DNA from: a virus
Lineage: Duplodnaviria > Heunggongvirae > Uroviricota > Caudoviricetes
Virus record (IMG/VR): IMGVR_UViG_3300050120_000279
Length of the DNA: 64,000 nucleotides
Strand: one strand, 5' to 3'
The notes under the pieces are model-generated. The model had not been told where the DNA came from. It ran no database searches and was given only the letters and a program-made list of their open reading frames with translations. How positions within the stretch are numbered: position 1 is the stretch's first letter; the number at the start of each line of letters is the position of its first letter. A program made the position numbers and the translations under genes. Of the stretch, positions 1 through 64,000 are shown piece by piece.

Positions 1-659
1 TGCAGACGGTCAAATGGACCAAGAGCACCGATGAAGGTAAGGCTGTCGATGAGAGCATCACATTCACGACCAGCGACTCGGCTGTTGTGAACTGCGACGT
101 GGCTTCCAGCATCCAGCTGAACTACGACAAGGCTCCTGCCTTCTACGTGAAGTTTCGCGCTGATGACATCAGCAGCTTTGTCGATGGATTCTATCGCAAC
201 GTCGTTCGCAACCAGCTGAATGATGTTGGCGGTCAATACACCGTCGAACAGATCATGGGCAATAATGGTCCAATGATCGCGGCCGTAGAGGTCGCCGTTG
301 AGAAGCAGATGGCGCCGATCGGCATCAATGTCTCCAATCTGGGGTTCATCGGGGCATGTCGTCCTCCTCAGGTCGTGACCGACTCGATCAATGCCAAGCT
401 CGCGCAACAGCAGCGTTCCCTGCAGACAACGCAGGAGATCGCCCAGACTGAGGCACAAGCCAAGAAGCGTGTTGCAGAAGCTCAAGGTGAGGCAGATGCA
501 AACGTCATCTCAGCCACAGCTGAAGCCAAGGCCAATACCCTCCGCGCGCAGTCTTTGACGCCAGCGCTGATCGAGAACAATCGGATCAATCGTTGGGATG
601 GTCACCTGTCGCAGTACCAGGGCGGCGCGGGCGGCATAATCCTCAACCCGAACAAGTAA
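1..659 (+). CDS. SPFH/band-7 (HflK/HflC-prohibitin-like) domain protein, 5' end truncated by the window edge (frame stays open to position 3)
   Basis: C-terminal Ala/Glu/Gln-rich coiled region (QTTQEIAQTEAQAKKRVAEAQGEADANV...) typical of the SPFH C-terminus; no in-frame stop upstream of the annotated GTG. Confidence 0.5.
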   Translation, partial: QTVKWTKSTDEGKAVDESITFTTSDSAVVNCDVASSIQLNYDKAPAFYVKFRADDISSFVDGFYRNVVRNQLNDVGGQYTVEQIMGNNGPMIAAVEVAVEKQMAPIGINVSNLGFIGACRPPQVVTDSINAKLAQQQRSLQTTQEIAQTEAQAKKRVAEAQGEADANVISATAEAKANTLRAQSLTPALIENNRINRWDGHLSQYQGGAGGIILNPNK

Positions 660-723
660 TCGACTTTCCCTATTGGGATAGGGCCAGCCGGGAGCCTCTA
701 ATCTCGGCACACTTTAGGAGTAC

Positions 724-909
724 ATGATGAACAAGAAATCACTCGTTACCGGCATTGTTCTTTTCCTGATCTCGGGGACCTCGGCCGTTGTATGCGCAGA
801 ATCACATGATGCAACCAGTGTGTTCTTCGGATTCTTCGGGATCGTCACATTCATCATGGCAGTTGTCAAAACGATCCTTGGAACATTTCATAACGAGTTG
901 ACGACCTAA
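724..909 (+). CDS. small membrane protein (single hydrophobic helix)
   Basis: 61 aa ORF with a hydrophobic core, tightly packed between neighbouring genes. Confidence 0.35.
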   Translation: MMNKKSLVTGIVLFLISGTSAVVCAESHDATSVFFGFFGIVTFIMAVVKTILGTFHNELTT

Positions 910-1412
910 TGGCCATCGAAGTAAAAGCACCTGGCGACTTCAGCTATCACGCGAAGGAAGCCCGTTCGATTATCTTCCTGGGCGGGGTCATTGATATGGG
1001 GATTGCGCCCGATTGGCAGAAAGCCATCGTGGAAGCGCTCAAACCCTACCATGACGTGCTCATCCTGAATCCGCGGCGTACTTCGTGGGATTCCTCATGG
1101 GAACAGAGCATTGATAACGGTCTCTTCAAGGAACAGGTCCTTTGGGAGCTGGACGGACAAGAAGCTGCATCAATCAACATTTATGTCTTTGCTCCGGATG
1201 AGACGTCGGCCCTTTCCTCAAAGGCGCCAATCACTTTGATGGAACTTGGCTTATTCGTCGATTCGGCTGATACCTACATTGTTTGCCCTCCTGGTTACTA
1301 TCGCAAGGGAAATGTCGATATCGTCGCTGAGCGTTACCATGTGCCGGTCTACAACAACCTCGATGAACTGATCTGTGTGCTTCATGATCGACTTCTTGAG
1401 GAAGCTTGCTGA
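909..1412 (+). CDS. nucleoside 2-deoxyribosyltransferase-like protein (Nuc_deoxyri_tr2-type)
   Basis: IFLGG...MELG pattern and overall size typical of the phage Ndt-like family; overlapping ATG/TAA with upstream gene. Confidence 0.5.
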   Translation: MAIEVKAPGDFSYHAKEARSIIFLGGVIDMGIAPDWQKAIVEALKPYHDVLILNPRRTSWDSSWEQSIDNGLFKEQVLWELDGQEAASINIYVFAPDETSALSSKAPITLMELGLFVDSADTYIVCPPGYYRKGNVDIVAERYHVPVYNNLDELICVLHDRLLEEAC

Positions 1413-1603
1413 TGGATCCTCTCAAGCCGTCAACTGCTCTTTTGGTCAAATTGGGCTCACTGGCAGTTCATGCAGATGAGTACCTCTCGGACCAATCACA
1501 CGATTTCGACAAATATGCGATTCTGAGTCTTTTGGCCGATCAAGAGGTAAAGCACTTTCTGGCTGAAATGAGCAAGATGGGCTTTCTGCCTGTGAAGCGC
1601 TAA
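1406..1603 (+). CDS. hypothetical protein
   Basis: 65 aa ORF overlapping the stop of the upstream gene by 7 nt. Confidence 0.3.
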   Translation: MLMDPLKPSTALLVKLGSLAVHADEYLSDQSHDFDKYAILSLLADQEVKHFLAEMSKMGFLPVKR

Positions 1604-1716
1604 TAGGTAAAATCGCACACGCGCGACCCTGAAATTGGTTTACAAATTCCGGCGTTTCTTGCGAGCCGATCAGATTTGGGTTTGGCCAAGGAAACACGAC
1701 ATTTCGATTTACCCAT

Positions 1717-1804
1717 CGCCCGGTGGTGGAATTTGGCAGACACACCAGCTTGAGGTGCTGGCGCCCGTAAGGGCATGAGAGTTCGAGTCTCTTCTGGGCG
1801 ACCA
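1717..1804 (+). tRNA. tRNA-Leu (anticodon GAG), type II with long variable arm
   Basis: 7-bp acceptor stem CGCCCGG/CTGGGCG (one GU), anticodon stem CCAGC/GCTGG with loop TTGAGGT, variable arm GCCC-GTAA-GGGC, T-arm GAGAG-TTCGAGT-CTCTT, discriminator A and encoded CCA. Confidence 0.7.
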
Positions 1805-1818
1805 ATATAAGGAGCATC

Positions 1819-2142
1819 ATGGCTGAGAGCACTGACAAGGGTCCCAACTACAATTCGAATGGCTACCTCAGTCAAGAGGGGCGTGTGGCCGATGAGATGT
1901 CTCGGTCACGAACAGCTCTGCATGCTTCACACAAGCGCCTGCAGGACTTCGATAAGACTATCGCTACGGCCAAGAAGGTTATAGCAGACGGTGAGATCGA
2001 ACGGCCCGAACTAGTCCTCAAGTTTCAGAGAGCACAGAAGGAACACCAAGCGGCCCTCGATCATTACACCAACAACATCTGGATGGATATTCAGGTCAAG
2101 CCGAAGTTGCCACCAGCACCACCGGAGCCTTTGATCTCATGA
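1819..2142 (+). CDS. hypothetical protein
   Basis: ORF with AAGGAG RBS 8 nt upstream of the ATG. Confidence 0.45.
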   Translation: MAESTDKGPNYNSNGYLSQEGRVADEMSRSRTALHASHKRLQDFDKTIATAKKVIADGEIERPELVLKFQRAQKEHQAALDHYTNNIWMDIQVKPKLPPAPPEPLIS

Positions 2143-2687
2143 AAGTAGTCAATCTCTTTGCAGGACCTGGTGTGGGTAAATCCGTCATGGCCGCAGACAT
2201 CTTCTCGGTCATCAAGAAGAACGGCGGCAGCGCTGAGCTGGCTGGCGAATACGCCAAGGACATGGTCTACGAGAGTCGCATGAACATCCTGACGGATCAG
2301 GTGTACGTGCTGGCCAAGCAGAACCGTCGCCTTCATCGTCTTCGTGACAAGGTGGACTGGGTCATCTCTGACAGCCCTTTGCTGCTCTCCCCAGTGTACG
2401 CGCCGGCAGACTATTACCCGTCGTTCGTGGATCTGGCATTCGATGTTTTCGATAGCTATGAGAACATAAACCTGTTCTTGCAGCGGCCGGCCGATCGCAT
2501 CTATCAGGACGTAGGCAGGACTCAGAAGGCTGCTGAAGCCATTGAGTTCGACGATAAGATCAAGAACTTCCTCGATCAGCACAGGGTGCCGTACAAGGTT
2601 GTTCATCCTGGTAGAGACATCGTCGACTTCAACTTCCTCCGCATCTACTTGCTGTCGATGCTGGATTCCAATCTCGTCGCAGCATAA
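2139..2687 (+). CDS. P-loop NTPase (possible nucleotide/dNMP kinase-like)
   Basis: N-terminal Walker A GPGVGKS; ATGA overlap with upstream gene. Confidence 0.55.
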   Translation: MKVVNLFAGPGVGKSVMAADIFSVIKKNGGSAELAGEYAKDMVYESRMNILTDQVYVLAKQNRRLHRLRDKVDWVISDSPLLLSPVYAPADYYPSFVDLAFDVFDSYENINLFLQRPADRIYQDVGRTQKAAEAIEFDDKIKNFLDQHRVPYKVVHPGRDIVDFNFLRIYLLSMLDSNLVAA

Positions 2688-2764
2688 GCCTCTATAGCTC
2701 AGTGGACTAGAGCACGGAGCTTCTACCTCCGGTGTCGGGAGTTCGAATCTCTCTAGGGGCACCA
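2688..2764 (+). tRNA. tRNA-Arg (anticodon TCT)
   Basis: Acceptor GCCTCTA/TAGGGGC, D-arm TAGCTCAGTGGACTAGAGCA, anticodon stem CGGAG/CTCCG with loop CTTCTAC, T-loop GTTCGAATC, CCA encoded; starts immediately after the stop of the upstream gene. Confidence 0.8.
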
Positions 2765-2783
2765 TAACCGTCAAGGAGAAATC

Positions 2784-3020
2784 ATGTCAGAACTAACGTA
2801 TGAAGAGTTGCAAGCAAAGGTAGCCGCGCTCGAAGCAGAGAAGGCAGCCAAGGGCACCATCAGTTTCAAGGTCAGTGAAAAGGGAGCTGTCAGCGCGTAT
2901 GGGCTTGGTCGCTTTCCTGTCACCCTGTACGCGGAACAGTGGAAGAAGCTTCTTGAGAAGAAGGACGCCATTCTCGGCTTCATTGCTGACAACAGCGAGA
3001 AGTTGAAGACCAAAGAGTAA
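2784..3020 (+). CDS. hypothetical protein
   Basis: 78 aa ORF with AGGAG RBS. Confidence 0.4.
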   Translation: MSELTYEELQAKVAALEAEKAAKGTISFKVSEKGAVSAYGLGRFPVTLYAEQWKKLLEKKDAILGFIADNSEKLKTKE

Positions 3021-3034
3021 AGAAACGAGTCGAT

Positions 3035-3358
3035 ATGGCGCCGGTGAAGAAGCCTAAGCAGAAAGGTATTTGGATCCAGCGGGATGGAACACCGATCGCT
3101 GTCGTGGATATGAAGGAAACTCATATCCAATACACGATTGCCATGCTCCGGCGTCGTGTGGCCAAGGAAGAGATCGAGCTCAAGAAGGCTATGGTCGGCT
3201 TTGAGCCGGTCACCAACACGATCCCCCGTTTCATGGCTTCGATCAATATGCTCCTGGCTGAGCTGGGACGCCGCGGATTCGAAGAACGCCAGATGAATGA
3301 CTGGACTGCCTTCATCGAGTTGGAGCTGAGGGGGCCGGGCTATGAGAGGATCGCATGA
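3035..3358 (+). CDS. hypothetical protein
   Basis: 107 aa ORF. Confidence 0.4.
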   Translation: MAPVKKPKQKGIWIQRDGTPIAVVDMKETHIQYTIAMLRRRVAKEEIELKKAMVGFEPVTNTIPRFMASINMLLAELGRRGFEERQMNDWTAFIELELRGPGYERIA

Positions 3359-3561
3359 TGATTAGCTCGTTCCATCGTCTTCATCTCCCCTCTGGAAGTG
3401 AAACGATTGGCCACTTCACATTGGTTCATCATGAGATGGGAGCTAATCCCCAGGTTATCTCAGCCGAAGGTTCTGACAACCATGTACAGGTTGAACTGCA
3501 CTTAGCTTTAGAGTGTGTAAACCGTTGGAATCATGGCAAGGACTGGAAATACTGGATCTAG
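3355..3561 (+). CDS. hypothetical protein
   Basis: 68 aa ORF, ATGA overlap with upstream gene. Confidence 0.35.
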   Translation: MMISSFHRLHLPSGSETIGHFTLVHHEMGANPQVISAEGSDNHVQVELHLALECVNRWNHGKDWKYWI

Positions 3562-3995
3562 GCAGCTTTGATCCAGCCAAACTGAATTGCGGTTCGTCTC
3601 CGATGACACTTGCAGCACCTGACATCGCACTTGGCAATCTCTTTCTTGATAGTGCTCCATGACATAACACTATTGACCATGTTCGAGATTGCTTTGGTCT
3701 TCTCAGATGGTTTGCGATGATCAAAGTCCAGGCAGATTGGATCTGTTTCGCCGCAGTCAATGCACGGATGTTCTTTCAGATATTCGAGAAGTTTAGTCCG
3801 ATTCTCTGTCTTATAGCGCTTGTTGTTTATCTGAACTTGAGCATTGTGTTTGATCTTGTTATCTTGATGCCACTGACTACTGTATTCAGCTTGGCATACT
3901 AGGCACTGTGAATAGTACCAGCCCTTTGCTTTGTTCTTGAATCGGAAGTTGCTAAGAGGCTGAGGTCCACATTTCGTACAGGTTCTATTAGTCAT
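3558..3995 (-). mobile_element. HNH homing endonuclease (His-Me finger) in an AT-rich island
   Basis: CIDCGETDPICLDFDHRKP and CDVRCCKCHRRRT zinc/HNH motifs; only minus-strand gene in a 56-kb plus-strand block; local AT content clearly above surroundings. Confidence 0.7.
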
Positions 3996-4005
3996 GGGCC
4001 TGTCT

Positions 4006-4038
4006 AGTATAGGGAACTCTAACAGTTTTACAAGTTAG
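4006..4038 (-). promoter_or_regulatory. sigma70-like promoter for the HNH gene (-35 TTGTAA, 16-nt spacer, -10 TATACT on minus strand)
   Basis: Reverse complement of 3996..4052 reads TTGTAA-n16-TATACT-n9-ATG. Confidence 0.3.
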
Positions 4039-4050
4039 AGTCCTCATCAA

Positions 4051-4127
4051 GCGCGATTAGTTCAGTGGTTAGAACGGGAGACTCTAAATCTCTGTCGTCG
4101 GGGGTTCGAATCCCTCATCGCGCACCA
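4051..4127 (+). tRNA. suppressor tRNA, anticodon CTA (reads UAG amber)
   Basis: Acceptor GCGCGAT/ATCGCGC, D-arm GTTC-AGTGGTTA-GAAC, anticodon stem GGAGA/TCTCT with loop CTCTAAA (U33, CUA, A37), T-arm GGGGG-TTCGAAT-CCCTC, discriminator A, CCA encoded. Confidence 0.6.
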
Positions 4128-4146
4128 CAACTAAAGAAGGAGATAT

Positions 4147-4437
4147 ATGGCACAGCCAATATCGAGTCAGTTTTGTTATATACATGTCCGTGGGCACAAA
4201 CCAGGGGATCGAATCGGAATTGTACAGTATCTCGATACAGGGTACTTCCCAACACAACTCGACAACCCTAATCAGAAAGAAGCTGACGAGGTAGATGAGA
4301 CCATCGATTCTTTGAATGGTCGACTTGATATTTCCGTCGATGTCCGTTACGCAATGGAAGCAGGTTCGATGTTCGGCTGGCGTGTGCCGGCAGCTAGGGC
4401 AGCCCTGGAACACTTTGGTTCCCCCGAACTAACCTAA
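4147..4437 (+). CDS. hypothetical protein
   Basis: 96 aa ORF with GAAGGAG RBS. Confidence 0.45.
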   Translation: MAQPISSQFCYIHVRGHKPGDRIGIVQYLDTGYFPTQLDNPNQKEADEVDETIDSLNGRLDISVDVRYAMEAGSMFGWRVPAARAALEHFGSPELT

Positions 4438-4448
4438 CAGGAGTAGGT

Positions 4449-4703
4449 ATGCCAGGTTTCATTGATTTCGATACGAAGACTATCACGTTCGAGACAGGTC
4501 CTTTCCTCGAAGTCGACTGTCTTTGTTGCTATGACAATCATCCTGACAAGACCCCTTTCAACAGGCCATTCATTGTCTGTCGTACATGTGGCAACAAGCG
4601 CTGCCCGAAGGCAACGAACCATAACCTGGCATGTTCCGGAAGCAATGAGCCTGGCCAGCAGGGAAGTGAATGGGGCGAACACGAGCCCTGTGCCAAGGAG
4701 TAA
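4449..4703 (+). CDS. small Cys-rich (probable zinc-binding) protein
   Basis: 84 aa with CxC...CxxC...C clusters; AGGAG RBS. Confidence 0.4.
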   Translation: MPGFIDFDTKTITFETGPFLEVDCLCCYDNHPDKTPFNRPFIVCRTCGNKRCPKATNHNLACSGSNEPGQQGSEWGEHEPCAKE

Positions 4704-4705
4704 TC

Positions 4706-4948
4706 ATGTCAGTGAACATCGATCTAAAGAACATGGATTGGGGCCTCCTCCGCCGGCAGAAACGGCATTTGGTGACCATGGCAAACGACTACTCCAAGAA
4801 TGCCTTGAAGTGTCTCAAGCCAGAAGAAGCCAAAGTGCTCGACGGCATCATCAGTTTGATCGATGCGATCCAGGACAATGCTGTAGAGTCCGGCCAGCTC
4901 ACAGAGCAAGAAGTATTCAAAGCAAAGATGCCGCGGAGAGTCAAATGA
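4706..4948 (+). CDS. hypothetical protein
   Basis: Internal ATG of ORF 4670..4948 placed just after the stop of the upstream gene. Confidence 0.35.
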   Translation: MSVNIDLKNMDWGLLRRQKRHLVTMANDYSKNALKCLKPEEAKVLDGIISLIDAIQDNAVESGQLTEQEVFKAKMPRRVK

Positions 4949-5169
4949 TTGCTGATCTACATGAGAACGCTGAAGCCATTGATGCTTGTACAGACCCAAT
5001 CTGGGGTGTGAACGTCGCGTTCAATGTACAGGCAAAGACTCAGGATGAAGCATGGAACAAACTCTCCCGCTACCTGGGCAAGACTTTCAATGGCCATTAC
5101 GAGTCACTGGAATCGCCAGTCCTCCAGCCACACATTACTGCTGATGATTGCGAAACGCTCATCACATAA
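4945..5169 (+). CDS. hypothetical protein
   Basis: In-frame ATG within the longer Arg/Ser-rich ORF 4462..5169; ATGA overlap with upstream gene. Confidence 0.3.
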   Translation: MIADLHENAEAIDACTDPIWGVNVAFNVQAKTQDEAWNKLSRYLGKTFNGHYESLESPVLQPHITADDCETLIT

Positions 5170-5663
5170 TGCAAGTACTCTACTGTAGTGACGGCAGAGA
5201 AGTTCTAGTGGATGATGAAGACTATCCATTGTTGAAGCGGCATACTTGGACATCTGTTCCAGGACGCAATACCTGGTATGCGCTGACGACATTAGGGGCG
5301 AAGACAGTGATGATGCATTCCCTGATCAGTCCAATGCCGTCTCCGTTTCATACAGATCACTGGGACGGCAATGGTCTAAACAACCAGAAGCTAAACCTTC
5401 GCCGAGCGACCATCTCTGAGAATGCAATGAACAGGGGACCAGAAGCTGGCAAGTTGTACAAAGGAACTCATGCCTATAAAGGCAAGTTCCGCGCAAAGAT
5501 TCAATACGAAGGTAAGCAGGTCAATCTCGGTACATTTGTCACCGAGGAGGAAGCTGCAAAGAGGTACGACGAAGCTGCGCTGGAATTCCACGGCAAGTTT
5601 GCTTATCTCAATTTCCCTTTGTGTTTACCAGTCTCGGGAGCCTCGGCTCCTCAACACACGTAA
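5169..5663 (+). mobile_element. HNH homing endonuclease with C-terminal AP2 DNA-binding domain
   Basis: HTDHWDGNGLNNQKLNLR (HNH_3-type) followed by the AP2-like YKGKFRAKIQYEGKQVNLGTFVTEEEAAKRYDEAALEFHGKFAYLNF. Confidence 0.7.
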
Positions 5664-5689
5664 GAGAAACAGACTATTTGTTCTGTACA

Positions 5690-5723
5690 CAAGACCTCGG
5701 TTCGATTCCGAGCGGGTCCACCA
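5690..5723 (+). other. tRNA-like 3' fragment (T-arm CTCGG-TTCGATT-CCGAG, acceptor 3' strand CGGGTCC, A, CCA) with no matching 5' half
   Basis: Canonical GGTTCGATTCC T-loop and encoded CCA; no complementary 5' acceptor strand within 120 nt upstream. Confidence 0.3.
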
Positions 5724-5814
5724 TAGAGCCTACCGGCTGCACGTTTGTCGGGATGGACAACATCTTCGGATGTCCCGAATTCATTCTGCCGACACAGTGT
5801 CCGGGTGTGAGTGA

Positions 5815-6033
5815 TTGCATTCGGTAAGTTCTATTGTGGGCCCGTCATGGTTTCGATTGGGTATTGGGTGGATAGCTGACGTGTCGGATCGGAAGCCCAC
5901 GTTACGGGAAGCCAAGACTACAACTGCCAAAAGCAATGTTGTTGCCGGTATCAAAGCCAAGGTGCTGTCTTTCGGCGCGCGCGTAAGCGCTGCGACCGCG
6001 ATGCCCACCATGGGTTTTGCCGCTGCTGCCTAA
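5815..6033 (+). CDS. hypothetical small protein (hydrophobic segment, Ala-rich C-terminus)
   Basis: 72 aa ORF in a 450-bp gap; followed by hairpin GCCCCG-n7-CGGGGC at about 6080..6098. Confidence 0.25.
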   Translation: MHSVSSIVGPSWFRLGIGWIADVSDRKPTLREAKTTTAKSNVVAGIKAKVLSFGARVSAATAMPTMGFAAAA

Positions 6034-6116
6034 GAAACAGCAACAGAGTTAGAGCCACTCTGTCCCTCAGAGCTCTCAAGCCCCGTGTAAAGCGGGGCAC
6101 TTCTATTGGAGGCAGC

Positions 6117-6395
6117 ATGACAGATCAGCTGTATATAGTTCTGCATACTCATCGATTTGGCAGCAGCACCTATGTTGTCAAGAGCGATCGTATGCCAACG
6201 GAACTTCAAGTAATCCGTTGTTTGGAACTCGACTATGAAGGGACTCGGGATGAGTCTATTGCCATCAATCTCTTGGAATCAAATGAGCCAGCGATTCTGG
6301 ATTACATTCCTGGATTAGATGATGCTGACTTCCGTTCCGAGGTGGACTACAACGGGACGGCTCTTCGTGATCATGAGGACGACGTCGATGGCTAA
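6117..6395 (+). CDS. hypothetical protein
   Basis: 92 aa ORF, GGAGG RBS. Confidence 0.4.
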   Translation: MTDQLYIVLHTHRFGSSTYVVKSDRMPTELQVIRCLELDYEGTRDESIAINLLESNEPAILDYIPGLDDADFRSEVDYNGTALRDHEDDVDG

Positions 6396-6687
6396 ACTGA
6401 TCCGGTTCGATGGTACGGAAGAGGAAGTCTTTCCGGCCGACAAGAAGAGTGGGTTCAGTCTGGGCGAGATGTATGCATTGCTTGGATGCGAGATGATCGA
6501 AGTGGTCTATCTCGCCAATGAGAAAGAGATCCTAATCATCGATGAAGAAGGCAAGCTCCGTCAGGATTGGCTTGAACGACTCAACGAGAAGGCTACTCAG
6601 TTGTTCTTCGAAGGGCGAGTTCCGAACGGTGACATCATCACCGGTAATGCTCTCCTGATAGTGGATGATGGTACAGAGTTTCAGTAA
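6388..6687 (+). CDS. hypothetical protein
   Basis: ATG overlapping the stop of the upstream gene; 99 aa. Confidence 0.4.
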   Translation: MAKLIRFDGTEEEVFPADKKSGFSLGEMYALLGCEMIEVVYLANEKEILIIDEEGKLRQDWLERLNEKATQLFFEGRVPNGDIITGNALLIVDDGTEFQ

Positions 6688-6693
6688 CAACTA

Positions 6694-6723
6694 AGCCCCG
6701 GTCAATTGATCGGGGCTTTTGCT
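6694..6723 (+). terminator. rho-independent terminator (AGCCCCG-loop-CGGGGCTTTTGCTTTG)
   Basis: GC-rich 6-7 bp stem followed by a T-rich tract directly after the stop at 6687. Confidence 0.55.
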
Positions 6724-6746
6724 TTGCCCACTCCAGTATTCCCCTG

Positions 6747-7013
6747 ATGGGAGGATCTCTAATGCCAGATGAAACTGAAGCTATCCGCCGCGGCCTACTG
6801 GCTGCGATCAATGACGAGCCCCAGGATCGTACAGCCCTCGAGCAGTTCTACGGCAAAGTGTGGACGTTAGCCGAATTGGGCGAAGAGTTTGTCATCAAGC
6901 AGTTTGCAGCTCCCCTCATCGTAGTCAAGCGTTTATCAGACGGCGTGCTCGGAACGATGTACTTCCAGCACAGCCCACGTTTCTACTTCAACTTCAAGGA
7001 AGACACGAAGTAA
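6747..7013 (+). CDS. hypothetical protein
   Basis: 88 aa ORF after terminator; GGGAGG RBS. Confidence 0.4.
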   Translation: MGGSLMPDETEAIRRGLLAAINDEPQDRTALEQFYGKVWTLAELGEEFVIKQFAAPLIVVKRLSDGVLGTMYFQHSPRFYFNFKEDTK

Positions 7014-8281
7014 TGGCAATCATTTACTACGATGGCTGCGACGCATGCGCACAGCGAAAATGGCTGAACGATGATCGAACAGATCTGGAAGCAGCTAATC
7101 CTTCTGTGATCAAACATACCTGCATTCTAGGGCAGGAAAGAAAGGCTTCAACAAGTATGGAAACGCACCCAATTCTGTTTCACATGGGAGCCAATGGTCT
7201 CCAACAATGGCGTGTTTGGACAGTCGGCGCTACCATCTTCTCCGAACACGGTCTCGTCGACGGGGCCAAGGTCAGTCACGAGAAGGTTTGTGAGTCCAAG
7301 AACGTCGGTCGTTCCAATGAGACGACACCTGAAGCTCAAGCAGTAGCGGAAGCTGCCGCTCTGTGGGTTCACAAGCGTGAGCGCAAGTACACGGAAGACC
7401 CTGCCGGAACCAAGACGGACATCTTCTTGCCCATGCTGGCGCCGAATGACAAGTGGCCAGAGACGAAGAAGCACATCAAGTATCCTGCGTTTCTTCAGCC
7501 CAAGTTGGACGGTAATCGCTCCGTCGGCCGGCTTGATGGCGATGAGGCTGTGCTGACCTCCCGTGAGGGCAAGCCCCAGGACTTCCTACCGCATATCAAT
7601 GCGGAGCTAAAGGCCCTGGGTCTCAGCGAGGACTATTTCCTCGATGGCGAGCTCTACTGTCATGGACAGAGCCTGCAGACGATCAACAGCTGGATCAAGA
7701 AGGCTCGGCCGGAGTCGATGCAGATCAAGTACCACATCTATGATCTCCCCGTCGTCAATGGCAAGACGGACCTTTCCCTAGCCGATCGCCTGGCGAATCT
7801 GGACCAGCTCTTTCTTGACACCTTCGATGGCAAGTGCCAGTTCCTTGAACTCGTACCAACCGAGATCGTCAATAACGAAGAGGAAGTGATGACCTGGTTC
7901 AAGCACTACCGCGACCTTGGCTACGAGGGAGTGATGGTCAAGAACACGGCCGGAAAGTACAAACAGAAGAGTCGCTCGAAGGACGTCGCCAAGGTCAAGC
8001 CGTTCGAAGACGCCGAATTCAAGGTGGTTGGTTTCACGGGCATGGAAGTCTACAAGGACGAAGTGCTCTGGATCTGCGAGACCAAGGAAGGCAGGACCTT
8101 CAAGGTCACGCCGAATGGTTCACGGGAACAGCGCAAGGAATGGTTTGCCACGGCTGACCAGTACATCGGTCGGATCCTGACGGTGACGTTCATGGGTTAT
8201 ACCGAGGACGGTATCCCGAACATCGCCAAGGGCAAAGCTTTCCGCCTGGAGAGTGATCTTCCTAAAGAGAGCGCGGCGTGA
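7013..8281 (+). CDS. ATP-dependent DNA ligase
   Basis: Adenylation motif I KLDGNR, motif III FLDGELY, motif IV YEGVMVK, motif V AKVKPFED; TAATG overlap with upstream gene. Confidence 0.85.
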   Translation: MAIIYYDGCDACAQRKWLNDDRTDLEAANPSVIKHTCILGQERKASTSMETHPILFHMGANGLQQWRVWTVGATIFSEHGLVDGAKVSHEKVCESKNVGRSNETTPEAQAVAEAAALWVHKRERKYTEDPAGTKTDIFLPMLAPNDKWPETKKHIKYPAFLQPKLDGNRSVGRLDGDEAVLTSREGKPQDFLPHINAELKALGLSEDYFLDGELYCHGQSLQTINSWIKKARPESMQIKYHIYDLPVVNGKTDLSLADRLANLDQLFLDTFDGKCQFLELVPTEIVNNEEEVMTWFKHYRDLGYEGVMVKNTAGKYKQKSRSKDVAKVKPFEDAEFKVVGFTGMEVYKDEVLWICETKEGRTFKVTPNGSREQRKEWFATADQYIGRILTVTFMGYTEDGIPNIAKGKAFRLESDLPKESAA

Positions 8282-8487
8282 TCCAGCTTTGGCTGCGACG
8301 GATCGTTTCTCTACCCTTCCTGCTCATTACCCTGGCGGTATGGATCATCGGTGACTTGCTCCGGTTCTGCAGCTACTTGCTTATCGGAACTATCGAGTGG
8401 ATCGAAGACGGCGATTGGCCTGGATTCAGCTGGCGCAAAGCTACCCAGATGTCACGGATAGCTTTTCTCTGGTGGCCTAAATACTAA
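8278..8487 (+). CDS. small membrane protein (two predicted TM helices)
   Basis: 69 aa hydrophobic ORF; ATGA overlap with the ligase stop; contains the AGCTTTGGCTG motif at codons 3-6. Confidence 0.4.
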   Translation: MIQLWLRRIVSLPFLLITLAVWIIGDLLRFCSYLLIGTIEWIEDGDWPGFSWRKATQMSRIAFLWWPKY

Positions 8488-8495
8488 GGAGAACT

Positions 8496-8897
8496 ATGTC
8501 ACAAAGTGCTGGCGCTGCTGGCGTCTACGGCATCCTGCTGAATGATCTCGACTCCGCGGAAGTAGAGTTGATCGTCAAGAAGCTGGATGCCGCCCAGCTC
8601 GATTACACAATGGAAAACGAGTGGGATGAACTTGAGAATGGTCCTGAAGATGTCGAGGCAATCAAGCTGCTTCGAGCAGAACTGGATGCCTACTTCATCG
8701 GTAAGGGTGTTGTGATTCCGGAGAAGGCCAAGATTCATTGGACTGCCTTTGATGACGAGCGCCCTGCGTCTTGTGCCACCGATGGTGAGCAGTGGGTTCT
8801 TGGCTTTGGTCTTTTCACACTACCCAGTGAGTACCCGCAGCTGGATAAGACATTCACTGATTTATCTGCCTGGTACACCTGGGCTTGGATGGGATAG
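8496..8897 (+). CDS. hypothetical protein
   Basis: 133 aa ORF with GGAGAA RBS; ends with TAG. Confidence 0.4.
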   Translation: MSQSAGAAGVYGILLNDLDSAEVELIVKKLDAAQLDYTMENEWDELENGPEDVEAIKLLRAELDAYFIGKGVVIPEKAKIHWTAFDDERPASCATDGEQWVLGFGLFTLPSEYPQLDKTFTDLSAWYTWAWMG

Positions 8898-8903
8898 GGC
8901 ACC

Positions 8904-9551
8904 ATGGGAATCATCGAACGGATCCTCTTGAAGCTACTTCGTCATGAGGACATCACAGATAAGGCGGGGGTTCTTTACCTCCGCCGATTCTTCCTCATCA
9001 ACAGAGACAAGAAAGTCACCTGCCATGACGGTACAGTGCAGGAAAAGCGTTCCTGGCATGTCTACCTCCACAAGTTCTATCGCGGCGACACAGACAGGCA
9101 TCTCCATGACCATCCCTGGCCCTTCAAGAGCCTGATGCTGGCCGGAGGATACTGGGAGCACCGCGCGAACCCTGATCACGCCCGTTGGACTGCTCTGCAG
9201 GCTGAGGGTGGCATCGGTGACATGTGCCGGCTGATCGAGATCGATCTCATGGGTGGTACGGCTGGCCTTTATGACCCGCTGCTGTCCGAAGTCAACGAGA
9301 TCTACTGGCGTGCAGGTCAGCGCAAGAAGCCTGAACCTCCGCTGACGATCCGCAAGTGGTATCGACCTGGGTCATTCATCGGCCGCGGCGCCCGCTGGAC
9401 GCATCGCGTCGAGCTTCCTCAGTGCAAGTTTGCCTGGACCCTGGTCTTCACTGGAGTCAAGGAACGTGACTGGGGCTTCCACACGGAAAACGGCTGGTGC
9501 TTCTGGAAGAACTACTCCGAAGGCGTCTGCGCTGTAGGTACTGAGCAATAG
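8904..9551 (+). CDS. hypothetical protein (contains HLHDHPW His-rich motif)
   Basis: 215 aa ORF. Confidence 0.4.
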   Translation: MGIIERILLKLLRHEDITDKAGVLYLRRFFLINRDKKVTCHDGTVQEKRSWHVYLHKFYRGDTDRHLHDHPWPFKSLMLAGGYWEHRANPDHARWTALQAEGGIGDMCRLIEIDLMGGTAGLYDPLLSEVNEIYWRAGQRKKPEPPLTIRKWYRPGSFIGRGARWTHRVELPQCKFAWTLVFTGVKERDWGFHTENGWCFWKNYSEGVCAVGTEQ

Positions 9552-9563
9552 AAAGGCACGACG

Positions 9564-10808
9564 ATGTTCAATGATCCGGAATCAGACGCCCACATGGCGA
9601 TCATTACCCTGGAGAACGCAGGCTTCAAAGCTCATGCCATTGGAGGCTGTGTCCGGGATTTGATCCTGGGGCGGAAACCCAAGGATTATGACCTCGTCAC
9701 GAATGCTACGCCGGAAGAGATCATCAAACTGTTCCCTAAGACGGTCAATGTCGGCGCTGCTTTCGGTGTCATTGTAGCCGTTCTGGAGCATTCTCAGGTT
9801 GAGATCGCCACCTACCGTGCAGACGGAGTCTACTCGGATGGCCGTCGTCCGGACACCGTGATCTATGCCAAGACCCTCGAAGAAGATGTCAGACGCAGGG
9901 ACTTCACCATGAATGGCATTGCGGCCAGCGCCCTTGGCAATGGCGTCCACATGGACTCATGGACTAAGGACTATGTCCATGGGTACAAGGACATCGAAGC
10001 GAAGATCATTCGAACGATTGGCGATCCGGTTGAACGGTTCACCGAGGATCCTCTCCGCATGCTGCGTGCCATCAGGTTCTCGGCCCAGCTGGGGTTCACC
10101 ATCGAGAAGAAGACTTTTGCCGCTATCCAGAAGTGTGCCAAGCTCATCCAGAAGGTTAGTGCTGAACGGGTTCGGACAGAACTGATCAGCCTTCTCACCT
10201 CAGATGAACCAGGTATAGGTATCGCCAATCTTCTGCGGTCGGGGTTGCTGAACTATCGTATGCAGTGGCTCCTGGACCTCAAGTTCCCGCGTCTAATCAC
10301 ACTGCTGGAGCTTGTCAAGCACTCCGAACAGGATAGATATCCCTCAGGTTTCATGCTCGGAGTGTTTCTGGAGTCATTGAAGCCGGCAATGCTCGGTGTG
10401 GCCATCAAGGATCTGAAACTGTCCTATGGCGAAGAGGCTTGCATCAAGAAGATGTGGGACTGGCCCATGTTGCAGGATCTTCGATACGCTGCGGCACCGT
10501 GGCGTCCTCGTGTGAAACGTGCCATGCGCGAGCCGTACTTTGCTCAGGCGATGCGACTCTTTGAGTTGGATCAACTGAGTGGTATCGGACTCAATCCAGA
10601 ACCATTCCAAGAGGTCAATGACCTGGTGACGATTTGCAAACAGGAAGGTATTTATCCTGCAGCTTTCGTGGACGGTGATGACCTGATGGAGTATGGATAC
10701 GAGGGCAAAGCCATCGGCGACGCACTCTACCTGCTCGAATCCGCCCAGCTGGATGGCGCCATCGACAGTAAAGACCAAGCACTACGGTACATCGGAGCAA
10801 TCAAATGA
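9564..10808 (+). CDS. cca: tRNA nucleotidyltransferase (CCA-adding enzyme / poly(A) polymerase head-domain family)
   Basis: GGCVRDLILGRKPKDYDLVTNATPEE matches the class II nucleotidyltransferase head motif; RDF..NG region conserved. Confidence 0.8.
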   Translation: MFNDPESDAHMAIITLENAGFKAHAIGGCVRDLILGRKPKDYDLVTNATPEEIIKLFPKTVNVGAAFGVIVAVLEHSQVEIATYRADGVYSDGRRPDTVIYAKTLEEDVRRRDFTMNGIAASALGNGVHMDSWTKDYVHGYKDIEAKIIRTIGDPVERFTEDPLRMLRAIRFSAQLGFTIEKKTFAAIQKCAKLIQKVSAERVRTELISLLTSDEPGIGIANLLRSGLLNYRMQWLLDLKFPRLITLLELVKHSEQDRYPSGFMLGVFLESLKPAMLGVAIKDLKLSYGEEACIKKMWDWPMLQDLRYAAAPWRPRVKRAMREPYFAQAMRLFELDQLSGIGLNPEPFQEVNDLVTICKQEGIYPAAFVDGDDLMEYGYEGKAIGDALYLLESAQLDGAIDSKDQALRYIGAIK

Positions 10809-11308
10809 GCGCACCACGAACCATTGAGTACTTCGAAGGCAGGTTCTTCTTCCTGTCGAACTTCTTCCCCATCCTGCTTGAATACGATGGCGCGGTCTAC
10901 CCGACCAATGAGCATGCGTTTCAGGCAGCGAAGACAATCGATCCGTTGGAGCGTATTGTGTTCCAGGATCCAAAGTCCTCGCCTTCGGATGTGAAGAAGC
11001 TCGGCCGAGCCATCACCCTCCGGCATGATTGGGAACAGGTCAAGAACTCCATCATGAAGGAGCAGCTGTTGGAGAAGTTCTCCGACAGGCACCCCATCTA
11101 TCTGAAGGGATTGCTCAACACCGAGGACCGCACTCTTGTTGAGGGTAACCTCTGGCATGACAACATTTGGGGCAACTGCCATTGCATGGACAATCTCACT
11201 GTCCGCGTTCCATTCGGATCAAAGGCATTCTGTGTTAGTCCTGGACAGAACCGACTGGGTCTGGCTCTGATGGAAGTCAGAGCAGAACGTCTCGCATGCC
11301 AGTCCTAG
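10805..11308 (+). CDS. NADAR (YbiA-like) domain protein
   Basis: EYFEGRFFFLSNFFP...YPTNEHAFQAAK matches the NADAR/DUF1768 signature; ATGA overlap with cca. Confidence 0.75.
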   Translation: MSAPRTIEYFEGRFFFLSNFFPILLEYDGAVYPTNEHAFQAAKTIDPLERIVFQDPKSSPSDVKKLGRAITLRHDWEQVKNSIMKEQLLEKFSDRHPIYLKGLLNTEDRTLVEGNLWHDNIWGNCHCMDNLTVRVPFGSKAFCVSPGQNRLGLALMEVRAERLACQS

Positions 11309-11796
11309 CAGTCATCGGGTCGCGATCATTCAACTACCAGGACCGAGTCTGGGAATATCTGGACAAGGTCCTGGAGAAGACCGAGAACCTAAGTCTGGTC
11401 TCGGGCGCCTGCCCTCAAGGCGCTGATGCCCTCGCAGAATCCTGGGCAAAGAGGAGGGGTGTTCCTATCCTGTTGTATCCGGCCGACTGGTCGAAGGGTA
11501 AGGGCGCCGGCTTTGCACGTAACCAGAAGATCGTCAAGGCAGCTGATGTCGTGGTGTGTTTCTGGGATGGCACGAGCAAGGGAACTGTGGATTCAATCGA
11601 ACGTGCATGGAGATTGGGGATTAAGGTCATGGTTTCGACCCCTCAAAACCCAAAGATGGTGCTCGTCAAAGACTTCATGGAACTTGCGCAGCGTGCTTGT
11701 TTGCACCCCGGAATGAGGGACTGGTCTACAGGAACTTCGACCTTCTGTCCGGACTGTAATCACGTGTTCAACGTACAAGACAACCCAACTCAGTAG
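11296..11796 (+). CDS. DUF2493 (YspA-like SLOG family) Rossmann-fold protein
   Basis: VIGSRSF...SGACPQGADALAESWAKRRGV...YPADWSKGKGAGFARNQKIV matches the DUF2493 consensus. Confidence 0.65.
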   Translation: MPVLAVIGSRSFNYQDRVWEYLDKVLEKTENLSLVSGACPQGADALAESWAKRRGVPILLYPADWSKGKGAGFARNQKIVKAADVVVCFWDGTSKGTVDSIERAWRLGIKVMVSTPQNPKMVLVKDFMELAQRACLHPGMRDWSTGTSTFCPDCNHVFNVQDNPTQ

Positions 11797-11806
11797 GGAG
11801 CAGCAT

Positions 11807-12250
11807 TTGTTGAACGACAACACTTTAGAAGAAGTTACACCGAGTTCTTTCGCTATGGCGGAAGAGCGGTTCTATGTAATTGTTCCCGAGACTGTCCAAT
11901 CTGACATGACAAGTCACGATATGGAGTCCGGAAGACTCATGGCTCAGTCGTTTCATATAGGCAGAGTCGTTGAGTATCGAAGAGCCATGGCTGGAGCCCA
12001 GTCACAGGACATCACAACGATCGTTCTCGCGGTACGCAATACCCTGGAACTGAACAAAGTGATGACTGAGCTGGTAGGACAGCAGTTAGTTGATGACGGT
12101 AAAGGGAAGCCTCACTTCGCCGTCTCGCTATATCGTGACCACAACCCCCAGGTCTACCAGACGGACAGCCGTGTACTGACTGCTCTCTGTGTAGGTCCGG
12201 TTATCCGTTCCGCCGTCGAACACATCCTGGGACACCTGGAGACGTACTAG
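11807..12250 (+). CDS. peptidyl-tRNA hydrolase, PTH2 family
   Basis: MAQSFH..., ITTIVLAV, VSLYRDHNPQVYQTDSRVLTALCVGPV and C-terminal LGHLETY align to the PTH2 core (VAAQCSHA...[23 protein letters not shown]...TGHLKLY). Confidence 0.7.
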   Translation: MLNDNTLEEVTPSSFAMAEERFYVIVPETVQSDMTSHDMESGRLMAQSFHIGRVVEYRRAMAGAQSQDITTIVLAVRNTLELNKVMTELVGQQLVDDGKGKPHFAVSLYRDHNPQVYQTDSRVLTALCVGPVIRSAVEHILGHLETY

Positions 12251-12287
12251 CTTTGGCTGGACTTCCCCTGCACTGGATCCTAAAGAG

Positions 12288-12713
12288 ATGAAACGACACA
12301 CCTGTTTTGCCCTGCTGTTCTTGTCTCTCTCAGGGTTTGCCGCCATCCCCTCTCAAGGGGTTGTTGGTATGGCCACTTGGTATGGAAAACAACACCATGG
12401 GAGAAAGACCAGCAGTGGTCGCCGATTCAACGAACATGAGCTCACTGCCGCGTCTCCTACGTTGCCCTTCGGAACCCGCGTTCACGTCACCTTCCTGAAG
12501 ACTGGAAGGTCCGTTGACGTCGAGATTACCGATCGAGGTCCCTTCGGTAAGCACCGAATCCTCGATCTTTCTGAGGAAGCAGCGGATGAGATCGGACTCA
12601 AGCCCTACGGCGTAGGACGGATCAAATTAGAGGTCATCAATGAGCGCCAGCTTTCAGCAAATCACTCTTACCCTCGTCGTGAAGGAAGAGGACGTCGAAG
12701 CAGTGAAACGTGA
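12288..12713 (+). CDS. secreted RlpA-like double-psi beta-barrel protein with signal peptide
   Basis: N-terminal signal peptide; ATWYG..GRKTSSGRRFNEHELTAASPTLPFGTRVHVT..GRSVDVEITDRGP matches the RlpA/DPBB motif. Confidence 0.65.
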   Translation: MKRHTCFALLFLSLSGFAAIPSQGVVGMATWYGKQHHGRKTSSGRRFNEHELTAASPTLPFGTRVHVTFLKTGRSVDVEITDRGPFGKHRILDLSEEAADEIGLKPYGVGRIKLEVINERQLSANHSYPRREGRGRRSSET

Positions 12714-12834
12714 ACTGAACCAGTCCCTCGATTGTATCGGGGAAGAGTATCAGGTCCACAACGACAAGATCGAGGAAGAGGACTGCGATAGCCCTGAGTC
12801 CGAAGATCTGTACGAGTTCGAAGACGCGGCGTAA
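12640..12834 (+). CDS. small acidic protein
   Basis: 64 aa, Glu/Asp-rich C-terminal half; starts inside the 3' end of the RlpA-like gene. Confidence 0.3.
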   Translation: MSASFQQITLTLVVKEEDVEAVKRELNQSLDCIGEEYQVHNDKIEEEDCDSPESEDLYEFEDAA

Positions 12835-12886
12835 CAACCGCAAGCCGTAACAATCAACCGGACAAGTTCCGCTAGGAGAAAGAATC

Positions 12887-13375
12887 ATGGCATCAGTCGC
12901 AAGCATCACCCTGTTGGGCAACCTCGGAAAAGACCCAGTCCTCACCAAGGGTTCCGATGTATCGAAGTCATACTGCGATCTGTCGATTGCAGTTGAGATC
13001 TATGACGGCAAAGACGCCGCCGGCAAAGGCCAGTACAAGACCAACTGGTGGAACCCGCGTGTCTTCGGCCAGCAGGCGGAGTACATTGCCGGTGCAGCCA
13101 AGAAGGGCAACGCTGTTCTCGTGCTCGGCGATCTCGTCATCAATGAGAAGGACGGCAAGCAGTACAACAACGTCCGCGCCACCACTGTCCGCCTCGCTAC
13201 TCGCAACGAGAAGGGTTCTGGGGATCAAGCACAGCCCCAGGGCGAACAGACTCAGCAGACCAGCTCGGCGCCTGTGGCGCAGCAGGCAAGCGCTCCTGCC
13301 ACGGCCGCAGCTCTCCCGCCGGCTACTGTCCATGCCACCACGATGGAAGCAGTCGACGAAGACCTGCCGTTCTAA
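12887..13375 (+). CDS. ssb: single-stranded DNA-binding protein (SSB)
   Basis: OB-fold N-terminus (ITLLGNLGKDP), Gln/Pro-rich linker and acidic C-terminal tail ...DEDLPF. Confidence 0.8.
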   Translation: MASVASITLLGNLGKDPVLTKGSDVSKSYCDLSIAVEIYDGKDAAGKGQYKTNWWNPRVFGQQAEYIAGAAKKGNAVLVLGDLVINEKDGKQYNNVRATTVRLATRNEKGSGDQAQPQGEQTQQTSSAPVAQQASAPATAAALPPATVHATTMEAVDEDLPF

Positions 13376-13387
13376 CCACCAACCGTT

Positions 13388-13407
13388 GGGGAGGGGAAAC
13401 CCTCCCC
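13388..13407 (+). terminator. stable hairpin GGGGAGGG-GAAA-CCCTCCCC after ssb (terminator or RNA stability element; no clear U-tract)
   Basis: Perfect 8-bp GC stem with GNRA tetraloop 13 nt after the ssb stop. Confidence 0.35.
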
Positions 13408-13420
13408 GATATGAGGTCTC

Positions 13421-13747
13421 ATGTCCCTGAATAAAGCAATCAATTCGGTTGTTGCCCTCATCGAGGGACGAACTGATATCGCCAAAGAGATCTTCCGGGA
13501 TCCAACATCAGATGTTTCGAACATTCCTGATGTCATGGCACGCCTCGATGCCGCCGTTGAGAAAGCAGCCGCTAAGGCTATCCGTAATGGACTCATCCGC
13601 GCACTCGCCATAAGACCTGACGTAAAGATCTCCCCTAATGTCCTATCCCCCGAGAGGGCTTTCTACGACGGGGTCAACGCTATGGAGAAGCTCTTCGGCG
13701 ATATTGCCTTCACCTTGGAGCGTCATGCATCTGACGATCAATACTGA
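13421..13747 (+). CDS. hypothetical protein
   Basis: 108 aa ORF. Confidence 0.35.
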   Translation: MSLNKAINSVVALIEGRTDIAKEIFRDPTSDVSNIPDVMARLDAAVEKAAAKAIRNGLIRALAIRPDVKISPNVLSPERAFYDGVNAMEKLFGDIAFTLERHASDDQY

Positions 13748-14282
13748 CGGTGGCGGTCAAGCGAGTTCCGACGTCGGCGGTGACGCTGCGGCAGCATATG
13801 TCGTCCAGACTATCGAAGGGACTTATCTGGGAAGCTCCTCGTGTCAACTGGTGGGAACTAACAATGATGCCGAGTACCTTGGGGTCCTCATGGCCGTTAG
13901 GGACCTACGCGATCAACTCATTGCTCCCCACGAGGATATCGAAAGCGTCACTTTCATCGCTGATTCGCAGCTCATCGTCTACCACCTCACCGGCGACTGG
14001 AAGTGTAAGAGTTCTAAACTCCGAGTAACTCGGGACGAGATCCGAGCAATCGTAAAAGCTCTTCCTTTCCCAGTGTCCTTCACTTGGATGCGACGTGAAC
14101 ACAACAAGAACGCTGACACCCTTTGTGCCGATGCCATGGTGAACGGGCCGAAGCTCGACTTTACTGCGCCGATCCCACGTGATCCGCGTGTCAAGAAAGA
14201 TGGTACCCGTGCCAGAATCAGCAGAATCAAAGACTTCGCTTTCGCTATTGAACCTTTTGAGACTAGCGAGTACCGGCTATGA
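13725..14282 (+). CDS. rnh: ribonuclease H (RNase HI-like)
   Basis: INTDGG...GTNNDAEYLGVLMAV...DSQLIVYHLTGDW...WMRREHNKNADTLCADA matches the RNase H catalytic DEDD layout. Confidence 0.7.
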   Translation: MHLTINTDGGGQASSDVGGDAAAAYVVQTIEGTYLGSSSCQLVGTNNDAEYLGVLMAVRDLRDQLIAPHEDIESVTFIADSQLIVYHLTGDWKCKSSKLRVTRDEIRAIVKALPFPVSFTWMRREHNKNADTLCADAMVNGPKLDFTAPIPRDPRVKKDGTRARISRIKDFAFAIEPFETSEYRL

Positions 14283-14298
14283 AGATGGCTGGCTCGAC

Positions 14299-14547
14299 AT
14301 GTACTTCAAGAAGAAGACTGGTGAGCCCAAACGGCATGTAACTCGCGGCGGGGATACATTGGCACGCTTCATCGTCATAGAGCTGGCCGAAACCTTTGAC
14401 GAAGATATGAGTCAGGATGAACAGATCGAAGAAGCACAGCGTGCCCTTCAATCGGCGATCGTTGATCTCGAAGATGTGATCACTGCCCTTGGTTCCCCTG
14501 CAATGTTAGCTCAAGTCTTAGCGTGTAAGAAGGATAAGAAGTCATGA
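14299..14547 (+). CDS. hypothetical protein
   Basis: Internal ATG of ORF 14179..14547 downstream of the RNase H stop. Confidence 0.3.
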   Translation: MYFKKKTGEPKRHVTRGGDTLARFIVIELAETFDEDMSQDEQIEEAQRALQSAIVDLEDVITALGSPAMLAQVLACKKDKKS

Positions 14548-14741
14548 AGACATTCTCCGTAACCTTTACTTTTCGTGAGCTTCCCAGTCCCCATATGTAC
14601 CAGTCGACGACAGTCGACGCCAGCAGTATTGGCACTGCGGTGCGCCGCGCGGAGGAGATTATCCGTGCTAGGCCACATGTCAAAGGACGACGTATCACGC
14701 AGTGCGAGATTGATGTGAGCGAGTCTGGTGCTAGTACGTAG
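14544..14741 (+). CDS. hypothetical protein
   Basis: 65 aa, ATGA overlap with upstream gene; TAG stop. Confidence 0.35.
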   Translation: MKTFSVTFTFRELPSPHMYQSTTVDASSIGTAVRRAEEIIRARPHVKGRRITQCEIDVSESGAST

Positions 14742-14980
14742 TGCCTAACATCGCCGATAACTATCCGGCTGGTGCCTTTGACGGAGATAGCTGCTTCAGC
14801 ATTGGCCATATGGGTGGTTGCGGAGAAGACTGCAAAGTCCTCCACCGCGGCGAATGCGATATCGAAGAAGAGATGTTCGTTCAAATAGGCATCTGGCCCA
14901 ACAAGTTCCATGGTCCGGACTGGCCCCCAATCTGTGAAGAACCCCTGTATATGAAAAGGCTGGCTGATGACACCTATTGA
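14741..14980 (+). CDS. hypothetical Cys-rich protein
   Basis: 79 aa ORF starting with GTG directly at the upstream stop. Confidence 0.3.
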   Translation: MPNIADNYPAGAFDGDSCFSIGHMGGCGEDCKVLHRGECDIEEEMFVQIGIWPNKFHGPDWPPICEEPLYMKRLADDTY

Positions 14981-15524
14981 AGAGTTGAAGATGTACTGCA
15001 GCCAGTTTCGTATCGGGCAGGTTGTACGTACATCGCAAGGCTACGGCGTTGTCGAAGCAATCGATGCCGGGTTTCCTGGAGCATTTATCCGTGTACAGAT
15101 CGATGGTGCCGGCTCACCGGAGTTCAGCGCTCACAACGTGTATCAGCTTTCAGATCTGGACCGTACAGCTCGCCAAGCTATAGCTGAAGCTTGGGGTATC
15201 AACGCTTTCGGCAAACTGGAAGTTCATAATGTAGCCCAGCGAACGATTCGACTCAATGAAGAGTCTGTTGAAGCCTGTCAGGTAGCCAACGTGGACCCTG
15301 ATCTTCTTCACGAACAGATCGACGAAGTCTATAGCCGGCCTGTTGGCGAGCTCAACCAGGAGATTGGCGGGATTGGTCTCTGTGTTTTGCTGCTCGCTGC
15401 TTCTGCTGGACTTGATGCTGATCAAGAAGAGAACCGGGAAGTGAAACGGGTTCTCAACAAGCCGGTCAAGTACTTTACAGCGCGTAATGCTGACAAGAAC
15501 GCGCGTGGTTTCAGCGCAGTCTAG
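14967..15524 (+). CDS. hypothetical protein
   Basis: 185 aa ORF. Confidence 0.4.
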   Translation: MTPIEELKMYCSQFRIGQVVRTSQGYGVVEAIDAGFPGAFIRVQIDGAGSPEFSAHNVYQLSDLDRTARQAIAEAWGINAFGKLEVHNVAQRTIRLNEESVEACQVANVDPDLLHEQIDEVYSRPVGELNQEIGGIGLCVLLLAASAGLDADQEENREVKRVLNKPVKYFTARNADKNARGFSAV

Positions 15525-15532
15525 GAGACACC

Positions 15533-15784
15533 ATGCAGCAGTATTCATATCAAGTTCCCTCCCATCCAAAGGGAGGCATCGCATTCATGTTTGACGTCAT
15601 TGCTGAAGACCCATTCGATTCATTGGTCAAGGCTCGGGCACTGCTGGAAGAGCAGTCCGATGATGAGGGCAATCTGCATATCGATCTCACCTTTGGCTTG
15701 ACAGCAGGGAAGCTGAAGATCTTTGCAGGCGCCATCGACAACGACTCGTTGATCGACGTCAAGGAAATACCGGACCTGATGTAA
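15533..15784 (+). CDS. hypothetical protein
   Basis: 83 aa ORF with GGAGAC RBS. Confidence 0.35.
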   Translation: MQQYSYQVPSHPKGGIAFMFDVIAEDPFDSLVKARALLEEQSDDEGNLHIDLTFGLTAGKLKIFAGAIDNDSLIDVKEIPDLM

Positions 15785-15845
15785 GCAATTGCCCTGTAGT
15801 AGATCGGCACCTTTCGAATCACACTCAGACATAAGTTAGGAAACA

Positions 15846-18086
15846 ATGGAATCTATTCGCGGTACCATCACGAAGTTCGTTTATAAGCACCCGACCTCCG
15901 GATGGAAGGTCGCCAAGTTCAAGCCGTCGGACGGCACCCCTGAGTTCGATATCAAGGGTGAAATCGCCGAGTCCAATCTCGACTTCGAACTGACGATCAA
16001 GGGCGACTGGGTAGAGAACGGCACCTATGGTCGTGGCTTTCAGGTCAATAACTGTATCCGCATCCCGCCGACTACGAGCGAAGCCCTACAGCAATGGCTC
16101 GTCTCCAACATCAAGGGTATCGGCGCTGGCATGGCGAAGAAGATCTTCGAGAAGTTCGGCACAGAGCTTCGGAATGTTATCGAGACCGACCCCGCGCAGC
16201 TGGCTGAAATCAAAGGCTTGACGAAGGCTACGGCTCTCAACATCAACATGACCTGGATCGCGGATGCTCTTGACCGTGAGGTGCAGCTCATTCTGTCTCA
16301 GGGGAACATCTCTGACAAGCTGTCCAAGAAGGTCATCAAAGAGTATGGCACTGACTCTGTTCAGGTTATTCAGGACAACCCCTACAAGCTCACCAAGGTC
16401 TCCGGCATCGGCTTCAAAACCGCTGACAAGATGGCATTGGGTATGGGCTGGTCGGAACAGCGCCCTGAACGTCTCGATGCGGCCATCAGCTTCCTTCTCT
16501 TCGAAGCCTATGACAATGGGCATTCTTTCCTGCACAAGAGCGAGTTGATCGAGAAGATCTGCCGGCTCGCTGAGCTGGAAGGACCGAATGGCACAGAGTT
16601 GCTGCCCGAGGCCAATGCCATCGCGGCCATCGATCGCGTTATCGAGATGGAAGACGTCGTGCTCGAGGTTCTCAAGACCGGAACTGTCACCCACTACCTG
16701 TGCTATCTCCCGTTTGTTCACAAGCTGGAAGTAGAAGCGGCGACACGCATCGCTGAGCTGCAGACCACACCTCACCCTACGGTCAAGAACATCGACAAGA
16801 TCCTGGCCAAGGTGGAGGTCGAACTAGGGCTTCAGCTGTCAGATCGGCAGCAGGATGGAGTTGTCTCCGTACTCAGCAACAACTGCTCGATCATCACAGG
16901 TCTGCCTGGCACCGGAAAGACCTCGACCGTCAAGGCCTTGGTTCACACGGCGCGTGCCCTTGGTCTGGCTGTGCAGCTGGCCGCCCCAACAGGCCGTGCG
17001 GCGAAGCGCCTGAGCGAAGTGACTGGTATGCAGGCTCTGACGATTCACCGTCTGCTTCGGTTCGACTATGAAACCGGGGACTTTCACTATAACGCGAAGA
17101 ACAAACTCCCAGTGGGCATGCTCATCCTTGATGAAGCATCCATGATTGATCTTTCGTTGATGGTCTCCGTGCTTCGCGCGGTGCCAGATGACTGCTCGAT
17201 TGCATTCATTGGGGATATCAATCAGCTTCCAAGTGTGGGCGCCGGCGTTGTCCTAAAGGATCTGATCAATTCGAGGCAGGTTCATACGACTGTACTCGAC
17301 AAGATCTTCCGCCAGGCTGAGGGCTCTCTGATCATTCAGAATGCTCACCGCATTCACAAAGGGGAGATGCCTCAGTTCCCACCCAAGGGAGCTGATGGGG
17401 ATAGCTTCTGGATTCCTGTACCTCGCGTCAAGAACGACGACACCGGTAAAACTACCGATGATGTGGAGTTCGTCAAATCGAAACTGGTTGACATCTACAA
17501 GCGACTTGAAGCGAAAGGCTTTGATCCGGTTCAGGATATCCAGGTGTTGACGCCCATGCGGGTTGGTCCCGCCGGCTACAACGTCTTCAACCAGGTGATC
17601 CAGCAGATCGTAAACCCGGAAGGTGAGCGCGTCGAGATCAACGGGAACCTGTTCCGTGTCGGCGATCGCATCATGCAGACGAAGAATGACTATACGTTGG
17701 AAGTATTCAACGGAGACGTCGGCTTCGTTCGTGAGGTGAAGATGGATGAGAAAGGATTACTCATCGAGTGGTCCGATCGTCAGCAACTCTATCCCTTTGA
17801 CATGGTGGAGAATCTCGCGTTGTCCTATGCGGTGTCTGTTCACAAAGCCCAAGGGTCCGAATTTCCGGTTACGATTATCCTCTTGCTGAACCATCACTAC
17901 GTTCTTCTTGATCGGAACATGATCTACACCGCAGGGACCCGAGCGAAGAAGATGTGCATCTATCTGGCCTCTCAAGGCGCGATGGAGCTCGCAGTGAAGA
18001 CGCAACATGTTCTGAAGCGCAACAGCCTGCTGGCTCAACGCATCAAGCACGCTGTCAAGAGTGAACAGAAACTGCTAGCGGCGTAA
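15846..18086 (+). CDS. RecD-like (RecD2) ATP-dependent DNA helicase
   Basis: Walker A ITGLPGTGKTST, Walker B LILDEASM, C-terminal SYAVSVHKAQGSEFPVTII; N-terminal HhH-containing region. Confidence 0.8.
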   Translation: MESIRGTITKFVYKHPTSGWKVAKFKPSDGTPEFDIKGEIAESNLDFELTIKGDWVENGTYGRGFQVNNCIRIPPTTSEALQQWLVSNIKGIGAGMAKKIFEKFGTELRNVIETDPAQLAEIKGLTKATALNINMTWIADALDREVQLILSQGNISDKLSKKVIKEYGTDSVQVIQDNPYKLTKVSGIGFKTADKMALGMGWSEQRPERLDAAISFLLFEAYDNGHSFLHKSELIEKICRLAELEGPNGTELLPEANAIAAIDRVIEMEDVVLEVLKTGTVTHYLCYLPFVHKLEVEAATRIAELQTTPHPTVKNIDKILAKVEVELGLQLSDRQQDGVVSVLSNNCSIITGLPGTGKTSTVKALVHTARALGLAVQLAAPTGRAAKRLSEVTGMQALTIHRLLRFDYETGDFHYNAKNKLPVGMLILDEASMIDLSLMVSVLRAVPDDCSIAFIGDINQLPSVGAGVVLKDLINSRQVHTTVLDKIFRQAEGSLIIQNAHRIHKGEMPQFPPKGADGDSFWIPVPRVKNDDTGKTTDDVEFVKSKLVDIYKRLEAKGFDPVQDIQVLTPMRVGPAGYNVFNQVIQQIVNPEGERVEINGNLFRVGDRIMQTKNDYTLEVFNGDVGFVREVKMDEKGLLIEWSDRQQLYPFDMVENLALSYAVSVHKAQGSEFPVTIILLLNHHYVLLDRNMIYTAGTRAKKMCIYLASQGAMELAVKTQHVLKRNSLLAQRIKHAVKSEQKLLAA

Positions 18087-18095
18087 AGGAAACCC

Positions 18096-18467
18096 ATGAA
18101 CAAGATGTTGTCCCTGGTCACTCACGCAATAGTGAGTGTACCGACTCAGAAGGATGCCAAGGCTAGTAACACCTATGCAATGGTGACTCTGTGCTTTGGA
18201 CCTGGTGACGACACAGCTCTGTCTGGTTTCAGATACACCCGCAACGAAGAAGGCAAGCCCATGTGGCAGGTTCCGATGTTCGATTCCTATCGAGACGAAC
18301 GCCATGTGAGCTTGCCGGTTTTCAAGGGGGCTCTGTTCCTGGACTGCACGCGGATCGCATCTGCCTCAGTCGCAGCCATTACGAAACAGCTCGGCAAATC
18401 CAGCTGGGGCAAACAGTATCACGTATTCAAAGACCGGGTTGAGGAAATCGACCTACCGAAAGAGTGA
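18096..18467 (+). CDS. hypothetical protein
   Basis: 123 aa ORF. Confidence 0.4.
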   Translation: MNKMLSLVTHAIVSVPTQKDAKASNTYAMVTLCFGPGDDTALSGFRYTRNEEGKPMWQVPMFDSYRDERHVSLPVFKGALFLDCTRIASASVAAITKQLGKSSWGKQYHVFKDRVEEIDLPKE

Positions 18468-18471
18468 AGAC

Positions 18472-19332
18472 ATGGCAAAGAAAGCAGTTGTAGAAATCTC
18501 CCCGAGCTCCAATGAGTTCACACGCTATCCGTACCTGGATTCCGAAGGTCGTCTGACAGAGCGCGCTCTCTTTCAGCTCAACAAGCCGTTCGATCCTATG
18601 GACCTGAAGTGGCTACCGACGGACGTCAAGCGTGAAGGAAATGACGAGACGGCTTTGGCGCTCGTCTACACCGACCCCCGCACCTATCACGAGCGTCTGG
18701 ATCTGGTGTTCGGACCCGGCAATTGGGGCAGTTCGATCTCCTTCACGACGGCCTCGTACTTCAAGGCGATCCCGAAGAAGATGGGCTACGGCGCCAACAA
18801 GGACACCGTCCTATCTGAGGCTCGGGATGTCACTGGTTTCAAGATCTTTGCCATCGTGAACCTTCAGATCGCCGGCCTTGGGACCAAGTCCTCGACCGGG
18901 GAAGAGGATACCAGCGACGGCAATGCGGCTACTTCGGCTGAGGCTCAGGCCTTCAAGCGCGCCTGCTCGCAGATCGGAATCGGAAGGTATTTCTACTCAT
19001 TCCCCCGGGAGCGCATGCCCTACGGCTATGGCAAGTTCAAGGAGTTCCCGAAGCTCCCTCCCTTCGCCATCCCCCAGGCTGAGTGCGCTCAGGAGGGCTT
19101 GCCGCTTCCAGAGAGCTTCACCTTCGTCAACAACAAGGGTGTCGACGAGACGTGGAGCAAGGCCAAGGTCATCGAGACCTCCCAGAAGTACTTCGGGAAG
19201 ATCTACAGTGGCCCGGTCCTGATCGAGAAGATCCAGGAACTCCGTGTTGAGAAGGAACGCAAGGCTGCGCAGACCAAGCCTGCTGCTGTCGTTCCGGCAG
19301 CTGAGACACCAGTAGAGGAGAAAGCCGCTTGA
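18472..19332 (+). CDS. Rad52/Sak-like single-strand annealing protein (candidate)
   Basis: AEAQAFKRACSQIGIGRYFY resembles the Rad52-family C-terminal core motif; start set to the ATG after GAGTGA RBS. Confidence 0.5.
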   Translation: MAKKAVVEISPSSNEFTRYPYLDSEGRLTERALFQLNKPFDPMDLKWLPTDVKREGNDETALALVYTDPRTYHERLDLVFGPGNWGSSISFTTASYFKAIPKKMGYGANKDTVLSEARDVTGFKIFAIVNLQIAGLGTKSSTGEEDTSDGNAATSAEAQAFKRACSQIGIGRYFYSFPRERMPYGYGKFKEFPKLPPFAIPQAECAQEGLPLPESFTFVNNKGVDETWSKAKVIETSQKYFGKIYSGPVLIEKIQELRVEKERKAAQTKPAAVVPAAETPVEEKAA

Positions 19333-20546
19333 AGTTCAAGATGAAAGTCGGCGAGCTCGTAGAGAAGATTTCGCAGGCGGCGATCACCATCGACATCAAG
19401 TCGGTGGACCAGCCGAACAGCAAAGTCTTTCTACGGGCCGCCCAAGGTAAGGACGGCAACGGTGTCGTCTATTTCTACTCGACCACACAGAAGGCTCGGA
19501 CGTTTCTCAAGAATGAAGCTGAGATCATTGAAGCGGGCGAAGGCCTGATCGATGCAGCCAAGCTCTTGGGTGGGCTCCAGGGCCGGGACTCCGAACTGAT
19601 TGCTCAGGTAGATGTGCAGGATAAGAAGATCATTGTGTCCATTGGGCGCAATCGCTTCCAGCTTCCCGTCTCTGCCGGCAGTGAGAGGTTGTCCAAGGAA
19701 GTGGATCTCCTCCCGTTCAAGGTACCCGCTCTGGCAACGATTCAGGCTGGTCTTCTGCTCGAGTTCATCCGCCGGACGACCTTCTGTATATCTTCGGCCA
19801 GCAACAGCCAGCAGAAGTTCGCCATGGATGTCCTTCATCTCAAGAAGAACGGGGCCGTCTACCAGGGTCAGGCGACGGATGGCAACATCTTCTCGCTGCA
19901 TTATGGCCCAGCCGAGGGTGAGAACGAGCTGCCCAGCCTTCTGATTCCGCAGGATGTACTGGATCCGCTCCAGAAGATCCTCGGGAAGCATAGGGATGAG
20001 GAGATCGAACTGATCAGCGCCTCCTATCCGGACACCGTTCAGGAACTCTTCTTCCGTGGGAAGGGCGTTCTGTTCGGATGCTCACTCCGCAGCGGCCGAT
20101 TCCCCAACATCAGTCTCCTCGCTGAACAGCACAAGCCCGCTTTCGAGTTCACTACGAATCGTGAAGAGCTGAAGGGTGCCCTGGTACGCGCGAGTAACTT
20201 CGTCGTCGAGGGGGTCCGGAACGTGCAGTTCCTCTTCGAGAACAAGGGCATCGTCAAGATCAAAGCGAACAATGACTACTCCGATATCAAGGAGGAGTTG
20301 GAGTTCGAGGTGATCTCTGGTGAGTTTGTGCCCATGCAGGTCACGCTTGCACTGGACTACATCGCCAATGTAGTGGGAACTCTGAAGGGTGACTCGATCA
20401 TCCTCGGCGTCCACCCGGAGAAGCTGAAGGCGTTGGTAGCACGCAGAGAGGATCGTACGGATGAAGAAGAGTCCAAGCTCATCGTCGGTTCCACTTACGC
20501 CATTAGCCCAGTCAAACCTACAGCACCAGGAACCAAGCATGGATGA
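19329..20546 (+). CDS. DNA polymerase sliding clamp (DnaN-like beta clamp)
   Basis: N-terminal MKFKM...ELVEKISQ...GRNRFQLPV pattern parallels DnaN (MKF..ERE.L...SGRSRFSL); about 400 aa, three-domain size. Confidence 0.6.
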   Translation: MKFKMKVGELVEKISQAAITIDIKSVDQPNSKVFLRAAQGKDGNGVVYFYSTTQKARTFLKNEAEIIEAGEGLIDAAKLLGGLQGRDSELIAQVDVQDKKIIVSIGRNRFQLPVSAGSERLSKEVDLLPFKVPALATIQAGLLLEFIRRTTFCISSASNSQQKFAMDVLHLKKNGAVYQGQATDGNIFSLHYGPAEGENELPSLLIPQDVLDPLQKILGKHRDEEIELISASYPDTVQELFFRGKGVLFGCSLRSGRFPNISLLAEQHKPAFEFTTNREELKGALVRASNFVVEGVRNVQFLFENKGIVKIKANNDYSDIKEELEFEVISGEFVPMQVTLALDYIANVVGTLKGDSIILGVHPEKLKALVARREDRTDEEESKLIVGSTYAISPVKPTAPGTKHG

Positions 20547-20721
20547 GCTCGTTCTCTTTCTGGCAGCCAGATTCCTCTCTAAGAGCTTCTGGCTGCTGGT
20601 ACTGAGCACGTTCTTCGGTGTGTTGCTCTTCGCTATGAGGTCCTACTACCGCAACGAAGTGTTTCAGGACGCGACCAAAGCGTCGTGGCGCATGGGGAGA
20701 GGCAATGCAAATCGGTTTTAG
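20539..20721 (+). CDS. small membrane protein
   Basis: Hydrophobic 60 aa ORF (internal ATG of 20461..20721). Confidence 0.3.
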   Translation: MDELVLFLAARFLSKSFWLLVLSTFFGVLLFAMRSYYRNEVFQDATKASWRMGRGNANRF

Positions 20722-21430
20722 GATACTGGAAGACTTTGAACAAGAGGACATCAACGAGGTGCTCAAGGAGCTCTCGGTGTTCTGTTCCTCCTGCAGGCTT
20801 TCCCAGAGCCATCCCTTCAACCGGGGGATGGTTACTCGGGGGAATCCGCTCGCCAAGATCGCGATCGTCGGCGCCCAACCCAACGACTCGGAAACTGAAA
20901 AGGGTGTGCCCCTCGTGGGCATGGCCGGCAAAGAGTTCGAGAAATGGATGAACCATATCGGTGTCGACACACAGCGCGACACCTTCGTTACCAATGTGAT
21001 CCAGTGCCAGCCTCCGAAGAAGAAGATCAACAATCGGATGCGCACCAGGGATCCTGAGAAAGATGAGATCAATGCCTGCTTCGGCCCACGTGCCCTTAGA
21101 GTGCTTCGCGCTATGCCTAACCTTGAGGTCGTTATTGTTCTGGGTTGGATTGCGGCGAAGGCCTTTCTGGGGACCTCGAACGACGAGAATGTCCCGAAAA
21201 CCAAGACGCATGAGGGGCAGTGGTTTGAGTCCTCGCTTCTCCCCGGCAAGGCGATCTTCTGCATTAGCAATCCGATAGACATTATCCACCTTGAGAGCCC
21301 TGAAAAGCGCATGGTCATCCAGAAGTTCCTCGACTACTTCAAGCGTGAAGTGTTCGAGCAGAAGAAGGTCCTTGGGCTAGCCAAGGTTGCCCAGGAGCGC
21401 CGTGAGGAGCTTGGGCTTGGAGTATTCTAA
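20705..21430 (+). CDS. uracil-DNA glycosylase superfamily protein (family 4-like)
   Basis: IVGAQPNDSETEKGVPLVGMAGKEF and NVIQCQPPKKKINNRMRTRDPEKDEINAC correspond to UDG family 4 motifs (GE.PG...PFVG.AG and N.V.CRPP.NR.P...E...C). Confidence 0.6.
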   Translation: MQIGFRILEDFEQEDINEVLKELSVFCSSCRLSQSHPFNRGMVTRGNPLAKIAIVGAQPNDSETEKGVPLVGMAGKEFEKWMNHIGVDTQRDTFVTNVIQCQPPKKKINNRMRTRDPEKDEINACFGPRALRVLRAMPNLEVVIVLGWIAAKAFLGTSNDENVPKTKTHEGQWFESSLLPGKAIFCISNPIDIIHLESPEKRMVIQKFLDYFKREVFEQKKVLGLAKVAQERREELGLGVF

Positions 21431-21747
21431 TGCCCCTACCCATGAGGGAACAGGAACTTGTTGACACTGGCGCCCCGAAGGTCTTCGCCTTCTGGAAGTA
21501 TGATCTGTTCCCCTTCATGCTCGGAGGTGAAGGCTACCTCGTTGAATGGGGCAAGGTTTACGTTCCGTCGTACCAGAACACGTTCAAACCGATCATCACT
21601 CTCAATAAGGCAGATGGTCAAAAGCTTCACGACGAACTGAAGATCCTTGAGCATGAACATTATGCAGCGAAGCAGCAACTCGCAGAAAGATTCCGCGGAC
21701 AACGCGATGGCATCTTGAAGCGTCACGGACAGGAGTATCCAAAGTGA
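21430..21747 (+). CDS. hypothetical protein
   Basis: 105 aa ORF. Confidence 0.35.
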   Translation: MPLPMREQELVDTGAPKVFAFWKYDLFPFMLGGEGYLVEWGKVYVPSYQNTFKPIITLNKADGQKLHDELKILEHEHYAAKQQLAERFRGQRDGILKRHGQEYPK

Positions 21748-22010
21748 AGAAGTATGTCATCGAGTTTCTGTATTGCGATAACAACCAGTTGTATCAGGAA
21801 GATGTCGAACTGACTCTTGATCAGCGAGCACGCCTGCTGATCTTCCTCTGTGGACTTGAGACTAATGGTGTCATCGAGAGTACAGAAGAGGCCAGTGAGT
21901 TCATTTATGAATACACCGAACCCAACTTCATCAAGTTTGATCGACTAAAGGCTCTATGGAGCCAAGGATCGCTGATAGATTCTGCCGATATGTATGGAGT
22001 AATTCTATGA
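21744..22010 (+). CDS. hypothetical protein
   Basis: 88 aa ORF. Confidence 0.35.
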   Translation: MKKYVIEFLYCDNNQLYQEDVELTLDQRARLLIFLCGLETNGVIESTEEASEFIYEYTEPNFIKFDRLKALWSQGSLIDSADMYGVIL

Positions 22011-23065
22011 CGACCAGAAGAAACCTGAGTGTTGAACTGCGGCCTCAGCGCCTATCCGAGTTGGTTGGCCAGGAGGGTGTCGTTGCCAGTCTTCGACGCA
22101 ATTTCGGTGCCGGCAGCGTGCCCATTGGTATCCTGCTGACCGGCTCCTTTGGTCAGGGTAAAACGACGATCGCTCGAATTCTGGGTATGGCTTTCAACTG
22201 CACTCACCAGGTCCAGTTTGGTGAGACCTGTGTCGATTGTCTCGACAATGCAGACATGTTCAACATCTTTGAGCTGAACTGTGCGGACTTGACGACCATC
22301 GACCAGATGAAAGAGTTCCTGCCCAAACTCTTACCGTACCCGAACTTTGGTAAGTATCGGATCATCATCCTCGATGAAGCACAGCAGATGTCGGACAAGG
22401 CTCAGCAGATCTTGCTGACCCCGCTCGAGGAGCTGGACTCCCATAACATCTTTATCTTCTGCACATCGAACCCGGCAAAGATCAATCAGGCTGTGAAGGA
22501 CAGGTGTAAGCCGTTCGCTATTCCTGATCTGAAACCGGCCGGCGTGACTGCTCTGGTCAACAGGACCGTGGAGCTGGCTGTCTCCCGCTATGGAATGCCT
22601 TCCATCCCGATGGATCCTCTCATCGAGATGCTGCATACCGCTCAGGTGTTCAGCTCGCGCAATGTAGTCATGGCTGTCGAGATGTTCCTTGAAGGGTCGA
22701 CGGCGGCCCAGGCGATCGTCATCAAGGACGCGGGCGAGGTAGACTACTTCTCCCTCAATGCCGCTGTAGGGCAGGGTAAGTGGGAACCAGCTCGTAAGAT
22801 TCTCCAGATGGCCAAGCCGGCGGATGGTGCCCAGGTGAAGATGCGTCTCTCAGCATTCTTCCGGTACAAGTTGCTGGAAACCCCTGCTGGGAGCCGGGCC
22901 GATCTTCTGTCACTCTTTATAAGGGAGTTGGGAGATGCGGCCGCTGTCGAGTCTGGTCTTGAATTATCCCTTGTCGTCAGTGCGGTCTACCGGATCTGCC
23001 AGACGATCGAGAACGTGAAGAGCAAGACTTCCACTAACAATCCAGTGTTGATCAAGGCGGCGTAA
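22007..23065 (+). CDS. clamp loader AAA+ ATPase subunit (DnaX/RFC-like)
   Basis: Walker A GILLTGSFGQGKTT, Walker B IIILDEAQQMS, sensor region; located just downstream of the clamp gene. Confidence 0.65.
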   Translation: MTTRRNLSVELRPQRLSELVGQEGVVASLRRNFGAGSVPIGILLTGSFGQGKTTIARILGMAFNCTHQVQFGETCVDCLDNADMFNIFELNCADLTTIDQMKEFLPKLLPYPNFGKYRIIILDEAQQMSDKAQQILLTPLEELDSHNIFIFCTSNPAKINQAVKDRCKPFAIPDLKPAGVTALVNRTVELAVSRYGMPSIPMDPLIEMLHTAQVFSSRNVVMAVEMFLEGSTAAQAIVIKDAGEVDYFSLNAAVGQGKWEPARKILQMAKPADGAQVKMRLSAFFRYKLLETPAGSRADLLSLFIRELGDAAAVESGLELSLVVSAVYRICQTIENVKSKTSTNNPVLIKAA

Positions 23066-23991
23066 TGAAAGTACTTACAGACGAGCAGCTGACTCTCATG
23101 CAACAGCACGCAGACCAGCCGATTCCGCCGTTTGCGCCCCATCCTGATCGGCACTACCGGGCGGTGGACACCTACCTGGAGAGCTGGCCGAATGATCTTC
23201 GGTCACTCTCGGTAGCTCAGATCGATATCCCACTGACCCTGGAGGAGTGCACGATCCTGGGTTCGCAGATCGCGGACTTCGGACAGTCGTTTGCACCCGA
23301 ACCCCTACCAGCACATGATCTGATTGCGAAGGTGCAAACAGCTTCCGAGAAGATGCCTGGTCCGTTCTTCGTCCGCCTGGGTTCACGAAGCCCCAAGGAT
23401 GCCCTTTACTGGTTCAAGGACGAGATGAAGGTCGACAATGGAGAGGAAGCTCTCCAACTGCTGACCGCTAGCTCCGAACGTGTCTGGGAAGATCTCCGGA
23501 TCGGCCTGCACTTCGGGTATGCCTCGCACATCTTCCTTCGCCAGTGGACGGAGATGCCTGAATGGTCCGAGTTCCGGTGCTTCATGAAGGGCCGGAAGCT
23601 CATTGCTGTCTCGCAGTACTACTATCGCCAGGCGCACCGTGAACTGATCGAGGACTACGACGGCATCAAGTGGGCCATCGAACAGTTCTTCACCCGTCAG
23701 TTCAAGCATCTTTCACATCTGGATGACGTGGTCTTTGATGTCTTCGTCAAGCAGAAGACCAATGCCGGCACGTTCAATAGCGGTGTCTGTGGCGTGCCTC
23801 CTTGGCGGGCCTGGGAGATCAAGCTCCTCGAGATCAACCCATACTGGAACCTGTGCGATCCTTGCCTCTTCAACTGGAGTGAGCTGGATGCACTAGCCGA
23901 AGGCGGAACTGAATACCAGTTCCGTTTCATCGAGCAGACTGAGCAGTTGATAGGCCACAAGTATTCGGTCGTCAAAGCTGACCAGCTCTAA
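23065..23991 (+). CDS. Cdc123/D123-like ATP-grasp family protein (candidate)
   Basis: FFVRLGSRSPKDA and SEFRCFMKGRKLIAVSQYYY match the two hallmark motifs of the Cdc123 ATP-grasp clade. Confidence 0.5.
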   Translation: MKVLTDEQLTLMQQHADQPIPPFAPHPDRHYRAVDTYLESWPNDLRSLSVAQIDIPLTLEECTILGSQIADFGQSFAPEPLPAHDLIAKVQTASEKMPGPFFVRLGSRSPKDALYWFKDEMKVDNGEEALQLLTASSERVWEDLRIGLHFGYASHIFLRQWTEMPEWSEFRCFMKGRKLIAVSQYYYRQAHRELIEDYDGIKWAIEQFFTRQFKHLSHLDDVVFDVFVKQKTNAGTFNSGVCGVPPWRAWEIKLLEINPYWNLCDPCLFNWSELDALAEGGTEYQFRFIEQTEQLIGHKYSVVKADQL

Positions 23992-24054
23992 GCCTATCCC
24001 TGTATTTGGCCCGGCAGGTCCGACCAATACAGTCGTGTTCTGAAAGGAATACCC

Positions 24055-26505
24055 GTGCAGAAGAAGTCAAGTAGCAAAGCTGTCGACGAGCCAGTGTCGT
24101 CACAGATGCAGATCAAGAAGCGCAATGGTTCTTTGGAGCCTGTCGACCTGAACAAGATTGTCCGTGCAATCGGACGTTGCTGTAATGGTTTACCCAATGT
24201 CGATCCGATTCGTGTGGCCTCAAAGACCATCAGCGGTATCTTCAATGGCGCAACCACCCAGCAGCTGGATGAACTGTCCATTCAGACGGCCGCGGCGCTT
24301 ATCTCAGAGGAGCCAGAGTACTCAAAGCTGGCAGCGAACCTCATGGCGGAGTACATCCGTAAGGAAGTAGCCAACCAGGAGATCCATTCGTTCTCCCATG
24401 CCATGACCGTGGGCCATGAGCAGGGGCTGATCAATGATCGTCTTCTGGAGTTCGTCAAGATCAATGCACGCAAGCTGAACAACGCGATCAAGGAAGAGCA
24501 CAGCGAGCTGTTCGAGTACTTCGGTATCCGGACTGTTTACGACCGCTATCTTCTTCGTCATCCTGTGAGCCGTAAGGTGATCGAGACACCTCAGTACTTT
24601 ATGATGCGTGTCGCTGCTGCCTTGGCTATGACCGTGGCCGATGCTCTTGAGACCTACCGTCTCATCAGCAACATGAACTACATCCCGTCGACCCCGACGT
24701 TGTTCAATGCGGGCACGACTCACGAGCAGATGTCCAGCTGCTACCTAATGGCTCCTCCCGAGGACTCCATCGAGGGCATCTACGAGATCTATGGTGAGAT
24801 CGCATTCAACTCCAAGTTCGCTGGTGGTATCGGCAGTCCCTGGGGTACGATTCGGTCGGCTGACTCGCTCATCAAAGGCACCAACGGCAAGTCCAATGGC
24901 ATTCTCCCCTGGCTCAAGACACTGGACTCGTCCGTGGCTGCAGTCAATCAGGGCGGACGCCGTAAGGGAGCCGCCGCGGTCTACCTACCAACTTGGCATG
25001 CTGACATCGAGGATTTCCTTGAGCTGCGCAACAATACCCTCGACGCGAACAAAGCGACACGCAATCTGAACCTGGCCCACTGGGTCCCGGATCTGTTCAT
25101 GGACGCGGTTGATCAGGACCGCGACTGGTATTTGTTCGATCCCAAGGATGTACCTGACTTCAACGAGAGCTTCGGTATCGATTTCGACAACGCCTATTCA
25201 GACGCTGTCACTGCCGGCAAGTTCAAGAAGAAGGTCAAGGCTCGTGACCTGTATGCCAAGATGATGCTTACCCTCGCAGAAACCGGCAACGGTTGGATGT
25301 GCTGGTCTGATCGGTCAAACGTCAAGTCGAACCAGACGGGTATGGGAGATGTCATTCATTCCTCGAACCTCTGCACAGAGATCCTCGAGGTGACCAAGCG
25401 CAAGGATTCAGACACCGAGACGGCTGTCTGCAACCTGGCTTCCGTGGTTCTTCCGTCGTACTGGGACCGTATCAAGGGCTCGTTCGATTACAAGACCATG
25501 GTGAAGGATATCAAACAGATCGTCCGTCAGCTGGATCGCGTGATCGACCTGAACTTCTACCCGATCGTATCGGCTGAGGTCTCGAACAAGAAGTGGCGTC
25601 CCATTGGTTTGGGTGTCATGGGCCTACAGGATGTGTTCTTCCTCGCCGGCCTGCCGTTCGATAGTCCTGAGGCCGTATCGCTCTCGACGAAGATCCAGGA
25701 AGAGATCTACTACGCGGCAATGTCTGCGTCATGTGATCTCGCGGAGAAAGAGGGTTCGTTTCCCAACTTCTCCAAGACCCGAACAGCTCTGGGCAAGTTG
25801 CAGTTCGATCTCTGGGACGTAGTTCCGGCAGACAAAGCACGCTGGGATGCTCTCAAGGATCGTATTGCCTCAACAGGCCTGCGAAACTCGTTGGTCATCG
25901 CCATCGCGCCGACGGCTACCATCGGATCTATCATCGGAGTCTACGAGTGCATCGAGCCGCAGGTTTCGAACCTGTTCAAGCGCGAGACACTGTCGGGCGA
26001 GTTCATCCAACTCAACCGGTACCTGGTAGCCGACCTCAAGAAGATCAATCTCTGGAACGAGGACATCCGTTCCAAGATCAAAATCGCTGATGGGTCGATT
26101 GCAGGCATCGAGGAGATCCCGGTGAACCTCCGACTGCTTTACCGCACGGTCTGGGAGCTGTCACAGAAAGACCTGATCGACATGGCGGCCGCCCGCGGCC
26201 CTTATATCGACCAGAGTCAGTCTCTGAATCTGTTCATCGAGAATCCTACGGTGGGCAAGCTGTCCTCGATGTACATGTATGCCTGGAAGAAGGGCTTGAA
26301 GACGACGTACTACCTGCGCTCGCGCGGTGCTTCGTCGATCGCCAAGACCACGGTAACCTCTGCTCCTACGACCAGTGCGTTTCCTCCAGCCATGCGTGAA
26401 GTGAAGACAGACCCGGCGCTGCAGCATCTTCTGGATGCAGCAGCGATGGGCGCGGCAATAGCGTGTTCTCTTGAGAACCCTGAATCGTGTGAGGCTTGTC
26501 AGTAA
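24055..26505 (+). CDS. nrdA: ribonucleotide reductase class Ia large subunit NrdA with N-terminal ATP-cone
   Basis: ATP-cone (QIKKRNGSLEPVDLNKIVRAI), catalytic NLCTEI, C-terminal redox Cys pair; GTG start with AAGGAA RBS (alternative ATG at 24106). Confidence 0.9.
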   Translation: MQKKSSSKAVDEPVSSQMQIKKRNGSLEPVDLNKIVRAIGRCCNGLPNVDPIRVASKTISGIFNGATTQQLDELSIQTAAALISEEPEYSKLAANLMAEYIRKEVANQEIHSFSHAMTVGHEQGLINDRLLEFVKINARKLNNAIKEEHSELFEYFGIRTVYDRYLLRHPVSRKVIETPQYFMMRVAAALAMTVADALETYRLISNMNYIPSTPTLFNAGTTHEQMSSCYLMAPPEDSIEGIYEIYGEIAFNSKFAGGIGSPWGTIRSADSLIKGTNGKSNGILPWLKTLDSSVAAVNQGGRRKGAAAVYLPTWHADIEDFLELRNNTLDANKATRNLNLAHWVPDLFMDAVDQDRDWYLFDPKDVPDFNESFGIDFDNAYSDAVTAGKFKKKVKARDLYAKMMLTLAETGNGWMCWSDRSNVKSNQTGMGDVIHSSNLCTEILEVTKRKDSDTETAVCNLASVVLPSYWDRIKGSFDYKTMVKDIKQIVRQLDRVIDLNFYPIVSAEVSNKKWRPIGLGVMGLQDVFFLAGLPFDSPEAVSLSTKIQEEIYYAAMSASCDLAEKEGSFPNFSKTRTALGKLQFDLWDVVPADKARWDALKDRIASTGLRNSLVIAIAPTATIGSIIGVYECIEPQVSNLFKRETLSGEFIQLNRYLVADLKKINLWNEDIRSKIKIADGSIAGIEEIPVNLRLLYRTVWELSQKDLIDMAAARGPYIDQSQSLNLFIENPTVGKLSSMYMYAWKKGLKTTYYLRSRGASSIAKTTVTSAPTTSAFPPAMREVKTDPALQHLLDAAAMGAAIACSLENPESCEACQ

Positions 26506-26757
26506 ATGGTCACTTATCACGTAGTTGTGAGCGATGACATGGACATTGTCTTTGTAGGTAATGTTGATGCCTCCAATGACAGCGGCCACGGCCGCCACCG
26601 GCTAAAGGCGGACATCGAGAAGATGTTCCTTGACTTCGGACCTACCTATCGCGTGGAGATCACTCTCGCGGCAGTAGCCTCCCGGCCAGAAGTACTCCTC
26701 CACGAACTCAAGACTGTTCTCACAGGGCTTGAAGGCAACGCAACCAAGGAGCTGTAA
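26506..26757 (+). CDS. hypothetical protein
   Basis: 83 aa ORF, TAAATG overlap with nrdA. Confidence 0.35.
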   Translation: MVTYHVVVSDDMDIVFVGNVDASNDSGHGRHRLKADIEKMFLDFGPTYRVEITLAAVASRPEVLLHELKTVLTGLEGNATKEL

Positions 26758-26891
26758 ATGTGCGCTGAAGATTACGAAGATGAAGACTTCGACGACGAAG
26801 AGGACGATGACGAAGATGATGACGACCTCGATGACGACTTCGATGATGAGGACGAGGACGATTGCGACGAAGACGATGAGGATGACTGTTG
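26758..26891 (+). CDS. 44-aa polyacidic micro-protein (about 90 percent Asp/Glu)
   Basis: ATG directly after the upstream TAA; MCAEDYEDEDFDDEEDDDEDDDDLDDDFDDEDEDDCDEDDEDDC; stop overlaps the next ATG (ATGA-type coupling). Confidence 0.35.
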
Positions 26892-27203
26892 ATCGTCATT
26901 CACTCTGACATGGAGTCTCCTGGCTCAACGGAATCTGCGCAGGCTGCGCGGGTGTTCAGGGCCGGGAGAGCTTTCTCCCATTTGTGTGCCGATACCGAAG
27001 ACGAACTTCGTGCCTATGCCAAAGCGATCGGTCTCAACATGAGATGGATCCAGAACCCTGGAAATCCACAGCGCGTTCACTTCGATGTGACCGGCGCCTG
27101 GCTTACCAGAATCCGCAACGACGACCGTGTAGTCAACATGACCATGCGTGAGTGGGTCGATTGGTATTCCGCACGGAATAAGCGATACGAGGTACTTGGA
27201 TGA
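26889..27203 (+). CDS. hypothetical protein (possibly DUF4031-like, VHFDVT motif)
   Basis: 104 aa ORF. Confidence 0.35.
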   Translation: MIVIHSDMESPGSTESAQAARVFRAGRAFSHLCADTEDELRAYAKAIGLNMRWIQNPGNPQRVHFDVTGAWLTRIRNDDRVVNMTMREWVDWYSARNKRYEVLG

Positions 27204-27349
27204 GGACTAATTCGTATCCTGGTTGGCGCACGATGACCTCTGTCCAACGACGTAACGCCAAGATGGACCGTATCTGGGAAGCCGCGAAGGATGCTCAGAC
27301 AAGGTTCAATGCATCGAGTCGTGAACCCGCTACAACCAAGTAACAAAGG

Positions 27350-28375
27350 ATGCTACACATGAGCAATACCAAAGATGATCTTCTGTCCCCCGGCTTCGAT
27401 CTCAATCTTCGACCTATGAAATACCCAGACTTCTATGAGATGGTGGGCCTGGCAGAGAAGAACACCTGGACTGTTGAAGAGGTGGACTTTTCCACCGATC
27501 TCGTCGATCTCCGAACTAAGGTGACGACCGCTGAGAAGCATATGATCCAGCGCCTGGTCGCGTTCTTTGCCACCGGGGATTCCATCGTCTCGAACAACCT
27601 GGTGTTGAATCTTTACACCCACCTGAACTCTCCGGAAGCTCGCCTGTATCTTTCACGCCAGCTCTGGGAGGAAGCCCTGCACGTCAAGTTCTATCTGACA
27701 TTGCTGGATAACTACATCCCGGAACCTTCGGAACGCAACGCAGCCTTCGCCGCGGTGGATAACATCCCATCGATCCAGAAGAAGGCTGAGTTCGCCACCA
27801 AGTGGATCGATTCGATCAACGATCTGCACCGTATCGAGTCCACTGAGGACAAGAAGCGCTTCCTTCTGTGTCTCATCTGCTTTGCTGCATGTATCGAAGG
27901 CATGTTCTTCTTCGCTGCGTTCGCCTATGTGTACTTCCTCCGCTCGAAGGGTCTGCTTCATGGCCTTGCGACTGGGACCAACTGGGTTTTCAGGGACGAA
28001 TCGGCTCACATGGCGTTTGCCTTTGCTGCGATCGACGTGATCCGGGTTCAGTCTCCGGAACTGTTCGACGAGGATCTCAACAACCGGATTATCGAGCTCA
28101 TCGAAGATGCGATTGATACCGAGGTTCAGTTCGCCGAAGATCTTCTGTCGGGTGGAGTCGTCGGGCTCAGCGCCAAGGACATGCGTCAGTACTTGGAGTA
28201 TGTTGCTGACCAGCGCTTCGCGCGCTTGGGCATCAACTACAGCTACGGGTCGACCAATCCCTTTCCGTTCATGGAACTCCAAGACGTGCAGGAGCTGACG
28301 AACTTCTTCGAGCGACGTGTCTCTGCATACCAGGCCAATGTCACGGGAACCGTCGGTTTCGACGAGACCTTTTAG
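27350..28375 (+). CDS. nrdB: ribonucleotide reductase class Ia small subunit NrdB
   Basis: Di-iron/tyrosyl radical motifs (EEALHVKFY, FAACIEGMFFFAAFAYVYFL, NWVFRDESAHMAF); alternative start at 27359 with better RBS spacing. Confidence 0.9.
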   Translation: MLHMSNTKDDLLSPGFDLNLRPMKYPDFYEMVGLAEKNTWTVEEVDFSTDLVDLRTKVTTAEKHMIQRLVAFFATGDSIVSNNLVLNLYTHLNSPEARLYLSRQLWEEALHVKFYLTLLDNYIPEPSERNAAFAAVDNIPSIQKKAEFATKWIDSINDLHRIESTEDKKRFLLCLICFAACIEGMFFFAAFAYVYFLRSKGLLHGLATGTNWVFRDESAHMAFAFAAIDVIRVQSPELFDEDLNNRIIELIEDAIDTEVQFAEDLLSGGVVGLSAKDMRQYLEYVADQRFARLGINYSYGSTNPFPFMELQDVQELTNFFERRVSAYQANVTGTVGFDETF

Positions 28376-28415
28376 GTAGCTTTGGCTGCGGCCACAGGGA
28401 GCATAGATCTAAGTC

Positions 28416-28667
28416 ATGAACGCAAAGACCATACGAGTAGAAGTCAGCGCAATAGATGTGCAGGGTAGTGTCGTGATCGATGATCTCAGTATTACGGCCG
28501 ACACTATCCTGCGGGATGGTCTGCGATTGGTTGGTGGGAGCACCTACGGATTCCTCGAACTCCGTCTCCTCATACCAAAAGATCGTCTTGATGATGTCAC
28601 CCGCGCTGTACGCCAAGGGAAGGTCGAACTTTTGATCGATAGCATCCCGGCCCGGGTAGCTGCGTGA
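28416..28667 (+). CDS. hypothetical protein
   Basis: 83 aa ORF. Confidence 0.35.
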   Translation: MNAKTIRVEVSAIDVQGSVVIDDLSITADTILRDGLRLVGGSTYGFLELRLLIPKDRLDDVTRAVRQGKVELLIDSIPARVAA

Positions 28668-29080
28668 ACAACAACGAAGTGAAGCAGGTCACGGAGTCTG
28701 TTGAGCGCACCTTCGCCAAGGCCGTCAAGGCTACGAAAGAAGATCCGGCTGGAGATATCTACAAGGTCACTCTGCCATTTCTGGATCGGAAGGGTGAACC
28801 CTTCTGTCTGTGGACGTTTCGCCAACCCAAGAGCAAGAAGATCATCCTCTCGGACAGCCGGCGGATCACGAACAGTTTGGGTGTTGCCGGTGCCACTAAC
28901 CTCAAAGCCGTCCAGCTCCTGGTGGGAACCTATGGTCTCACTCTCATGGAAGACAAGACGGTCATGGATATATCCAACCGGCCCCTCACGAAGAGGGTGT
29001 CATCGTTCCTGCAAGCCCTTGTTGCCGTTGATGGCACCCTGAGGATGTGGGACCAGATGAGGGAAGAAGTAAAAGCATGA
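28664..29080 (+). CDS. hypothetical protein
   Basis: 138 aa ORF, GTGA overlap. Confidence 0.35.
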   Translation: MNNNEVKQVTESVERTFAKAVKATKEDPAGDIYKVTLPFLDRKGEPFCLWTFRQPKSKKIILSDSRRITNSLGVAGATNLKAVQLLVGTYGLTLMEDKTVMDISNRPLTKRVSSFLQALVAVDGTLRMWDQMREEVKA

Positions 29081-29304
29081 CGTCTGCAGCACAGGATAAA
29101 GAGTTTATTGAGGCTACGATCTCCAGGACCCTTTTGGAGGATTCCATTGCCTGGCTTCGAAAGAATGTCGACATTGAGGAGCTCGTGGGTATCAGGGATC
29201 TTAAAGAGTACGTCCGCGGGTACACAGATCTCAACGACATCATTGAGTTCAAAGCTCTGAGAGAGTGGGCGCTCGCCAACGGATTCAAAGAAGTAGAGGA
29301 GTAA
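29047..29304 (+). CDS. hypothetical protein
   Basis: 85 aa ORF. Confidence 0.35.
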   Translation: MGPDEGRSKSMTSAAQDKEFIEATISRTLLEDSIAWLRKNVDIEELVGIRDLKEYVRGYTDLNDIIEFKALREWALANGFKEVEE

Positions 29305-29307
29305 GTA

Positions 29308-29787
29308 ATGGAATATCTAGCACGCGAAGATGAGTACCGCCCGCAAGAGGACGTAGCCGAGATGATGGTCATCTTCGGCCAGCAAGTCCGTACCTTGCCC
29401 GACATGATCATGGACCCTAAAGAGCGCTTGCTCACAGCGAACCTGGTCCTGGAAGAAGCCCTCGAGTTCTGTGTAGCTATGGGCTTCAACGCTGTCGAAC
29501 AGGAAGATGGTTCGATTGGCCTGGAACTCCATGGTCGAGACCCTGATCTGGTTGGAGCTTGTGATGCGATCGGCGATATGCTCGTCGTGGATTACGGAGC
29601 TGCTAACCGGCTGGGTGTCAAAGCGAAGGACCTCTTTCATGAGGTGGACCGCTCGAACAAGACCAAGTTCCACATTGATGGGGAAGGCAATCGCTACGTG
29701 AAGCGCCGCGAGTCTGATGGCAAGGTGATCAAGCCGGACCACTATTCGCCTGCCGATATCGAGGGTGTTCTCTGTCGCGCTAGGTAG
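29308..29787 (+). CDS. MazG-like nucleoside triphosphate pyrophosphohydrolase (candidate)
   Basis: All-alpha EExxE/LELHG..D..GD.L pattern and size typical of phage MazG. Confidence 0.5.
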   Translation: MEYLAREDEYRPQEDVAEMMVIFGQQVRTLPDMIMDPKERLLTANLVLEEALEFCVAMGFNAVEQEDGSIGLELHGRDPDLVGACDAIGDMLVVDYGAANRLGVKAKDLFHEVDRSNKTKFHIDGEGNRYVKRRESDGKVIKPDHYSPADIEGVLCRAR

Positions 29788-29848
29788 TTCCCCTGATTCA
29801 CGCCGGTCTTCGGGCCGGTTACCTTCTGAATATGAAACGAGAAGCACT

Positions 29849-30598
29849 ATGCACAGCGGATTCTTCATCACGATCGAGGGCATCGACGGAATAGGCAAGT
29901 CTACCCAGATCAAACTCCTCGTGGATGCCATCAAGTCGGCAGGCCAGGCGGTATATCTAACCAAGGAACCTGGTGACAAGTTCACTGGCTCCATCATTGG
30001 CGCACCTATCCGGCATATGCTGTTCACCGATCCCGGTACGCAAGCTTTGGGTCCTGGCATTGGAGATCTACTTTTCCTCGCCGATCACATGCAGAATGTC
30101 TACGAAATCAAGAAGTATCTGGAGACCGGAGTTACGGTCATCTCAGATCGCTATGCTGATTCCCAGTTCGCCTATGCGGCCAGTCCTACTAAGAAGGCTC
30201 CTGCCTGGGCCAACAAGCTATTCGCAGAGCACTACGGGGTGATTCCCGACCTTACCCTCCTGATGGTCGCTCGTGGACCGAGTGCGCTATCTGATCCGTT
30301 TGCAGCAGAGGATATCGGATGGGCTTTACAGCGTGCTAATGCGCGCCGCGGCGTCGAAGCCGGTAAGCAAGACGGCAAAGCGTGGAATGATATCGAGGCC
30401 CAGCGAACCATTCAGAATGCGTATCTAACAGGACTGACTGGCAAAGCTCGCACTGCGATCATCAACATCTGGGATAGCAGCTCTGCCGAGACCGTCCATG
30501 AATTGATCATGGCTGCTATTCTCCTGGCACAGTCCCGTCACGGCGAAGGCAAGCAGCCCAACCTTCCACTTGTGGAATTGGTAGCCGAAGCGGCATAG
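29849..30598 (+). CDS. tmk: thymidylate kinase
   Basis: FITIEGIDGIGKSTQ P-loop, DRY motif (ISDRYADS), lid region. Confidence 0.8.
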   Translation: MHSGFFITIEGIDGIGKSTQIKLLVDAIKSAGQAVYLTKEPGDKFTGSIIGAPIRHMLFTDPGTQALGPGIGDLLFLADHMQNVYEIKKYLETGVTVISDRYADSQFAYAASPTKKAPAWANKLFAEHYGVIPDLTLLMVARGPSALSDPFAAEDIGWALQRANARRGVEAGKQDGKAWNDIEAQRTIQNAYLTGLTGKARTAIINIWDSSSAETVHELIMAAILLAQSRHGEGKQPNLPLVELVAEAA

Positions 30599-31941
30599 TG
30601 GCTCGTAGAGGACAGGTCTTCGAGCCGGTAGCGACCGCGCTCGAAGATCACGTACCGGTGAACTATAAAGTGATCGGTACCGCGGACTGGTTTGCCTCAC
30701 GGTTTGAACCAGATGCGGTTGATGAAGCCGACAAGATCGTTATCAGCAATGGTAGCGACCTGGCTCCCCACAAAGAATGGATCAGCCGGCAGAAGGCCAT
30801 CGGTGCGGATACCGAGACCACCGGCAGGATCGTCAAGGGCAACAAAGGCTACTCGATGAACCCCGTAAATGAAGGGACTCGACTAGTGCTGCTGCAACTC
30901 GGCACTGAAGAACGCACTTACCTGATTGATCCTGATCTCGTGGAGGAGTTCCGTGAACCTTTGGAGTCCACCAAGATCCTGAAGATCCTACAGAACGCTC
31001 TGTATGACTTCAAGTGGTTGATGACCAAGAAGAACGTCCACATGACTAGGATCTACGACACCATGCTGGCTGAGCAGGTACGCACTGCCGGCTTGATGGG
31101 TGTCAAGGTAGGCCTGGCGGATATGGCTCGCAAGTATGACCCCTATTACCTGATCTCGAAGGCCGTTCGCGGTCTCTTCGTAGAGCTGAATGAGGGGAAG
31201 ATGAGCCGGCCAATGGTGTACTACGCGGCTCGCGATATCCCGTTGATGTTCCCCATATTTCGGGCACAGCTCAAGGATCTGAAGGCCAATGGCCTGGAGA
31301 GCACCGCGCAGCTGGAGTTCGACTGCATCCCCTGTACGGCTGAGATGGAACTGGGCGGGGTCTTCTTGAAGACTGCACCTTTGGACCTGCTCATTCAGTA
31401 TTGGCAGGACAAGCAGGAGGCTATGGGCAATCAGATCCTCGCCATGTACAGCGAGGAGTTGAAGAACAGAGGTATCGGCAGTTCCTCTTTGATTCCCGAC
31501 CTCGATGAAGCATTTGACCTTGGCTCTGCCGCACAGAAACTCGTAGCCCTCCGAGCACTGGGCTTCGAGCTCGATGATACGAAGCGCGAAACCTTGATGG
31601 AACTCGATCACCCCATAGCGAAACTGCTTGGTGAGTATTCGAACGTCACCAAGATGACGTCTACGTACGGCGACAACATGCGACAGAAGATCAACGAGTT
31701 CACAGGCATGTGGCACCCACGATTCGCGCAGATGGGCTCCGGTGAGATGGAAGCTGCTTCTGGACGCGACAACACGACTACGACGGCGACCGGCCGTTAC
31801 GTTTCAGACGCACAGCAGTTCCCGCGCAAGACGGAGCGGTATGCCAATGAGAAGGACCAGGTCCTCCTGGGCCTTGTGGCAGATCACTTCAAAGCGCAGA
31901 TCGCTGATGTCGAGAAACGGGATAAGGACATAGCAGCATGA
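30598..31941 (+). CDS. family A DNA polymerase, N-terminal part (3'-5' exonuclease plus thumb region)
   Basis: Exo I GADTETTG, Exo III YAARDIPLMFPIF; ends before polymerase motif A. Confidence 0.8.
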   Translation: MARRGQVFEPVATALEDHVPVNYKVIGTADWFASRFEPDAVDEADKIVISNGSDLAPHKEWISRQKAIGADTETTGRIVKGNKGYSMNPVNEGTRLVLLQLGTEERTYLIDPDLVEEFREPLESTKILKILQNALYDFKWLMTKKNVHMTRIYDTMLAEQVRTAGLMGVKVGLADMARKYDPYYLISKAVRGLFVELNEGKMSRPMVYYAARDIPLMFPIFRAQLKDLKANGLESTAQLEFDCIPCTAEMELGGVFLKTAPLDLLIQYWQDKQEAMGNQILAMYSEELKNRGIGSSSLIPDLDEAFDLGSAAQKLVALRALGFELDDTKRETLMELDHPIAKLLGEYSNVTKMTSTYGDNMRQKINEFTGMWHPRFAQMGSGEMEAASGRDNTTTTATGRYVSDAQQFPRKTERYANEKDQVLLGLVADHFKAQIADVEKRDKDIAA

Positions 31942-32372
31942 GCAAGCAAGTTCAGCACGAAACAGTGAAGTTCAAGCTGTCTGATGTAGACGATGAGGAA
32001 CTCCGGACCAAACTCGAGCACAAGTTTCTCGTGTACGAGAACCTCAAGCGCGAGCAGGTCAAGGCAATCCGTGAGGCGCAGCGTGCTGCAGCCCGTGGAA
32101 CTATGGCATTGGCCGAGGTTCAGTTGTCGGAATCGGAGCTTCTGATCGAGGCTTCTGAAGCCTTCGATTTGATCTCTACCGAGCCGGCCTGGATCATCCG
32201 TCGTTCTCCCAATGGCGCGGTCATCTTCGAATGCATGCTCACTCAGACGGACATCCAGAACGTCCAGCGAGGGCAGATCAAGCAGATGAAGGAACAGATC
32301 AAGCCCACGGTGGATGACGACGACGATGAAGACGACTCTGCCTCGGATGAAGGTATGTTTCGCAAGGAATAA
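31938..32372 (+). CDS. hypothetical protein inserted between the two polymerase genes (acidic C-terminus)
   Basis: 144 aa ORF, ATGA overlap with upstream gene; ends DDDDDEDDSASDEGMFRKE. Confidence 0.4.
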   Translation: MSKQVQHETVKFKLSDVDDEELRTKLEHKFLVYENLKREQVKAIREAQRAAARGTMALAEVQLSESELLIEASEAFDLISTEPAWIIRRSPNGAVIFECMLTQTDIQNVQRGQIKQMKEQIKPTVDDDDDEDDSASDEGMFRKE

Positions 32373-32375
32373 CAC

Positions 32376-33329
32376 ATGGACGTTGGAGATCTCGTAAAGC
32401 TTGATGTACGAGACGGCGTCGATATCATGGGCTCCTTCCTCGGGATCTTCCAGGACCGTGAATGGTACTGGAGTCTCGAGGACAAGGTAACACTCTGGCG
32501 GGTACCGGACATTAGAGAGTGCATTGCGGCCCAGCCGGGCCACAAGGTTCTCTCTGCCGACTACAGTCAGATCGAAGTAAAGCTGATGGCGCACCTGTCC
32601 AGGGATCCAGTCCTGATAGCGGCCATCAATTCGAAGAAGGATATCCATTGCTTTACTGCGACGGAAGTCTTCGGGAAGAAGCTGAACTTCACCTACGAAG
32701 ACATCTTCAATGCGACCCAGCATAAGGACGCAAAGAAGCATCCTCGGCACAAGGAACTCAAGCGACTTCGCTCGAACATCAAGGTAGTGACGTTCGGTGT
32801 CCCCTATGGCGCCGGTGCTAAACGCGTCGCCGCAATGACAGGAATGACGGACGTCGAAGCTCAGGCGTTCATCGATGAATACTTCCTGAAGTTCCAAGTA
32901 TTGAAGGCCTGGCTCGAAGCCCAGGGTAATTTGGCTCTCAAAGAAGGATACACAGCGACACCGAACGGCCGCCGCCGTTTCTACACGCTGCCTCCCAAGG
33001 GAGACCCAGATTACGACGGTCAGTTGGCGCAGATCAGGCGCTGGGCAGGTAACCACCCGATCCAGGCAGCTAATGCCGACATGCTCAAGCTCGCGATTCG
33101 CAAGATTTATCTAGCGATCCGTGGGGGAATAGCGACCGGCCCTAAGCTGTACGACGCAAGGTTGTCTCTGGTCGTGCATGACGAAATCGTAATGATCTGT
33201 GCGGATAAGGATGTTGATGCCGTATCCAAGATCATCGACCGGGCAATGACGGAAGCGTACGACGAGATCATTCCAGATATCTGGAACACGATCGTAGTTG
33301 TGGCTGACGACATCTGGGAGAAGGTCTAG
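32376..33329 (+). CDS. family A DNA polymerase, C-terminal part (palm/fingers with motifs A, B, C)
   Basis: Motif A LSADYSQIEVKLMAHLS, motif B RLRSNIKVVTFGVPYGAGAKRV, motif C LVVHDEIVMIC. Confidence 0.8.
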   Translation: MDVGDLVKLDVRDGVDIMGSFLGIFQDREWYWSLEDKVTLWRVPDIRECIAAQPGHKVLSADYSQIEVKLMAHLSRDPVLIAAINSKKDIHCFTATEVFGKKLNFTYEDIFNATQHKDAKKHPRHKELKRLRSNIKVVTFGVPYGAGAKRVAAMTGMTDVEAQAFIDEYFLKFQVLKAWLEAQGNLALKEGYTATPNGRRRFYTLPPKGDPDYDGQLAQIRRWAGNHPIQAANADMLKLAIRKIYLAIRGGIATGPKLYDARLSLVVHDEIVMICADKDVDAVSKIIDRAMTEAYDEIIPDIWNTIVVVADDIWEKV

Positions 33330-33345
33330 CACACGAAGGAACTCT

Positions 33346-33594
33346 ATGAACCGCGCCGATCTGGTGGATGCAGTTGCCAAAACCGGACTCACCATTCGGG
33401 AGGCGCGGGGTGTAGTGAGTGTTGTCTTTGGCTCGATACAGGGTGCTCTCGAAGATGGAGAAACGGTAAAGCTACCGTTTGGAACCTTCGAAGTCGTCGA
33501 GCAGTCCCGCCGTCCGAAACGAGGCTGGCTGCTGGGTCGAGTCCGAGTGACATACAAGCAGCGGAAGTACATCAGATTCACCTTTGGAGAATAG
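33346..33594 (+). CDS. HU/IHF-family DNA-binding protein
   Basis: MNRADLVDAVAKTGLTIREARGVVSVVFGSI...GETVKLPFGTFEV follows the HU fold signature. Confidence 0.6.
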   Translation: MNRADLVDAVAKTGLTIREARGVVSVVFGSIQGALEDGETVKLPFGTFEVVEQSRRPKRGWLLGRVRVTYKQRKYIRFTFGE

Positions 33595-33596
33595 CA

Positions 33597-34337
33597 ATGC
33601 CCAGCGGCGGTATGGATGCAAACCCATTTGGCGGCAACGCCAGACTAGACCGGATCGACTTTCTCGACTATGCCAGTGGCACGGACTCACCGTGGAAGCT
33701 GTTGTATTTGAAGGTCATTTCGGATGCCGTGAGTGATTACCTTTACTTCGGCCTGGGGAAGAATGGAACCGTAGCGGATGACTTCTTCTATGCGACTGAA
33801 TACTTCTTCAAGTGTCGGAGTTTTCTGCCTGAGACCTGGAAGCACGCGAACTCGATGCGACACGCCTATGTCGATGAAGTATCGGGCAAACGGGTATCGT
33901 CCCACCTGACCCTCACTGACGAGGAACTACGTCAGGCATGCTTCGATCGTCACTATGAGATCGCGGAGCTTCATAATCTCATGCCTTTCGATCAGTTTAT
34001 CGAGTGGCTCAAGGTTCGACGGTCAGAGATCCTCGAAGAGAACAAAGCGCAGGTCAACGCTTACATCGATCTTCTCCAGCGCACGGCGCTGCGTGAAGTT
34101 ATCGGTGGTCAGCAGATCCCGTTCAAGCTGGATTCAGCAGACCGAATGCAAGTGCTGACACGGCCGACAAGCCCGGAACAAGTAGCGGAGCTGGTGTTCT
34201 ACGCTCCTCGCTACCGTAGGCAGAATCGACCCCATCGTCAGGTGACCCGCCGAGAGATCAGGATTGCCAGTCCCCATGTTTACCGCCACGTAGCGGTGCC
34301 CAGTGGACAGACGCAATTCGCTCTGGAAGCGGCATAA
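33597..34337 (+). CDS. hypothetical protein
   Basis: 246 aa ORF. Confidence 0.4.
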   Translation: MPSGGMDANPFGGNARLDRIDFLDYASGTDSPWKLLYLKVISDAVSDYLYFGLGKNGTVADDFFYATEYFFKCRSFLPETWKHANSMRHAYVDEVSGKRVSSHLTLTDEELRQACFDRHYEIAELHNLMPFDQFIEWLKVRRSEILEENKAQVNAYIDLLQRTALREVIGGQQIPFKLDSADRMQVLTRPTSPEQVAELVFYAPRYRRQNRPHRQVTRREIRIASPHVYRHVAVPSGQTQFALEAA

Positions 34338-34353
34338 CAATCAAAGGAAGTGC

Positions 34354-34506
34354 ATGGCTACCCTAAAGAGCTTGGCGGTAGTATTCGCCGTCGTTCTAGC
34401 CGCTGTCATTATTGACAGCGGTTTTCTTTATCACCAGGCGTCGACAGGGAGGAAGCTCCCGTTCAAGTTGAGCCTCATTCCCAAGCTTGGTGGAGAGTTA
34501 TCGTGA
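34354..34506 (+). CDS. small membrane protein
   Basis: 50 aa hydrophobic ORF with AAAGGAAG RBS. Confidence 0.25.
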   Translation: MATLKSLAVVFAVVLAAVIIDSGFLYHQASTGRKLPFKLSLIPKLGGELS

Positions 34507-37328
34507 TCAAACGACCCCGCCCCCAGCTGGGGCAGATGCCTTTCGAGTTGCCCGAGATCCGGGACTTCTCAAAGCCAGCCGTTCTGCTGCACAAGAACGC
34601 GCGGTACGTGTTATTCAAGCCCCAGGACCCTCTGGCTGCTGCCATTCTCGCTGACGTAACCGACCGTATGGACAAGGTCTGGGCCATGCGTCAAGGGAAA
34701 TACTGGCACATCAATGAAGCCGGCAAGAAGGTTTTCGTCGATGATTGGGCCAAGATTCAGATCTGGAGACACCTCGGCGGCGATGTCGGTCAACATCCTC
34801 TATGCGAAGTCCTTCGGGCACGTGGCATTGAGATCGGCGTTGTACCCACCCTTGCAAACTATATCAAGAAGGAGATGCGCCAGGTCGAGCTGGAGAACAC
34901 TGGGTACCCCGTGCCGGTCGCGGCGGGCGCCTCTATGCTCTTCGAGCGCTGCAGTGTAGGTACCAACCTCCTTTGCACCCAGGAGTACCGCGATCCGGGC
35001 ACTGGCGACGTCATCTTCAAGAAGGACAGCCACTATATGGTGGTCAAGGCCGGCAGCGAAGGCGTTGACACCATCAAGATCAGCAAGAACCCTCTGCTCA
35101 ACAATGCCGCGGTCAAGGATAACGACGATGCATTCGAGTGGTCGGAGTTCAACGCTCCGATGGAAGAGTACTTCGATGACACCGAGGACATGGATCTTGG
35201 GCTCACCGTAGCCGAAGCCTATCCTGAGCGTGTCGCTGCCATGCGCAAGAAGATCGACGCCCTTGGCTGGGAGTTGTTCGAGCATGTCAAGGTCGATGCC
35301 GCAATGGAGGTCCTCAAGAGATCCAGCATCAACGGCAAGCTCATGCGAATGGGCAAGACGTCGGAAGCTCTGGTTATCTCCCAGCTGTGGGGCACCAAGA
35401 AGATCGGTGTCTTCGGCTCGAAGAATGTATGTCTCACCTGGATGAAGGAGTGCAAGCGGTTGGGGATTACGGACTATGTCCTGGTCGACACCCTTTCAGA
35501 TCTTGATAAGCCGGGCCGGCTGTATCTCATGAGATATGGTTGGGCGCGCCAGCAGCGTGACCCCACGGAGGAACAGCGTAACGACAAGACGAACTACCTC
35601 CGCGGTGGCGAGCGATCGCACCAGGTAAAGGTTGCTGGTAGTAGCAAGACAGTTTTGGCGCGGTATTCGGTCCTGGGGCATCACCCTTGCCCGCACTGCA
35701 AGGTTTCGATGGTCCGCCCTGTCCACAAGACGGATGGCACAGGCAAGATCTATCGAACAGACTGGACTCCGCTTTACGGGTTCATGTGTGTCAACAAGGA
35801 TTGCACCTGGACTACCGACAACCGGAAGAAGAAGGGCTCCGCCTGGCAGTCGAAGCAGATTGTCATACACAAACCGGGGACGTACGTGGACTGGGGCCTT
35901 GCGGCTCACAGCCAGTGCTCTCATGAAAATGTGCCTGGCCGGCAGTGTCTGGAATGCAAGGAGACAGATGGAGTCTGGATCCCCCAGATCACCAAGCGCT
36001 TGAAGCGACGTTTCGGAGGGATTATTCCCGACGAAGTCCACAACATGAAGGACCCCACCAGCCAGACCTACCGTGCGATCTCGCGCATGCGGGCAAGGCG
36101 GAAGTATGCAGCTACCGGAACCCTGGTGTCAAACGGCCCCATGGATCCGTATTGGATCTTCCAGTGGATGTTCCGTGGACCGAACGCCATCTTCAACTAT
36201 TCCTACGGGAAGGGTGCGAAGGAGTACGAGGCCAGGTTCTGCGATCACGCGATTCTGGAGAAGCCCGCCGGTCTCGATGAAGAGACAGGTGAGGTGCTCA
36301 AGAAGATCGTCAAGAAGCGTCTGCCGTTCCTCAAGAACCCCACGGACTGGTGGAAGTTCATCTGCTCGAAGTTCCTTCGCCGGAACTACTCGGATCCGCT
36401 ATACGAGCAGTCGCTGCTCGAAGCCGGCATGTTCAAGCCGGAGATCAATATCCAGAAGCTCATCTGCCCGATGACTCCGCCTCAGATCAAACTGATGCTG
36501 TCAGCGCTCAAGGACTTCAAGGATATCTACGAGAAGCACAAGCTCGAGGCCGAGAGCAAGAACAAGGAAGTCAACAAGGCGTTTGTCATCAGTCAGATGA
36601 GCAACATGTGTACCATCGCCACCGCACCTGAAGCGATCAACGACAAGCTGGGAATCACAGCTTATGAAGGTCCCAATGGCGGCGGCAAGGTATACCCCAT
36701 CACGATGCTCGTACGCAATCGCGTGGCATCCGGTGGGAAAGTACTCATCCTGTCTGACTACGTTCACATGCAGAAGGCAATCGAGGCTGAGCTGATGGCT
36801 CTTGGCATCGGAGTGCTCCGGTTCAAGACCAGCTGGTCGACTGAAGAGCGCCTGGAAGCACAGGATAGGTTCGCTGATGATCCAACTATCGGTGCCATGG
36901 TCGCGGGAACGCGCGCTGTGTCTGAGAGTCTGGACTTCTCGGTAGCCGACACAGCGATCTGCTGTGACGTGCTCTGGTCTCCTGCCTTCCAACAGCAGGC
37001 ATGGAGCCGTATTCTGCAGGCAACAAAGCGTATGCGTATCTGTGACATCTTCCTGGCTCTCTCAGAGAACTCGATCGATGAGCACAAGTACGACACCTTC
37101 TACGCCAAGACCGTAGCGAGTGAGCAGTCCCAGGACCGTCGTGTTGTCAGCCGTCGTTCACAGACGGTAGACATCAAGTGGTTCGCTGATCGCGTCATTG
37201 AAGAGGCAGCTAACCTGTCGATTCAGATGCGTGATCTTGGACTGGACTTCGAGGGCAGCGGCGATAGCGAAAGCACCTTCATGGTTCCTGTCATGGGCAT
37301 GGGCCTGATGGAAGAACGCGCAATCTAA
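34503..37328 (+). CDS. SNF2-family (DExH) helicase with zinc-ribbon insertions
   Basis: DEVHNMKD (motif II), ATGTLVSNGPMD (motif III), C-terminal QAWSRILQ (motif VI); several CxxC pairs. Confidence 0.65.
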   Translation: MIKRPRPQLGQMPFELPEIRDFSKPAVLLHKNARYVLFKPQDPLAAAILADVTDRMDKVWAMRQGKYWHINEAGKKVFVDDWAKIQIWRHLGGDVGQHPLCEVLRARGIEIGVVPTLANYIKKEMRQVELENTGYPVPVAAGASMLFERCSVGTNLLCTQEYRDPGTGDVIFKKDSHYMVVKAGSEGVDTIKISKNPLLNNAAVKDNDDAFEWSEFNAPMEEYFDDTEDMDLGLTVAEAYPERVAAMRKKIDALGWELFEHVKVDAAMEVLKRSSINGKLMRMGKTSEALVISQLWGTKKIGVFGSKNVCLTWMKECKRLGITDYVLVDTLSDLDKPGRLYLMRYGWARQQRDPTEEQRNDKTNYLRGGERSHQVKVAGSSKTVLARYSVLGHHPCPHCKVSMVRPVHKTDGTGKIYRTDWTPLYGFMCVNKDCTWTTDNRKKKGSAWQSKQIVIHKPGTYVDWGLAAHSQCSHENVPGRQCLECKETDGVWIPQITKRLKRRFGGIIPDEVHNMKDPTSQTYRAISRMRARRKYAATGTLVSNGPMDPYWIFQWMFRGPNAIFNYSYGKGAKEYEARFCDHAILEKPAGLDEETGEVLKKIVKKRLPFLKNPTDWWKFICSKFLRRNYSDPLYEQSLLEAGMFKPEINIQKLICPMTPPQIKLMLSALKDFKDIYEKHKLEAESKNKEVNKAFVISQMSNMCTIATAPEAINDKLGITAYEGPNGGGKVYPITMLVRNRVASGGKVLILSDYVHMQKAIEAELMALGIGVLRFKTSWSTEERLEAQDRFADDPTIGAMVAGTRAVSESLDFSVADTAICCDVLWSPAFQQQAWSRILQATKRMRICDIFLALSENSIDEHKYDTFYAKTVASEQSQDRRVVSRRSQTVDIKWFADRVIEEAANLSIQMRDLGLDFEGSGDSESTFMVPVMGMGLMEERAI

Positions 37329-37340
37329 TCACCTCAATAG

Positions 37341-37374
37341 AAACAGGGAGACGTCCTCAGGGCTCTCCCTGTTT
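37341..37374 (+). terminator. strong hairpin terminator AAACAGGGAGA-n12-TCTCCCTGTTT
   Basis: 11-bp perfect stem 13 nt after the stop of the SNF2 helicase gene. Confidence 0.55.
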
Positions 37375-37406
37375 CGCTGAGACTTCACAGTTCATAGGAT
37401 AAGCAC

Positions 37407-38123
37407 ATGATTCAGCTGGTCGATCGCGGACCTGACAAGAGTCTGATCCGGTTCACACCGCGGCACAGGTTTCGCAGTACTGCACCGACATTGGAATGCG
37501 AACTGATCTCTGGTCACTTCTGTCCATGGTGCGCCAACATCATTCAGGCCTTCTACACAACGACTAAGCCAGTGGACCTCAGTTTGTACGAGGAGACGCG
37601 GGTGATTAGTCAGGGTGAGAAGAACGAAGGTGAACTTCTCAAGATCGTTCCCGGCGAGGAAGGGAAGACCGCCTACAAAGACGAGTTCTTCAAGACTCCG
37701 AAGGGTAACTCGCAGCGTATCACCCTGAAGAACCACGTCGTCAACTGGAAGGGTACAGGCAACCGTGATGACTACTTCGAGCCCGGAGAACGGTGCTGTA
37801 TCTACACCTCAGTCATCAGTATGCAGGGCCGTGACATGGCTCATGACCTCGCAATCGTTGCGGGGTACAACCTCGATTCAGCGGAACGGTATATCAAGAC
37901 CAATCCTACTGCCGAATTCATTGTGAAGTGGCTGAAGACGGAAGTCTCCTGGTCAACTCTGGAGATGAAGTCAGTGATGCCCGTTGGAGTAGCCCCGCCG
38001 GCTCTTCTGATCAAACGATCGACCATGAAGTCCCAGTTCATAAACCTGGTAACCCTTCTGTATTCCAAGTGGGATGCGCATGTCGCAACGCTTGCTGTAC
38101 CTGTGGAAGCCACAACCGTATAA
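37407..38123 (+). CDS. hypothetical protein
   Basis: 238 aa ORF. Confidence 0.4.
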   Translation: MIQLVDRGPDKSLIRFTPRHRFRSTAPTLECELISGHFCPWCANIIQAFYTTTKPVDLSLYEETRVISQGEKNEGELLKIVPGEEGKTAYKDEFFKTPKGNSQRITLKNHVVNWKGTGNRDDYFEPGERCCIYTSVISMQGRDMAHDLAIVAGYNLDSAERYIKTNPTAEFIVKWLKTEVSWSTLEMKSVMPVGVAPPALLIKRSTMKSQFINLVTLLYSKWDAHVATLAVPVEATTV

Positions 38124-38131
38124 GGAGACGT

Positions 38132-38536
38132 ATGTCTGCATTTCGTCAGATGAACACTGTCATGAATGACAGCGCCGCGTTGGTCAAGTCGCTCAAGAAG
38201 CGCTTCAAGGAAGTGGAGAAGCATGTCTCTCCGCAGAGCTTGTATGGCCACCACAACGATATCCGCCCGGAGAAAGCCGAGATCTGTATTCGTCGCAAGC
38301 ATGTCGGTAGCGCGTCGAACGATATCGGATTCGCTAAGAACGAGAAGGGCAACTACACCGCCATCATCTCGGCTTACGACCAGGGCAAGTACAACGAGAA
38401 GTGGTTGGACGCCCTGACTACCGACTACCAGGTTGAGAAGGCCATGTCCGTCATGGGCGAATTCAACACCGAGCTCGAAGAACAGACCACCCTTCCCGAT
38501 GGCAGCGTGCAGATGCGCTTCCTCGTTCACGCCTAA
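38132..38536 (+). CDS. hypothetical protein
   Basis: ATG with AAGGAG RBS inside ORF 37928..38536. Confidence 0.4.
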   Translation: MSAFRQMNTVMNDSAALVKSLKKRFKEVEKHVSPQSLYGHHNDIRPEKAEICIRRKHVGSASNDIGFAKNEKGNYTAIISAYDQGKYNEKWLDALTTDYQVEKAMSVMGEFNTELEEQTTLPDGSVQMRFLVHA

Positions 38537-38548
38537 GAATAGGACACC

Positions 38549-38749
38549 ATGTCAGAGCCGAGATATGCAGTTGTAACCATCGCTCCCAAGGGGAAGACGA
38601 TGACAGTAGACCTGGAAGAGTTCCATGGTCAAGGGTGTGGCGCCATCATGGAGGCTTTCGATTCCATGGGTACGGTGACACACGAGATCCACAAGCCCGA
38701 GTACGCCGAGAACAACCACAACGGTGCTGGTTTGACTACGGGCAACTAG
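38549..38749 (+). CDS. hypothetical protein
   Basis: 66 aa ORF. Confidence 0.3.
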   Translation: MSEPRYAVVTIAPKGKTMTVDLEEFHGQGCGAIMEAFDSMGTVTHEIHKPEYAENNHNGAGLTTGN

Positions 38750-38759
38750 GTAAAGACAC

Positions 38760-39380
38760 ATGGCTAAATTCAACGATCTTACGGGTAGGACCTTCGGACT
38801 ATTGACGGTCCTGCCTGGGCCATCTCGCAAAGTGGGGACGGATAAACGTGTTCGTACGTTTTGGCGTGTCAAATGTGCCTGTGGCAATGAAGATGAAGGC
38901 CAAAGCAATGTACTAACTAGCGGTCATAAGCTAAGTTGCGGTTGTCGTATTGGCAGTTCTCTACCCGAAGGGGTAGCTGAATCAAGACGTCGCTACGGAA
39001 GCTATAAAGCAGGGGCCAAAGCACGCGGCTTCGAATGGCATTTGTCTCTCGAAGAGTTCGTAAAGATTGGATCTCAAGCGTGTGTTTACTGTGAGATTGA
39101 ACCCACTGAAAAGAAGCTCCGACCAGATCTCAACGGTGGCCTCATATTCAATGGAGTTGATCGTGTTGATAGTAGCAAATCTTATACCGAAGACAACTGC
39201 GTGGCGTGCTGTTCGGTGTGTAACCGCATGAAAGGAATACTAAGCGCAGATGAATTCATCGAACAATGCCGACAGGTCGCACAGAAAGCCGGCCAATGTA
39301 CATCCATAATCTCATTGAATCCACTTCTAGTAATGGACCAGGTCGGAGAGCTGGAGTCTGGTTTGCAGGATGTAGCTTAA
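38760..39380 (+). mobile_element. HNH-type homing endonuclease in an AT-rich island
   Basis: N-terminal W.VKCACGNE...SCGC zinc cluster and C-terminal GVDRVDSSKSYTEDNCVACCSVCNRMKG (IDRID...N...CN..K-type HNH); GC content drops locally; 3' end overlaps the nrdG start. Confidence 0.55.
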
Positions 39381-39922
39381 AATGCCACGGCTGCTGGAAT
39401 GCAGAGACACACCGACATGGTGGTGGCAAATACGTAACAGTCGAGGATCTTGCACAGCAGATCCTTTCTATTGATGGCATTGAAGGTGTCACTTTCTCAG
39501 GTGGCGAACCGATACAGCAAGCCCCGAGTCTAGCCCGGCTCGTCGAGCGTCTGAAGACGGCGCGTCCCGATTTCTCCATCGGCATGTACACCGGCTACAC
39601 AGAGAAGGAACTGGATGAAGGATCCTTCGAGTGGCATGTCAGCCCCATGGTCTTTCCTGGCTCACCTATCCTCTGGAAGATCATCAAACGTCACCTCGAC
39701 TTCGCAGTGATGGGACGGTACAACCAGCTCCAACGTACGAGTGAGCTGTCGCTTCGTGGGTCTGCCAATCAGAAGGTTGTCTTCTTCTCCGATCGGTACA
39801 ACGAAGCTTCACTGAAACCTCAATACGTCGAGATCACCATTGCTCCCGGTGGTGTGACAAAACTCACTGGCTTTCCCATCGGAATCCAGGACCAGGTAAC
39901 GAAAGGTCTATCAGGCCAATGA
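39296..39922 (+). CDS. nrdG: anaerobic ribonucleotide reductase activating protein NrdG (radical SAM)
   Basis: NGPGRRAGVWFAGCSLKCHGCWNAETH (CxxxCxxC), SGGEP, TGYTEKEL, RGSANQKV all parallel E. coli NrdG; no nrdD in the window. Confidence 0.7.
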   Translation: MYIHNLIESTSSNGPGRRAGVWFAGCSLKCHGCWNAETHRHGGGKYVTVEDLAQQILSIDGIEGVTFSGGEPIQQAPSLARLVERLKTARPDFSIGMYTGYTEKELDEGSFEWHVSPMVFPGSPILWKIIKRHLDFAVMGRYNQLQRTSELSLRGSANQKVVFFSDRYNEASLKPQYVEITIAPGGVTKLTGFPIGIQDQVTKGLSGQ

Positions 39923-40320
39923 CATCAAAGGAGCCACACCGCGTGACAGATACCACATTTGTGCAGCAAGAGGTCATCGATGCATCAACCCTGAATCCGA
40001 GTGAGCTTCGCTGCCCACAGTGCAAAGGGGACACCTTAGTGCTCTCTGGCCAGGCTCAACTGGAGCAGCGAGAGATCATGGAGCACGGTATCGTCACGGA
40101 TCGCCAGCCCAATCCCAAGGATGCTGGCTCATTCGATGTCACGCGCATCGATTGTGTCCCCTGTGCCAAGACCTTCCATCTCCGGAGCCCGAAGCTGTTC
40201 GCTCTGGAGCGTGAGAACTCCGACTTGAAGTTCAAGGTGGGAGAGCTGATGCGGCAGGTCGGCGAAGTACCGGATGGTGGTCCTGGCAGCCTCGGCGCCG
40301 AGTACGGATTCCGGAACTAG
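39919..40320 (+). CDS. zinc-ribbon protein, hypothetical
   Basis: CPQCKG...CVPCAK; 133 aa; TAG stop. Confidence 0.4.
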   Translation: MTSKEPHRVTDTTFVQQEVIDASTLNPSELRCPQCKGDTLVLSGQAQLEQREIMEHGIVTDRQPNPKDAGSFDVTRIDCVPCAKTFHLRSPKLFALERENSDLKFKVGELMRQVGEVPDGGPGSLGAEYGFRN

Positions 40321-40329
40321 AGGGAACAC

Positions 40330-40602
40330 ATGCGTTCAGCAGATGACCTTATTACCGTTAAGGCAACGATCACCCGACGACTGACCCTGGACCGTGAACG
40401 CCTTGAAAGCGATCCGGTCTGGAGTCAAGTCTCGCAGCAACTTGGCTATGTGACTGGCGATCCTCTCACCGAGGAGCTCGTGAGCACCTACCTCAATCAT
40501 TACATCGTGCGTGATCAGTTCCCGCACCAGACACCGACCACTAATGGGCCGGGTGACATTGATGCAGTACAGCTGGAGGTAACATGGCCGGAATCGCAGT
40601 AG
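40330..40602 (+). CDS. hypothetical protein
   Basis: 90 aa ORF. Confidence 0.35.
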   Translation: MRSADDLITVKATITRRLTLDRERLESDPVWSQVSQQLGYVTGDPLTEELVSTYLNHYIVRDQFPHQTPTTNGPGDIDAVQLEVTWPESQ

Positions 40603-42563
40603 TAGAGAGCAAACAGCCGGACTTTGTCCGAGCGATCTCGCAAGATTACAAGTCACAGATCTCACACGTTTTCATTCTTCATGGGAATGTGTATGACTTC
40701 TGCGACAACAGCGGCAAAGATCTGACGGTCCAGCAGGCGTTCAACACTGCATATGACGACGCGTTCCAGAAAGATATCTCCGAATACGCAGCTAAAGACA
40801 AGGTTGACATCGGGATCAGCGATGACACCGGTAAAACTGCCGCGAAGATCACACGCATTATGGCGACGTACAACATCAGCCGAGGCCTGGAGTTTCCACA
40901 TCCGGCCAGTCTCAAAGCTATTCAGTCACTGATGGCTGAGAAGCTTGGTGAACTTGTAAACGATAAGTTCATGCGTCCCGTCAGCGTTGGTAAGCTCATC
41001 GAGTTCATGAACCTGTGGTTCAACATCTCGAAGGCTCGGACAAAGGAGAACTTCAAGAACAAGGAAGAAGGCAAGACAGTTTTGCCTGAGCTCCTTGTTA
41101 CATGGATCATTCAGGATGCTGATTCGGTCTTCCCGAATGGAGACATAGCCAACCTGGGTCCCGATCGTACTCCTATCGTTTCGATCAGGCAGTGGGCGCA
41201 GGATGAGTGGCTTGGTTTCCGCAACCGCATCGTCTTGATGACGCGGCACGCGTCCGATTTGCACTCTTCCATTCGCAGTGAAATCTCCTCGATCCATATG
41301 GTTCGCAAGCCCAACCTGGCTGACCGCCTGGCGTACATCACTGACTTCGACAACACCGTCAAGATGCGTGCGAAGAACTCGAAGACCGGCAAGGTGAAGG
41401 TGTCGGACAACACCTCGGTCACTGGGATCAACTGGGCAGAAGGTTTCGACGGCGAGCAGTGCGCCATTCAGTCTGCCGGCATGAATCGGAAGCAGCTGAA
41501 GGACGTGTTCCTCCAGTCCTGGATCAATCAGCAGCCTGTTGATTACTCCGGAATCACTCAACGCAAGCAGCGCGCATTGCTCGACGAGTATCAGGGCATG
41601 CTGGACTTCAAAGAGCCGACGTTCGGCTTCGAGGAGATCGGCGGGCACGAACACTTCAAGAACTATTGCCGTCAGCGGATCATCACTCCTCTCAAGGAGC
41701 GGGATACGAAGACCTGTTCGCGGGGCGCGCTCATGACTGGGCCGCCGGGTACCGGTAAGTCCATGCTTGCCCTGGCTCTGGCTAAGGAAGCGCAGCTGAA
41801 CTTTATGCAAGTCGATCTCGGCAAGGTCTTTGCTGGCCTGGTCGGTGAGACCGAGAAGAACATGCGCAAGCTGATAGAGGCCATCGAGGCCGCGGCTCCC
41901 TGCATCGTGTTCATCGATGAAGTGGACTCCGTTCTGTCCGCTGGTCGCTCAAGTGGTGGAGATTCAGGTACTTCGGGACGAGTATTCAACTCCTTCATGA
42001 CGTTCCTTTCGGATCCTGGCCGCGTCGGTCGTGTCGTTGTCCTCATGGCATCGAACCGTCCTGACATGCTCGACACAGCACTCATTCGTGATGGACGTAT
42101 GGACGCCAAGATTCCGATCCTTCCTCCGTCAAAGGACGATGCGGTCGGGCGCAAGGCAATCATCAAAGCGCTGCTCACCAAGCACAACATTGCGTTCAGC
42201 CCAGACCTGGCTGGCACGATGACCGATGCAGACAACGGTCTCGGTCGTCTTCTGTTGGATGAGGAACGCACCTGGACCGGAGCTGAGATTGAATCTCTTC
42301 TTCGGAAGTCGATGTCGTCCGCTGCTTTCGCTGGTCGTAAGACCAAGGATGGCAAGAAGGACTACACGATTCAGGCTGCCGACTGGAACCACGCGATGGA
42401 TGTCATCATCCCGAACACTGGTGAAGTCGACATCCAGATTGGTCTGGCATTGCGCTTCGTGAACGACCTTGACTACTGCCCGAAGGCCTATTGGCCGAAC
42501 GTCAAGGCTGAGCAGGAACGCTATCGCCAGCAGCTGGTCGATCAGGAACGTCAGGCCGCTTAG
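40584..42563 (+). CDS. AAA+ ATPase (classical AAA clade) with a long N-terminal domain
   Basis: Walker A GPPGTGKSMLA, Walker B VFIDEVDS, second region of homology; 659 aa. Confidence 0.75.
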   Translation: MAGIAVVESKQPDFVRAISQDYKSQISHVFILHGNVYDFCDNSGKDLTVQQAFNTAYDDAFQKDISEYAAKDKVDIGISDDTGKTAAKITRIMATYNISRGLEFPHPASLKAIQSLMAEKLGELVNDKFMRPVSVGKLIEFMNLWFNISKARTKENFKNKEEGKTVLPELLVTWIIQDADSVFPNGDIANLGPDRTPIVSIRQWAQDEWLGFRNRIVLMTRHASDLHSSIRSEISSIHMVRKPNLADRLAYITDFDNTVKMRAKNSKTGKVKVSDNTSVTGINWAEGFDGEQCAIQSAGMNRKQLKDVFLQSWINQQPVDYSGITQRKQRALLDEYQGMLDFKEPTFGFEEIGGHEHFKNYCRQRIITPLKERDTKTCSRGALMTGPPGTGKSMLALALAKEAQLNFMQVDLGKVFAGLVGETEKNMRKLIEAIEAAAPCIVFIDEVDSVLSAGRSSGGDSGTSGRVFNSFMTFLSDPGRVGRVVVLMASNRPDMLDTALIRDGRMDAKIPILPPSKDDAVGRKAIIKALLTKHNIAFSPDLAGTMTDADNGLGRLLLDEERTWTGAEIESLLRKSMSSAAFAGRKTKDGKKDYTIQAADWNHAMDVIIPNTGEVDIQIGLALRFVNDLDYCPKAYWPNVKAEQERYRQQLVDQERQAA

Positions 42564-42593
42564 TACCCGTCCAGTCGCAGCTTTGCACCTAGT

Positions 42594-42615
42594 GGGGAGT
42601 CACCTTTGGCTCCCC
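42594..42615 (+). terminator. hairpin GGGGAG-n10-CTCCCC downstream of the AAA+ gene
   Basis: 6-bp GC stem in the 80-nt gap. Confidence 0.3.
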
Positions 42616-42642
42616 GCTCTAGCCCCGTACGGTGAAAACAGC

Positions 42643-43965
42643 ATGAATAGCTTCTCTCTTTTTGACTATCTCGACCCCACCATTATCAATGCAGAATCCT
42701 CGGAAAGCCGGGCTTCCAAGTCGCCGGCGGCATGGCCGTCTGAGGCATCTGCGTACCGTTCCGACCGCTCGTTCTTCCCGATCTACGGCGCCTGTATGCG
42801 TAAGGCGTTCTATCGGATGATCGCCTGGCCCAAACTCGAAGAGACCACCGCGGACAGCCCCTGGAAGTGGGTCATCGGCCGCGCCGTGGAAGACAAGCTC
42901 ACTGACTTGTGTGCTCTCGCCTCGGCGCAGTTCGAAGACAAACCTGTCGAGCCTGTTGTTCCCGGTACTCCTCCTAAGATTCGCTACGAGTCTCTGTATG
43001 TCGCCAACGGTGTAAAGCACTACATCAAGAGCGCATATCTCTCGATCGAAATGGACGTTGTCGTTCGTGACCCGAAGACCAACAAGGGTTGGATCGTCGA
43101 GTGCAAGAGCTATGACGGCTACTTTGCAGAAAAGCAGATTGAGAACGAGCTGAAGCCCAAAGAAGAGAACTTGATGCAAATCTGTCTCTATCTTTGGGAG
43201 GCTAAAAACGGGAAGCTTCTGAAGCACATGATTCTTGAGTCAATGAATGACCGCAAGAAGCTTGATGCCATTGGGGCCACTCATCGCAACCGCTGCGAAG
43301 CGAACGAAGAGAACCTCATGAAGATGAACGACGGAGAGATCGGCGCCAAGCTGGTTTACATCTCGCGCGGTGAATGCAACCGTACTGAATTCGACATCAG
43401 CATCATGCAGGCAGTGGATGGTTTCCACTACCCCGTGGTCAATGGCATTCCGTACAAGATCTTCAGCATCGAGTCGATCTACGATCGTTTCACCACGCTG
43501 CAGACCTACTGGTTCCGTGCCCGCACCGCGGCGCATGACAGCCTCGAGGAACGTGGCATTCTTCCGCCGCCGTCGGTCAACCTCTTGCTCAATCGCGGTG
43601 AGGTTCCGGACGATAACACGATCAAACGTGAGCTGACCAAAGACGAATGGGCTGCCGAGAAGGCTTACTTCGTCAAGCTGGAGAACGAAGTTCGGGCATT
43701 GCCTGAAAGCTTCTTCCCCAAGCCGGAGTACGAGTATGCCTATACCCCGGAGCGCATTCGTGAGCTGGGAGACGGTAAGCAGATCGGCAAGACCAAGTAT
43801 GACGACTGGAAGAAGGGCAAGATCACTCGCCTTGGCGATTGGCAATGCTCGTACTGCCCGTTCGCATCAACTGGATGCGTTGCAAAACAGCGCCCAGACC
43901 TGGCCTATCAGCTCTACGACATCGCCAACCTACCTGACGAACTTGAAGTCAGTTTCGGAGCCTAA
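42643..43965 (+). CDS. PD-(D/E)XK superfamily nuclease (candidate)
   Basis: IEMDVVVRD...GWIVECKSYDG fits the D-x(n)-E-x-K core; QICLYLWEAK resembles the YqaJ/lambda-exo Q motif. Confidence 0.5.
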   Translation: MNSFSLFDYLDPTIINAESSESRASKSPAAWPSEASAYRSDRSFFPIYGACMRKAFYRMIAWPKLEETTADSPWKWVIGRAVEDKLTDLCALASAQFEDKPVEPVVPGTPPKIRYESLYVANGVKHYIKSAYLSIEMDVVVRDPKTNKGWIVECKSYDGYFAEKQIENELKPKEENLMQICLYLWEAKNGKLLKHMILESMNDRKKLDAIGATHRNRCEANEENLMKMNDGEIGAKLVYISRGECNRTEFDISIMQAVDGFHYPVVNGIPYKIFSIESIYDRFTTLQTYWFRARTAAHDSLEERGILPPPSVNLLLNRGEVPDDNTIKRELTKDEWAAEKAYFVKLENEVRALPESFFPKPEYEYAYTPERIRELGDGKQIGKTKYDDWKKGKITRLGDWQCSYCPFASTGCVAKQRPDLAYQLYDIANLPDELEVSFGA

Positions 43966-43967
43966 AC

Positions 43968-44411
43968 ATGCCTGTCAGTTCCATCAGAGACATCATCAAG
44001 ATCACCTCGGAAGCTACACTCATGGAAGAGCTGGCCGTCTTCGAGAAGACTCTTGAGACCCGGATACTTCCCATTGAGAACCTTCTTCGTGTGGACGTCC
44101 GCGCTCAGTCCGACAATGAGCAGTCTGTAGAAGATCACATGACTGCCATTGAATCGAAGCGTCAGGACGCCGTTCGCTACCATGCGTTGGCAGCCTGCTT
44201 CTTGGAGCACTCAAAGAGCTCCTATTTCGCACTGAAGAAGGCCCCCGGTGTCACCGGCGAAGACAAGCGTGCCAAGGAGAAAATGCTCATGGCTCCGTTT
44301 GAAGGCCTCAGTGTGCGTACCGATGGACTCATTCGTTCGATCGACTCACGAGTCAACCTCTGCAAAGTACTACTGCGCTTGATGGATGAGCGCTTCACGA
44401 ACCAGCGGTAA
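43968..44411 (+). CDS. hypothetical helical protein (possible recombination mediator)
   Basis: 147 aa, immediately upstream of the RecA-like gene. Confidence 0.3.
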   Translation: MPVSSIRDIIKITSEATLMEELAVFEKTLETRILPIENLLRVDVRAQSDNEQSVEDHMTAIESKRQDAVRYHALAACFLEHSKSSYFALKKAPGVTGEDKRAKEKMLMAPFEGLSVRTDGLIRSIDSRVNLCKVLLRLMDERFTNQR

Positions 44412-44419
44412 GGAGCATC

Positions 44420-45640
44420 ATGACAACAAAGAAGGCAGCAAAGAAAGTCGCAAAGAAGAAGGAACCAGCAGAAGTTCTCACGATGGAAGAGATCTTCGAG
44501 AAGCAGCTCGCTGGGTTCGGTCTGGCCGGAGCTATGCGCCTGGCAGATGCCTACGATAACAACTACGAGGTCATCTCCTCGGGTTGGCCTGGAGTGGATC
44601 GTCTGATTAGTGACGATGCTGCGCTGCAGGGTATTCCCAAGCAGGTTCACATCGAGGTTTTCTCGGAGGTCGAGCATGCCGGCAAGACATCATTCACCCT
44701 GGCTATTGGAGTCAAGTGGCAGTATCTCGGTCTCAAGGTCGGCGTTGTAGACATTGAGCCGTCGATCACACTGGCCTACCTGAAACAGCTCGGGTTCATC
44801 ACGACCAAGGCTGAAGCTGAAGCCAAGAGTAAAGAGCTTGGGCGGACGATCTACGCTGTACGTTTGCTGCAGCCTCAGATCAAAGCCGATGCCTGCGAAA
44901 CCGAGATGGTCTATGTCGACAAGGTCCTGGATGTAGTCTCGATCGCTTCGAACCTGTTCGATCTTCTGATCATTGACTCTGTCGATGCACTCGTCTCAGA
45001 AGCGGACTCGATCAAAACAACGACCGAAGCCGACATGATGGGTGGCGTGTCCAAGCAGATCAAGTCTTTCATGCGGAAGAACACAAAGAACCGCGCGACG
45101 ATTCTGTACGTAAATCACATGAGCCAAGGCCTCGGCCAGTACGCGAAGGCGTACACCACCGGCGGCAAGGCGATCCCGCGGTACAGTACTCTGCGCTTCA
45201 AGATCGACCGTGTCGAGATGATTGTTCCTGTAAAGGGACAGGATCCGATCGGTTTCGTGAGTAAGATCACGATGATCAAGAACCGGCTCGGCCCTATCGG
45301 TCGATCGACTCTCCTGTACTACATCTTTGGTGAGGGCTTCTCGGTCAACTACGACTACTTCCTGACGGCGCTGAAGCTGGGTGTCATCACGAAGAAGGGT
45401 GGATGGCATTACTTCGGTCCGGATGCAGATAACTCGCTGCTTACGGTCAATGGCGAGCACAACATGTACCTGGCGTTGCGTGATGACCATCCGGAGCTCA
45501 TGGCAGATGTAAAGGCAATCATTGATGGTGTTGACGCTGAACCTGCAATCGAAGAAGAAGTCTCTGAAGAGGATCTGCTTGCCGGTATGGACGCAGTCGA
45601 TGAAGAGGAAGATGTTGAACCAGCAGCAGCTGCAGCTTAG
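44420..45640 (+). CDS. RecA/UvsX-like recombinase
   Basis: ISSGWPGVDRL...VHIEVFSEVEHAGKTSFTLAIG mirrors RecA (iSTGs..LD..LG.GG.P.GRi.EiyGpESSGKTTLaL); acidic C-terminal tail. Confidence 0.7.
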   Translation: MTTKKAAKKVAKKKEPAEVLTMEEIFEKQLAGFGLAGAMRLADAYDNNYEVISSGWPGVDRLISDDAALQGIPKQVHIEVFSEVEHAGKTSFTLAIGVKWQYLGLKVGVVDIEPSITLAYLKQLGFITTKAEAEAKSKELGRTIYAVRLLQPQIKADACETEMVYVDKVLDVVSIASNLFDLLIIDSVDALVSEADSIKTTTEADMMGGVSKQIKSFMRKNTKNRATILYVNHMSQGLGQYAKAYTTGGKAIPRYSTLRFKIDRVEMIVPVKGQDPIGFVSKITMIKNRLGPIGRSTLLYYIFGEGFSVNYDYFLTALKLGVITKKGGWHYFGPDADNSLLTVNGEHNMYLALRDDHPELMADVKAIIDGVDAEPAIEEEVSEEDLLAGMDAVDEEEDVEPAAAAA

Positions 45641-45655
45641 AGAAAGGGACGTGTA

Positions 45656-46222
45656 GTGGACATTCTGACGGTCATGCCCTGCGATGTTGGATCTGAGTGT
45701 AAGAACTCAACTCAACGCGCAGGGCTCCTGTCGGGCAAGTGCGGCCTATGCCGTTTCTCCCCGACGGGTCCAGCCTCCGGCATGAAGTATTGGAGGCCTG
45801 ACTCTCCATCAAAGCACCCTCTTGAGCTTGCTGAGAAGAAGCAGGCTGTGGTCGACAGGGTCAAAGCTCTGAAGGAACGCAAACTTACTGTCAGCAAGCC
45901 GAAGCAGAAGCTGCTACAGCAAGCGGCGCGCGCTGAGAAGGTAACTGAGAGGAATTTCATCCACTCAACCCGGAACTCTGGCCGTGTGAACCGAGACGGT
46001 GACCATGTAGTTGCCGGCGACATCACCCTGGATACAAAGCTGCAGACCAAGCGCACCAACCCCGTCGTGCTGATGCATGAGCTGGTGAAGGTGGGCAACG
46101 ATGCACGCGGAGCAGGGAAGCGGATGGGCGCATTGTGCCTACGGAACATGAACGGTATCGGCGTTGTCGCCATGACGGAAGCCGACTTTGCGTGGCTTAT
46201 ACAAGGACTAGCGAATGGGTGA
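45656..46222 (+). CDS. hypothetical protein
   Basis: 188 aa ORF. Confidence 0.4.
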   Translation: MDILTVMPCDVGSECKNSTQRAGLLSGKCGLCRFSPTGPASGMKYWRPDSPSKHPLELAEKKQAVVDRVKALKERKLTVSKPKQKLLQQAARAEKVTERNFIHSTRNSGRVNRDGDHVVAGDITLDTKLQTKRTNPVVLMHELVKVGNDARGAGKRMGALCLRNMNGIGVVAMTEADFAWLIQGLANG

Positions 46223-46445
46223 TACATCAGTTCCATTTCCATCGAAGATTCAGCCGACGACACCCTGGCCGAGACCTGACTCCAGCACTTTGAAGCCATG
46301 CCCCTTCTGCACTGCTGTCGGTCCTGATGAAAAGCGATCTGGCTGGGGCATGTTCTGGATTGAATGCCGTGAGTGCGACGCTCAAGGACCACACGAGAAT
46401 ACGGAACGCAAAGCAATCCACTCCTGGAACCACAGGTGTGAGTAA
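46215..46445 (+). CDS. Lar-family restriction alleviation protein (candidate anti-restriction)
   Basis: LKPCPFCTAVGP...WIECRECDAQGP...AIHSWNHR matches the Lar zinc-ribbon signature (KPCPFCG...C..C.A.GP...A...WN.R). Confidence 0.6.
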   Translation: MGDTSVPFPSKIQPTTPWPRPDSSTLKPCPFCTAVGPDEKRSGWGMFWIECRECDAQGPHENTERKAIHSWNHRCE

Positions 46446-46452
46446 AGGGACC

Positions 46453-49050
46453 ATGGGCACACTGAAGAAGTTCGACGAGATTCGTGATGAGATCAAGGGT
46501 TTTCTACCCCAGTACCTGGCGAAATTCGGTATCGACGCATCGGGGAAGAAGAGATTTCATTGCATTATGCCTGCGCACCAGGATGCCCACCCTAGTTCTG
46601 GTGTCATTCCGGGTACGGACCTGTTCCATTGCTTCTCCTGTGGCATGACTGGTGACATCTTCGACGCAGCTAATGCCAAGGAGAATAAGCCACTCACTGG
46701 CCGTGGGTTTATCACTGACAATCTCATGTACCTGGCCAAGACCTTCGGGATCTCGATGCCGGATCTGGACATCAGTGATGAGGAGATGTTCGAGATCGAT
46801 ATGCGCCGGGCTTACTCCCACGCATCGCGCATCCTCCTACAGTCCAAGAAGACGGAGCTCGTACTCAACAAGTTGATCAGCTATATGTGGCCGGCGGACA
46901 TGATCGCTGACCGTGCTATTGGCTCAGTCGAGAGCTATGACGACTACTTCCAGAAGATGACGAAGGTCCATGGTCATTCTTTGGACTTCCTCAAGCTGGC
47001 TGGACTTGCTGATGGCGCCGCCCGTGGCATCTTCAATGAGAACTGCTTGATCTATACCATCCGGGACGAGCATGGTTCTCCGATCGCTTTCTCTGCGCGC
47101 AATCTACGCTTTGAAGCGGAGAACATAGTTTATAAGGAGAAGCTTGCTGCCATCCTGGCCTCTGATGTGACTGAGTCTGCCAAGAATGAGCAGAAGCAGG
47201 CGCTTTGGAAGCCTCGCAAGTACATCAACAGCGCAGATTCGGTCCTGTTCAACAAGAGCAAGGTCCTGATGAACTTCGACCAGGCCAAGAAAGGTTCTCA
47301 CCATCAACTCCTGGTCTTCGAAGGTAACGCAGACTGCATGACGATGTACGCCGGCGGCGTAAAGACTGCGGTAGCTACATGTGGCACAGCGTTCACTAAC
47401 GATCACCTGGATATGGCGATCGCCAATGGCATCACGAAGATCACACTGGTCTATGACCCAGATAAAGCTGGCAAGGAAGCTACTGAGCGCTTCGTTGCTA
47501 TGCTCGAGCAATTCGGGGGACGGCCGGGGCTCGACGTCGAGATGATCCTGATGCCAGGGACGAGTGATCCGGACGCTTATGTGCGTTCCTTCGGGGATCT
47601 CAAGACCGGTGTATCGGAGTTCCGCAAGCTTCCCCGGACTGACTTGTTCAGTTGGCAGCTCAAGAAGAGCATTGATGAAGGAGCTGATCCCTACAAGATC
47701 GCTTCCGATTCGATCCCTCTGATCGTCAACATCGAGAACAACATCCTGCGTCTCCAGAAGGCTGACAAGCTGGCTGAGGGGACAGGGTTGCCTCGTGAGT
47801 TCATCCACCGCGAGCTGCTCCGTCTCCTGGACAGCAATGAGATGGAGGCTGAGGAAGAACGTATCGCCATCGCGCAGCAGACCATCAAGGCGCTGCAGCA
47901 GAACCCCAAGGCTATGGATTCCATCCTGGCCACTGCCATGACGCGCTACGACCAAGTGGCGGAGTCTCGGATGGGATACGATGCACAGTCGAACCTGAAG
48001 GCTTATCGCAATACCATCGACAAGATGGAAGCGTCGACCGACATGTTCGAGCTGGTGACTGGCTATACGACCTTCGACATGCTGATGGGTGGTATTCCGA
48101 AGGAAGGGGTCATGATCTCTTCTCCCGGCAAGCCTCACCACGGCAAATCGATTTGGTATGACAACCTGATTGTCGCCACCCTCCGTCTGAACCCTGGCCT
48201 GCAGATCCTACTGCACCATGTCGATGACCCTGCGCTGCTTCGGATCCCACGGCTGTTGGGGATTATGAGTGGCTTGTCCAGTCGTTCGATCGCCAAGGCA
48301 GGCGCCTCGCTCAGCAACTCCTTTGGGAGTGAGTTCGAGGAGCGTTATCGCAAGGCCGAGAACGAGCTGACCGGTTGGATCAAGGACGAACGTCTGATCC
48401 TGGCTGACCAGTCGATGCTTTCGAATAGCCTGACCGCGCATGAGCGTTGGATCAAGGAGATTCGCCGGCGAAACTCGAAGGGCTCATTCATCTCGATCGG
48501 AGATAACTTCCACCTCTTTGACATGCCTGGCATGGATCCTGGGGAAGGGAAGGTCCGTGAGATGTCACGGTTCATCTCGAACCTCCCGACCAAGCACGGC
48601 ATCACGACCATGTTCACCATGGAGCTACCGAAGGAAGCACTCCGCGCCGGCGTCCGGCCGAAGTACACCGACTCGAAGAACTCGGGTGGTATCTCCTTTG
48701 ACTCCAAGGTGAATATGAATGTCTATCAGGAGCTTCAGGACCTGGAAGATGGGTCCGTGATGACCTGGAGGTCCTCTGACCATATGGAAGAGGTCATTGG
48801 TCCTGATGGGCGACCCAGTATGGTCGAACGGGTCATGCCTATTGTTGAGATCAACGTGGACAAGAACAAGGTGACTGGTGAGAAGAAGACTATCTTCTTC
48901 CGCTTGGAGCCTATGAGCGGACAGATGCAGGAATGTACGCCGGCGGAACAGGCAACCCTGCAGATCACACTCGATCAAGCGAAACAGGAGCGCAAGAAGG
49001 ACAAGGGCGGTGTACCCGCCAATTCGCGCGCTAACTCCAGAGCATTCTAA
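46453..49050 (+). CDS. bifunctional DNA primase-helicase (T7 gp4-like)
   Basis: N-terminal CHC2 zinc finger (FHCIMPAHQDAHPSS...FHCFSCGMTGDIFD), TOPRIM-like middle, C-terminal RecA-fold ATPase with GKPHHGKS. Confidence 0.75.
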   Translation: MGTLKKFDEIRDEIKGFLPQYLAKFGIDASGKKRFHCIMPAHQDAHPSSGVIPGTDLFHCFSCGMTGDIFDAANAKENKPLTGRGFITDNLMYLAKTFGISMPDLDISDEEMFEIDMRRAYSHASRILLQSKKTELVLNKLISYMWPADMIADRAIGSVESYDDYFQKMTKVHGHSLDFLKLAGLADGAARGIFNENCLIYTIRDEHGSPIAFSARNLRFEAENIVYKEKLAAILASDVTESAKNEQKQALWKPRKYINSADSVLFNKSKVLMNFDQAKKGSHHQLLVFEGNADCMTMYAGGVKTAVATCGTAFTNDHLDMAIANGITKITLVYDPDKAGKEATERFVAMLEQFGGRPGLDVEMILMPGTSDPDAYVRSFGDLKTGVSEFRKLPRTDLFSWQLKKSIDEGADPYKIASDSIPLIVNIENNILRLQKADKLAEGTGLPREFIHRELLRLLDSNEMEAEEERIAIAQQTIKALQQNPKAMDSILATAMTRYDQVAESRMGYDAQSNLKAYRNTIDKMEASTDMFELVTGYTTFDMLMGGIPKEGVMISSPGKPHHGKSIWYDNLIVATLRLNPGLQILLHHVDDPALLRIPRLLGIMSGLSSRSIAKAGASLSNSFGSEFEERYRKAENELTGWIKDERLILADQSMLSNSLTAHERWIKEIRRRNSKGSFISIGDNFHLFDMPGMDPGEGKVREMSRFISNLPTKHGITTMFTMELPKEALRAGVRPKYTDSKNSGGISFDSKVNMNVYQELQDLEDGSVMTWRSSDHMEEVIGPDGRPSMVERVMPIVEINVDKNKVTGEKKTIFFRLEPMSGQMQECTPAEQATLQITLDQAKQERKKDKGGVPANSRANSRAF

Positions 49051-49070
49051 CCGGGGGCCGTAAGGCCTCC
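49051..49070 (+). terminator. hairpin GGGGGCC-GTAA-GGCCTCC after the primase-helicase gene
   Basis: 7-bp stem (one GU) in a 43-nt gap. Confidence 0.3.
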
Positions 49071-49093
49071 GCGCACCAAAGGAACCCACACTG

Positions 49094-49660
49094 ATGATTC
49101 AGTACCTCGTTTATCTATCCGGCCCAATCACGGGCCTCAATTACCAAGGTTCTACTGACTGGCGTGAGTACGTCACTCGTTCCTTTCCGCCGCACATTCA
49201 AGGGGTTTCCCCGATGCGTGGCAAGCGTTACTTGAACGATGGTAAGGTCATCGAGAACGGACGCTTCACGTTCCCTCTTTCGACTGACAGCGCCATCAAC
49301 TCCCGGGATCGATTCGACACCCTCAGGTCAACGGCCATCCTGGTCAACCTGCTCGGCGCCACCATGGGATCCCTCGGGACTGCCATGGAGATCGCCTGGG
49401 CACACGACCATGGCATTCCGATCATCGCTGCGATGGAGCCTGAGGGAAATCCTCACGACCATCCGATGATTCGGAGCTGCATCAATGTGCTCGTGACGAG
49501 TTTGGATGAAGCCATCGAGGCAGTTGTCTCCCTGGTCAGTCCCTCTGAGTCCCTGGCATGGACCAAGATTGAGCAGAACCAGATGCTGAGGGAAGAAGGT
49601 CGCTTCGATCTCAGAGCTGAGCCCCTCAAAGAAGTGAGCCATGCCACTCGCGCTAACTGA
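49094..49660 (+). CDS. nucleoside 2-deoxyribosyltransferase family protein (classical Nuc_deoxyrib_tr type)
   Basis: VYLSGPITG motif near the N-terminus, conserved MEIAWAHDHGIPIIA region. Confidence 0.6.
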   Translation: MIQYLVYLSGPITGLNYQGSTDWREYVTRSFPPHIQGVSPMRGKRYLNDGKVIENGRFTFPLSTDSAINSRDRFDTLRSTAILVNLLGATMGSLGTAMEIAWAHDHGIPIIAAMEPEGNPHDHPMIRSCINVLVTSLDEAIEAVVSLVSPSESLAWTKIEQNQMLREEGRFDLRAEPLKEVSHATRAN

Positions 49661-50342
49661 GGCAGTCCTGCATAGGCGCAGCCTGTGCAGCATGTATCAG
49701 AGCAATGTGGAAGATCACCTGACAGGGCCGGCGGAGCGTACCTTCCGCTGGGCCTTGAAGGAGCGATTCATCGGGAAGCTCCATAAGCCGGCGGATCTAC
49801 GGGAACATTTCGTGAGCGGCTGGTCCAAAGCCTGGAATCTTCCTGAAAAGGATGCCCGGTACTGGGAAGGCCCTAACAAGTCCCGAGCATTCGGCCGGCA
49901 TGTCTACGAGTTCCTGCTCAAGTATGAGATCGTCCAGCCCTACGAGCCCTATTCCTTGGAGCTGCCGGCCGGTACGGTCACTGGCGAGAACGCTATCGCC
50001 ATCTGGAAGTCACGACACAAGGGAGAGATTCCTCAGGTTGTGAGCATGCGGATCCGGCGCCCTCGAGATCTGCGCGTTCCGTTTTACCCGGCACTTGCCC
50101 AGTGGGTGGCCTCCCGGGAGGCCGCGGAGACCGTAGACCTGGGTCTTCTGACGGTTCCTGTTCTCGGCGATCGCTATGCGTCTACAGGGTTGAACGAAGC
50201 TTTGGCTCGCACCTGGCTGAATGCCATTGTGAAAGAAGCTGCAGACAACACGCTGTTTCCTCGTTATGGAACGCAGTGTGTGACCTGCTCTCACCCCTGT
50301 AAGGAGGTTCTTCGTGGACCGGATGACGATAGTTGGAACTGA
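49641..50342 (+). CDS. hypothetical protein
   Basis: 233 aa ORF. Confidence 0.4.
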   Translation: MPLALTEAVLHRRSLCSMYQSNVEDHLTGPAERTFRWALKERFIGKLHKPADLREHFVSGWSKAWNLPEKDARYWEGPNKSRAFGRHVYEFLLKYEIVQPYEPYSLELPAGTVTGENAIAIWKSRHKGEIPQVVSMRIRRPRDLRVPFYPALAQWVASREAAETVDLGLLTVPVLGDRYASTGLNEALARTWLNAIVKEAADNTLFPRYGTQCVTCSHPCKEVLRGPDDDSWN

Positions 50343-50545
50343 TGGGAAAGATAAGTACATCACCGAAGGGGTAGACGTTCAAGATGTTATGCCCGAAGGG
50401 GAGATCGAACATGATTCCTGTCTGCCGGGACACCATGAATTCCTCAATGTAACGGATGAAGATTACTCAGCTTGCACATTGTGTGGCTGGACTTTACAAG
50501 CACTACGAACCAAAGGAGAACGAGTTGTCCACTAACCAAGCACCC

Positions 50546-51118
50546 ATGGGTCGCGCGACCAACCTGCATGAACGCATTCACCAGACCGTGACCAAGGCCA
50601 ATGCGCCGATGAGCTGCGGAGCCTGCGGCGGTACACATTTCAACCTCGTTCGTGCTGAAGAGTTTACCGACAACGGTTATAACTCTGCCACCTTCCGCTC
50701 GATCTCCACCAATACCGATCCGGCGTATGTCTGCCTCTGTGGCCAGCCTTACCCTATGAAGGATTCGGCAGTCGGCAAGGGCTCAAGTGAGGGCAGCCGT
50801 GCGCGCTACCTCAAGTCGCTCAGCCTGGCCATCGACTATCGCAAGAAGCAGGGTCTCTCGGCCATTGCCGATGGTACTGTGTCGATCGCGGAGCACCAGC
50901 AGGTGGTTGAGCAGGTCAATGGCCTGATCGAGACAGTCGCCTGGCTGGAGGAGACTGTGAACCTGCTGGCTCACCCTGAGGAAGCGGCAGAGACCGAAGA
51001 GGGAACCGCTGAAGGCAAACCGGCCGTCGAAGCAACTCCCGAAACTCCCGCCAAAGCCGCCCCGGTCCCTGTTCAGAAGACCGGTGCCAAGCAAGCCAGC
51101 CGGCAGGGTCGAAACTAA
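50546..51118 (+). CDS. hypothetical protein with Ala/Pro/Glu-rich C-terminus
   Basis: Internal ATG of ORF 50456..51118; CGACGG..CLCG zinc-like cluster. Confidence 0.35.
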   Translation: MGRATNLHERIHQTVTKANAPMSCGACGGTHFNLVRAEEFTDNGYNSATFRSISTNTDPAYVCLCGQPYPMKDSAVGKGSSEGSRARYLKSLSLAIDYRKKQGLSAIADGTVSIAEHQQVVEQVNGLIETVAWLEETVNLLAHPEEAAETEEGTAEGKPAVEATPETPAKAAPVPVQKTGAKQASRQGRN

Positions 51119-51120
51119 AC

Positions 51121-51612
51121 ATGGCAACTCAGACGTTTAGAGATCCAGTTCGCAACCTGAACCCTGAGGTCCTCGGCAACCTGGAGTTGGTAGACACTCG
51201 CGTCTACCCGCTCCAAGGTGGCACGGGCCGCCGCTGGACGAACGAGATTGATCCTCGTCACGTCCACCTCATCAAGACTGGGACTACACCCGTCGGCGAT
51301 GATGTCACTTTCTATGAGCACATTGCTTCCATCAGGGACAAGCGCAGCCAGACATTCTATGTTGCGTTCCGTGAGACAGCTGATGCCCAGTATGCGCGCG
51401 AGAAGGACCTGAAGAAGTTTCCCAAGTGGGTTATGGATCTGGATCAGAAACAGGCTGAACGCCTGGTTCACATCTACATGGTAATGAAACACCCGAGCCA
51501 GGTGGCAGTCATGCGCAGCCACGAGGATTGGCTTGCTCCTATCGGCGACCCTGCGGTCTTCGATGCGTGCTGGCACTTCCTCGCTAAGCACAACGTTGTC
51601 AAAATGGCCTAA
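51121..51612 (+). CDS. hypothetical protein
   Basis: 163 aa, TAAACATG coupling. Confidence 0.4.
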   Translation: MATQTFRDPVRNLNPEVLGNLELVDTRVYPLQGGTGRRWTNEIDPRHVHLIKTGTTPVGDDVTFYEHIASIRDKRSQTFYVAFRETADAQYAREKDLKKFPKWVMDLDQKQAERLVHIYMVMKHPSQVAVMRSHEDWLAPIGDPAVFDACWHFLAKHNVVKMA

Positions 51613-51621
51613 GGAGATGAT

Positions 51622-52005
51622 GTGGTCTTTGTTGATCAGAATGGACCGCTGAGTCTTGGGGCTCACGAGCTACTGCAGAAGATAATGGGCTCGATCATGT
51701 CACAGATCGGGCCCAACATTATTGTGGTGAACTTCACGCCGAAGTGGATTCTTGGAGGTGCCGCCTGGGTAGGCCGTTTCGACTACATCGTAGGTACGTC
51801 TTATGGGGCCGTCCAGTCAGTAATGATCGAAGGTGATCTGAACTATGACTCTCTCATCATTCAGCGTATTGCTGCACAGCCTGCTCAGTTGTCACACCCC
51901 TCCAATCGTCGCCTATCAGCCGAAGAGAATGCTGCCATCTGGCGTTCGAGTCGCTCCCTCTTGCAGATCGAACTAGACGGCCCTGGCCTGGAACGGATTG
52001 GATAA
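51622..52005 (+). CDS. hypothetical protein
   Basis: 127 aa ORF. Confidence 0.35.
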   Translation: MVFVDQNGPLSLGAHELLQKIMGSIMSQIGPNIIVVNFTPKWILGGAAWVGRFDYIVGTSYGAVQSVMIEGDLNYDSLIIQRIAAQPAQLSHPSNRRLSAEENAAIWRSSRSLLQIELDGPGLERIG

Positions 52006-52529
52006 TGTCTGAGGCAGTATTCACGCAAAATGAACTGACAATGATGATGGATATTACTGTCCTCCAGGTCAAGCTGAAACAGGCCACGGAAGATATGGTC
52101 ATGACTAAAAACGAGCTATGGAAGCTAAACGAAAAGCTGTCTGAGCTTGGCCTTGCATTCGCTGCAATCAAACCCATCATGGGGTTTGCTGTAGGAACAC
52201 TGAGTGAATCTGGAGAGCCTATCACTGTCGTGAATGACGGAGTTTTCCTCACTGGAACTGATGCTCCGCCGCCGACATTTGCAATGGGTCAACAGCCCTA
52301 CACCCAGGGCGATTTGATTCTCGATCTCGGTAACGGCACCAAGGGTAAACTCACTGACTTCGATCCCATTACGGGCGTTGGAACAATCACAATTGTGATG
52401 GACAATCCGGTGGAATACATATCGGTTGGCCTCACAGTTGATGGAGTACCGATACCCACGGGCGCCGATGTTGCAATGATCGATGAGCTCATGTCGCAAC
52501 CCGATAATTTGATGGCGAGGGACTTCTAA
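52005..52529 (+). CDS. hypothetical protein
   Basis: 174 aa, TAATG overlap. Confidence 0.4.
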   Translation: MSEAVFTQNELTMMMDITVLQVKLKQATEDMVMTKNELWKLNEKLSELGLAFAAIKPIMGFAVGTLSESGEPITVVNDGVFLTGTDAPPPTFAMGQQPYTQGDLILDLGNGTKGKLTDFDPITGVGTITIVMDNPVEYISVGLTVDGVPIPTGADVAMIDELMSQPDNLMARDF

Positions 52530-53503
52530 TGGCAGCTCTGCTCTTCGTCAACAAGATCGAAGTCGATACGATCACGGATGCAGAGATGCGTTCGGCGAAC
52601 ACTCCATGGGCGATGGCAACCGGAACCAACATGCGACTGTGGATTCAGGTAGCCAATAATCCTGCCTTCTATCAGGTTCCTCCAGATGCTGACCTGGTAG
52701 GAGACCCGGCCACCGGTGGGCTAGTCGAGATCACTATCCTGCTTGATATCGATAAGGCTTCCAAGTATGTACAGGAAGGTCTTCTTCCTTTGTCCGTCAT
52801 GCGAGCCTGGGGTATGGATCCAACGGATTCTTTCTCCTATAAGGAACCAAAGAAAGCTCTGACCGAAGAAGAGATTGATGCACTCTCTATTGAGTCGACC
52901 TATGGCTTCGGCATTCTTACTGAAGCTCAGTCGATCGAGGTAGCCAAGAACATCAAGATCCCACAAGGATTTGAGTTGCCTCTGAGTGGTGTCGCCTGGG
53001 AAGCAAAGAAGCGCGTCCTGGAAGTAAAGAAGTTTACCAACCAGATCATCAGTTCCATTTCTAAGGAACAGCTTCAGATTGGATTCAATACAGCAAAGTC
53101 TGCCTCTGAAGGCATCACGATGACGGTTATTGGTCTGCCTCTGCGTGCAAACCCGATGCAGACTCTACAGGAGCTCTACTTGGAAACGCCTTCAGGTGGT
53201 CAGATCACCCTTCAAATGCTCATGGATGCGTATACGGCTGCTACGGTAAAGCCCGACCAGGCCGTTGCCCCTTACATCGATGAGATGACTGGGCTTGAAG
53301 TCGGCAAGATGGTCAAAGGCCCCAAGATGGGCGCATCGACCAAACCTGGCCCTGTTGCCCAGGCCGGGATAGACCTGGCTGCAGTTGATATGGCTAAACG
53401 TCTGAAGAACTTTGCTGATGAAGAAGCTGGTCGACAGGCAGCAGCTTTGGCTCAGGCACTTATGGATGTCAGGCTGGATCCATTCGCAGCACGAGAGGTC
53501 TAA
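52529..53503 (+). CDS. hypothetical protein
   Basis: 324 aa, TAATG overlap. Confidence 0.4.
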   Translation: MAALLFVNKIEVDTITDAEMRSANTPWAMATGTNMRLWIQVANNPAFYQVPPDADLVGDPATGGLVEITILLDIDKASKYVQEGLLPLSVMRAWGMDPTDSFSYKEPKKALTEEEIDALSIESTYGFGILTEAQSIEVAKNIKIPQGFELPLSGVAWEAKKRVLEVKKFTNQIISSISKEQLQIGFNTAKSASEGITMTVIGLPLRANPMQTLQELYLETPSGGQITLQMLMDAYTAATVKPDQAVAPYIDEMTGLEVGKMVKGPKMGASTKPGPVAQAGIDLAAVDMAKRLKNFADEEAGRQAAALAQALMDVRLDPFAAREV

Positions 53504-53703
53504 TGAACATTCAAGATGGCAAGAAGAAGCGTATGCCTGGCTCGCCGATCCTGGCGCCGAAGGGTAATGTCAAGGGCATTGGTCCCATGGGCATTTACAC
53601 TGGTGGCCTCGATCCCACCGTGGTCAAGCCTACACCTGGCATCGGTCCTCGGCGTATGGCGCCTGTGATCCTGCGCGGCGCGCCGGGCGGGCGGCTCAAG
53701 TAA
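53503..53703 (+). CDS. small Gly/Pro-rich protein
   Basis: 66 aa, TAATG overlap. Confidence 0.3.
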   Translation: MNIQDGKKKRMPGSPILAPKGNVKGIGPMGIYTGGLDPTVVKPTPGIGPRRMAPVILRGAPGGRLK

Positions 53704-54140
53704 TGGCGCAAGATCCCACCTGGTACGTCCCCGTTTGCGATCGCCTCTTGCAGAAGATTCAGCACTGGTACCAGGTCTATGACCGCGGTGTTGAGTCTGC
53801 TTCGCGCAAGTGGATCACCATGAACGCCCGGATCGTTGATCGGGTAACCATGTACGCCCACAACCTGAAGTTCAAGACTCAGGAGATCGATCATTTGGTC
53901 CGGCTTCTTGATGCACTGTCACCCCACCCGGAGCTGACCGCTGATTTCAAACTGGTTCGAGCTGCTATGCAGCGCGGCCGGCTCTACCCCGGTGGCGAGT
54001 ACGAGGTCACACTCAACTTCTACAAGCAGGATGTCGTGGACATTCTCAACGTGCTCATTCGCGCCAAGACCGGTCAACTCAAGACCGTTGAACAGCTTGC
54101 GAAGGAACAGGCAGCATCTGGAAAGGGCATGTTCGAATAA
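53703..54140 (+). CDS. hypothetical protein
   Basis: 145 aa, TAATG overlap. Confidence 0.4.
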   Translation: MAQDPTWYVPVCDRLLQKIQHWYQVYDRGVESASRKWITMNARIVDRVTMYAHNLKFKTQEIDHLVRLLDALSPHPELTADFKLVRAAMQRGRLYPGGEYEVTLNFYKQDVVDILNVLIRAKTGQLKTVEQLAKEQAASGKGMFE

Positions 54141-54709
54141 TGGCAAAGACAGCCAAGAAGAAGGCAGCATTCCTGGGAGTCGAGGCCGATCTTGTGGTCG
54201 GTCTCGACCTCAGCCTGGAGTCCCCAGGCTGGGCCCTCTGGAACAAGTTGACTGGTCTGTATGACAGTGGGTTCATCGACGTCAAGAAGCTGAAGATCGA
54301 TGGTATGCCACGGCTCCGGTTGATCCGGACCTACCTCATCGAGATCCTGGCCAAGGTGAACAAGCCCGACGATAAGATCGTGGTGTTCATTGAGGGCTAT
54401 GCCTTCGCTGCCAAGGGCAGGGGAGTCATCTCCCTGGGCGAACTCGGAGGAGTCATTCGTCTGCACATCACGGACAATGGTGGCAAGTTCTTCGAGATCC
54501 CTCCGTCGAGCCTGAAGAAGTTCATCATGGGCAAGGGCACTGGCGACAAGGCGGTCATGCTCAAGGATCTCTACAAGCGCTACGGCCATGACATCAACCA
54601 GAATGACGAGGGTGATGCGGTCTGTCTAGTCGAGCTGGGCCGAGCTTGTCTAGGCATTCCATCTAAGCCTTTGGTTCAGTTCCAGCAAGAGGTATTGTCA
54701 GCACTATGA
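54140..54709 (+). CDS. RuvC-like Holliday junction resolvase
   Basis: VVGLDLSLESPGWAL (first catalytic Asp), FIEGYAF (Glu), NDEGDAVCL (Asp pair) in RuvC order. Confidence 0.6.
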   Translation: MAKTAKKKAAFLGVEADLVVGLDLSLESPGWALWNKLTGLYDSGFIDVKKLKIDGMPRLRLIRTYLIEILAKVNKPDDKIVVFIEGYAFAAKGRGVISLGELGGVIRLHITDNGGKFFEIPPSSLKKFIMGKGTGDKAVMLKDLYKRYGHDINQNDEGDAVCLVELGRACLGIPSKPLVQFQQEVLSAL

Positions 54710-54900
54710 GTACACCAGTCGTCGAAGCAGAAGTCGAACGCATCTCTCATCTGCCGATGACCGTTGAAGTCATCAAGGCTCTTATCTCTGCTGACCCAGA
54801 AGTCAAGAAAGCTATGGCCTACAAGCTGGCCCTGGCTATCCCTCAACTTGAGGACTATCTGGGAACCTTGAAAGCAGCGTTCCAGATCGCTAACTCCTAA
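54706..54900 (+). CDS. hypothetical protein
   Basis: 64 aa ORF. Confidence 0.3.
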   Translation: MSTPVVEAEVERISHLPMTVEVIKALISADPEVKKAMAYKLALAIPQLEDYLGTLKAAFQIANS

Positions 54901-54917
54901 CCTTTCCGATCAACAAG

Positions 54918-56090
54918 ATGCAGCCGCCGTGTGGGGACACGAGGCCATCCCAGTTGCTCCGAAACTACTACCTATCGTCGTCCCATTACGCTTCAAAGTG
55001 GAAAGTGCGCGAAGTATCTGATCGCCACGACCGCGAGCTCATCAATGAGAAGGCCTACGAGTTCGCTACGACGAAGAACCCTGTGCTGCGTGAAGCTCTG
55101 CAGCTGGAAGTCCTCGAAGCATTCCACGCCTATCTCATCAAGTACTTCAACCTGATCGTCTTCGGCGATGTGCCGGCGCTCACCGGGCCGCAAGGCAAGG
55201 ATGCCCAGGCATTCCTGAAGCTGCTCATGCCCAAGGGAACGAAGAAGCCCACGCTTGCTGACCTTCAGAAGTCAGCGAAGCATCTGCACTTGGCCTTCAA
55301 GAACTGCATCACCTCGGATGAAGTCTACGACACCCTGGTTGCTGTGTTCCTGGACGTCGCTGCGCACTACGATCCGCACTACACGAAGAAGACGGAGGAG
55401 GTCTGCAATTTCATTGAGAAGCAACCGTCAGACGCCGTCATCAAGATCGATGAGTTCGGATCAGCTGTGGATTTCGATCCTCTTGGTTGCATCCGCGTTC
55501 TCGTCCGTCATAACTATCTTCAGTCCGTTTCGGGAGCGCGTAAAAAGGTTCTCGGTTATCAACGGGGGGAGAATTGGCCGCCCGCAAAGTCCTTCTTCGA
55601 AGCGGGACCGGTGGGTTTTACATACTTCCTCACGAAGTGGTTCCGTTATTACCTCCAGGCACACATTCAGACCCAGATGGGGCAGATTGAGTCGAAGGAG
55701 CACGTTATGCAGCTTGATCACATCGAGTCCAGTAACGTCGATGATGACGGGTGGAACATTGGCGGGCTCCCTCACGCGGATGGCAACTGGGTCGACCAGC
55801 GGGGTGTGCGTTGGGCGGCTGATCTATCGATGCTTGAGCATTGGAAGACGCTTGACGTCTCGCTGATCAATGATGCCTGGGTCAAGTCGACTGATGACCA
55901 CCTATTCAAGACCCTCACCCGTGAGGAGCGCTACCTGCTCCAGCTCGTATTCGTGAAGGAGCTCAACTGGACAGAGATTGCTGTCATCTTCGATAAGCGA
56001 TCGGAAACTGTCCGGGCCAAATTCGACGAGGTCATGGAATTCCTCGTTGTCCGCGGCAAGGAACGCCCCTGGCTAGCGACTGCCGCCTAA
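54918..56090 (+). CDS. sigma-70-family-like transcription factor (candidate phage sigma factor)
   Basis: C-terminal LTREERYLLQLVFVKELNWTEIAVIFDKRSETVRAKFDEVMEFL resembles sigma region 4 HTH. Confidence 0.45.
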   Translation: MQPPCGDTRPSQLLRNYYLSSSHYASKWKVREVSDRHDRELINEKAYEFATTKNPVLREALQLEVLEAFHAYLIKYFNLIVFGDVPALTGPQGKDAQAFLKLLMPKGTKKPTLADLQKSAKHLHLAFKNCITSDEVYDTLVAVFLDVAAHYDPHYTKKTEEVCNFIEKQPSDAVIKIDEFGSAVDFDPLGCIRVLVRHNYLQSVSGARKKVLGYQRGENWPPAKSFFEAGPVGFTYFLTKWFRYYLQAHIQTQMGQIESKEHVMQLDHIESSNVDDDGWNIGGLPHADGNWVDQRGVRWAADLSMLEHWKTLDVSLINDAWVKSTDDHLFKTLTREERYLLQLVFVKELNWTEIAVIFDKRSETVRAKFDEVMEFLVVRGKERPWLATAA

Positions 56091-56114
56091 ATCACCTACT
56101 GTGCAAGTAACAAA

Positions 56115-56141
56115 GCCCTGGGCCTCGTATAGGTCCGGGGC
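56115..56141 (+). terminator. hairpin terminator GCCCTGGGCCT-CGTAT-AGGTCCGGGGC followed by TTCGTCTGTATT
   Basis: 11-bp stem (two GU) 25 nt after the stop at 56090; marks the end of the plus-strand phage block. Confidence 0.4.
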
Positions 56142-56377
56142 TTCGTCTGTATTGAGAGCCGACTGCTCTGCTCTGAGTATCCCCTCTCTGTCTATTTCTC
56201 TTTCTTTCTCCCTATCTCCCTGATCTCAACTAGACAGTTTAGTTCTCTATACAGTTCACTATCCTTTCTCAGGACGTCCGGTCTTCAACGGAAAAGACTG
56301 AACATCAATGGATGAGTTTATAAACTTGCACTTGCCTTTGGTAAACAGGTGTGGCACTATACAGACCGAGGTGATCT

Positions 56378-56818
56378 GTGAGTCCACTAACAGGAATGAG
56401 AGCCGCTCTCCAGGAAGAGCTAAAGGGAATCGATAACACTTTGGAGCATATGGCCGCCAAGAGAACAGCGATCCTGAACCTGCTTGAGCTGTACGGCGTG
56501 CAAGATGAGAAGGTCCGAGCGACTGGAGCAAAGGCGACAGCGGCGCGGATCAAAAGTGTAGGGCCGGGTTCTCTGGATATGGCGCGCGTCGTCATTCGCA
56601 ACGCCGGCCGGCCGCTTAAGACGCTCGGTATTCGGGAGGCCATCGTAAAAACGTATGGCGTGGAACCCGCGAAGACACTAGAGAATATGCTCTGGAGGCA
56701 CTGCCGTAAAGAGGGTGGCCTGTTCTTCAAAGAAGAAGACGGAAGTATCGGAGTACGAGAAATGCAAGCTAAAGTGGTGACTGTAAGGGGTTTAGGTAAC
56801 CAGTCACAAGTTGCATAG
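56378..56818 (+). CDS. hypothetical protein
   Basis: 146 aa ORF (GTG; alternative ATG at 56396) preceded by a TTGCCT-n17-CACTAT promoter-like sequence. Confidence 0.35.
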   Translation: MSPLTGMRAALQEELKGIDNTLEHMAAKRTAILNLLELYGVQDEKVRATGAKATAARIKSVGPGSLDMARVVIRNAGRPLKTLGIREAIVKTYGVEPAKTLENMLWRHCRKEGGLFFKEEDGSIGVREMQAKVVTVRGLGNQSQVA

Positions 56819-57055
56819 TACCCAAAAGCGAAGATTATACGAACACGATACAAAGCGATCCACAGGGTAGAAATTACTCACCTGTGGGTCGTTTGTTCTT
56901 TGATCTATTTGTTTGCAATGACTTACCGATTTAGTCTAAGGGAAATACTTTCCCAATCTGTGTAATCACCCACTTGCATTTGGGTGGTTACTAAGCGTAG
57001 TGTTCGATGAGTAACACCCAAGGACAGCTTTTACCCCGAGAAAAGACCCCCGCAC

Positions 57056-57700
57056 ATGTATGCAATTCTGGCCGACGACGAACTGATGCTCCGTGAACTA
57101 CTCTCTGCTTCTCTAACGCATGCCTTCAAATTCGACATGCTCACGACCAATAATGCCGGCGACGCTGTCGAGCTGACCCGTAAGTACAATCCCGTTCTCG
57201 TGATCATGGACATGATGATGTCAGGCATGGGAACCTTCGATGCGATCGCCGAGATTCGACGCATGGCGCCGTACACCAAGGTCATGATTCTGAGTGGCCG
57301 AGCAGATGTTGACCTGTTGATTCGATCCCGGGCAGTCAAAGCGCACGGGTACTGCCTGAAGGGGGATCTGCCCGACGAGATCCACTACGCTGTCAAGACG
57401 GTGATGCGCGGTGGCATCTATATGCCGCCCTCGCTCTCCACCCACCTCCTCGATCCAGCCAGGGAAGGGCGCTCCGCTATTGACGCGCTCACTCCGAAAG
57501 AGCGATCGGCGCTAGGGCTTCTGGCCCAGGGCAAGACGATGAAGGAAGTGGCCTTCGTCATGCGGATCTCGGTCAAGACGGCTGAAACTCACCGAAACAA
57601 TCTGGGCCGCAAGCTCAATCACCCCACCAAGGCGCAGCTCATCTCGTTCGCAATCCAACACAAGCTGATCAGCCATTCCGATCTGGCAATCAGCGCCTGA
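57056..57700 (+). CDS. response regulator, REC domain plus LuxR/NarL-type HTH
   Basis: Receiver residues DD (LADDE), D (VIMDMM), S (ILSG), K (CLKGD); C-terminal LTPKERSALGLLAQGKTMKEVAFVMRISVKTAETHRNNLGRKL. Confidence 0.8.
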   Translation: MYAILADDELMLRELLSASLTHAFKFDMLTTNNAGDAVELTRKYNPVLVIMDMMMSGMGTFDAIAEIRRMAPYTKVMILSGRADVDLLIRSRAVKAHGYCLKGDLPDEIHYAVKTVMRGGIYMPPSLSTHLLDPAREGRSAIDALTPKERSALGLLAQGKTMKEVAFVMRISVKTAETHRNNLGRKLNHPTKAQLISFAIQHKLISHSDLAISA

Positions 57701-57741
57701 TATAGTTTCATCTGCTCCACTTTCCCAGGTCTACCAGTACC

Positions 57742-57778
57742 GTCATGCGGAGATTACCTCCCCTAATCTCCGCATGAC
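57742..57778. promoter_or_regulatory. perfect 14-bp inverted repeat GTCATGCGGAGATT-n9-AATCTCCGCATGAC
   Basis: Read directly; lies between the response regulator stop and the recombinase-like fragment. Confidence 0.45.
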
Positions 57779-57793
57779 CAACAAGGAGTAAGC

Positions 57794-57985
57794 ATGGCAC
57801 CCAAGGAAGAATGGACACCGGAATCCGTTGCTCGAATTCTCATGAACCCACGCTACTGCTTGAGCAATCCACCGGTCGTTCCCGAGGACGTCTGGATCAA
57901 GGCCAATGCCCGCACCATCGAGGACATCGGGGCAGAGGCATATCTCACCAGGCTCCTCAGCATTCTCAGGCCTGACTATACATAA
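57794..57985 (+). pseudogene. short ORF resembling the recombinase domain of large serine recombinases (possible remnant)
   Basis: WTPESVARILMNPRYC resembles the W..S.V..IL.NP.Y.G motif of the serine-recombinase Recombinase domain; only 63 aa. Confidence 0.25.
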
Positions 57986-58197
57986 TCACCGTTATCAGAC
58001 GTTCAGTAAGTCGCATATCATGAATGAGTTAGTCTCAAAGTCTTATGTGATACGTCAAGTTTATCTGCAAGAAAACGTGACCTATTCTTCTTGCTGAGCT
58101 TAAGAAGAAACCTCCTACTTTATCTTAAGAGGATGGGCTCCTGCGCCGCCGGCGGGATTGAGAAATACTACCTCACTTTATCTAAATGTAATGGGTC

Positions 58198-58235
58198 ATA
58201 TCCTGCACACAAGTAGCTGATATTGTGCAGGATAT
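58198..58235. repeat. 12-bp perfect inverted repeat ATATCCTGCACA-n14-TGTGCAGGATAT within a 500-bp AT-rich non-coding region
   Basis: Read directly; region 57986..58480 has no convincing ORF. Confidence 0.45.
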
Positions 58236-58367
58236 TTCTCGTTACTACCGGTCCTGCAAGGATGGCATTACACTGGGACCAGGCGTACACAACTGCTGCT
58301 GAGATCCGGGGGTTGCAAGTGGGCTCGCAGACGGAGTTCCAACCGAGGTTGCCCTGAAAAGCAACAA

Positions 58368-58389
58368 GGCCCTGGGTAGCACCAGGGCC
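58368..58389 (-). terminator. hairpin GGCCCTGG-n6-CCAGGGCC; on the minus strand it is followed by TTGTTGCTTTTCAG (terminator for the RHH gene transcript)
   Basis: 8-bp GC stem, U-rich tract on minus-strand reading. Confidence 0.4.
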
Positions 58390-58576
58390 TCTATCTCAGT
58401 TGTGTAGGAGTAGAAAGAATGCTGAAGCTAAGCAGTAGCATTCGTGTCCACCTTGTGATCCAGACTCGTCTGCGCTGGATTGCCGCCTTGGTTTACTGGT
58501 TCCTTCACCAGTAGGCCAGCTGCAACCCACCTGGCTGTTAGCAGCAGCCGGGTGGTTCTTCTACAGAATACGCCCC

Positions 58577-58900
58577 CTACTCCTCCAGATCAACTTCTTT
58601 CGCGGCCGCTGTCAGCTCCGGCGGAGACAGAAGGACCGGCAGCACCCGGGCCAGCGCTTCGTTCGCGATCGATGCCATCGTCACTCCATGTTTCTTGGCA
58701 GCCTTCTTGAGCTGGCGATGCAGGCTCACGGGCAGCCGCATGGGCCAGGAGACGAGGATGGGCCTCTTCCGGGTGATTTCCCTGTCCCGGATCTGCAAGG
58801 TCGCCAGGAGCTCCACAGCGAAGCTGGCGTTCACCTGGTCCGAATCGGTCGACGTGAGTTTGAAGTTAGCGCTTTCCATGCCATGCAGCATACCAGACAT
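58577..58900 (-). CDS. ribbon-helix-helix (CopG/Arc/ParG-like) DNA-binding protein
   Basis: C-terminal RLPVSLHRQLKKAAKKHGVTMASIANEALARVL has the beta-strand plus two-helix RHH layout. Confidence 0.5.
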   Translation of the reverse strand: MSGMLHGMESANFKLTSTDSDQVNASFAVELLATLQIRDREITRKRPILVSWPMRLPVSLHRQLKKAAKKHGVTMASIANEALARVLPVLLSPPELTAAAKEVDLEE

Positions 58901-58910
58901 TTGGCTAAAG

Positions 58911-59017
58911 TTATAGCGGAGAGTTATAGCGCCAAGGCTCCATTATAGGACGTTCTGGTTTCGAAACGCACGTCCTTCCTATGAGAGGGACCTGGCGCTA
59001 TAACGCGCAGCTATAAC
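58911..59017. promoter_or_regulatory. symmetric operator array: two direct TTATAGCG boxes (58911, 58924), a central imperfect palindrome ATAGGACGT...ACGTCCT..CTAT, and two inverted CGCTATAA/GCTATAAC boxes (58996, 59010)
   Basis: Read directly; positioned immediately upstream of the minus-strand RHH gene start at 58900. Confidence 0.45.
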
Positions 59018-59167
59018 TTTGTGTGTGGTAACTGCCCTGTTATCAACATTCAGGGCGCAGCCGATACTAGTCTCTCGATAAAGACAATACGAGAAGAACT
59101 AAAAGCAAAGACAACTACTAGAGGTCGTGTAAGCAACCTGAATGCAACAGGTTAGAAGCTTTTTGGC

Positions 59168-59270
59168 TTGCCAGTATGCGTGCAAGGGTTTGCCAGTATG
59201 CGTGGACCGGCTTGCTGGTATGCGTGCCAATCGCAAATCACCAATGAATTGAGGCTTGCTGGTATGCGTG
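59168..59270. repeat. iteron array: four copies of 15-bp TTGC[CT][AG]GTATGCGTG at 59168, 59190, 59212, 59256 (22-bp phasing)
   Basis: Read directly; directly downstream of (minus-strand) repA, typical plasmid oriV iteron arrangement. Confidence 0.6.
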
Positions 59271-59274
59271 GAGC

Positions 59275-60207
59275 TCAGGCCTCAAGACGAAACTCACGAG
59301 GCTTGGAGAGCACGGAGGGTCGCGTCAGTCGAAACTCGACGCTCTTCCCTACTTCTGTGAACTCCACAGCGGGGTATGCCTTCTGGACCTGGCGGAGAGC
59401 CTGGAGGAAATTGGTCCGGAAGTTCTTCATGAGGCCGACGTCCGGGCCGAACTGCAGCTTCAGTCCGATCCAAGTGATCCGGAGAATGCTCCGACCTTCC
59501 TTCTTCAGAATGAAAGCTTTGTATGTCAGCCAGACATAGATATCAACCGGAAGGCATGCCGGCCACAGAGACGCGATCGCGCGCAGATCGATCGGCACGG
59601 AGTGCTTCAGCAAGTCGTTGTAGAAGACCTCACCTAAAGTGATGGTTGAAGGTACGAGCAGAGTGTCAGTTGGGGTCGAGAACCGGGTTGGCCAAAGCAC
59701 GGCGCCGGAGGTGGCGATCTCAACCGATTGGAAGTTCATCACTTCCCCGCTCGGCACCTTATCGTTTGTCCAGTAGAGAATCCTGCTACCCAGAAGGCTG
59801 AACAAGGAGCGCTTGAACGGGGCGATGTTGCCCTTCTTGCCGCCGGAGTAGCTCTTGGCGCCGGAGATCTTCTGCATGAATTCGAACATGGAGCTACCCA
59901 GCGTGAGGGTACGGGATGCGTCCGGACTATTCTTCTTTCGTTGGACCTCGGCCGCGATCCAGGCAAGAATCCCACGAGGGTAAATACCATAGGGGACTCC
60001 GAGCATCGACGGGGTCTGAATGCTGAGATGGAATGGACCGCTATGCCGAACGTACTCATTCCCTTTGAATTGGTCGCGGGGCAGCGCGATCTGACACATG
60101 ATCTGGGGATAAAAGCCCATCGCCTTGGCAGCCAGGGTCTCTTCGTCCTCGATCTCCTTCAACGCCAGAGCCTGGCGGATGAGCCGTTGTTCTACATCCT
60201 TCCGCAT
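59275..60207 (-). CDS. plasmid replication initiator RepA-like protein (candidate, RPA-type)
   Basis: 310 aa ORF flanked by the iteron array and followed by partition genes; no catalytic motif identified by eye. Confidence 0.5.
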   Translation of the reverse strand: MRKDVEQRLIRQALALKEIEDEETLAAKAMGFYPQIMCQIALPRDQFKGNEYVRHSGPFHLSIQTPSMLGVPYGIYPRGILAWIAAEVQRKKNSPDASRTLTLGSSMFEFMQKISGAKSYSGGKKGNIAPFKRSLFSLLGSRILYWTNDKVPSGEVMNFQSVEIATSGAVLWPTRFSTPTDTLLVPSTITLGEVFYNDLLKHSVPIDLRAIASLWPACLPVDIYVWLTYKAFILKKEGRSILRITWIGLKLQFGPDVGLMKNFRTNFLQALRQVQKAYPAVEFTEVGKSVEFRLTRPSVLSKPREFRLEA

Positions 60208-60254
60208 CGTGACACTTTACCATGCAAGCGGTTGAGGCATACCATAAGTGAGTC

Positions 60255-60860
60255 ATGCCACCGCCTCGTACTTGGCTTCCGCGCATCGACGAGATTCTGA
60301 GTACCCTACGGGCCTCCACAGTCGAATTCTATGACCGCACGGGAGTTGAACGTCTATTTGAGGTTCAGAGACGTACCGCTATCCTGCTCATGAACGCAGC
60401 CGGCCCTCAGAAAACAGGGACCGGGTCAATGGTCCTGACTTCTAAGCTCATTATCTTCGTCGAAGATATCCAGGCTAACCATAGCCAAGATGTATCGCGT
60501 CGCGAGATAACTCTCAAGCATTTGGATGTCGCTTCGACTCACTGGAAGGGCGTGCGGGCTCAGGTCACCGACGCTTCCCTGCCCTCAACCTTTCCCGTTA
60601 CCGATGAGATCCGCAGCACGGTCTTCAGTGGATTGTCGAAGGACATCGAAATCAGAAGAGGTCGCATCACGATCCGCTTCGAACCAGACGATCCGCTAGA
60701 TGCCTGTACCAAGCTCTATGCGTTGAGTATGGCTTTGACGAATGACTTTGGTGGCTTCATCCATGCGCTCAAAGAAAAGGCAGCCTCCAAAGAGGCCACC
60801 ATAAACAATCTCCTCGAATCTCTGGAGAGTCAACGCAGTACACACTTACCTGAGGATTAG
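60255..60860 (+). CDS. hypothetical protein divergently transcribed from repA
   Basis: 201 aa ORF 48 bp from the repA start. Confidence 0.4.
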   Translation: MPPPRTWLPRIDEILSTLRASTVEFYDRTGVERLFEVQRRTAILLMNAAGPQKTGTGSMVLTSKLIIFVEDIQANHSQDVSRREITLKHLDVASTHWKGVRAQVTDASLPSTFPVTDEIRSTVFSGLSKDIEIRRGRITIRFEPDDPLDACTKLYALSMALTNDFGGFIHALKEKAASKEATINNLLESLESQRSTHLPED

Positions 60861-61255
60861 CGTACTCCGAAGTAGTGAACCAGGGCATCCTCGATAACCG
60901 CATCGCGAGTGATCTTCTTGTAACCTTTTGACTTCATCTCATAAACCTTGTCATTGATGAGCTTGTTGAGAGTCTGACGAATCGATTGTGAGATTCGTTC
61001 TTTCGGTTCATCTGGTGAGAATCTATTCTGCGCCAGAGCTTCGACGCTTGTGCCGTCATGCTCGACCTGGGTGTAAAGAACGGTGGTCTCTTCATGGACT
61101 GCCAGTTCAGTTGGGACCGGCGGGGACGAGCGCTGCACTTCCCTGCCCTGCGCAACCAGTTCAGGAGCTGGTCTGGTGACCATAGGTTCCTTGGGGATCA
61201 CGATCTCATCTTCCTCGACCGCGCCTAAGCTGAAACGGGAGTTGCCTTTAGACAT
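60857..61255 (-). CDS. ParG-like centromere-binding protein (C-terminal RHH) partner of ParA
   Basis: Immediately downstream of parA; C-terminal KITRDAVIEDALVHYFG RHH-like segment; N-terminal part disordered (alternative start at 61183). Confidence 0.4.
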   Translation of the reverse strand: MSKGNSRFSLGAVEEDEIVIPKEPMVTRPAPELVAQGREVQRSSPPVPTELAVHEETTVLYTQVEHDGTSVEALAQNRFSPDEPKERISQSIRQTLNKLINDKVYEMKSKGYKKITRDAVIEDALVHYFGVR

Positions 61256-61905
61256 TCCACTACCTCCTTGGTGAGTTTCTTGTAGAGACGAGCGGCCGCT
61301 GACTTGGGGGCATACTCGAAGATGCTCTGCCCTGTTCCACCGAACTCGGCGATCGCCGCGGCGTCAGGGATCTCAGTGGTCAGGATCGATGTGTTGTGGT
61401 GGCTACTGAACAGACGCAGTAGGTTGGCACGTGCATCTTTATCTATCGATCGGGAGACATGCTTGGCATTGACGAACAGGAGAAATCTGGTCGATGCATG
61501 CCGGCTCTGTACTCCCTTCACGAATTTGGCCAGGGCCTTAGTTGCCTCGAAGTCAAATGCGGTTGCACGCACCGGACACAGAACAGCATCACTCGACTCG
61601 ACTGCGGTCTGTGTAATGTCGAGAATGTTGCCTGGGCAGTCGACCAGGACGACGTCTAGCGAGGAGTTGGCCCGCTGACGCTGTAGCTCGTCTTCCAACA
61701 TGCCTTGGGGGATGGATGTGACACTGAATGCAGGGAGGTCTGTCTTGTCGCGGATCAGGCTCCACTTACGGAAGGTGGCCTGTGGGTCGGTGTCGATGAC
61801 TGCCACCTTGTACCCAGACCCAAGCAGGGCCGCCGCCACGTTGATGGCTGTGGTGGTTTTCCCCGGTCCGCCCTTCTGGTTAGCTACGCTTATGATTGTG
61901 GCCAT
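61225..61905 (-). CDS. parA: ParA partition ATPase
   Basis: Deviant Walker A VANQKGGPGKTTTAIN, IDTDPQ, VVLVDCPG motifs. Confidence 0.85.
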   Translation of the reverse strand: MATIISVANQKGGPGKTTTAINVAAALLGSGYKVAVIDTDPQATFRKWSLIRDKTDLPAFSVTSIPQGMLEDELQRQRANSSLDVVLVDCPGNILDITQTAVESSDAVLCPVRATAFDFEATKALAKFVKGVQSRHASTRFLLFVNAKHVSRSIDKDARANLLRLFSSHHNTSILTTEIPDAAAIAEFGGTGQSIFEYAPKSAAARLYKKLTKEVVECLKATPVSA

Positions 61906-61970
61906 ACACAGGACTATATCCAGCCTCGGAGCTGCTGGGGAGTGCAAGGGAAGGTACACGGTCGTACTCA

Positions 61971-62061
61971 TGTGTCCAGACACACAGACACACGGACGCA
62001 TAGACACATGGATATCTGCGCGCTCCCTCTCCTACCCAAGGCGTTGGGTGTGGAGAGGGGC
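61971..62061. repeat. candidate parC-like centromere/operator region: palindrome TGTGTC-CA-GACACA, three direct AGACACA repeats (61978, 61986, 62002) and nested palindrome CCCTCTCC-ACCCAA-GGCG-TTGGGT-GGAGAGGG
   Basis: Read directly; upstream of the minus-strand parA start. Confidence 0.35.
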
Positions 62062-62455
62062 CAGCAGTGAAGCGCCGGGGAGCGCTACCTCACGAGGAAC
62101 AGTCCGTGTCGGTTGATGTTGGGCCGCGAGCGCAGCATCCGGTCAATCAACACACGACGGTAGCTCAACCTGTTGAAGTCTGAGTTGATACGTGCAAGCT
62201 CCGCCTGCAACATAGTGACGACGGAAGCTGTACTCGATATCTCTTTCATGAATCCAAGGTAAAAGGGAATTCGTAACCGCAGTATCAACAAACCTGAGGA
62301 GCTAGGACCAGAGAATCCCTTAGTGTGCTAATGTAAGGCTGTGCAGTAACCGTGCAACTTCCCCTACAGCGCTGCGTCCTACCCTAGTTGTTTATAAGTC
62401 CTTACAGGACAATGATTTACTGCATTTCCTATTCTGCTTTATTCGAGACCACTCA

Positions 62456-63085
62456 ATGGCCTATTTAGCTAGCACTCAACGTATTGTCGTGGCCGCAGCG
62501 GCACTCTTCGCAAAGAAGGGTTTCCGCGATACCGCGACGCGCGAGATCGCCAAGTATGCTGGAGTTAATCAGACGACCATCTTCCGACAGTTCAAAGGAA
62601 AGCACGAATTGAGTCTGGCAGCTATCGACCACCTGGCGACGGAAGCAAACTTTCACGCCCGGCTGGAGAAGGCGATCAATCAGTGCCGGCCAGAGAGTCC
62701 GGCTTCGGCTATGGCCATTGTCGAATTCTTCATAGATATTTATCAGAAGAACAACGACTTCGTAATGATCGTATGGAACGCCATCGTCGAGCGACAAGAT
62801 CCCTCTGCTGACAAAGATCTTCGTGGAGACGTTCGAATGAAGTACACGATCCCACTTCGACAGTTTCTTCAGAAGTTCTGTCAATCCAGTACAGATGCCG
62901 GTTACCTTGTGGGTGATCCTGACCTGAATTCAGAAGTACTTTACGGTCTCGTCATTTATATGCTGCAGAACAATCTTGTTCGACAATACAATTCCGATGG
63001 ACCAACGAGAATGGGCCAGGGAATAAAGACCCTGGCCCAGCAGATTGTGTATCAGTGGTTGAATGGTTGTGGAGTTCGGTCTTAG
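62456..63085 (+). CDS. TetR-family transcriptional regulator
   Basis: N-terminal HTH AAALFAKKGFRDTATREIAKYAGVNQTTIFRQFKGKHEL. Confidence 0.8.
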   Translation: MAYLASTQRIVVAAAALFAKKGFRDTATREIAKYAGVNQTTIFRQFKGKHELSLAAIDHLATEANFHARLEKAINQCRPESPASAMAIVEFFIDIYQKNNDFVMIVWNAIVERQDPSADKDLRGDVRMKYTIPLRQFLQKFCQSSTDAGYLVGDPDLNSEVLYGLVIYMLQNNLVRQYNSDGPTRMGQGIKTLAQQIVYQWLNGCGVRS

Positions 63086-63372
63086 GAACCTGAAGGTGGA
63101 ATGACGGTCTGAGATACATCGGCGCCGGGAGGGCTAAAGCCGAGGTACGTGGAAAGCGCTGTCCACAGACTCGTTACCGAAGCGGTGACTTTTGCCAGGA
63201 GACCTTCCAGGGTCAACACACTTTGCGTGAGATCTACTTTGAGACCATTGATTCGGGCATTGGTCTGAGTGGTGAAGCCGACAGCGGGAGCGATGAGACC
63301 TTGGCCATCAAGCATAGAAACACGGACAGCGAGGTTATTGAGCTGAGTCTGGAGATCAGGAGTCTGGGACAT
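63082..63372 (-). CDS. hypothetical protein
   Basis: 96 aa ORF downstream of the Gly-rich gene on the minus strand. Confidence 0.35.
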   Translation of the reverse strand: MSQTPDLQTQLNNLAVRVSMLDGQGLIAPAVGFTTQTNARINGLKVDLTQSVLTLEGLLAKVTASVTSLWTALSTYLGFSPPGADVSQTVIPPSGS

Positions 63373-63382
63373 GGGTTCCTTC

Positions 63383-63952
63383 TTACTGGTGCATTAGTTG
63401 CGCTTCACGACCCAAATATCGGCGTGCGTTGAGCAGGGAACCGGAGAGTTCCTGCTCAGCCTTTTGACGCATGTTGTAGGCAGGGAGAGTATCGGTGTAG
63501 CCGCCGAATCGGATGGACTGACTACCTGTTGCTTTAATCTTATTGATGAGTCTGGTTGTGCCCGTTCGAGCCAATACGTCGCCCGCCATTGACCCAATAC
63601 CATCGCCTATGACACCACCAACGAAGGTGCCGACACCCGGGGCAATGAAGGTCCCGATGGTCTCGCCGACGGTTGCGCCCACAGCATACCCGCCCATGCC
63701 GACTGCTTGAGCAGCCACTGCGCTAGCGCCTGCAGTGAACATGTTTCCACGCGCCGCCATGCCGCTGGAGATGCCAACGTCTGTTAGCCCCAGAGAGAAT
63801 GTGGCCCAGTTGAGGGGGTTCTTTCCTCCACCGGCTCCGCGGCTCAGGACTTCGATCGCAGTATCGAAGAGATCAAACTTCTGGCCAGTGGTGGTATTCG
63901 CCAGAAGCCCATCGTCTTTCGGATCCTTATGTTTGTTCCGACGCCACAGCAT
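63383..63952 (-). CDS. glycine-zipper (GxxxG-repeat) membrane-active protein, bacteriocin/microcin-like candidate
   Basis: Central segment of repeated G/A-x3-G motifs (GTFIAPGVGTFVGGVIGDGIGSMAG); charged N-terminus ending in GAGGG; no signal peptide. Confidence 0.35.
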   Translation of the reverse strand: MLWRRNKHKDPKDDGLLANTTTGQKFDLFDTAIEVLSRGAGGGKNPLNWATFSLGLTDVGISSGMAARGNMFTAGASAVAAQAVGMGGYAVGATVGETIGTFIAPGVGTFVGGVIGDGIGSMAGDVLARTGTTRLINKIKATGSQSIRFGGYTDTLPAYNMRQKAEQELSGSLLNARRYLGREAQLMHQ

Positions 63953-64000
63953 GCTATTATCCTTTTGCCATGAAGAACCGAAGACAATCTATTCAGCAGG

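Follow-up and report, generated by a model that had tools for sequence, protein, structure and literature searches.

A predicted amber suppressor tRNA in a large environmental phage that uses the standard genetic code wherever inspected

The CUA tRNA and its genomic setting

The window, the whole 64-kb stretch of phage DNA analysed here, carries at 4051..4127 on the plus strand a tRNA gene with the anticodon CUA, a predicted amber suppressor. ARAGORN calls a 77-nt tRNA with cta at position 34 and assigns no sense anticodon. Direct reading of the sequence places the anticodon CTA at 4084..4086 (plus strand), inside the 13-nt arm core AGACTCTAAATCT (4079..4091). The Rfam match, a homologue in a related phage, and covariation within a family of similar tRNAs support the same call.

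The original prediction described a canonical cloverleaf with CUA between U33 and A37, and ARAGORN and Rfam agree on it. Against Rfam RF00005 the tRNA scores 64.9 bits (gathering score 29; E 7.8e-12), the match spanning model positions 1-71 of 71 with no non-canonical pairs flagged. The acceptor stem is 7 bp (GCGCGAU/AUCGCGC), the D stem 4 bp (GUUC/GAAC, with G18G19 in the D loop), and the anticodon stem 5 bp (GGAGA/UCUCU), closing a 7-nt loop of C32 U33 C34 U35 A36 A37 A38. The T arm reads GGGGG-UUCGAAU-CCCUC, and the 3' end consists of the discriminator A73 and an encoded CCA. The base preceding position 1 is an A, which means that there is no His-type G-1. The variable region, GUCGUC, is 6 nt long and forms one insert relative to the Rfam model; it had rightly been described as slightly unusual. 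The conserved elongator core is present in U8, A14, G18G19, U33, a purine at 37, and the T loop GTTCGAAT/GTTCRA. Thermodynamic folding of the tRNA alone does not return the cloverleaf (z -2.1), as is common for tRNAs, and this failure is outweighed because both the covariance-model score and the covariation favour the cloverleaf. The gene is a canonical bacterial-type elongator tRNA (RF00005).

ARAGORN finds four RNA genes in the window: two sense tRNAs, the CUA tRNA, and a permuted tmRNA, all on the plus strand. The sense tRNAs are the companions named in the original prediction, tRNA-Leu(GAG) at 1717..1804 (Rfam 43.3 bits) and tRNA-Arg(TCT) at 2688..2764 (Rfam 63.2 bits). The latter begins one base past the stop codon of an AAA_28 gene (2139..2687), an arrangement that is also found in the relative L011. 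The permuted, two-piece tmRNA lies at 5631..6124 (Rfam RF04321, 76.1 bits), with a predicted tag ending in ...GFAAAA, and is kept in the relatives L011 (81 bits) and L010 (51 bits). It resembles beta_tmRNA only below threshold. On its upstream side the CUA tRNA is abutted by an HNH homing-endonuclease ORF on the minus strand (3558..3995; phrog_2255 HNH endonuclease, 2e-30), one of two HNH endonuclease ORFs that stand beside RNA genes in the window. This ORF is absent beside the CUA tRNA of L011 and is therefore an independent insertion. No theta or HDV-like ribozyme adjoins the CUA tRNA at E <= 1.

Two protein genes for tRNA metabolism had been proposed alongside the tRNAs. The CCA-adding enzyme (tRNA nucleotidyltransferase) is borne out at 9564..10808 on the plus strand, with a phrog_2244 match at 1.9e-58 and the domains PF01743 (PolyA_pol) and PF12627 (PolyA_pol_RNAbd); its gene sits after the ligase also in L010, L011, and the P0043 contig. 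The PTH2 hydrolase holds up in part. The plus-strand gene at 11807..12250, which ends in TAG, does match PF01981 over profile positions 7-115 of 115, but at 18.7 bits the match is below the 23-bit cut-off and no sequence match was found in the PDB, so that it may be called a possible, weakly matching PTH2-like peptidyl-tRNA hydrolase. The module of ligase, CCA-adding enzyme, NADAR, SLOG, and PTH2-like protein is kept in relatives.

As a whole, the window covers a region of a large phage given over to replication and nucleotide metabolism. Its genes include an ATP-dependent DNA ligase, the CCA-adding enzyme, NADAR and SLOG/YAcAr proteins, an SSB, a RecD-like helicase, a sliding clamp and clamp loader, both ribonucleotide reductase subunits, thymidylate kinase, a split family A DNA polymerase, a UvsX-like recombinase, a primase-helicase, and RuvC. 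Among about 80 window ORFs scanned there is no release factor (RF2 included), no aminoacyl-tRNA synthetase, and no TilS, and the ORFs scanned give no matches of the pylS or pylBCD kind.

The same phage is present in the Logan assemblies of SRR35930614, as L001, L002, and the 88,212-bp contig SRR35930614_532 that lies behind L003 and L007, and in a JGI contig of 85,452 bp that carries P0001/P0039. Overlap arithmetic gives a genome of at least 117 kb. A search set of 50,697 INPHARED phage records holds no DNA match for window positions 1-12,000 and no match for the baseplate protein, and the best identity of the RecD-like helicase there is at most 34%. IMG/VR holds nothing close for the CUA tRNA or the CCA-adding enzyme, and its ligases are 33% identical at best. 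A scan of GTDB with a baseplate-protein profile returned only matches of 35-37%, in MAGs labelled Ignavibacteriaceae and Acidobacteriaceae. Judged by these comparisons, this is a large phage of an uncultured, environmental metagenome lineage, with no close cultured relative.

Conservation and scaffold of the tRNA

The most informative relative is L011 (ENA assembly ERZ27254046), whose DNA ligase is 80% identical. It retains tRNA-Arg(UCU) right after the AAA_28 gene, the permuted tmRNA, and a CUA tRNA at 2206..2280, which adjoins a tRNA-Lys(UUU) and lies downstream of tRNA-Arg(UCU). Between the window tRNA and its L011 homologue there are five compensatory pair changes, distributed over all four stems: G3:C70 to U:A, U7:A66 to G:C, U11:A24 to C:G, A31:U39 to C:G, and G50:U64 to U:A. 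Both tRNAs share the CUCUAAA loop, G1:C72, and A73.

A wider family was gathered with a search pattern built from the anticodon arm and the T arm. It matched 20 metagenome loci whose CUA tRNAs resemble this one; several belong to phage-style arrays of 7 to 39 tRNAs, and one adjoins a permuted tmRNA. In 185,579 GTDB bacterial and archaeal species genomes it had zero matches. Since the pattern fixes the anticodon arm and some of the T arm, likeness there is partly built in; the acceptor and D stems were left free. The anticodon CUA is invariant in L011 and in all family members, and G1:C72 together with A73 is shared by the window tRNA, its L011 homologue, and 13 of the 15 family members.

Covariation was computed on the 15 distinct CUA tRNA sequences and compared with 500 shuffles. 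The fraction of cloverleaf cells that are paired is 96.5% in the family and 78% in shuffles. Cells changed on both sides number 58 as against 17.6 in shuffles, and the covariation score is 0.482 as against 0.124, neither of these values being reached in any of the 500 shuffles. In the acceptor stem, six of the seven pairs covary. Because the L011 homologue carries compensatory changes and the stems of the family covary, the CUA tRNA is judged to be maintained under selection and not to be a decaying copy.

The origin of the scaffold is less distinct. Among 111 tRNAs from phage arrays there is no clear candidate for a parent sense tRNA. A BLAST against E. coli and phage sequences gives as the nearest annotated sense tRNAs those of the tRNA-Ile2 type with a CAU anticodon, weakly, at 77-79% identity. 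One is annotated as 'tRNA-Ile' in E. coli but has the anticodon cat, and its match carries weak E-values; the other is labelled 'tRNA-Met' in Pectobacterium phage Pappous. A tRNA-His from an Erythrobacter phage comes just as close. The 13-nt arm core AGACUCUAAAUCU is what the anticodon arm of E. coli tRNA-Tyr (AGA-CTGTAAA-TCT) becomes when C replaces G34, the supF change; the comparison was made with a verified E. coli tRNA-Tyr gene sequence.

Several identity types were considered for the charging of the tRNA and set aside. In bacteria, tRNA-Gln identity as read by E. coli GlnRS involves a weak U1:A72 pair and G73; the window tRNA has G1:C72 and A73 instead, and a supE-type, tRNA-Gln-derived suppressor was rejected, although Gln is what TAG is usually assigned to in recoded phages. 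By the usual identity rules, G1:C72 and A73 also rule out the Trp, Glu, and His types, and the short variable arm rules out the Tyr, Leu, and Ser types. Membership in tRNA-Ile2, in which the CAU anticodon carries lysidine, was likewise rejected, as the anticodon is CUA and likeness of scaffold alone is insufficient. Normanly, Kleina and colleagues reportedly found in 1990 that E. coli charges CUA derivatives of tRNAs with A73, Ile2 among them, chiefly with Lys or Gln. For this reason our best guess for the inserted amino acid is that it would most likely be Lys. The sequence A36A37A38 is a context for the i6A37 modification.

Stop codons and readthrough

Within the window, 100 genes of our own gene model end in TAA 46 times, in TGA 28 times, and in TAG 26 times. 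The simple gene caller behind this model left out or cut short at least two genes, 12288..12713 (DPBB_1) and 39266..39922 (radical SAM activase), and the counts were therefore cross-checked with independent pipeline gene calls on the Logan copies (n=53), which give TAA 22, TGA 17, and TAG 14. The three TAGs that the original prediction cited as working stops indeed end genes (14544..14741, 29308..29787, and 40584..42563). In the early regions of relatives, TAG makes up 32-42% of stops. Coverage by long ORFs is about 97-100% (0.97-1.00) under the standard code, and the gain from reading TAG as sense is about equal to that from reading TAA as sense and smaller than that from reading TGA as sense. 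The GC content is 54%.

The original prediction had also supposed that any recoded genes would lie elsewhere in the genome, a claim that can be examined in part. The contig L007 reaches 19 kb past the right end of the window into a tail and baseplate module with 15 tightly packed ORFs, including ones of 819+, 577, 552, 922, 672, 491, and 420 aa, the longest complete one being that of 922 aa. These late genes end in TAA 13 times and in TAG twice, with no in-frame TAG. Late regions of the relatives L008, L032, and L037, about 60 kb in total, hold long ORFs without interruption and 48 late genes, again with no in-frame TAG; the stops are 13 TAA and 2 TAG in L008, 14 TAA and 1 TGA in L032, and 13 TAA and 5 TAG in L037. 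Pooled over the lineage (15 + 48 = 63 late genes), TAA accounts for 53/63 (~84%) and TAG for 9/63.

The inspected DNA comes to 83 kb (the 64-kb window and the 19 kb of tail and baseplate genes) of a genome of at least 117 kb, the other 34 kb or more of the Logan contig, together with whatever lies to the left of the window, being expected to hold the capsid, terminase, and lysis genes. No in-frame TAG occurs within conserved genes in these 83 kb. The genome uses the standard code in every part inspected, and TAG is a working stop in the late genes of the tail and baseplate set too. The proposed location of recoded genes outside the window thus finds no support in the DNA inspected. A scan of the late region for in-frame TAG comes out clean for the tail and baseplate genes, which speaks against recoding there. 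All three features by which a code-15 phage would be recognized, in-frame TAG, low coding density, and rare TAG stops, are absent from the inspected DNA. An apparent avoidance of TAG in late genes, which seemed significant at three loci (4/45), faded once L037 was included (5/18 TAG). The robust bias in late genes is a preference for TAA and an avoidance of TGA, which is expected of highly expressed genes and is not specific to TAG.

Genes that would be joined if the suppressor read through a TAG were sought as well. The genes 8496..8897, 8904..9551, and 9564..10808 (the CCA-adding enzyme) are consecutive, share one frame, and are separated only by TAG. A readthrough fusion was rejected here, as homologues of the middle gene stand alone in relatives: the L011 homologue of 8904..9551 terminates with TAA, and in L010 the CCA-adding gene is overlapped by the gene directly before it, which is in a different frame. 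Other same-frame pairs are the C-terminus of PolA with 33597..34337, UvsX with 45656..46222, and 39943 with 40330. The polymerase and UvsX domains lie whole upstream of the TAG and no domain turned up beyond it, and these fusions were rejected too. Readthrough of TAG as a replacement for the tail-chaperone frameshift was also discarded, as the small TAG-ending late ORFs of L007 and L008 are out of frame with the next ORF. Same-frame junctions follow 5 of 26 TAG stops and 6 of 46 TAA stops, which is no excess after TAG, and no conserved readthrough fusion was found among the genes compared.

Backup stops are not enriched after TAG in the window genes. The median readthrough extension is 31 codons after TAG, 15 after TAA, and 14 after TGA. 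The phage thus shows no adaptation to its own suppressor, and suppression is therefore probably weak or restricted in time.

Possible roles and relation to known systems

The explanation that we consider reasonably probable is that the CUA tRNA is a functional, host-charged, partial amber suppressor in a phage that uses the standard code where inspected. It would be transcribed along with the early or middle genes and undergo the same processing as the phage tRNAs around it, its CCA being already encoded. A host synthetase would charge it, as a scan of roughly 80 window ORFs revealed none encoded by the phage, and A36-A37-A38 would make it a likely substrate for the host i6A37 modification. 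The charged tRNA would then compete with release factor 1 at UAG. TAG closes about a quarter of the phage genes, without nearby backup stops, so that suppression is probably partial or limited in time and does not amount to wholesale reassignment. The leading candidates for its benefit would be the decoding of one or a few in-frame UAGs in the uninspected part of the genome, or the state in which a suppressor is acquired before recoding (Borges et al.). With TAG ending 26-42% of early genes, it is hard to see why a suppressor that has no visible target should be conserved, because efficient suppression would extend many phage proteins.

A realistic, if unlikely, alternative is partial recoding of the code-15 type, in which the suppressor decodes in-frame UAGs in late genes (capsid, terminase, and lysis) beyond the inspected 83 kb and thereby times the expression of late or lysis genes, a role that has been proposed in crAss-like, Lak, and Agate phages. 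The CUA anticodon is clearly kept by selection, for which an essential in-frame UAG would be the simplest source, and the clean replication region proves little, since recoded phages keep their replication genes in the standard code (bioRxiv 10.1101/2021.08.26.457843). At least 34 kb of SRR35930614_532 lies outside the inspected DNA, and the TAA-heavy late genes (53/63) would also fit. Weighing on the other side, in-frame TAG is lacking in all 63 tail and baseplate genes inspected, 15 from this phage and 48 from three relatives, and 9 of them end in TAG. A TAG share of 26% in the window and of 32-42% in the early regions of relatives, at 54% GC, is the opposite of the proposed precursor state (bioRxiv 10.1101/2021.08.26.457843). 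The tRNA, with its G1:C72 and A73, is not Gln-like, and an RF2 gene was not found among the ORFs scanned.

A broader proposal concerns the family as a whole. It would be a metagenome family (several members phage-like), not found in cellular genomes, and kept by selection in standard-code phages whose genes often end in TAG, for host-directed or anti-defence manipulation of termination at UAG; we regard this as quite improbable. If it were true, the purpose of the CUA family would not be codon reassignment, and its possible partners would be the phage tmRNA, the CCA-adding enzyme, and the PTH2-like protein. The traits of the family in such a reading are class I, A73, a tRNA-Ile2-like body, and a supF-like anticodon arm.

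For the window phage in particular, the corresponding idea is that the suppressor, the tmRNA, the CCA-adding enzyme, and the PTH2-like protein form a host-directed or anti-defence module of translation rescue, which is very doubtful. RelE prefers UAG and tmRNA performs rescue; the suppressor might occupy A-site UAGs cleaved by RelE-type toxins, or perturb the termination of host proteins. The CUA tRNA and a permuted tmRNA lie at most 1.6 kb apart in the window, at most 0.5 kb in L011, and at most 0.7 kb in L028, but no tmRNA is nearby at most of the 20 family loci. The conserved module of ligase, CCA-adding enzyme, NADAR, SLOG, and PTH2-like protein would suit such a role, and genes of the phage itself that do not avoid TAG would fit a readthrough that is tolerated or useful. 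This evidence is circumstantial, however: phage RNA genes cluster anyway, as in Erythrobacter phage vB_EliS-L02, and no toxin or defence target was identified. The tmRNA of L028 is of the betaproteobacterial type; L028 is a locus of the family, and no kinship with the window phage is implied.

It is scarcely probable that the tRNA fails to act as an amber suppressor in vivo, with C34 converted to lysidine by a host TilS so that UAA is read, or with the tRNA acting as a decoy or in some other non-translational role. The closest annotated sense tRNAs, from E. coli and Pappous, are of the CAU-anticodon tRNA-Ile2 type and have in common with the window tRNA G27.U43, A31:U39, C32 U33 C34, A37 A38, A73, and C4:G69. 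The equal similarity of the Erythrobacter phage tRNA-His means that descent from tRNA-Ile2 is not established, and the arm also matches an amber suppressor of the supF type. An ochre suppressor would be far more damaging here, where TAA ends 46% of the window genes and ~84% of the late genes.

That the gene is a decaying or accidentally mutated sense tRNA, or a tRNA-Pyl, as the ARAGORN label 'tRNA-Pyl' and the slightly unusual 6-nt variable loop might suggest, is effectively refuted by the Rfam score of 64.9 bits with its perfect cloverleaf, by the L011 comparison, in which anticodon and loop are kept amid compensatory changes, and by the family covariation. The label arises because of the anticodon only. 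A tRNA-Pyl is marked by a variable loop of only 3 nt, a short D loop in which G18G19 is missing, a 6-bp anticodon stem, and accompanying pylS/pylBCD genes, whereas the window tRNA has G18G19, the T loop GTTCGAAT, an anticodon stem of 5 bp, and a variable region of 6 nt, and pylS/pylBCD-like matches are absent among the ORFs scanned.

Amber suppressor tRNAs have several known counterparts with which the partial suppressor favoured here can be compared. In its anticodon arm it resembles E. coli supF, with an identical 13-nt core (A29-G30-A31 / C32 U33 C34 U35 A36 A37 A38 / U39-C40-U41), and engineered amber suppressors whose 'extended anticodon' arm has been optimised. Unlike supF, which is class II, has a long variable arm, and is charged by TyrRS, it is class I with a 6-nt variable region. 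The tRNA-Ile2 genes (E. coli ileX/ileY-type; phage 'tRNA-Met' genes) are alike in the D arm, G27.U43, A31:U39, and C4:G69, and further in C32 U33 C34, A37 A38, and A73; positions 35-36 are UA here and AU there. Erythrobacter phage vB_EliS-L02 has 32 tRNAs and a tmRNA, and no suppressor.

Suppressor tRNAs are encoded by code-15 phages, among them crAss-like, Lak, and Agate phages (bioRxiv 10.1101/2021.08.26.457843; PMC9523058; PMC7886860), which keep replication genes in the standard code and recode structural and lysis genes (bioRxiv 10.1101/2021.08.26.457843). The window phage is like them in having a CUA tRNA among early genes and replication genes in the standard code. It is unlike them in that its 83 kb of inspected DNA contain no in-frame TAG, its GC content stands at 54%, and its TAG stops show no depletion; the tRNA, with G1:C72 and A73, does not resemble a Gln type, and RF2 was not found among the scanned ORFs. 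Unlike in code-15 gut phages, no theta/HDV-like ribozyme stands beside the tRNA, and the source is an environmental metagenome. Borges et al. described standard-code relatives that had acquired a suppressor and proposed this as a step before recoding, in a model in which the stop codon is depleted first, in low-GC genomes (bioRxiv 10.1101/2021.08.26.457843).

The closest precedent is the Stenotrophomonas siphophage Summit, a cultured phage of 95.7 kb that uses the standard code and carries a predicted amber suppressor for which no target was found (PMC9022506). In Summit 12 of 148 genes end in TAG, amber codons serve as stops, there is no in-frame downstream fusion and no phage synthetase, and the purpose of the suppressor was declared unknown (PMC9022506). 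The two phages are alike in the CUA tRNA, the normal coding density, TAG as a stop, and the lack of a synthetase among the genes searched. They differ in that TAG here ends about 26% of genes, the lineage is uncultured, and conservation of the tRNA across relatives is shown.

Phage suppressor tRNAs are usually taken as markers of stop-codon reassignment, and pipelines may switch the code or flag the genome on finding one. The present case adds to a small set of standard-code phages with a suppressor, in a genome where TAG is a common stop in early and tail genes. If the remaining late genes are clean too, the lineage would be well suited to asking what such a suppressor is used for, and whether it is a first step toward recoding. 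The case belongs to a type already described in Summit, that of standard-code phages with a suppressor tRNA, and is not evidence of a new genetic code. What sets it apart from the known cases is 54% GC, abundant TAG stops, a scaffold that is not Gln-like, and conservation across a lineage.

Stop codons and the CUA tRNA family

Stop codon usage in the late genes of the lineage is dominated by TAA, which closes 53 of the 63 genes in the tail and baseplate modules of the phage itself past the right end of the window (L007, 1..18866) and of three relatives (L008, L032, and L037). TGA is the stop in just one of the 63, versus 28% of the early genes in the window, a difference with a Fisher p of ~1e-4 for the first three late loci (L007, L008, and L032).

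Part of the family of CUA tRNAs may belong to truly recoded genomes, given observations at two metagenome loci. L016 carries two different CUA tRNAs, 660 nt apart (5037..5110 and 5773..5846), and L026 (contig Ga0272443_10000117, 147,644 bp) has the biggest gain in long-ORF coverage when TAG is read as sense, from 0.58 to 0.77. At the closing pair of the anticodon stem, 31:39 (alignment A2 columns 33 and 41), a C31-A39 mismatch is found in 8 of the 15 family members; the pair is A31:U39 in the window CUA tRNA and C31:G39 in that of the relative L011.

The RNA genes and their neighbors

The window also encodes a permuted, two-piece tmRNA (5631..6124, + strand; Rfam RF04321, 76 bits) with a predicted tag ending in ...PTMGFAAAA at its C-terminus; the beta_tmRNA model scores 36.7 bits, which is sub-threshold. 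The permuted tmRNA is kept in the relatives L011 (2771..3127) and L010 (382..677), and a counterpart lies in the metagenome locus L028 (3583..3935). Mobile endonucleases appear to insert into this RNA-gene region, since one HNH-type homing endonuclease ORF (3558..3995, − strand; phrog_2255, 2e-30) directly adjoins the CUA tRNA and has no counterpart at the corresponding site of L011, while another (5310..5663, + strand; weak HNH_3 plus AP2) adjoins the tmRNA.

In both the window (2685..2690) and L011 (943..947), tRNA-Arg(UCU) begins at the very next nucleotide after the stop codon of an AAA_28 ATPase gene. This abutment implies that the tRNA would be co-transcribed with the ATPase gene and then processed from the mRNA.

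Replication, plasmid-like, and repair-like genes

The family A DNA polymerase is divided between two ORFs, 30598..31941 and 32376..33329, matching phrog_17 positions 651-991 and 995-1211, and the 144-residue ORF between them (31938..32372) is without any family match. Amid the replication genes sits a D123/Cdc123-family protein (23065..23991; PF07065, 3e-30), a mainly eukaryotic family that is uncommon for a phage.

Separating the replication and tail modules is a plasmid-like maintenance and regulation cluster (57056..63085), with ORFs at 57056..57700, 59275..60207 (−), 61225..61905 (−), and 62489..63085. According to the Pfam labels, it comprises a GerE-domain response regulator along with RepA_C, an ATPase of the ParA/MipZ type, and a gene of the TetR family, a content that may point to a phage-plasmid lifestyle.

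From 7013 to 13375, the gene order is ligase, CCA-adding enzyme, NADAR, SLOG/YAcAr, a PTH2-like protein of 147 residues, an RlpA-like DPBB_1 protein, and SSB. Judged on the more complete relatives, this order is common to the window, L010, L011, and the P0043 contig, with ligase identity as low as 59%. The arrangement looks like a tRNA- or nucleic-acid-repair module or an anti-defense module.

Follow-up and report, generated by a model that had tools for sequence, protein, structure and literature searches.

A conserved box beside stop codons in an uncultivated soil phage is a candidate -35 element of a small promoter class

In the middle promoters of phage T4, the -35 element is replaced by the MotA box, which has the consensus (a/t)(a/t)TGCTT(t/c)A and is read by the MotA/AsiA-modified sigma-70. 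Other phages encode sigma factors that have their own promoter consensus, such as gp28 and gp33/34 of SPO1 and gp36 of phiEco32. Leaderless promoters include the lambda PRM promoter of cI and those of the leaderless genes of Actinobacteria, Deinococcus-Thermus and Acidobacteria (PMC3160421, PMC4007540). Lambda was the source of the first leaderless mRNA to be known, and the published signature of leaderless bacterial genes is a TANNNT-like signal that starts approximately 12 bp before the start codon (PMC3160421). In the PeSLs of T4-type phages, a strong sigma-70 promoter is coupled to a terminator stem-loop, and many copies of these cassettes are found in hyperplastic regions (PMC2839356, PMC4122927).

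The DNA analyzed here, referred to as the window, is a 64-kb stretch (64,000 nucleotides) of an uncultivated phage of the Caudoviricetes (IMG/VR record IMGVR_UViG_3300050120_000279) in which the 11-mer AGCTTTGGCTG occurs three times (Table 1). With a probability of roughly 55%, we read this box as the -35 half of a small class of sigma-70-family phage promoters from which transcription would start at the next ATG. The AGCTTTGGC sequence at positions -39 to -31 (the A of the ATG being +1) would provide TTGGCN, at -35 to -30, as the -35 hexamer, and would be followed by a free-sequence spacer of 16-17 nt and by a weak -10 hexamer, [GA]A-N-[CT]-C-T, at -12 to -7. The box would be recognized by an RNA polymerase holoenzyme of the sigma-70 family, and the start point would be the ATG itself or a position within a base or two of it. 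Inside a long co-directional gene array, internal promoters of their own would then serve the RlpA-like gene (12288) and the 83-aa gene (28416), and leaderless translation is predicted for the leaderless or nearly leaderless mRNAs of both. Given a poor -10 hexamer and a run of nine invariant bases in the box, recognition would probably require a dedicated factor and not the host housekeeping sigma alone; this factor may be the phage sigma-like protein (54918-56090) or an activator in contact with the -35 region. A promoter box of this type is a plausible but ordinary kind of element.

Table 1. Coordinates of the boxes, the associated hexamers and the genes discussed in the text.
Feature	Position	Strand	Remarks
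Box, site 1	8285..8295	+	Exact match; ligase stop 3 nt before it; within the small membrane-protein gene
Small membrane-protein gene	8278..8487	+	69 aa; GTG start overlaps the ligase stop; contains site 1
-10-like hexamer TACCCT	8312..8317	+	17 nt after TTGGCT of site 1
Box, site 2	12248..12259	+	TAGCTTTGGCTG; exact match; TAG is the stop of the PTH2-like ORF 11807-12250
-35-like hexamer TTGGCT	12253..12258	+	-35 to -30 relative to the A of ATG 12288; TTGGC invariant in the alignment
-10-like hexamer GATCCT	12276..12281	+	-12 to -7; 17 nt after the -35-like hexamer
RlpA-like (DPBB_1) secreted protein gene	12288..12713	+	Pfam DPBB_1, E = 1.3e-22
Box, site 3	28378..28388	+	Exact match; 2 nt after the nrdB stop; 38 nt before ATG 28416
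Ambiguous -10-like region, site 3	28404..28411	+	TAGATC (spacer 16), AGATCT (17) or GATCTA (18), as read from the sequence
83-aa gene	28416..28667	+	First of a three-gene module reaching 29304
Sigma-like protein gene	54918..56090	+	390 aa; C-terminal sigma region-4 domain; inferred candidate reader of the box

The candidate element resembles leaderless promoters in that a -10-type hexamer starts 12 nt before the ATG, so that the predicted transcript begins with the start codon, and perhaps also in that no Shine-Dalgarno sequence is apparent at a workable distance; like lambda PRM, it has a weak core promoter that probably needs help at the -35 region. Unlike in leaderless promoters, the first base of the -10 hexamer is G or A and not T, and the strongly conserved part is an extended 9-10-nt box in the -35 region and not the -10. 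The combination of a 9-10-bp phage-specific box at -35/-30 with a sigma-70-type -10, in front of a subset of genes in co-directional arrays, is shared with the T4 middle promoters, but the box sequence AGCTTTGGC differs from the MotA consensus when compared by eye, the box is centered near -35 and not -30, and the -10 is weak and is not TAnnnT. As in the phage-encoded sigma systems, there is a window-encoded protein in which a region-4 domain, responsible for reading -35 elements, is present, and the box is not host-like. In contrast to those systems, the sigma-like protein has no region 2 detectable by sequence and has weak fold matches, and there are only three boxes, none of them before late genes in the part of the genome seen. 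PeSLs are similar in being repeated motifs at gene boundaries beside small accessory genes of variable presence; the box, unlike a PeSL, has no stem-loop, has a weak core promoter and is present in three copies, and does not belong to that class.

The occurrence of three exact copies of the 11-mer near stop codons was confirmed, and all of them are on the + strand (8285-8295, 12249-12259 and 28378-28388). The original prediction regarded three copies at equivalent gene-boundary positions as far beyond chance, which does not hold for copy number in itself. Shuffled sequences contained a mean of 0.06 copies of this particular word, but 35 different 11-mers have at least three copies on the + strand of the window, compared to a mean of 5.2 such 11-mers in first-order Markov random sequences. 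The weight rests on position and conservation. Among the 35 words, AGCTTTGGCTG is the only one with all copies within -3 to +6 nt of a + strand stop codon; such positions make up 1.27% of the window, which gives approximately 2e-6 per word and approximately 7e-5 after multiplication by 35, and the position of the copies is non-random. The near-stop location stood, while the offsets of 4, 1 and 3 nt did not: 3 nt separate the ligase stop (TGA, 8279-8281) from site 1, the stop of the 147-aa ORF (TAG, 12248-12250) overlaps the first two bases of the site 2 motif instead of lying 1 nt before it, and 2 nt separate the nrdB stop (TAG, 28373-28375) from site 3. The CTAA[AG] element was found exactly 20 nt downstream at sites 2 and 3, as had been reported (CTAAA at 12280 and CTAAG at 28409, with the ATGs at 12288 and 28416). 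Contrary to the original assumption, the three sites are not equivalent: conservation is deep at site 2, the box of site 3 is found only in the close lineage of the window, and that of site 1 lies within a gene and is missing from the nearest relative in which this gene is present.

All of the box copies are co-directional with the genes, which counts in favor of a promoter. The 10-mer AGCTTTGGCT has two more copies, at 50198 and 53443, that look coincidental, being in-frame GCT-TTG-GCT (Ala-Leu-Ala) codons inside genes, and the 8-mer CTTTGGCT has eight copies on the + strand and one on the - strand. The near-match ACCTTTGGCTC at 42602, which is 41 nt before an ATG, was rejected as probably a different element: it is one arm of a 9-bp hairpin after the gene at 40584-42563. 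A copy at 33426 was also rejected, with no gene at the right distance. The window has three copies and the further 10 kb downstream of it (L126) have none, in approximately 74 kb seen altogether; this low number counts against a promoter, and the box is not the general promoter class of this phage.

Conservation is strongest at site 2, where TAGCTTTGGC is invariant 5′ of the DPBB gene in seven sequences, or approximately six lineages, of uncultivated soil phages (the window, L002, L003, L157/L158, L159/L161/L162 and L163). Protein identity among these relatives is 61-79% for the DPBB protein, 48-82% for the ligase and 42-60% for the PTH2-like protein. The box starts 39 nt before the ATG in six of these sequences; in the seventh, L002, the interval is 38 nt, as it is at site 3. 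Positions -29 to -13 are unconserved, and apart from the ATG and the box itself no column is invariant except for A at -11, C at -8, T at -7, A at -4 and G at -1. Within the -35-type hexamer TTGGC[T/A/C], TTGGC is invariant in all seven sequences and is present at sites 1 and 3 as well. The -10-like hexamers of site 2 (GATCCT, GATCCT, GAACCT, AATCCT, GACCCT and GACTCT) follow the pattern [GA]A-N-[CT]-C-T; the A (second position) and the T (sixth position) are there in 7/7, after a spacer of 17 nt (16 nt in L002). The box travels with the downstream gene and not with the upstream gene, which counts in favor of a promoter: the L002 box follows a different upstream gene, the similarity of L002 to the window starts exactly at the T preceding the box, and no box was found in relatives that have another gene after nrdB. 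The signal-peptide N-terminus that begins at ATG 12288 is kept in the relatives. If the promoter reading is right, the true start codon of the RlpA-like gene would be fixed; gene callers place an internal start in the relative lineage P0248 and call no gene at this locus in L002 and L003.

A promoter is favored because the box is at a fixed distance of 38-39 nt from the ATG across diverged relatives, because it sits where a -35 hexamer belongs if the start is the ATG, and because a -10-like hexamer follows 16-17 nt after its -35-like hexamer. The two positions that matter most in a -10 hexamer correspond to A-11 and T-7, and TTG at -35 to -33 with a 17-nt spacer is the canonical geometry. A -10-like signal starting approximately 12 nt before the start codon, as described for leaderless genes (PMC3160421), is present in all of the site 2 lineages, every box-led gene starts with ATG, and the ATG of the RlpA-like gene is the predicted transcription start of a leaderless mRNA. 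The purine-rich sequence at -6 to -1 (AAAGAG, GGAGAG) is too near the ATG for a Shine-Dalgarno sequence, and many other genes of this phage also have no clear one. Compared to the sigma-70 consensus TTGACA-N17-TATAAT, the match is 6/12 (4/6 + 2/6), below the threshold of 9/12 for overall similarity, and a generic consensus scan for promoters flagged none of the sites; the 6/12 match argues against the housekeeping sigma acting alone. The poor match and the negative scan count against a promoter, as do several other observations. A -10 element does not account for the conservation of C-8, A-4 and G-1, site 3 is without an A2/T6 hexamer, and site 1 is intragenic, has no start codon at its predicted start and is not kept in L002. 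The closest RepA proteins are betaproteobacterial, from a group in which leaderless genes are uncommon (PMC3160421).

At site 3, none of the three candidate -10 hexamers combines an A at position 2 with a T at position 6. The box heads an inserted three-gene module (28378-29304) that is missing from L125 and from the P0123 contig; in L125, nrdB is followed directly by a MazG-like gene, the homolog of 29308-29787. In L124, the nrdB of which is 95% identical, the box is kept while six of the seven nucleotides at -27 to -21, beginning 1 nt 3′ of the box, are substituted. The 83-aa gene differs from its L124 counterpart by 2:2:16 substitutions by codon position, and its product has no Pfam or PHROG match.

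Site 1 corresponds to codons 3-6 of the conserved small membrane-protein gene and is not intergenic. This gene is homologous to L002 4007-4207 (BLASTP E = 7e-6), and both overlap the ligase stop, but the box is not kept in L002, where the homologous codons are TGTTGCAGTTG; L003 has a different gene at this position and no box. The transcription start predicted for site 1 would be near 8324 and would have no start codon. On the + strand, the pattern TTGGC-N18-20-ANYCT has four matches, which are sites 1 and 2 and the in-gene positions 22065 and 29516, with approximately 1.3 expected per strand by chance. That site 1 shares this bipartite pattern with site 2 counts in favor of a promoter.

None of the boxes has a terminator-like hairpin with it, except for a weak stem of 6 bp that lies within the end of nrdB and is not kept in L124. 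Neither a G+C-rich hairpin with a U run nor alternative hairpins, which would characterize an intrinsic terminator or attenuator, were found at the boxes, and Rfam 15 at the gathering score returned only two tRNAs and a permuted tmRNA for the window, with nothing at the boxes. Among the candidates originally named, the promoter fits best, and an attenuator or an RNase-recognized structure found no support. Two other readings were discarded. For sigma-54, the GG and GC elements are wrongly spaced when checked by eye, and for read-through coding via the phage amber-suppressor tRNA, site 2 has the box in another frame than site 3 and the extensions lack conservation.

It is unlikely that the box acts at the RNA level in a polycistronic mRNA, either as a linear site for a protein or the ribosome or by pairing with the purines before the AUG, to control translation or processing. 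The fixed distance to the AUG would be equally expected of a translational element, and the start of the box is always at -2 to +3 nt from the upstream stop, which is the location of terminating ribosomes. CUUUGG (-37 to -32) can pair with CCuAAAG (-9 to -3), so that at sites 2 and 3 the originally noted CTAA[AG] would supply the 3′ strand; 88% of the cells pair in the seven sequences, and the variation at -5, -6 and -9 (R/R/Y) is compatible with G-U wobble. However, slid controls still pair in 64-74% of cells, and no pair is changed on both sides because the 5′ strand is invariant, so that there is no compensatory change. In most lineages the helix consists of two or three U-G wobbles and a bulge that close a loop of 22 unpaired nt, it appears in no minimum-free-energy fold, and the folds of all of the sites, with z values of -0.6 to +1.7, do not improve on those of shuffles. 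There is no match to an Rfam family, and the invariance of A-11, T-7, AGC (-39 to -37) and C-31 would be left unexplained. A comparably improbable reading is that the box is an operator and not a sigma contact, bound by a transcription factor of the phage or the host, which could be a repressor or an activator of the class II or MotA-like type. Candidate TetR, LuxR-type response-regulator and HARE-HTH proteins are encoded at 56-63 kb, the nine invariant bases exceed the need of a -35 hexamer, and an identical 11-mer is present at three loci of one genome. The box contains a short inverted repeat, AGC-N4-GCT, and the hypervariable spacer beside it recalls the diversification of operators and immunity. 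The symmetry is limited to 3+3 bp and the inner TTTG is also invariant, which makes the box asymmetric, unlike typical TetR/LuxR operators, and an operator only would leave TTGGCN at -35 to -30 and the A/T at -11/-7 unexplained. This reading overlaps heavily with the promoter reading, as an activator bound at -35 would still make the box a promoter element.

Less likely again is a recombination junction, that is, a short shared sequence for swapping accessory modules like the T4-type PeSL cassettes. The box is at the 5′ edge of modules that are variable between relatives (28378-29304 is missing from L125, and the block 8488-12248 from L002), close relatives show replaced patches adjoining the box, and shuffling of this kind is mediated by PeSLs, which are repeated promoter motifs (PMC2839356). 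On the other hand, eleven bases are very short for homologous exchange, the terminator stem-loop of PeSLs is absent, and recombination alone does not explain the fixed ATG distance and the conserved -12 to -1 region. L002 is not a recombinant of box 1 with box 2, because it retains the small membrane-protein gene, which would have been lost in such an exchange. The least probable reading is that the repeat is a functionless coincidence. The abundance of repeated 11-mers (35 against a random mean of 5.2) would agree with it, as would the coding, unconserved site 1 and the two plainly coding 10-mer copies, but the corrected positional probability does not, site 2 is kept in approximately six lineages amid unconserved neighboring bases, and the site 3 box survives the six substitutions immediately beside it. 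For sites 2 and 3, coincidence is very unlikely.

In terms of relatives, megablast of 24 kb against cultured phages gave no match, tblastn of the primase gave distant matches only, and no relatives emerged when IMG/VR was scanned with the ligase, with the DPBB alignment or with the 83-aa protein. The DPBB alignment was also run against metagenomes, where all matches were bacterial RlpA genes of 62% GC, none with the box, and the 19-base bipartite pattern had four matches in GTDB genomes, none homologous to window proteins. The loci listed in an IMG/VR scan for the box plus GATC each had a single copy and were set aside as putative chance matches.

For the protein that the original prediction called a sigma-like factor, region 4 was supported, while region 2 was not detectable by sequence. 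The window protein alone has a sub-threshold Sigma70_r4 match (17.9 bits compared to a cut-off of 24.1), Sigma70_r4 is matched by 16 of 26 family members, and the family profile matches region 4 of FliA and SigF in the PDB (E = 3e-5). An AlphaFold model (pLDDT 82) has SigD and SigB as its best Foldseek matches, with weak E-values of 0.008-0.03; the single-sequence model (pLDDT 36) was unusable. The region-4 domain is a -35-binding domain encoded in the same window as the box, which counts in favor of a promoter, and the sigma-like protein may be what reads the box. A more speculative and rather unlikely version of the promoter reading is that this divergent protein reads the box as the -35 element of its own private class of promoters, which would drive leaderless transcription of small accessory modules, and in which the patch-wise hypervariable spacer would reflect promoter exchange or diversification; if true, an uncultivated lineage of soil phage-plasmids would have a new phage sigma/promoter pair. 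If the promoter reading as such is right, the box, the predicted start and the candidate factor would offer a regulatory handle for a lineage of large uncultivated soil phages, and leaderless phage genes would extend beyond lambda cI. General principles would be unchanged, as phage-specific promoter boxes and leaderless transcripts are already well known. The tblastn search of the sigma-like protein against cultured phages gave no match, and its family has at least 381 metagenomic homologs.

The 11-mer AGCTTTGGCTG, hereafter the box, occurs in the window as three exact copies, as originally noted, and all are on the + strand; the repeat observation is real. The copies had been placed 4, 1 and 3 nt after stop codons; the proximity to stop codons held, while the exact distances were revised to those in the table. 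Three copies of an 11-mer at equivalent gene-boundary positions had also been regarded as far beyond chance. In terms of copy number this was not borne out: 35 different 11-mers reach at least three occurrences in the window, compared with a mean of 5.2 in first-order Markov random sequences, so some triple 11-mer was to be expected anyway. Nevertheless, AGCTTTGGCTG is the sole word among the 35 for which all copies lie −3 to +6 nt from a + strand stop codon, a placement with a probability of about 7e-5 when corrected for 35 words. The unusual feature of the repeat is its position, not its copy number. The 10 kb past the end of the window contained no box, and two further copies, as a 10-mer (50198 and 53443), are in-frame Ala-Leu-Ala codons within genes.

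Exact copies of the box in the window and their position relative to the preceding stop codon
Site	Start	Strand	Position
Site 1	8285	+	begins 3 nt past ligase stop TGA 8279-8281
Site 2	12249	+	overlaps final two bases of TAG stop of ORF 11807-12250
Site 3	28378	+	begins 2 nt past nrdB stop TAG 28373-28375

The source phage is large and uncultivated and has about 54% G+C. Over the first 56 kb of the window almost all genes lie on the + strand. No near match was found among the cultured phages searched. The same phage was also assembled from SRR35930614 (contigs L001, L126 and L127), and its relatives are from soil metagenomes. The ligase, PTH2-like and DPBB proteins of the window share 48-82%, 42-60% and 61-79% identity, respectively, with those of the relatives. 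Contig L160 was left out of the comparison because the first ~45 nt (1-45) of the public ENA contig are Illumina adapter (GTGACTGGAGTTCAGACGTGTGCTCTTCCGATCT), an assembly artefact.

Site 2 is followed by the gene of an RlpA-like DPBB protein that carries a signal peptide. An alignment of seven sequences showed that TAGCTTTGGC, 5′ of the DPBB ATG, is identical in the window, L002, L003, L157/L158, L159/L161/L162 and L163, and that the distance from the box start to the ATG is 39 nt in six of the seven (38 nt in L002). Counting from the A of the ATG as +1, conservation is absent at −29 to −13, and the only invariant columns outside the box and the ATG are A−11, C−8, T−7, A−4 and G−1. TTGGCN occupies −35 to −30 and is followed, after a spacer of 17 nt (16 in L002), by hexamers at −12 to −7 (GATCCT, GATCCT, GAACCT, AATCCT, GACCCT and GACTCT). 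Judged from the alignment, this layout has canonical sigma-70-family promoter geometry, with a predicted start point on the A of the ATG and thus a leaderless mRNA. Leaderless bacterial genes have a published signature, a TANNNT-like signal about 12 bp 5′ of the start codon, and lambda was the source of the first known leaderless mRNA (PMC3160421). Public gene calls for the RlpA-like gene disagree: P0248 (on L157, 8177) starts at an internal Met (MASWYG...), and the annotation of L002 and L003 has no gene at this position. Both the box and the conservation of the signal peptide indicate that the true start is the upstream ATG (12288).

Comparison of gene orders indicates that the box belongs with the downstream gene. 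Ahead of the box-DPBB unit, L002 has a small membrane-protein gene in place of the PTH2-like gene, and its similarity to the window begins exactly at the T preceding the box. L124, whose nrdB is 95% identical, retains the box and the 83-aa gene (28416-28667) after nrdB, while L125 (nrdB 84%) and the P0123 contig have no box and another gene directly 3′ of nrdB; relative to L125, site 3 stands at the front of three inserted genes (28378-29304). Substitutions between the window and L124, split 2:2:16 by codon position, show that the 83-aa ORF is a genuine gene. Sites 1 and 2 are separated by a block (8488-12248) that is wholly missing from L002 and variable in other relatives; it encodes 133-aa and 215-aa ORFs, a PolyA_pol/CCA-adding-type nucleotidyltransferase, NADAR, YAcAr and the PTH2-like protein, and may be an RNA repair or ADP-ribose module.

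The spacer beside the box is replaced in patches between relatives that are otherwise 95-99% identical, with the box and −12 to −1 unchanged. L163 and L159 have 9 mismatches at −30 to −15 of the DPBB ATG compared with 17 across the 1500 nt downstream, and the window (28389-28395) differs from L124 at 6 of 7 nt at −27 to −21 and at none of the next 21. These changes resemble the exchange of short patches more than the accumulation of point mutations, and could derive from gene conversion between box-carrying promoters or from operator diversification. Patch-wise replacement makes PeSL-like shuffling at the box slightly more credible (PMC2839356).

A promoter, an RNase site and an attenuator had all been proposed. 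The best supported reading is that the box is a promoter element (probability roughly 0.55), which is favored by the conserved geometry at site 2; leaderless transcripts would then start at 12288 and 28416. The RNA-level options are disfavored because no structure was found: folds of all sites and homologues were no better than those of shuffles (z −0.6 to +1.7), and neither a terminator-like hairpin nor an Rfam family match was found at the box. The main rival, an improbable one, is action at the RNA level through a helix between CUUUGG and the CCuAAAG that lies just 5′ of the AUG. Such a helix accounts for the CTAA[AG] element, which does lie exactly 20 nt downstream of sites 2 and 3 as predicted (CTAAA and CTAAG, immediately 5′ of the ATGs), and 88% of cells pair. 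However, slid controls still pair at 64-74%, two-sided change is absent, and in most lineages the helix would consist mainly of U-G wobble, with a bulge, and would close a loop of 22 unpaired nt.

Site 1 fits the promoter reading less simply. It falls within codons 3-6 of a gene for a 69-aa membrane protein (8278-8487), and the start of this gene overlaps the stop of the ligase gene. Its homologue in L002 (E = 7e-6) has unrelated sequence where the box would be, and in L003 another gene occupies the place. TACCCT follows site 1 at the 17-nt spacing seen at site 2, a bipartite pattern found on the + strand of the window at these two sites and at two places within genes, but there is no start codon at the predicted start (near 8324). 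If active, site 1 would give the gene at 8496 a leader of about 170 nt. It is possibly a recent third promoter, or it may be a coincidence.

The core promoter is weak, matching the sigma-70 consensus at 6 of 12 positions, and was unflagged by a promoter scan, but a run of nine bases in the box never varies, which suggests that a dedicated factor reads the box. The sigma-like factor originally proposed at 54918-56090 was upheld in part. The ORF alone matches Sigma70_r4 below threshold; it has 381 homologues (E <= 0.001) in a metagenomic library of 1.84 billion proteins, 16 of the 26 homologues used for a profile match Sigma70_r4, and that profile matches the region-4 part of the PDB entries for FliA and SigF (3e-5), so that a region-4 domain is supported. 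An AlphaFold model built on the 26-homologue alignment (pLDDT 82) predicts N-terminal helical, central winged-helix and C-terminal sigma-4-like domains, and its top full-length Foldseek matches are SigD, SigB and S. aureus SigB, all weak (E = 0.008-0.03). A full sigma factor is plausible; that the protein acts on the box is pure inference, and it is a candidate only. The family had no tblastn match among 50,697 cultured-phage records. Other DNA-binding proteins at 56-63 kb are HARE-HTH, LuxR-type response regulator and TetR-family proteins.

Additional features were observed in the window. A 9-bp hairpin (GGGGAGUCA/UGGCUCCCC, 42593-42615) past the stop of gene 40584-42563 contains the near-box ACCTTTGGCTC, and an unannotated 440-aa ORF (42643-43965) with no Pfam match starts 41 nt past this near-box. 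A plasmid-like maintenance module lies at 56300-63100, where four 22-nt iterons (GGCTTGCCAGTATGCGTG..., 59165-59274) adjoin a RepA_C gene (59275-60207, − strand) and genes for ParA/CbiA, TetR and a LuxR-type response regulator are close by. The RepA shares about 33-35% identity with plasmid RepA of betaproteobacteria. These features suggest a phage-plasmid lifestyle. A genome scan for the host gave chance matches only. A tRNA with anticodon CUA (amber suppressor; 4051-4127; labeled 'tRNA-Pyl' by ARAGORN; Rfam tRNA 64.9 bits) has tRNA-Leu(GAG) (1717-1804) and tRNA-Arg(UCU) (2688-2764) as neighbors. TAG stops end 23 of the 89 genes in the gene map made here. The structural genes of L126 are long ORFs when read in the standard code, which gives no sign of wholesale recoding. 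The phage also encodes a permuted, two-piece tmRNA (5656-6033; Rfam tmRNA_permuted 76.1 bits, gathering score 47), for which ARAGORN predicts the tag peptide AATAMPTMGFAAAA.

Follow-up and report, generated by a model that had tools for sequence, protein, structure and literature searches.

Phage-encoded NADAR enzymes are a proven answer to DarTG1. Three of them, AdfN (T4 gp30.3), NADAR-Bas32 and NADAR-Bas60, were reported in 2024 to neutralise DarTG1, removing the ADP-ribose carried by guanines of phage DNA and restoring growth on DarTG1 hosts (PMC11257639). In vitro, hydrolysis of guanine-ADP-ribose has been seen with all four NADAR subtypes tested, E. coli YbiA and a phage enzyme included, in line with the statement in an earlier note on the DNA described here that NADARs reverse guanine ADP-ribosylation (PMC11125620; PMC11543638), and guanosine ADP-ribosylation on RNA is likewise reversed by these enzymes (PMC11833690). 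YbiA, which is encoded in a LexA-controlled operon, gives no protection from DarT1 in vivo (PMC11125620), and both YbiA and T4 gp30.3, the latter outside its own phage, perform poorly in cells.

A link between NADAR and SLOG domains in viruses has also been described. The passages on viral SLOG domains in the survey by Iyer, Burroughs, Anantharaman and Aravind (2022; Viruses 14:1977, PMC9503650) report YpsA-like SLOG domains that are joined to NADAR, Macro and DUF4326 in one protein or encoded next to them and propose, on computational grounds, that the viral SLOG-NADAR and SLOG-Macro combinations act in counter-defence against ADP-ribose-derived molecules. The earlier note had held that such a pairing was not a described system. 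This view has to be given up in the light of the fusions and neighbourhoods reported in those passages, and the pair considered here is a further example of an association already catalogued there in 2022.

The pair is encoded by an uncultured tailed phage, in a 64,000-nucleotide stretch of DNA that was analysed as a whole and is referred to here as the window. Its features are as follows.

9564..10808, + strand: predicted class II nucleotidyltransferase (CCA-adding enzyme type), the first gene of the overlapping run
10805..11308, + strand: NADAR ORF, 167 aa, YbiA type, predicted ADP-ribosyl N-glycohydrolase
11296..11308, + strand: overlap of the NADAR stop (TAG) and the SLOG start, 13 nt, ATGCCAGTCCTAG
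11296..11796, + strand: SLOG ORF, 166 aa, YAcAr/DUF2493
11296..11670, + strand: SLOG core domain (YAcAr/DUF2493), residues 1-125 of 166 aa
11698..11763, + strand: Cys/His cluster (C135, H137, C151, C154) near the C-terminus of the SLOG protein
11807..12250, + strand: divergent PTH2-like (peptidyl-tRNA hydrolase 2) gene, following SLOG

The NADAR and SLOG ORFs have exactly the coordinates and strand that the earlier note had given them, contain both motifs that it had quoted and overlap as it described, with 13 nt common to both genes. The junction, ATGCCAGTNCTAG, is conserved in the sequences of three related contigs (L103, L004 and, with a GTG start, L002), and two further contigs have the same 13-nt overlap as judged from coordinates. 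In the window, GGAG lies 8 nt ahead of the NADAR start and no Shine-Dalgarno-like 4-mer is found in the region -18 to -4 ahead of the SLOG start. Because of the 13-nt overlap and the missing ribosome-binding site at the SLOG start, we infer translational coupling, in which synthesis of SLOG would be tied to translation of NADAR. Comparison with the closest relative (L103) gives dN/dS values of 0.09 for NADAR and 0.18 for SLOG and, judging by these ratios, both are real genes on which purifying selection acts. Promoter and terminator scans of positions 6000-15000 gave no excess over shuffled expectation.

Membership of the NADAR family, for which the earlier note had suggested a HMMER search, is borne out by a PF08719 match of 79.8 bits (gathering score 35.1; E=3.6e-22), spanning profile positions 12-161 of 163. 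The AlphaFold model (pLDDT 91.2) is matched by Foldseek, with probability 1.00, to E. coli YbiA (2b3w, TM 0.74) and to a NADAR with ADP-ribose from Phytophthora nicotianae (8bau, TM 0.70), and to no fold besides NADAR at E<1; as modelled, the protein has the NADAR alpha+beta fold. Sequence identity is 33% to 2b3w, 28% to 8bau and approximately 38% to the NADARs of 110-118-kb Escherichia and Salmonella phages. The ADP-ribose-contacting or catalytic residues of the P. nicotianae enzyme are E43, K50, R79, W89, R93, E125, D130 and W133 (PMC11543638), and alignment to 8bau places E36, K43, R68, W76, K80, E113, D119 and W122 at these positions, Arg being replaced by Lys at the site of R93. E36, K43, W76, K80, E113, D119 and W122 are invariant across 32 NADAR relatives, and the model shows a structurally intact enzyme in which every ADP-ribose-contacting position is kept. 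The position of E125 is occupied by Asp in the DarT1-associated subfamily and by His in T4-type phage NADARs (PMC11543638); the Glu found here (E113) places the window NADAR in the YbiA subfamily. A DarG1-type antitoxin NADAR (PF22397), as in DarTG1, was considered and rejected, since PF08719 is the sole match at E<=0.01, the residue in question is Glu and not Asp, and the adjacent genes encode a nucleotidyltransferase and SLOG, with no ADP-ribosyltransferase. PADLOC returned a weak candidate-system match alone for NADAR (PDC-M42C) and no match for the SLOG protein.

The second family assignment, to be checked in the same way, proved equally secure: PF10686 (YAcAr, formerly DUF2493) matches at 69.8 bits (cut-off 28.2; E=1.7e-19), a precomputed match on the source contig agrees, and the model of the 11296-11796 product has a confident SLOG Rossmann-like fold. 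This fold is about equally like those of DprA, YpsA, LOG-like proteins and the SLOG domain of ThsA, and the single sequence, searched against solved structures, gave noise only. LOG-type nucleotide N-glycosidases have the catalytic motif PGGxGTxxE with its glutamate. By sequence alignment the corresponding stretch of the window protein is DGTSKGTVDS, with no Glu three residues past GT, and the Asp nearby varies across the family. Phage YAcAr SLOG proteins are very abundant, an exhaustive search yielding 38,481 cluster representatives. The C-terminal C-x-H...C-x2-C pattern is limited to forms of 165-166 aa; in the alignment it is kept in three relatives (P0121, P0122 and P0123) and missing in shorter ones. 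In the model this region has low confidence (pLDDT 52-62) and forms two short strands, and it is possibly a small zinc knuckle, metal binding being putative.

The genes on either side are of less certain type. The TGA stop of the upstream gene overlaps the NADAR ATG (ATGA), and its product matches PF01743 (PolyA_pol head, 112.9 bits), PF12627 (RNA-binding, 62.1 bits) and phrog_2244 tRNA nucleotidyltransferase (E=1.9e-58). It reaches 254.6 bits against the CCA tRNA nucleotidyltransferase model PRK13299, for which the cut-off is 290, and PcnB models match too; it is predicted to be a class II nucleotidyltransferase, CCA-type by resemblance, with CCA-adding and poly(A) activity both compatible. 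The PTH2-like gene starts at TTG 11807 or at ATG 11855, the latter being the gene call on the source contig (L001). Its product aligns with nearly the whole of PF01981 at 18.7 bits, below the cut-off of 23 (E=0.002); approximately 40 of 120 homologues (31-59% identity, precomputed) carry PF01981, and among solved structures the lineage profile matches PTH2 2zv3 best (E=0.05). Further afield, a Pfam scan of the + strand as far as position 40,320 (35 other ORFs) gave 39 families, and among the 25 listed there is no Macro, Nudix, ART or NAD-salvage family. A candidate DNA polymerase at 24055-26505 proves to be a ribonucleotide reductase large subunit. Megablast of positions 9500-12300 against isolate phages gave no match, so that a close relative in culture is lacking.

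The order CCA-type nucleotidyltransferase, NADAR, SLOG, PTH2-like is kept in four related metagenomic contigs. The overlapping pair is present in the window and its source contig, in L103, L002 and L004 and in two JGI contigs, with NADAR identities of 51-87% where measured, and in every lineage relative the gene immediately preceding NADAR or SLOG is of the CCA type. The embedding pointed out in the earlier note is the synteny of one phage lineage. One relative (L003) has no NADAR, and there the SLOG gene directly overlaps the nucleotidyltransferase gene. Because SLOG is retained without NADAR in this contig, the two do not constitute an obligatory two-component system. From these sequences the module is optional, and a loss of the L003 type would fit the pattern of gain and loss expected of counter-defence genes.

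Elsewhere the two domains occur in single polypeptides, in the same order as in the window. N4-like Pseudomonas phages CL/CRC2 encode a 321-aa NADAR-SLOG fusion, the C-terminal half of which is matched by the lineage SLOG profile at 91.6 bits, and a 275-aa metagenomic fusion (P0371) is 36% identical to the window pair. Among the 150 closest SLOG cluster representatives, 41 are multidomain, with DUF4326 (6), DUF488 (4), DarT1-type NADAR (3), RNase H (3) and NADAR (1) as partner domains. Since the fusions of both domains are independent, they support a functional NADAR-SLOG link and, with it, the earlier claim that the genes act together, although not as an obligatory pair. The co-occurrence suggested as a check is seen in the form of recurrent fusions, but is uncommon: two isolate phage records have them fused or adjacent, out of more than 1,000 with either gene, and approximately 20-30 isolate records carry NADAR and SLOG at two separate places. 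In a scan of the downstream neighbour at 71 de-duplicated viral NADAR loci, no SLOG gene lay directly beside NADAR, and NADAR lies within 4 kb of SLOG in none of 15 viral SLOG loci. An estimate of co-occurrence from record counts (467 NADAR, 636 SLOG, union 1,010) was discarded: with unequal thresholds and query lengths it cannot be relied on. In Brevundimonas phage Bajun the gene after NADAR gave a partial SLOG match by tblastn, and was set aside since neither Pfam nor the lineage profile supports it.

We give about even odds to the proposal that the pair is an accessory module of this phage in which NADAR de-ADP-ribosylates guanine and SLOG is its partner in the same pathway. The pair would be transcribed with the CCA-type nucleotidyltransferase and the PTH2-like gene. 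From the biochemistry of its family, NADAR would hydrolyse the N-glycosidic bond through which ADP-ribose is attached to guanine in nucleic acids, and would undo the marks that host ADP-ribosyltransferases, for example DarT1, leave on phage DNA (or RNA). Because YbiA failed against DarT1 in vivo (PMC11125620), the physiological substrate of a YbiA-type enzyme may be a different one. SLOG, to judge from the fusions and the fold, would be a nucleotide-binding partner in the NADAR pathway, either binding or processing an ADP-ribose-derived molecule or binding single-stranded nucleic acid as DprA does. A more specific, and in our estimation rather improbable, form of this proposal casts SLOG as the subunit that confers specificity on a de-ADP-ribosylation machine of two parts. 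Through binding to single-stranded nucleic acid (like DprA) or to released ADP-ribose, SLOG would allow a generic YbiA-type NADAR, ineffective alone in cells, to erase host-inflicted base ADP-ribosylation efficiently in vivo, and the NADAR-SLOG fusions that recur elsewhere would be single-chain versions of this machine.

The resemblance of the SLOG protein to DprA, which binds ssDNA and not ADP-ribose, counts against a role in an ADP-ribose pathway. The solved sequences matched by the lineage SLOG profile are DprA only (4ljr, 4ljk and 5mll at approximately 4e-7, 3uqz at 5e-4), and 31 of the 41 multidomain relatives have sub-threshold DprA Pfam matches. SLOG could then be a DprA-like ssDNA-binding or recombination-mediator accessory of a replication module, its adjacency to NADAR in this lineage being inherited gene order with no function in common, and this would suit the DNA ligase, SSB, RNase H-like protein and RecD2-type helicase nearby, the UDG on the source contig, the fusions of the domain to RNase H, to DciA and to the ICP1 helicase HelB (10.1101/671271), and the retention of SLOG where NADAR is absent. 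Fusions to NADAR, DarT1-type NADAR, DUF4326 and DUF488 would, however, be unexpected for a plain recombination mediator, and the equal nearness of the fold to YpsA, LOG-like proteins and the cADPR-binding SLOG domain of ThsA does not single out DprA. Nor is the protein DprA proper: it has no PF02481 match at E<=0.01 and, at 166 aa compared with 220-350 aa for full-length DprA (216-353 aa for solved chains), lacks the extra domains of the DprA multi-domain architecture. We consider this reading unlikely, if worth keeping in mind.

The flanking genes could instead point to an island for translation or tRNA maintenance. The pair would then work with the neighbouring CCA-type and PTH2-like enzymes and with the tRNAs and tmRNA of the phage; NADAR would clear ADP-ribose from guanosines of tRNA or other RNA, or remove ADP-ribose by-products of RNA repair, and the SLOG substrate would be RNA- or AMP-derived. 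Three tRNAs and a permuted tmRNA are encoded on the same strand 5-9 kb upstream, NADARs act on RNA guanosines (PMC11833690), and the passages of the 2022 survey that touch on NADAR had proposed an association with RNA repair (PMC9503650). Genes directly next to NADAR on other viral contigs include Thg1 (2), PolyA_pol (1; a NADAR followed by a CCA-type enzyme, L080), PTH2 (1) and YqeY (1), but NAD-salvage genes are commoner there (NAD synthase 4, NAPRTase 3, NAMPT 2). A CCA-type enzyme is near SLOG in none of 15 other viral loci, no RNA ligase, Tpt1/KptA, 2H or polynucleotide kinase is among the window families listed, and such islands may just gather unrelated accessory early genes, all of which leaves the idea doubtful. 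A purely metabolic role is very improbable. It would make NADAR a COG3236-like housekeeping N-glycosidase that destroys reactive intermediates of the riboflavin pathway, as in plants and bacteria, with no part in defence; the protein does pass TIGR02464 ('riboflavin biosynthesis intermediates N-glycosidase'), if barely (74.3 bits against the NCBIfam cut-off of 73.7), and its closest solved relative is YbiA. YbiA itself, however, hydrolyses guanine-ADP-ribose in vitro (PMC11125620), riboflavin genes are not among the window families listed, and neither the gain or loss of NADAR between close relatives (L003) nor its fusion to SLOG in other phages suits housekeeping.

Removal of ADP-ribose from guanine by NADAR, with SLOG as its partner, is the reading we prefer, and it sets the locus among known systems as follows. 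The SLOG protein differs from DprA as a stand-alone protein of 166 aa, free of additional domains and with no competence context, and from ThsA in having neither a Sir2 effector nor a Thoeris context. E. coli YbiA and the P. nicotianae NADAR, the closest solved structures, have the Glu-type active site in common with the window NADAR; they are cellular proteins, whereas the window NADAR is a phage protein with a longer insertion after the WG motif that contains three cysteines (C125, C127 and C142). Like the NADARs active against DarTG1 it is stand-alone, is encoded by a phage genome of lytic type and has kept its catalytic residues, but unlike T4-type enzymes (His) it has a Glu (E113), as in YbiA (PMC11543638), and none of the published anti-DarTG1 NADARs has the SLOG partner found here (PMC11257639). 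An overlapping and sometimes fused NADAR-SLOG pair offers a handle on whether SLOG provides substrate targeting or signal degradation. The closest counterpart lies in the associations described in the viral SLOG passages of Iyer et al. (2022; PMC9503650), in which, as here, a YpsA-like viral SLOG is linked to NADAR in tailed phages and the predicted role is to counter host immunity based on NAD or ADP-ribose. The fusion-partner census (DUF4326, NADAR and nucleic-acid enzymes) reproduces the network set out in those passages, and where they describe fusions, the link in the window is a conserved 13-nt overlap within a run of CCA-type, NADAR, SLOG and PTH2-like genes.

The overlapping NADAR and SLOG genes that the earlier note read from the sequence alone lie at the positions it gave, with 13 nt common to both. 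The first ORF matches the NADAR Pfam profile at 79.8 bits (threshold 35.1) and the second scores 69.8 bits (threshold 28.2) against YAcAr (PF10686, previously DUF2493), a SLOG family. Their setting is as follows.

9564-10808, +, class II nucleotidyltransferase of the CCA-adding type, directly 5' of NADAR, its stop and the NADAR start overlapping in ATGA
10805-11308, +, NADAR protein, 167 aa
11296-11796, +, SLOG (YAcAr) protein, 166 aa
11807-12250, +, PTH2-like gene, 3' of SLOG; Pfam PTH2 match below threshold (about 40 of 120 members of its phage family match PTH2)
12288-12713, +, DPBB/RlpA-like protein of lytic transglycosylase type with a hydrophobic N-terminus, separating the PTH2-like gene from SSB

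The order nucleotidyltransferase, NADAR, SLOG, PTH2-like gene, followed by SSB and RNase H-like genes where the contig extends that far, is kept in the lineage of related metagenomic contigs, recurring in L103, L002, L004 and two JGI contigs, and most lineage relatives carry the DPBB gene before SSB. Two contigs, one from Logan (18.8 kb) and one from JGI (85 kb), encode identical pair proteins; megablast of 9500-12300 against isolate phages found no close isolate at the DNA level. Identity to the window NADAR and SLOG is 87% and 86% in the closest relative, L103, and 51% and 63% in L002, and dN/dS against L103 (NADAR 0.09, SLOG 0.18) indicates purifying selection. The overlap is 13 nt in every lineage contig with the pair, and its junction reads ATGCCAGTNCTAG in all those with readable DNA. 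In the window, GGAG stands 8 nt 5' of the NADAR start and no Shine-Dalgarno-like motif was found 5' of the SLOG start; translational coupling from NADAR to SLOG would fit the overlap and the missing motif, short of proof. The related contig L003 (SLOG 60-61% identical) has no NADAR at L003:2799-8139: there the nucleotidyltransferase and SLOG genes share 8 nt (ATGCATAA), and the inserted gene of a 961-aa ribonucleotide reductase separates SLOG from the PTH2-like gene. NADAR is therefore an insert that the lineage can do without, and SLOG is independent of it.

A 215-aa protein (8904-9551, +), also kept 5' of the nucleotidyltransferase gene in L002, strongly matches phrog_4786 ('cysteine dioxygenase', E=2.5e-38) and is without any Pfam or NCBIfam match. 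Among the best 25 of 39 Pfam families in the other + strand ORFs of 87-40320, scanned together as one set, are D123, a radical-SAM/4Fe-4S protein, DUF4031 and Nuc_deoxyri_tr2 (E=3.4e-26), a DrHyd-type nucleoside deoxyribosyltransferase-like domain. An SPFH domain protein (87-659) and standard replication and nucleotide-metabolism genes belong to the same set.

Among solved structures, the NADAR protein is closest in sequence to E. coli YbiA and to the Phytophthora nicotianae NADAR, whose crystals contained ADP-ribose. The AlphaFold model of the window protein (pLDDT 91.2) aligns to them with TM 0.74 and 0.70, respectively, and a structure search with the model gave no superposition beyond these two. 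The ADP-ribose-holding residues of the P. nicotianae enzyme, E43, K50, R79, W89, R93, E125, D130 and W133 (PMC11543638), align in sequence with E36, K43, R68, W76, K80, E113, D119 and W122; all are thus kept with a single Arg-to-Lys change, and most are invariant in 32 relatives. The E125 position sorts the subfamilies, being Glu in the YbiA type, Asp in DarT1-associated antitoxins and His in T4-type phage NADARs (PMC11543638). Because the window protein has Glu here, in common with YbiA and unlike the latter two groups, and passes, if only just, the cut-off of the NCBI YbiA-type model TIGR02464, it is an intact YbiA-type NADAR, neither DarG1-type nor T4-type. The loop after its WG motif is longer and modelled at low confidence (pLDDT about 66); residues 125-142 (window 11177-11230) hold cysteines C125, C127 and C142; all 32 relatives keep C125 and nearly all keep C127 (consensus WGxCxCxxxxC). 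Together these cysteines may bind a metal or form a disulfide, at a site that E. coli YbiA lacks.

Across 20 relatives of the SLOG protein, G8, R10, G37, D44, W65, G68, G72, R75, N76, F89 and G96 are invariant and sit in the motifs GSR, SG..G.D, ADWSKGKGAGFARN and FWDG.S.GT. A C-x-H...C-x2-C cluster in its last 30 residues (window 11698-11763) is found only in the 165-166-aa forms.

Fold comparison of the SLOG protein (structure, score)
TM1055 (LOG-like), 11.7
YpsA, 11.3
DprA, 11.1-11.3
ShosA, 11.3
ThsA SLOG domain with 3'cADPR, 10.0
LOG enzymes, 9.5

A sequence profile search against solved structures returned DprA proteins as sole relatives (E=4e-7). From these two comparisons the fold is settled, and the choice of ligand is left among three possible candidates: ssDNA, an ADP-ribose derivative or a nucleotide. 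The literature searched yielded no experimental study of a phage YAcAr protein.

Conserved as it is within the lineage, the pair is rarely adjacent outside it. A tblastn query of both proteins joined end to end matched 1,372 isolate phage records; coverage of both halves was confined to CL and CRC2, a pair of near-identical N4-like phages of Pseudomonas. The 80 viral-contig loci taken around the nearest relatives of NADAR gave 71 de-duplicated loci with the downstream neighbour scanned, and in none of these is SLOG the immediate neighbour of NADAR; 15 viral SLOG loci showed no NADAR within 4 kb. A 125-kb viral contig (L095:2733-5557) carries, co-directionally, a YAcAr SLOG, two unknown genes, NADAR, one unknown gene and NAD synthase, and two further NADAR loci have weak SLOG-like matches about 2 kb off. 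In phage CL (OR687461.2, L006:5998-6963), a culturable Schitoviridae phage, and in CRC2, a single 321-aa protein has NADAR N-terminal and SLOG C-terminal; its linker of about 60 aa holds a Cys-rich stretch (CSCGKGFCSLVDMKCSNC), whereas the window SLOG carries its C-x-H...C-x2-C cluster at the C-terminus. An exhaustive profile search put the SLOG family at 38,481 cluster representatives. Among the closest 150, 41 are multidomain, with partners including DUF4326 (6), DarT1-type NADAR (3), NADAR (1), RNase H (3) and DUF488 (4); a metagenomic 275-aa NADAR fusion, P0371, keeps the domain order of the window pair and is 36% identical to it. As NADAR is a rare domain, three or four such fusions among 150 proteins would be far above chance, and a functional NADAR-SLOG link is therefore credible.

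NADARs hydrolyse guanine-ADP-ribose on DNA (PMC11543638, PMC11125620) and also on RNA (PMC11833690), and three phage NADARs, T4 gp30.3 and two unrelated ones, defeat DarTG1 (PMC11257639). We give roughly even chances to the pair being an optional counter-defence module, in which NADAR would take ADP-ribose off guanine in phage nucleic acid and the co-translated SLOG would be a nucleotide-binding partner in the same pathway. The surrounding ligase, SSB, RNase H-like and RecD2 helicase genes would suit a SLOG that is a DprA-like, ssDNA-binding accessory of replication, beside which NADAR merely landed; this, the main rival, we consider unlikely. YbiA and the T4 NADAR are active in vitro and do not rescue cells from DarT1 (PMC11125620), so substrate access matters; an improbable, more novel reading is that SLOG provides targeting to nucleic acid and thereby lets a weak enzyme of the YbiA type work in vivo. 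Least likely, and very improbable, is a NADAR acting as a riboflavin-intermediate glycosidase.

The window also carries a permuted (two-piece type) tmRNA at 5656-6033 (+) (Rfam RF04321, 76.1 bits, threshold 47; ARAGORN span 5631-6124, tag peptide AATAMPTMGFAAAA). ARAGORN calls tRNA-Leu(GAG) at 1717-1804 (+), tRNA-Arg(TCT) at 2688-2764 (+) and, labelled 'Pyl', an amber suppressor with anticodon CTA and an encoded CCA end at 4051-4127 (+; Rfam 64.9 bits); at the gathering threshold Rfam confirmed the last two and did not report the first. The tmRNA, tRNAs, CCA-type enzyme and PTH2-like gene are a translation-support cluster. Of the 56 called + strand genes, 14 stop at TAG. They include NADAR, SLOG, the PTH2-like gene and a further two that lie 5' of the nucleotidyltransferase gene, and suppression would thus lengthen their proteins (NADAR by 26 residues); the window's long ORFs show no sign of in-frame TAG recoding. 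On a 328-kb viral contig (L080:4001-5701) NADAR directly precedes a CCA-type nucleotidyltransferase. The genes flanking the pair, the upstream tRNAs and tmRNA, and NADAR neighbours elsewhere (among them Thg1, a CCA-type enzyme, PTH2 and YqeY) speak for the pair being part of an island for the maintenance of tRNA and translation, a reading to which we give a somewhat smaller chance than to the replication accessory.

For the counter-defence module, the closest precedent is computational. In 21,191 viral proteomes Iyer et al. found SLOG domains, mostly YpsA-like, in fusions with NADAR, Macro and DUF4326 or next to them, with co-occurrence of these domains above expectation. They proposed that phages divide tasks among the domains and so counter host signals or toxins derived from ADP-ribose (PMC9503650), in a survey that predates knowledge of NADAR activity. 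The pairing was thus already published, and the earlier note was wrong to call it undescribed; its observation of the pair stands, and its interpretation is borne out in part. The mechanism proposed here is that of Iyer et al., and the window pair, which adds to a kind they had described, offers a natural system in which the role of phage YAcAr SLOG proteins could be tested cleanly.
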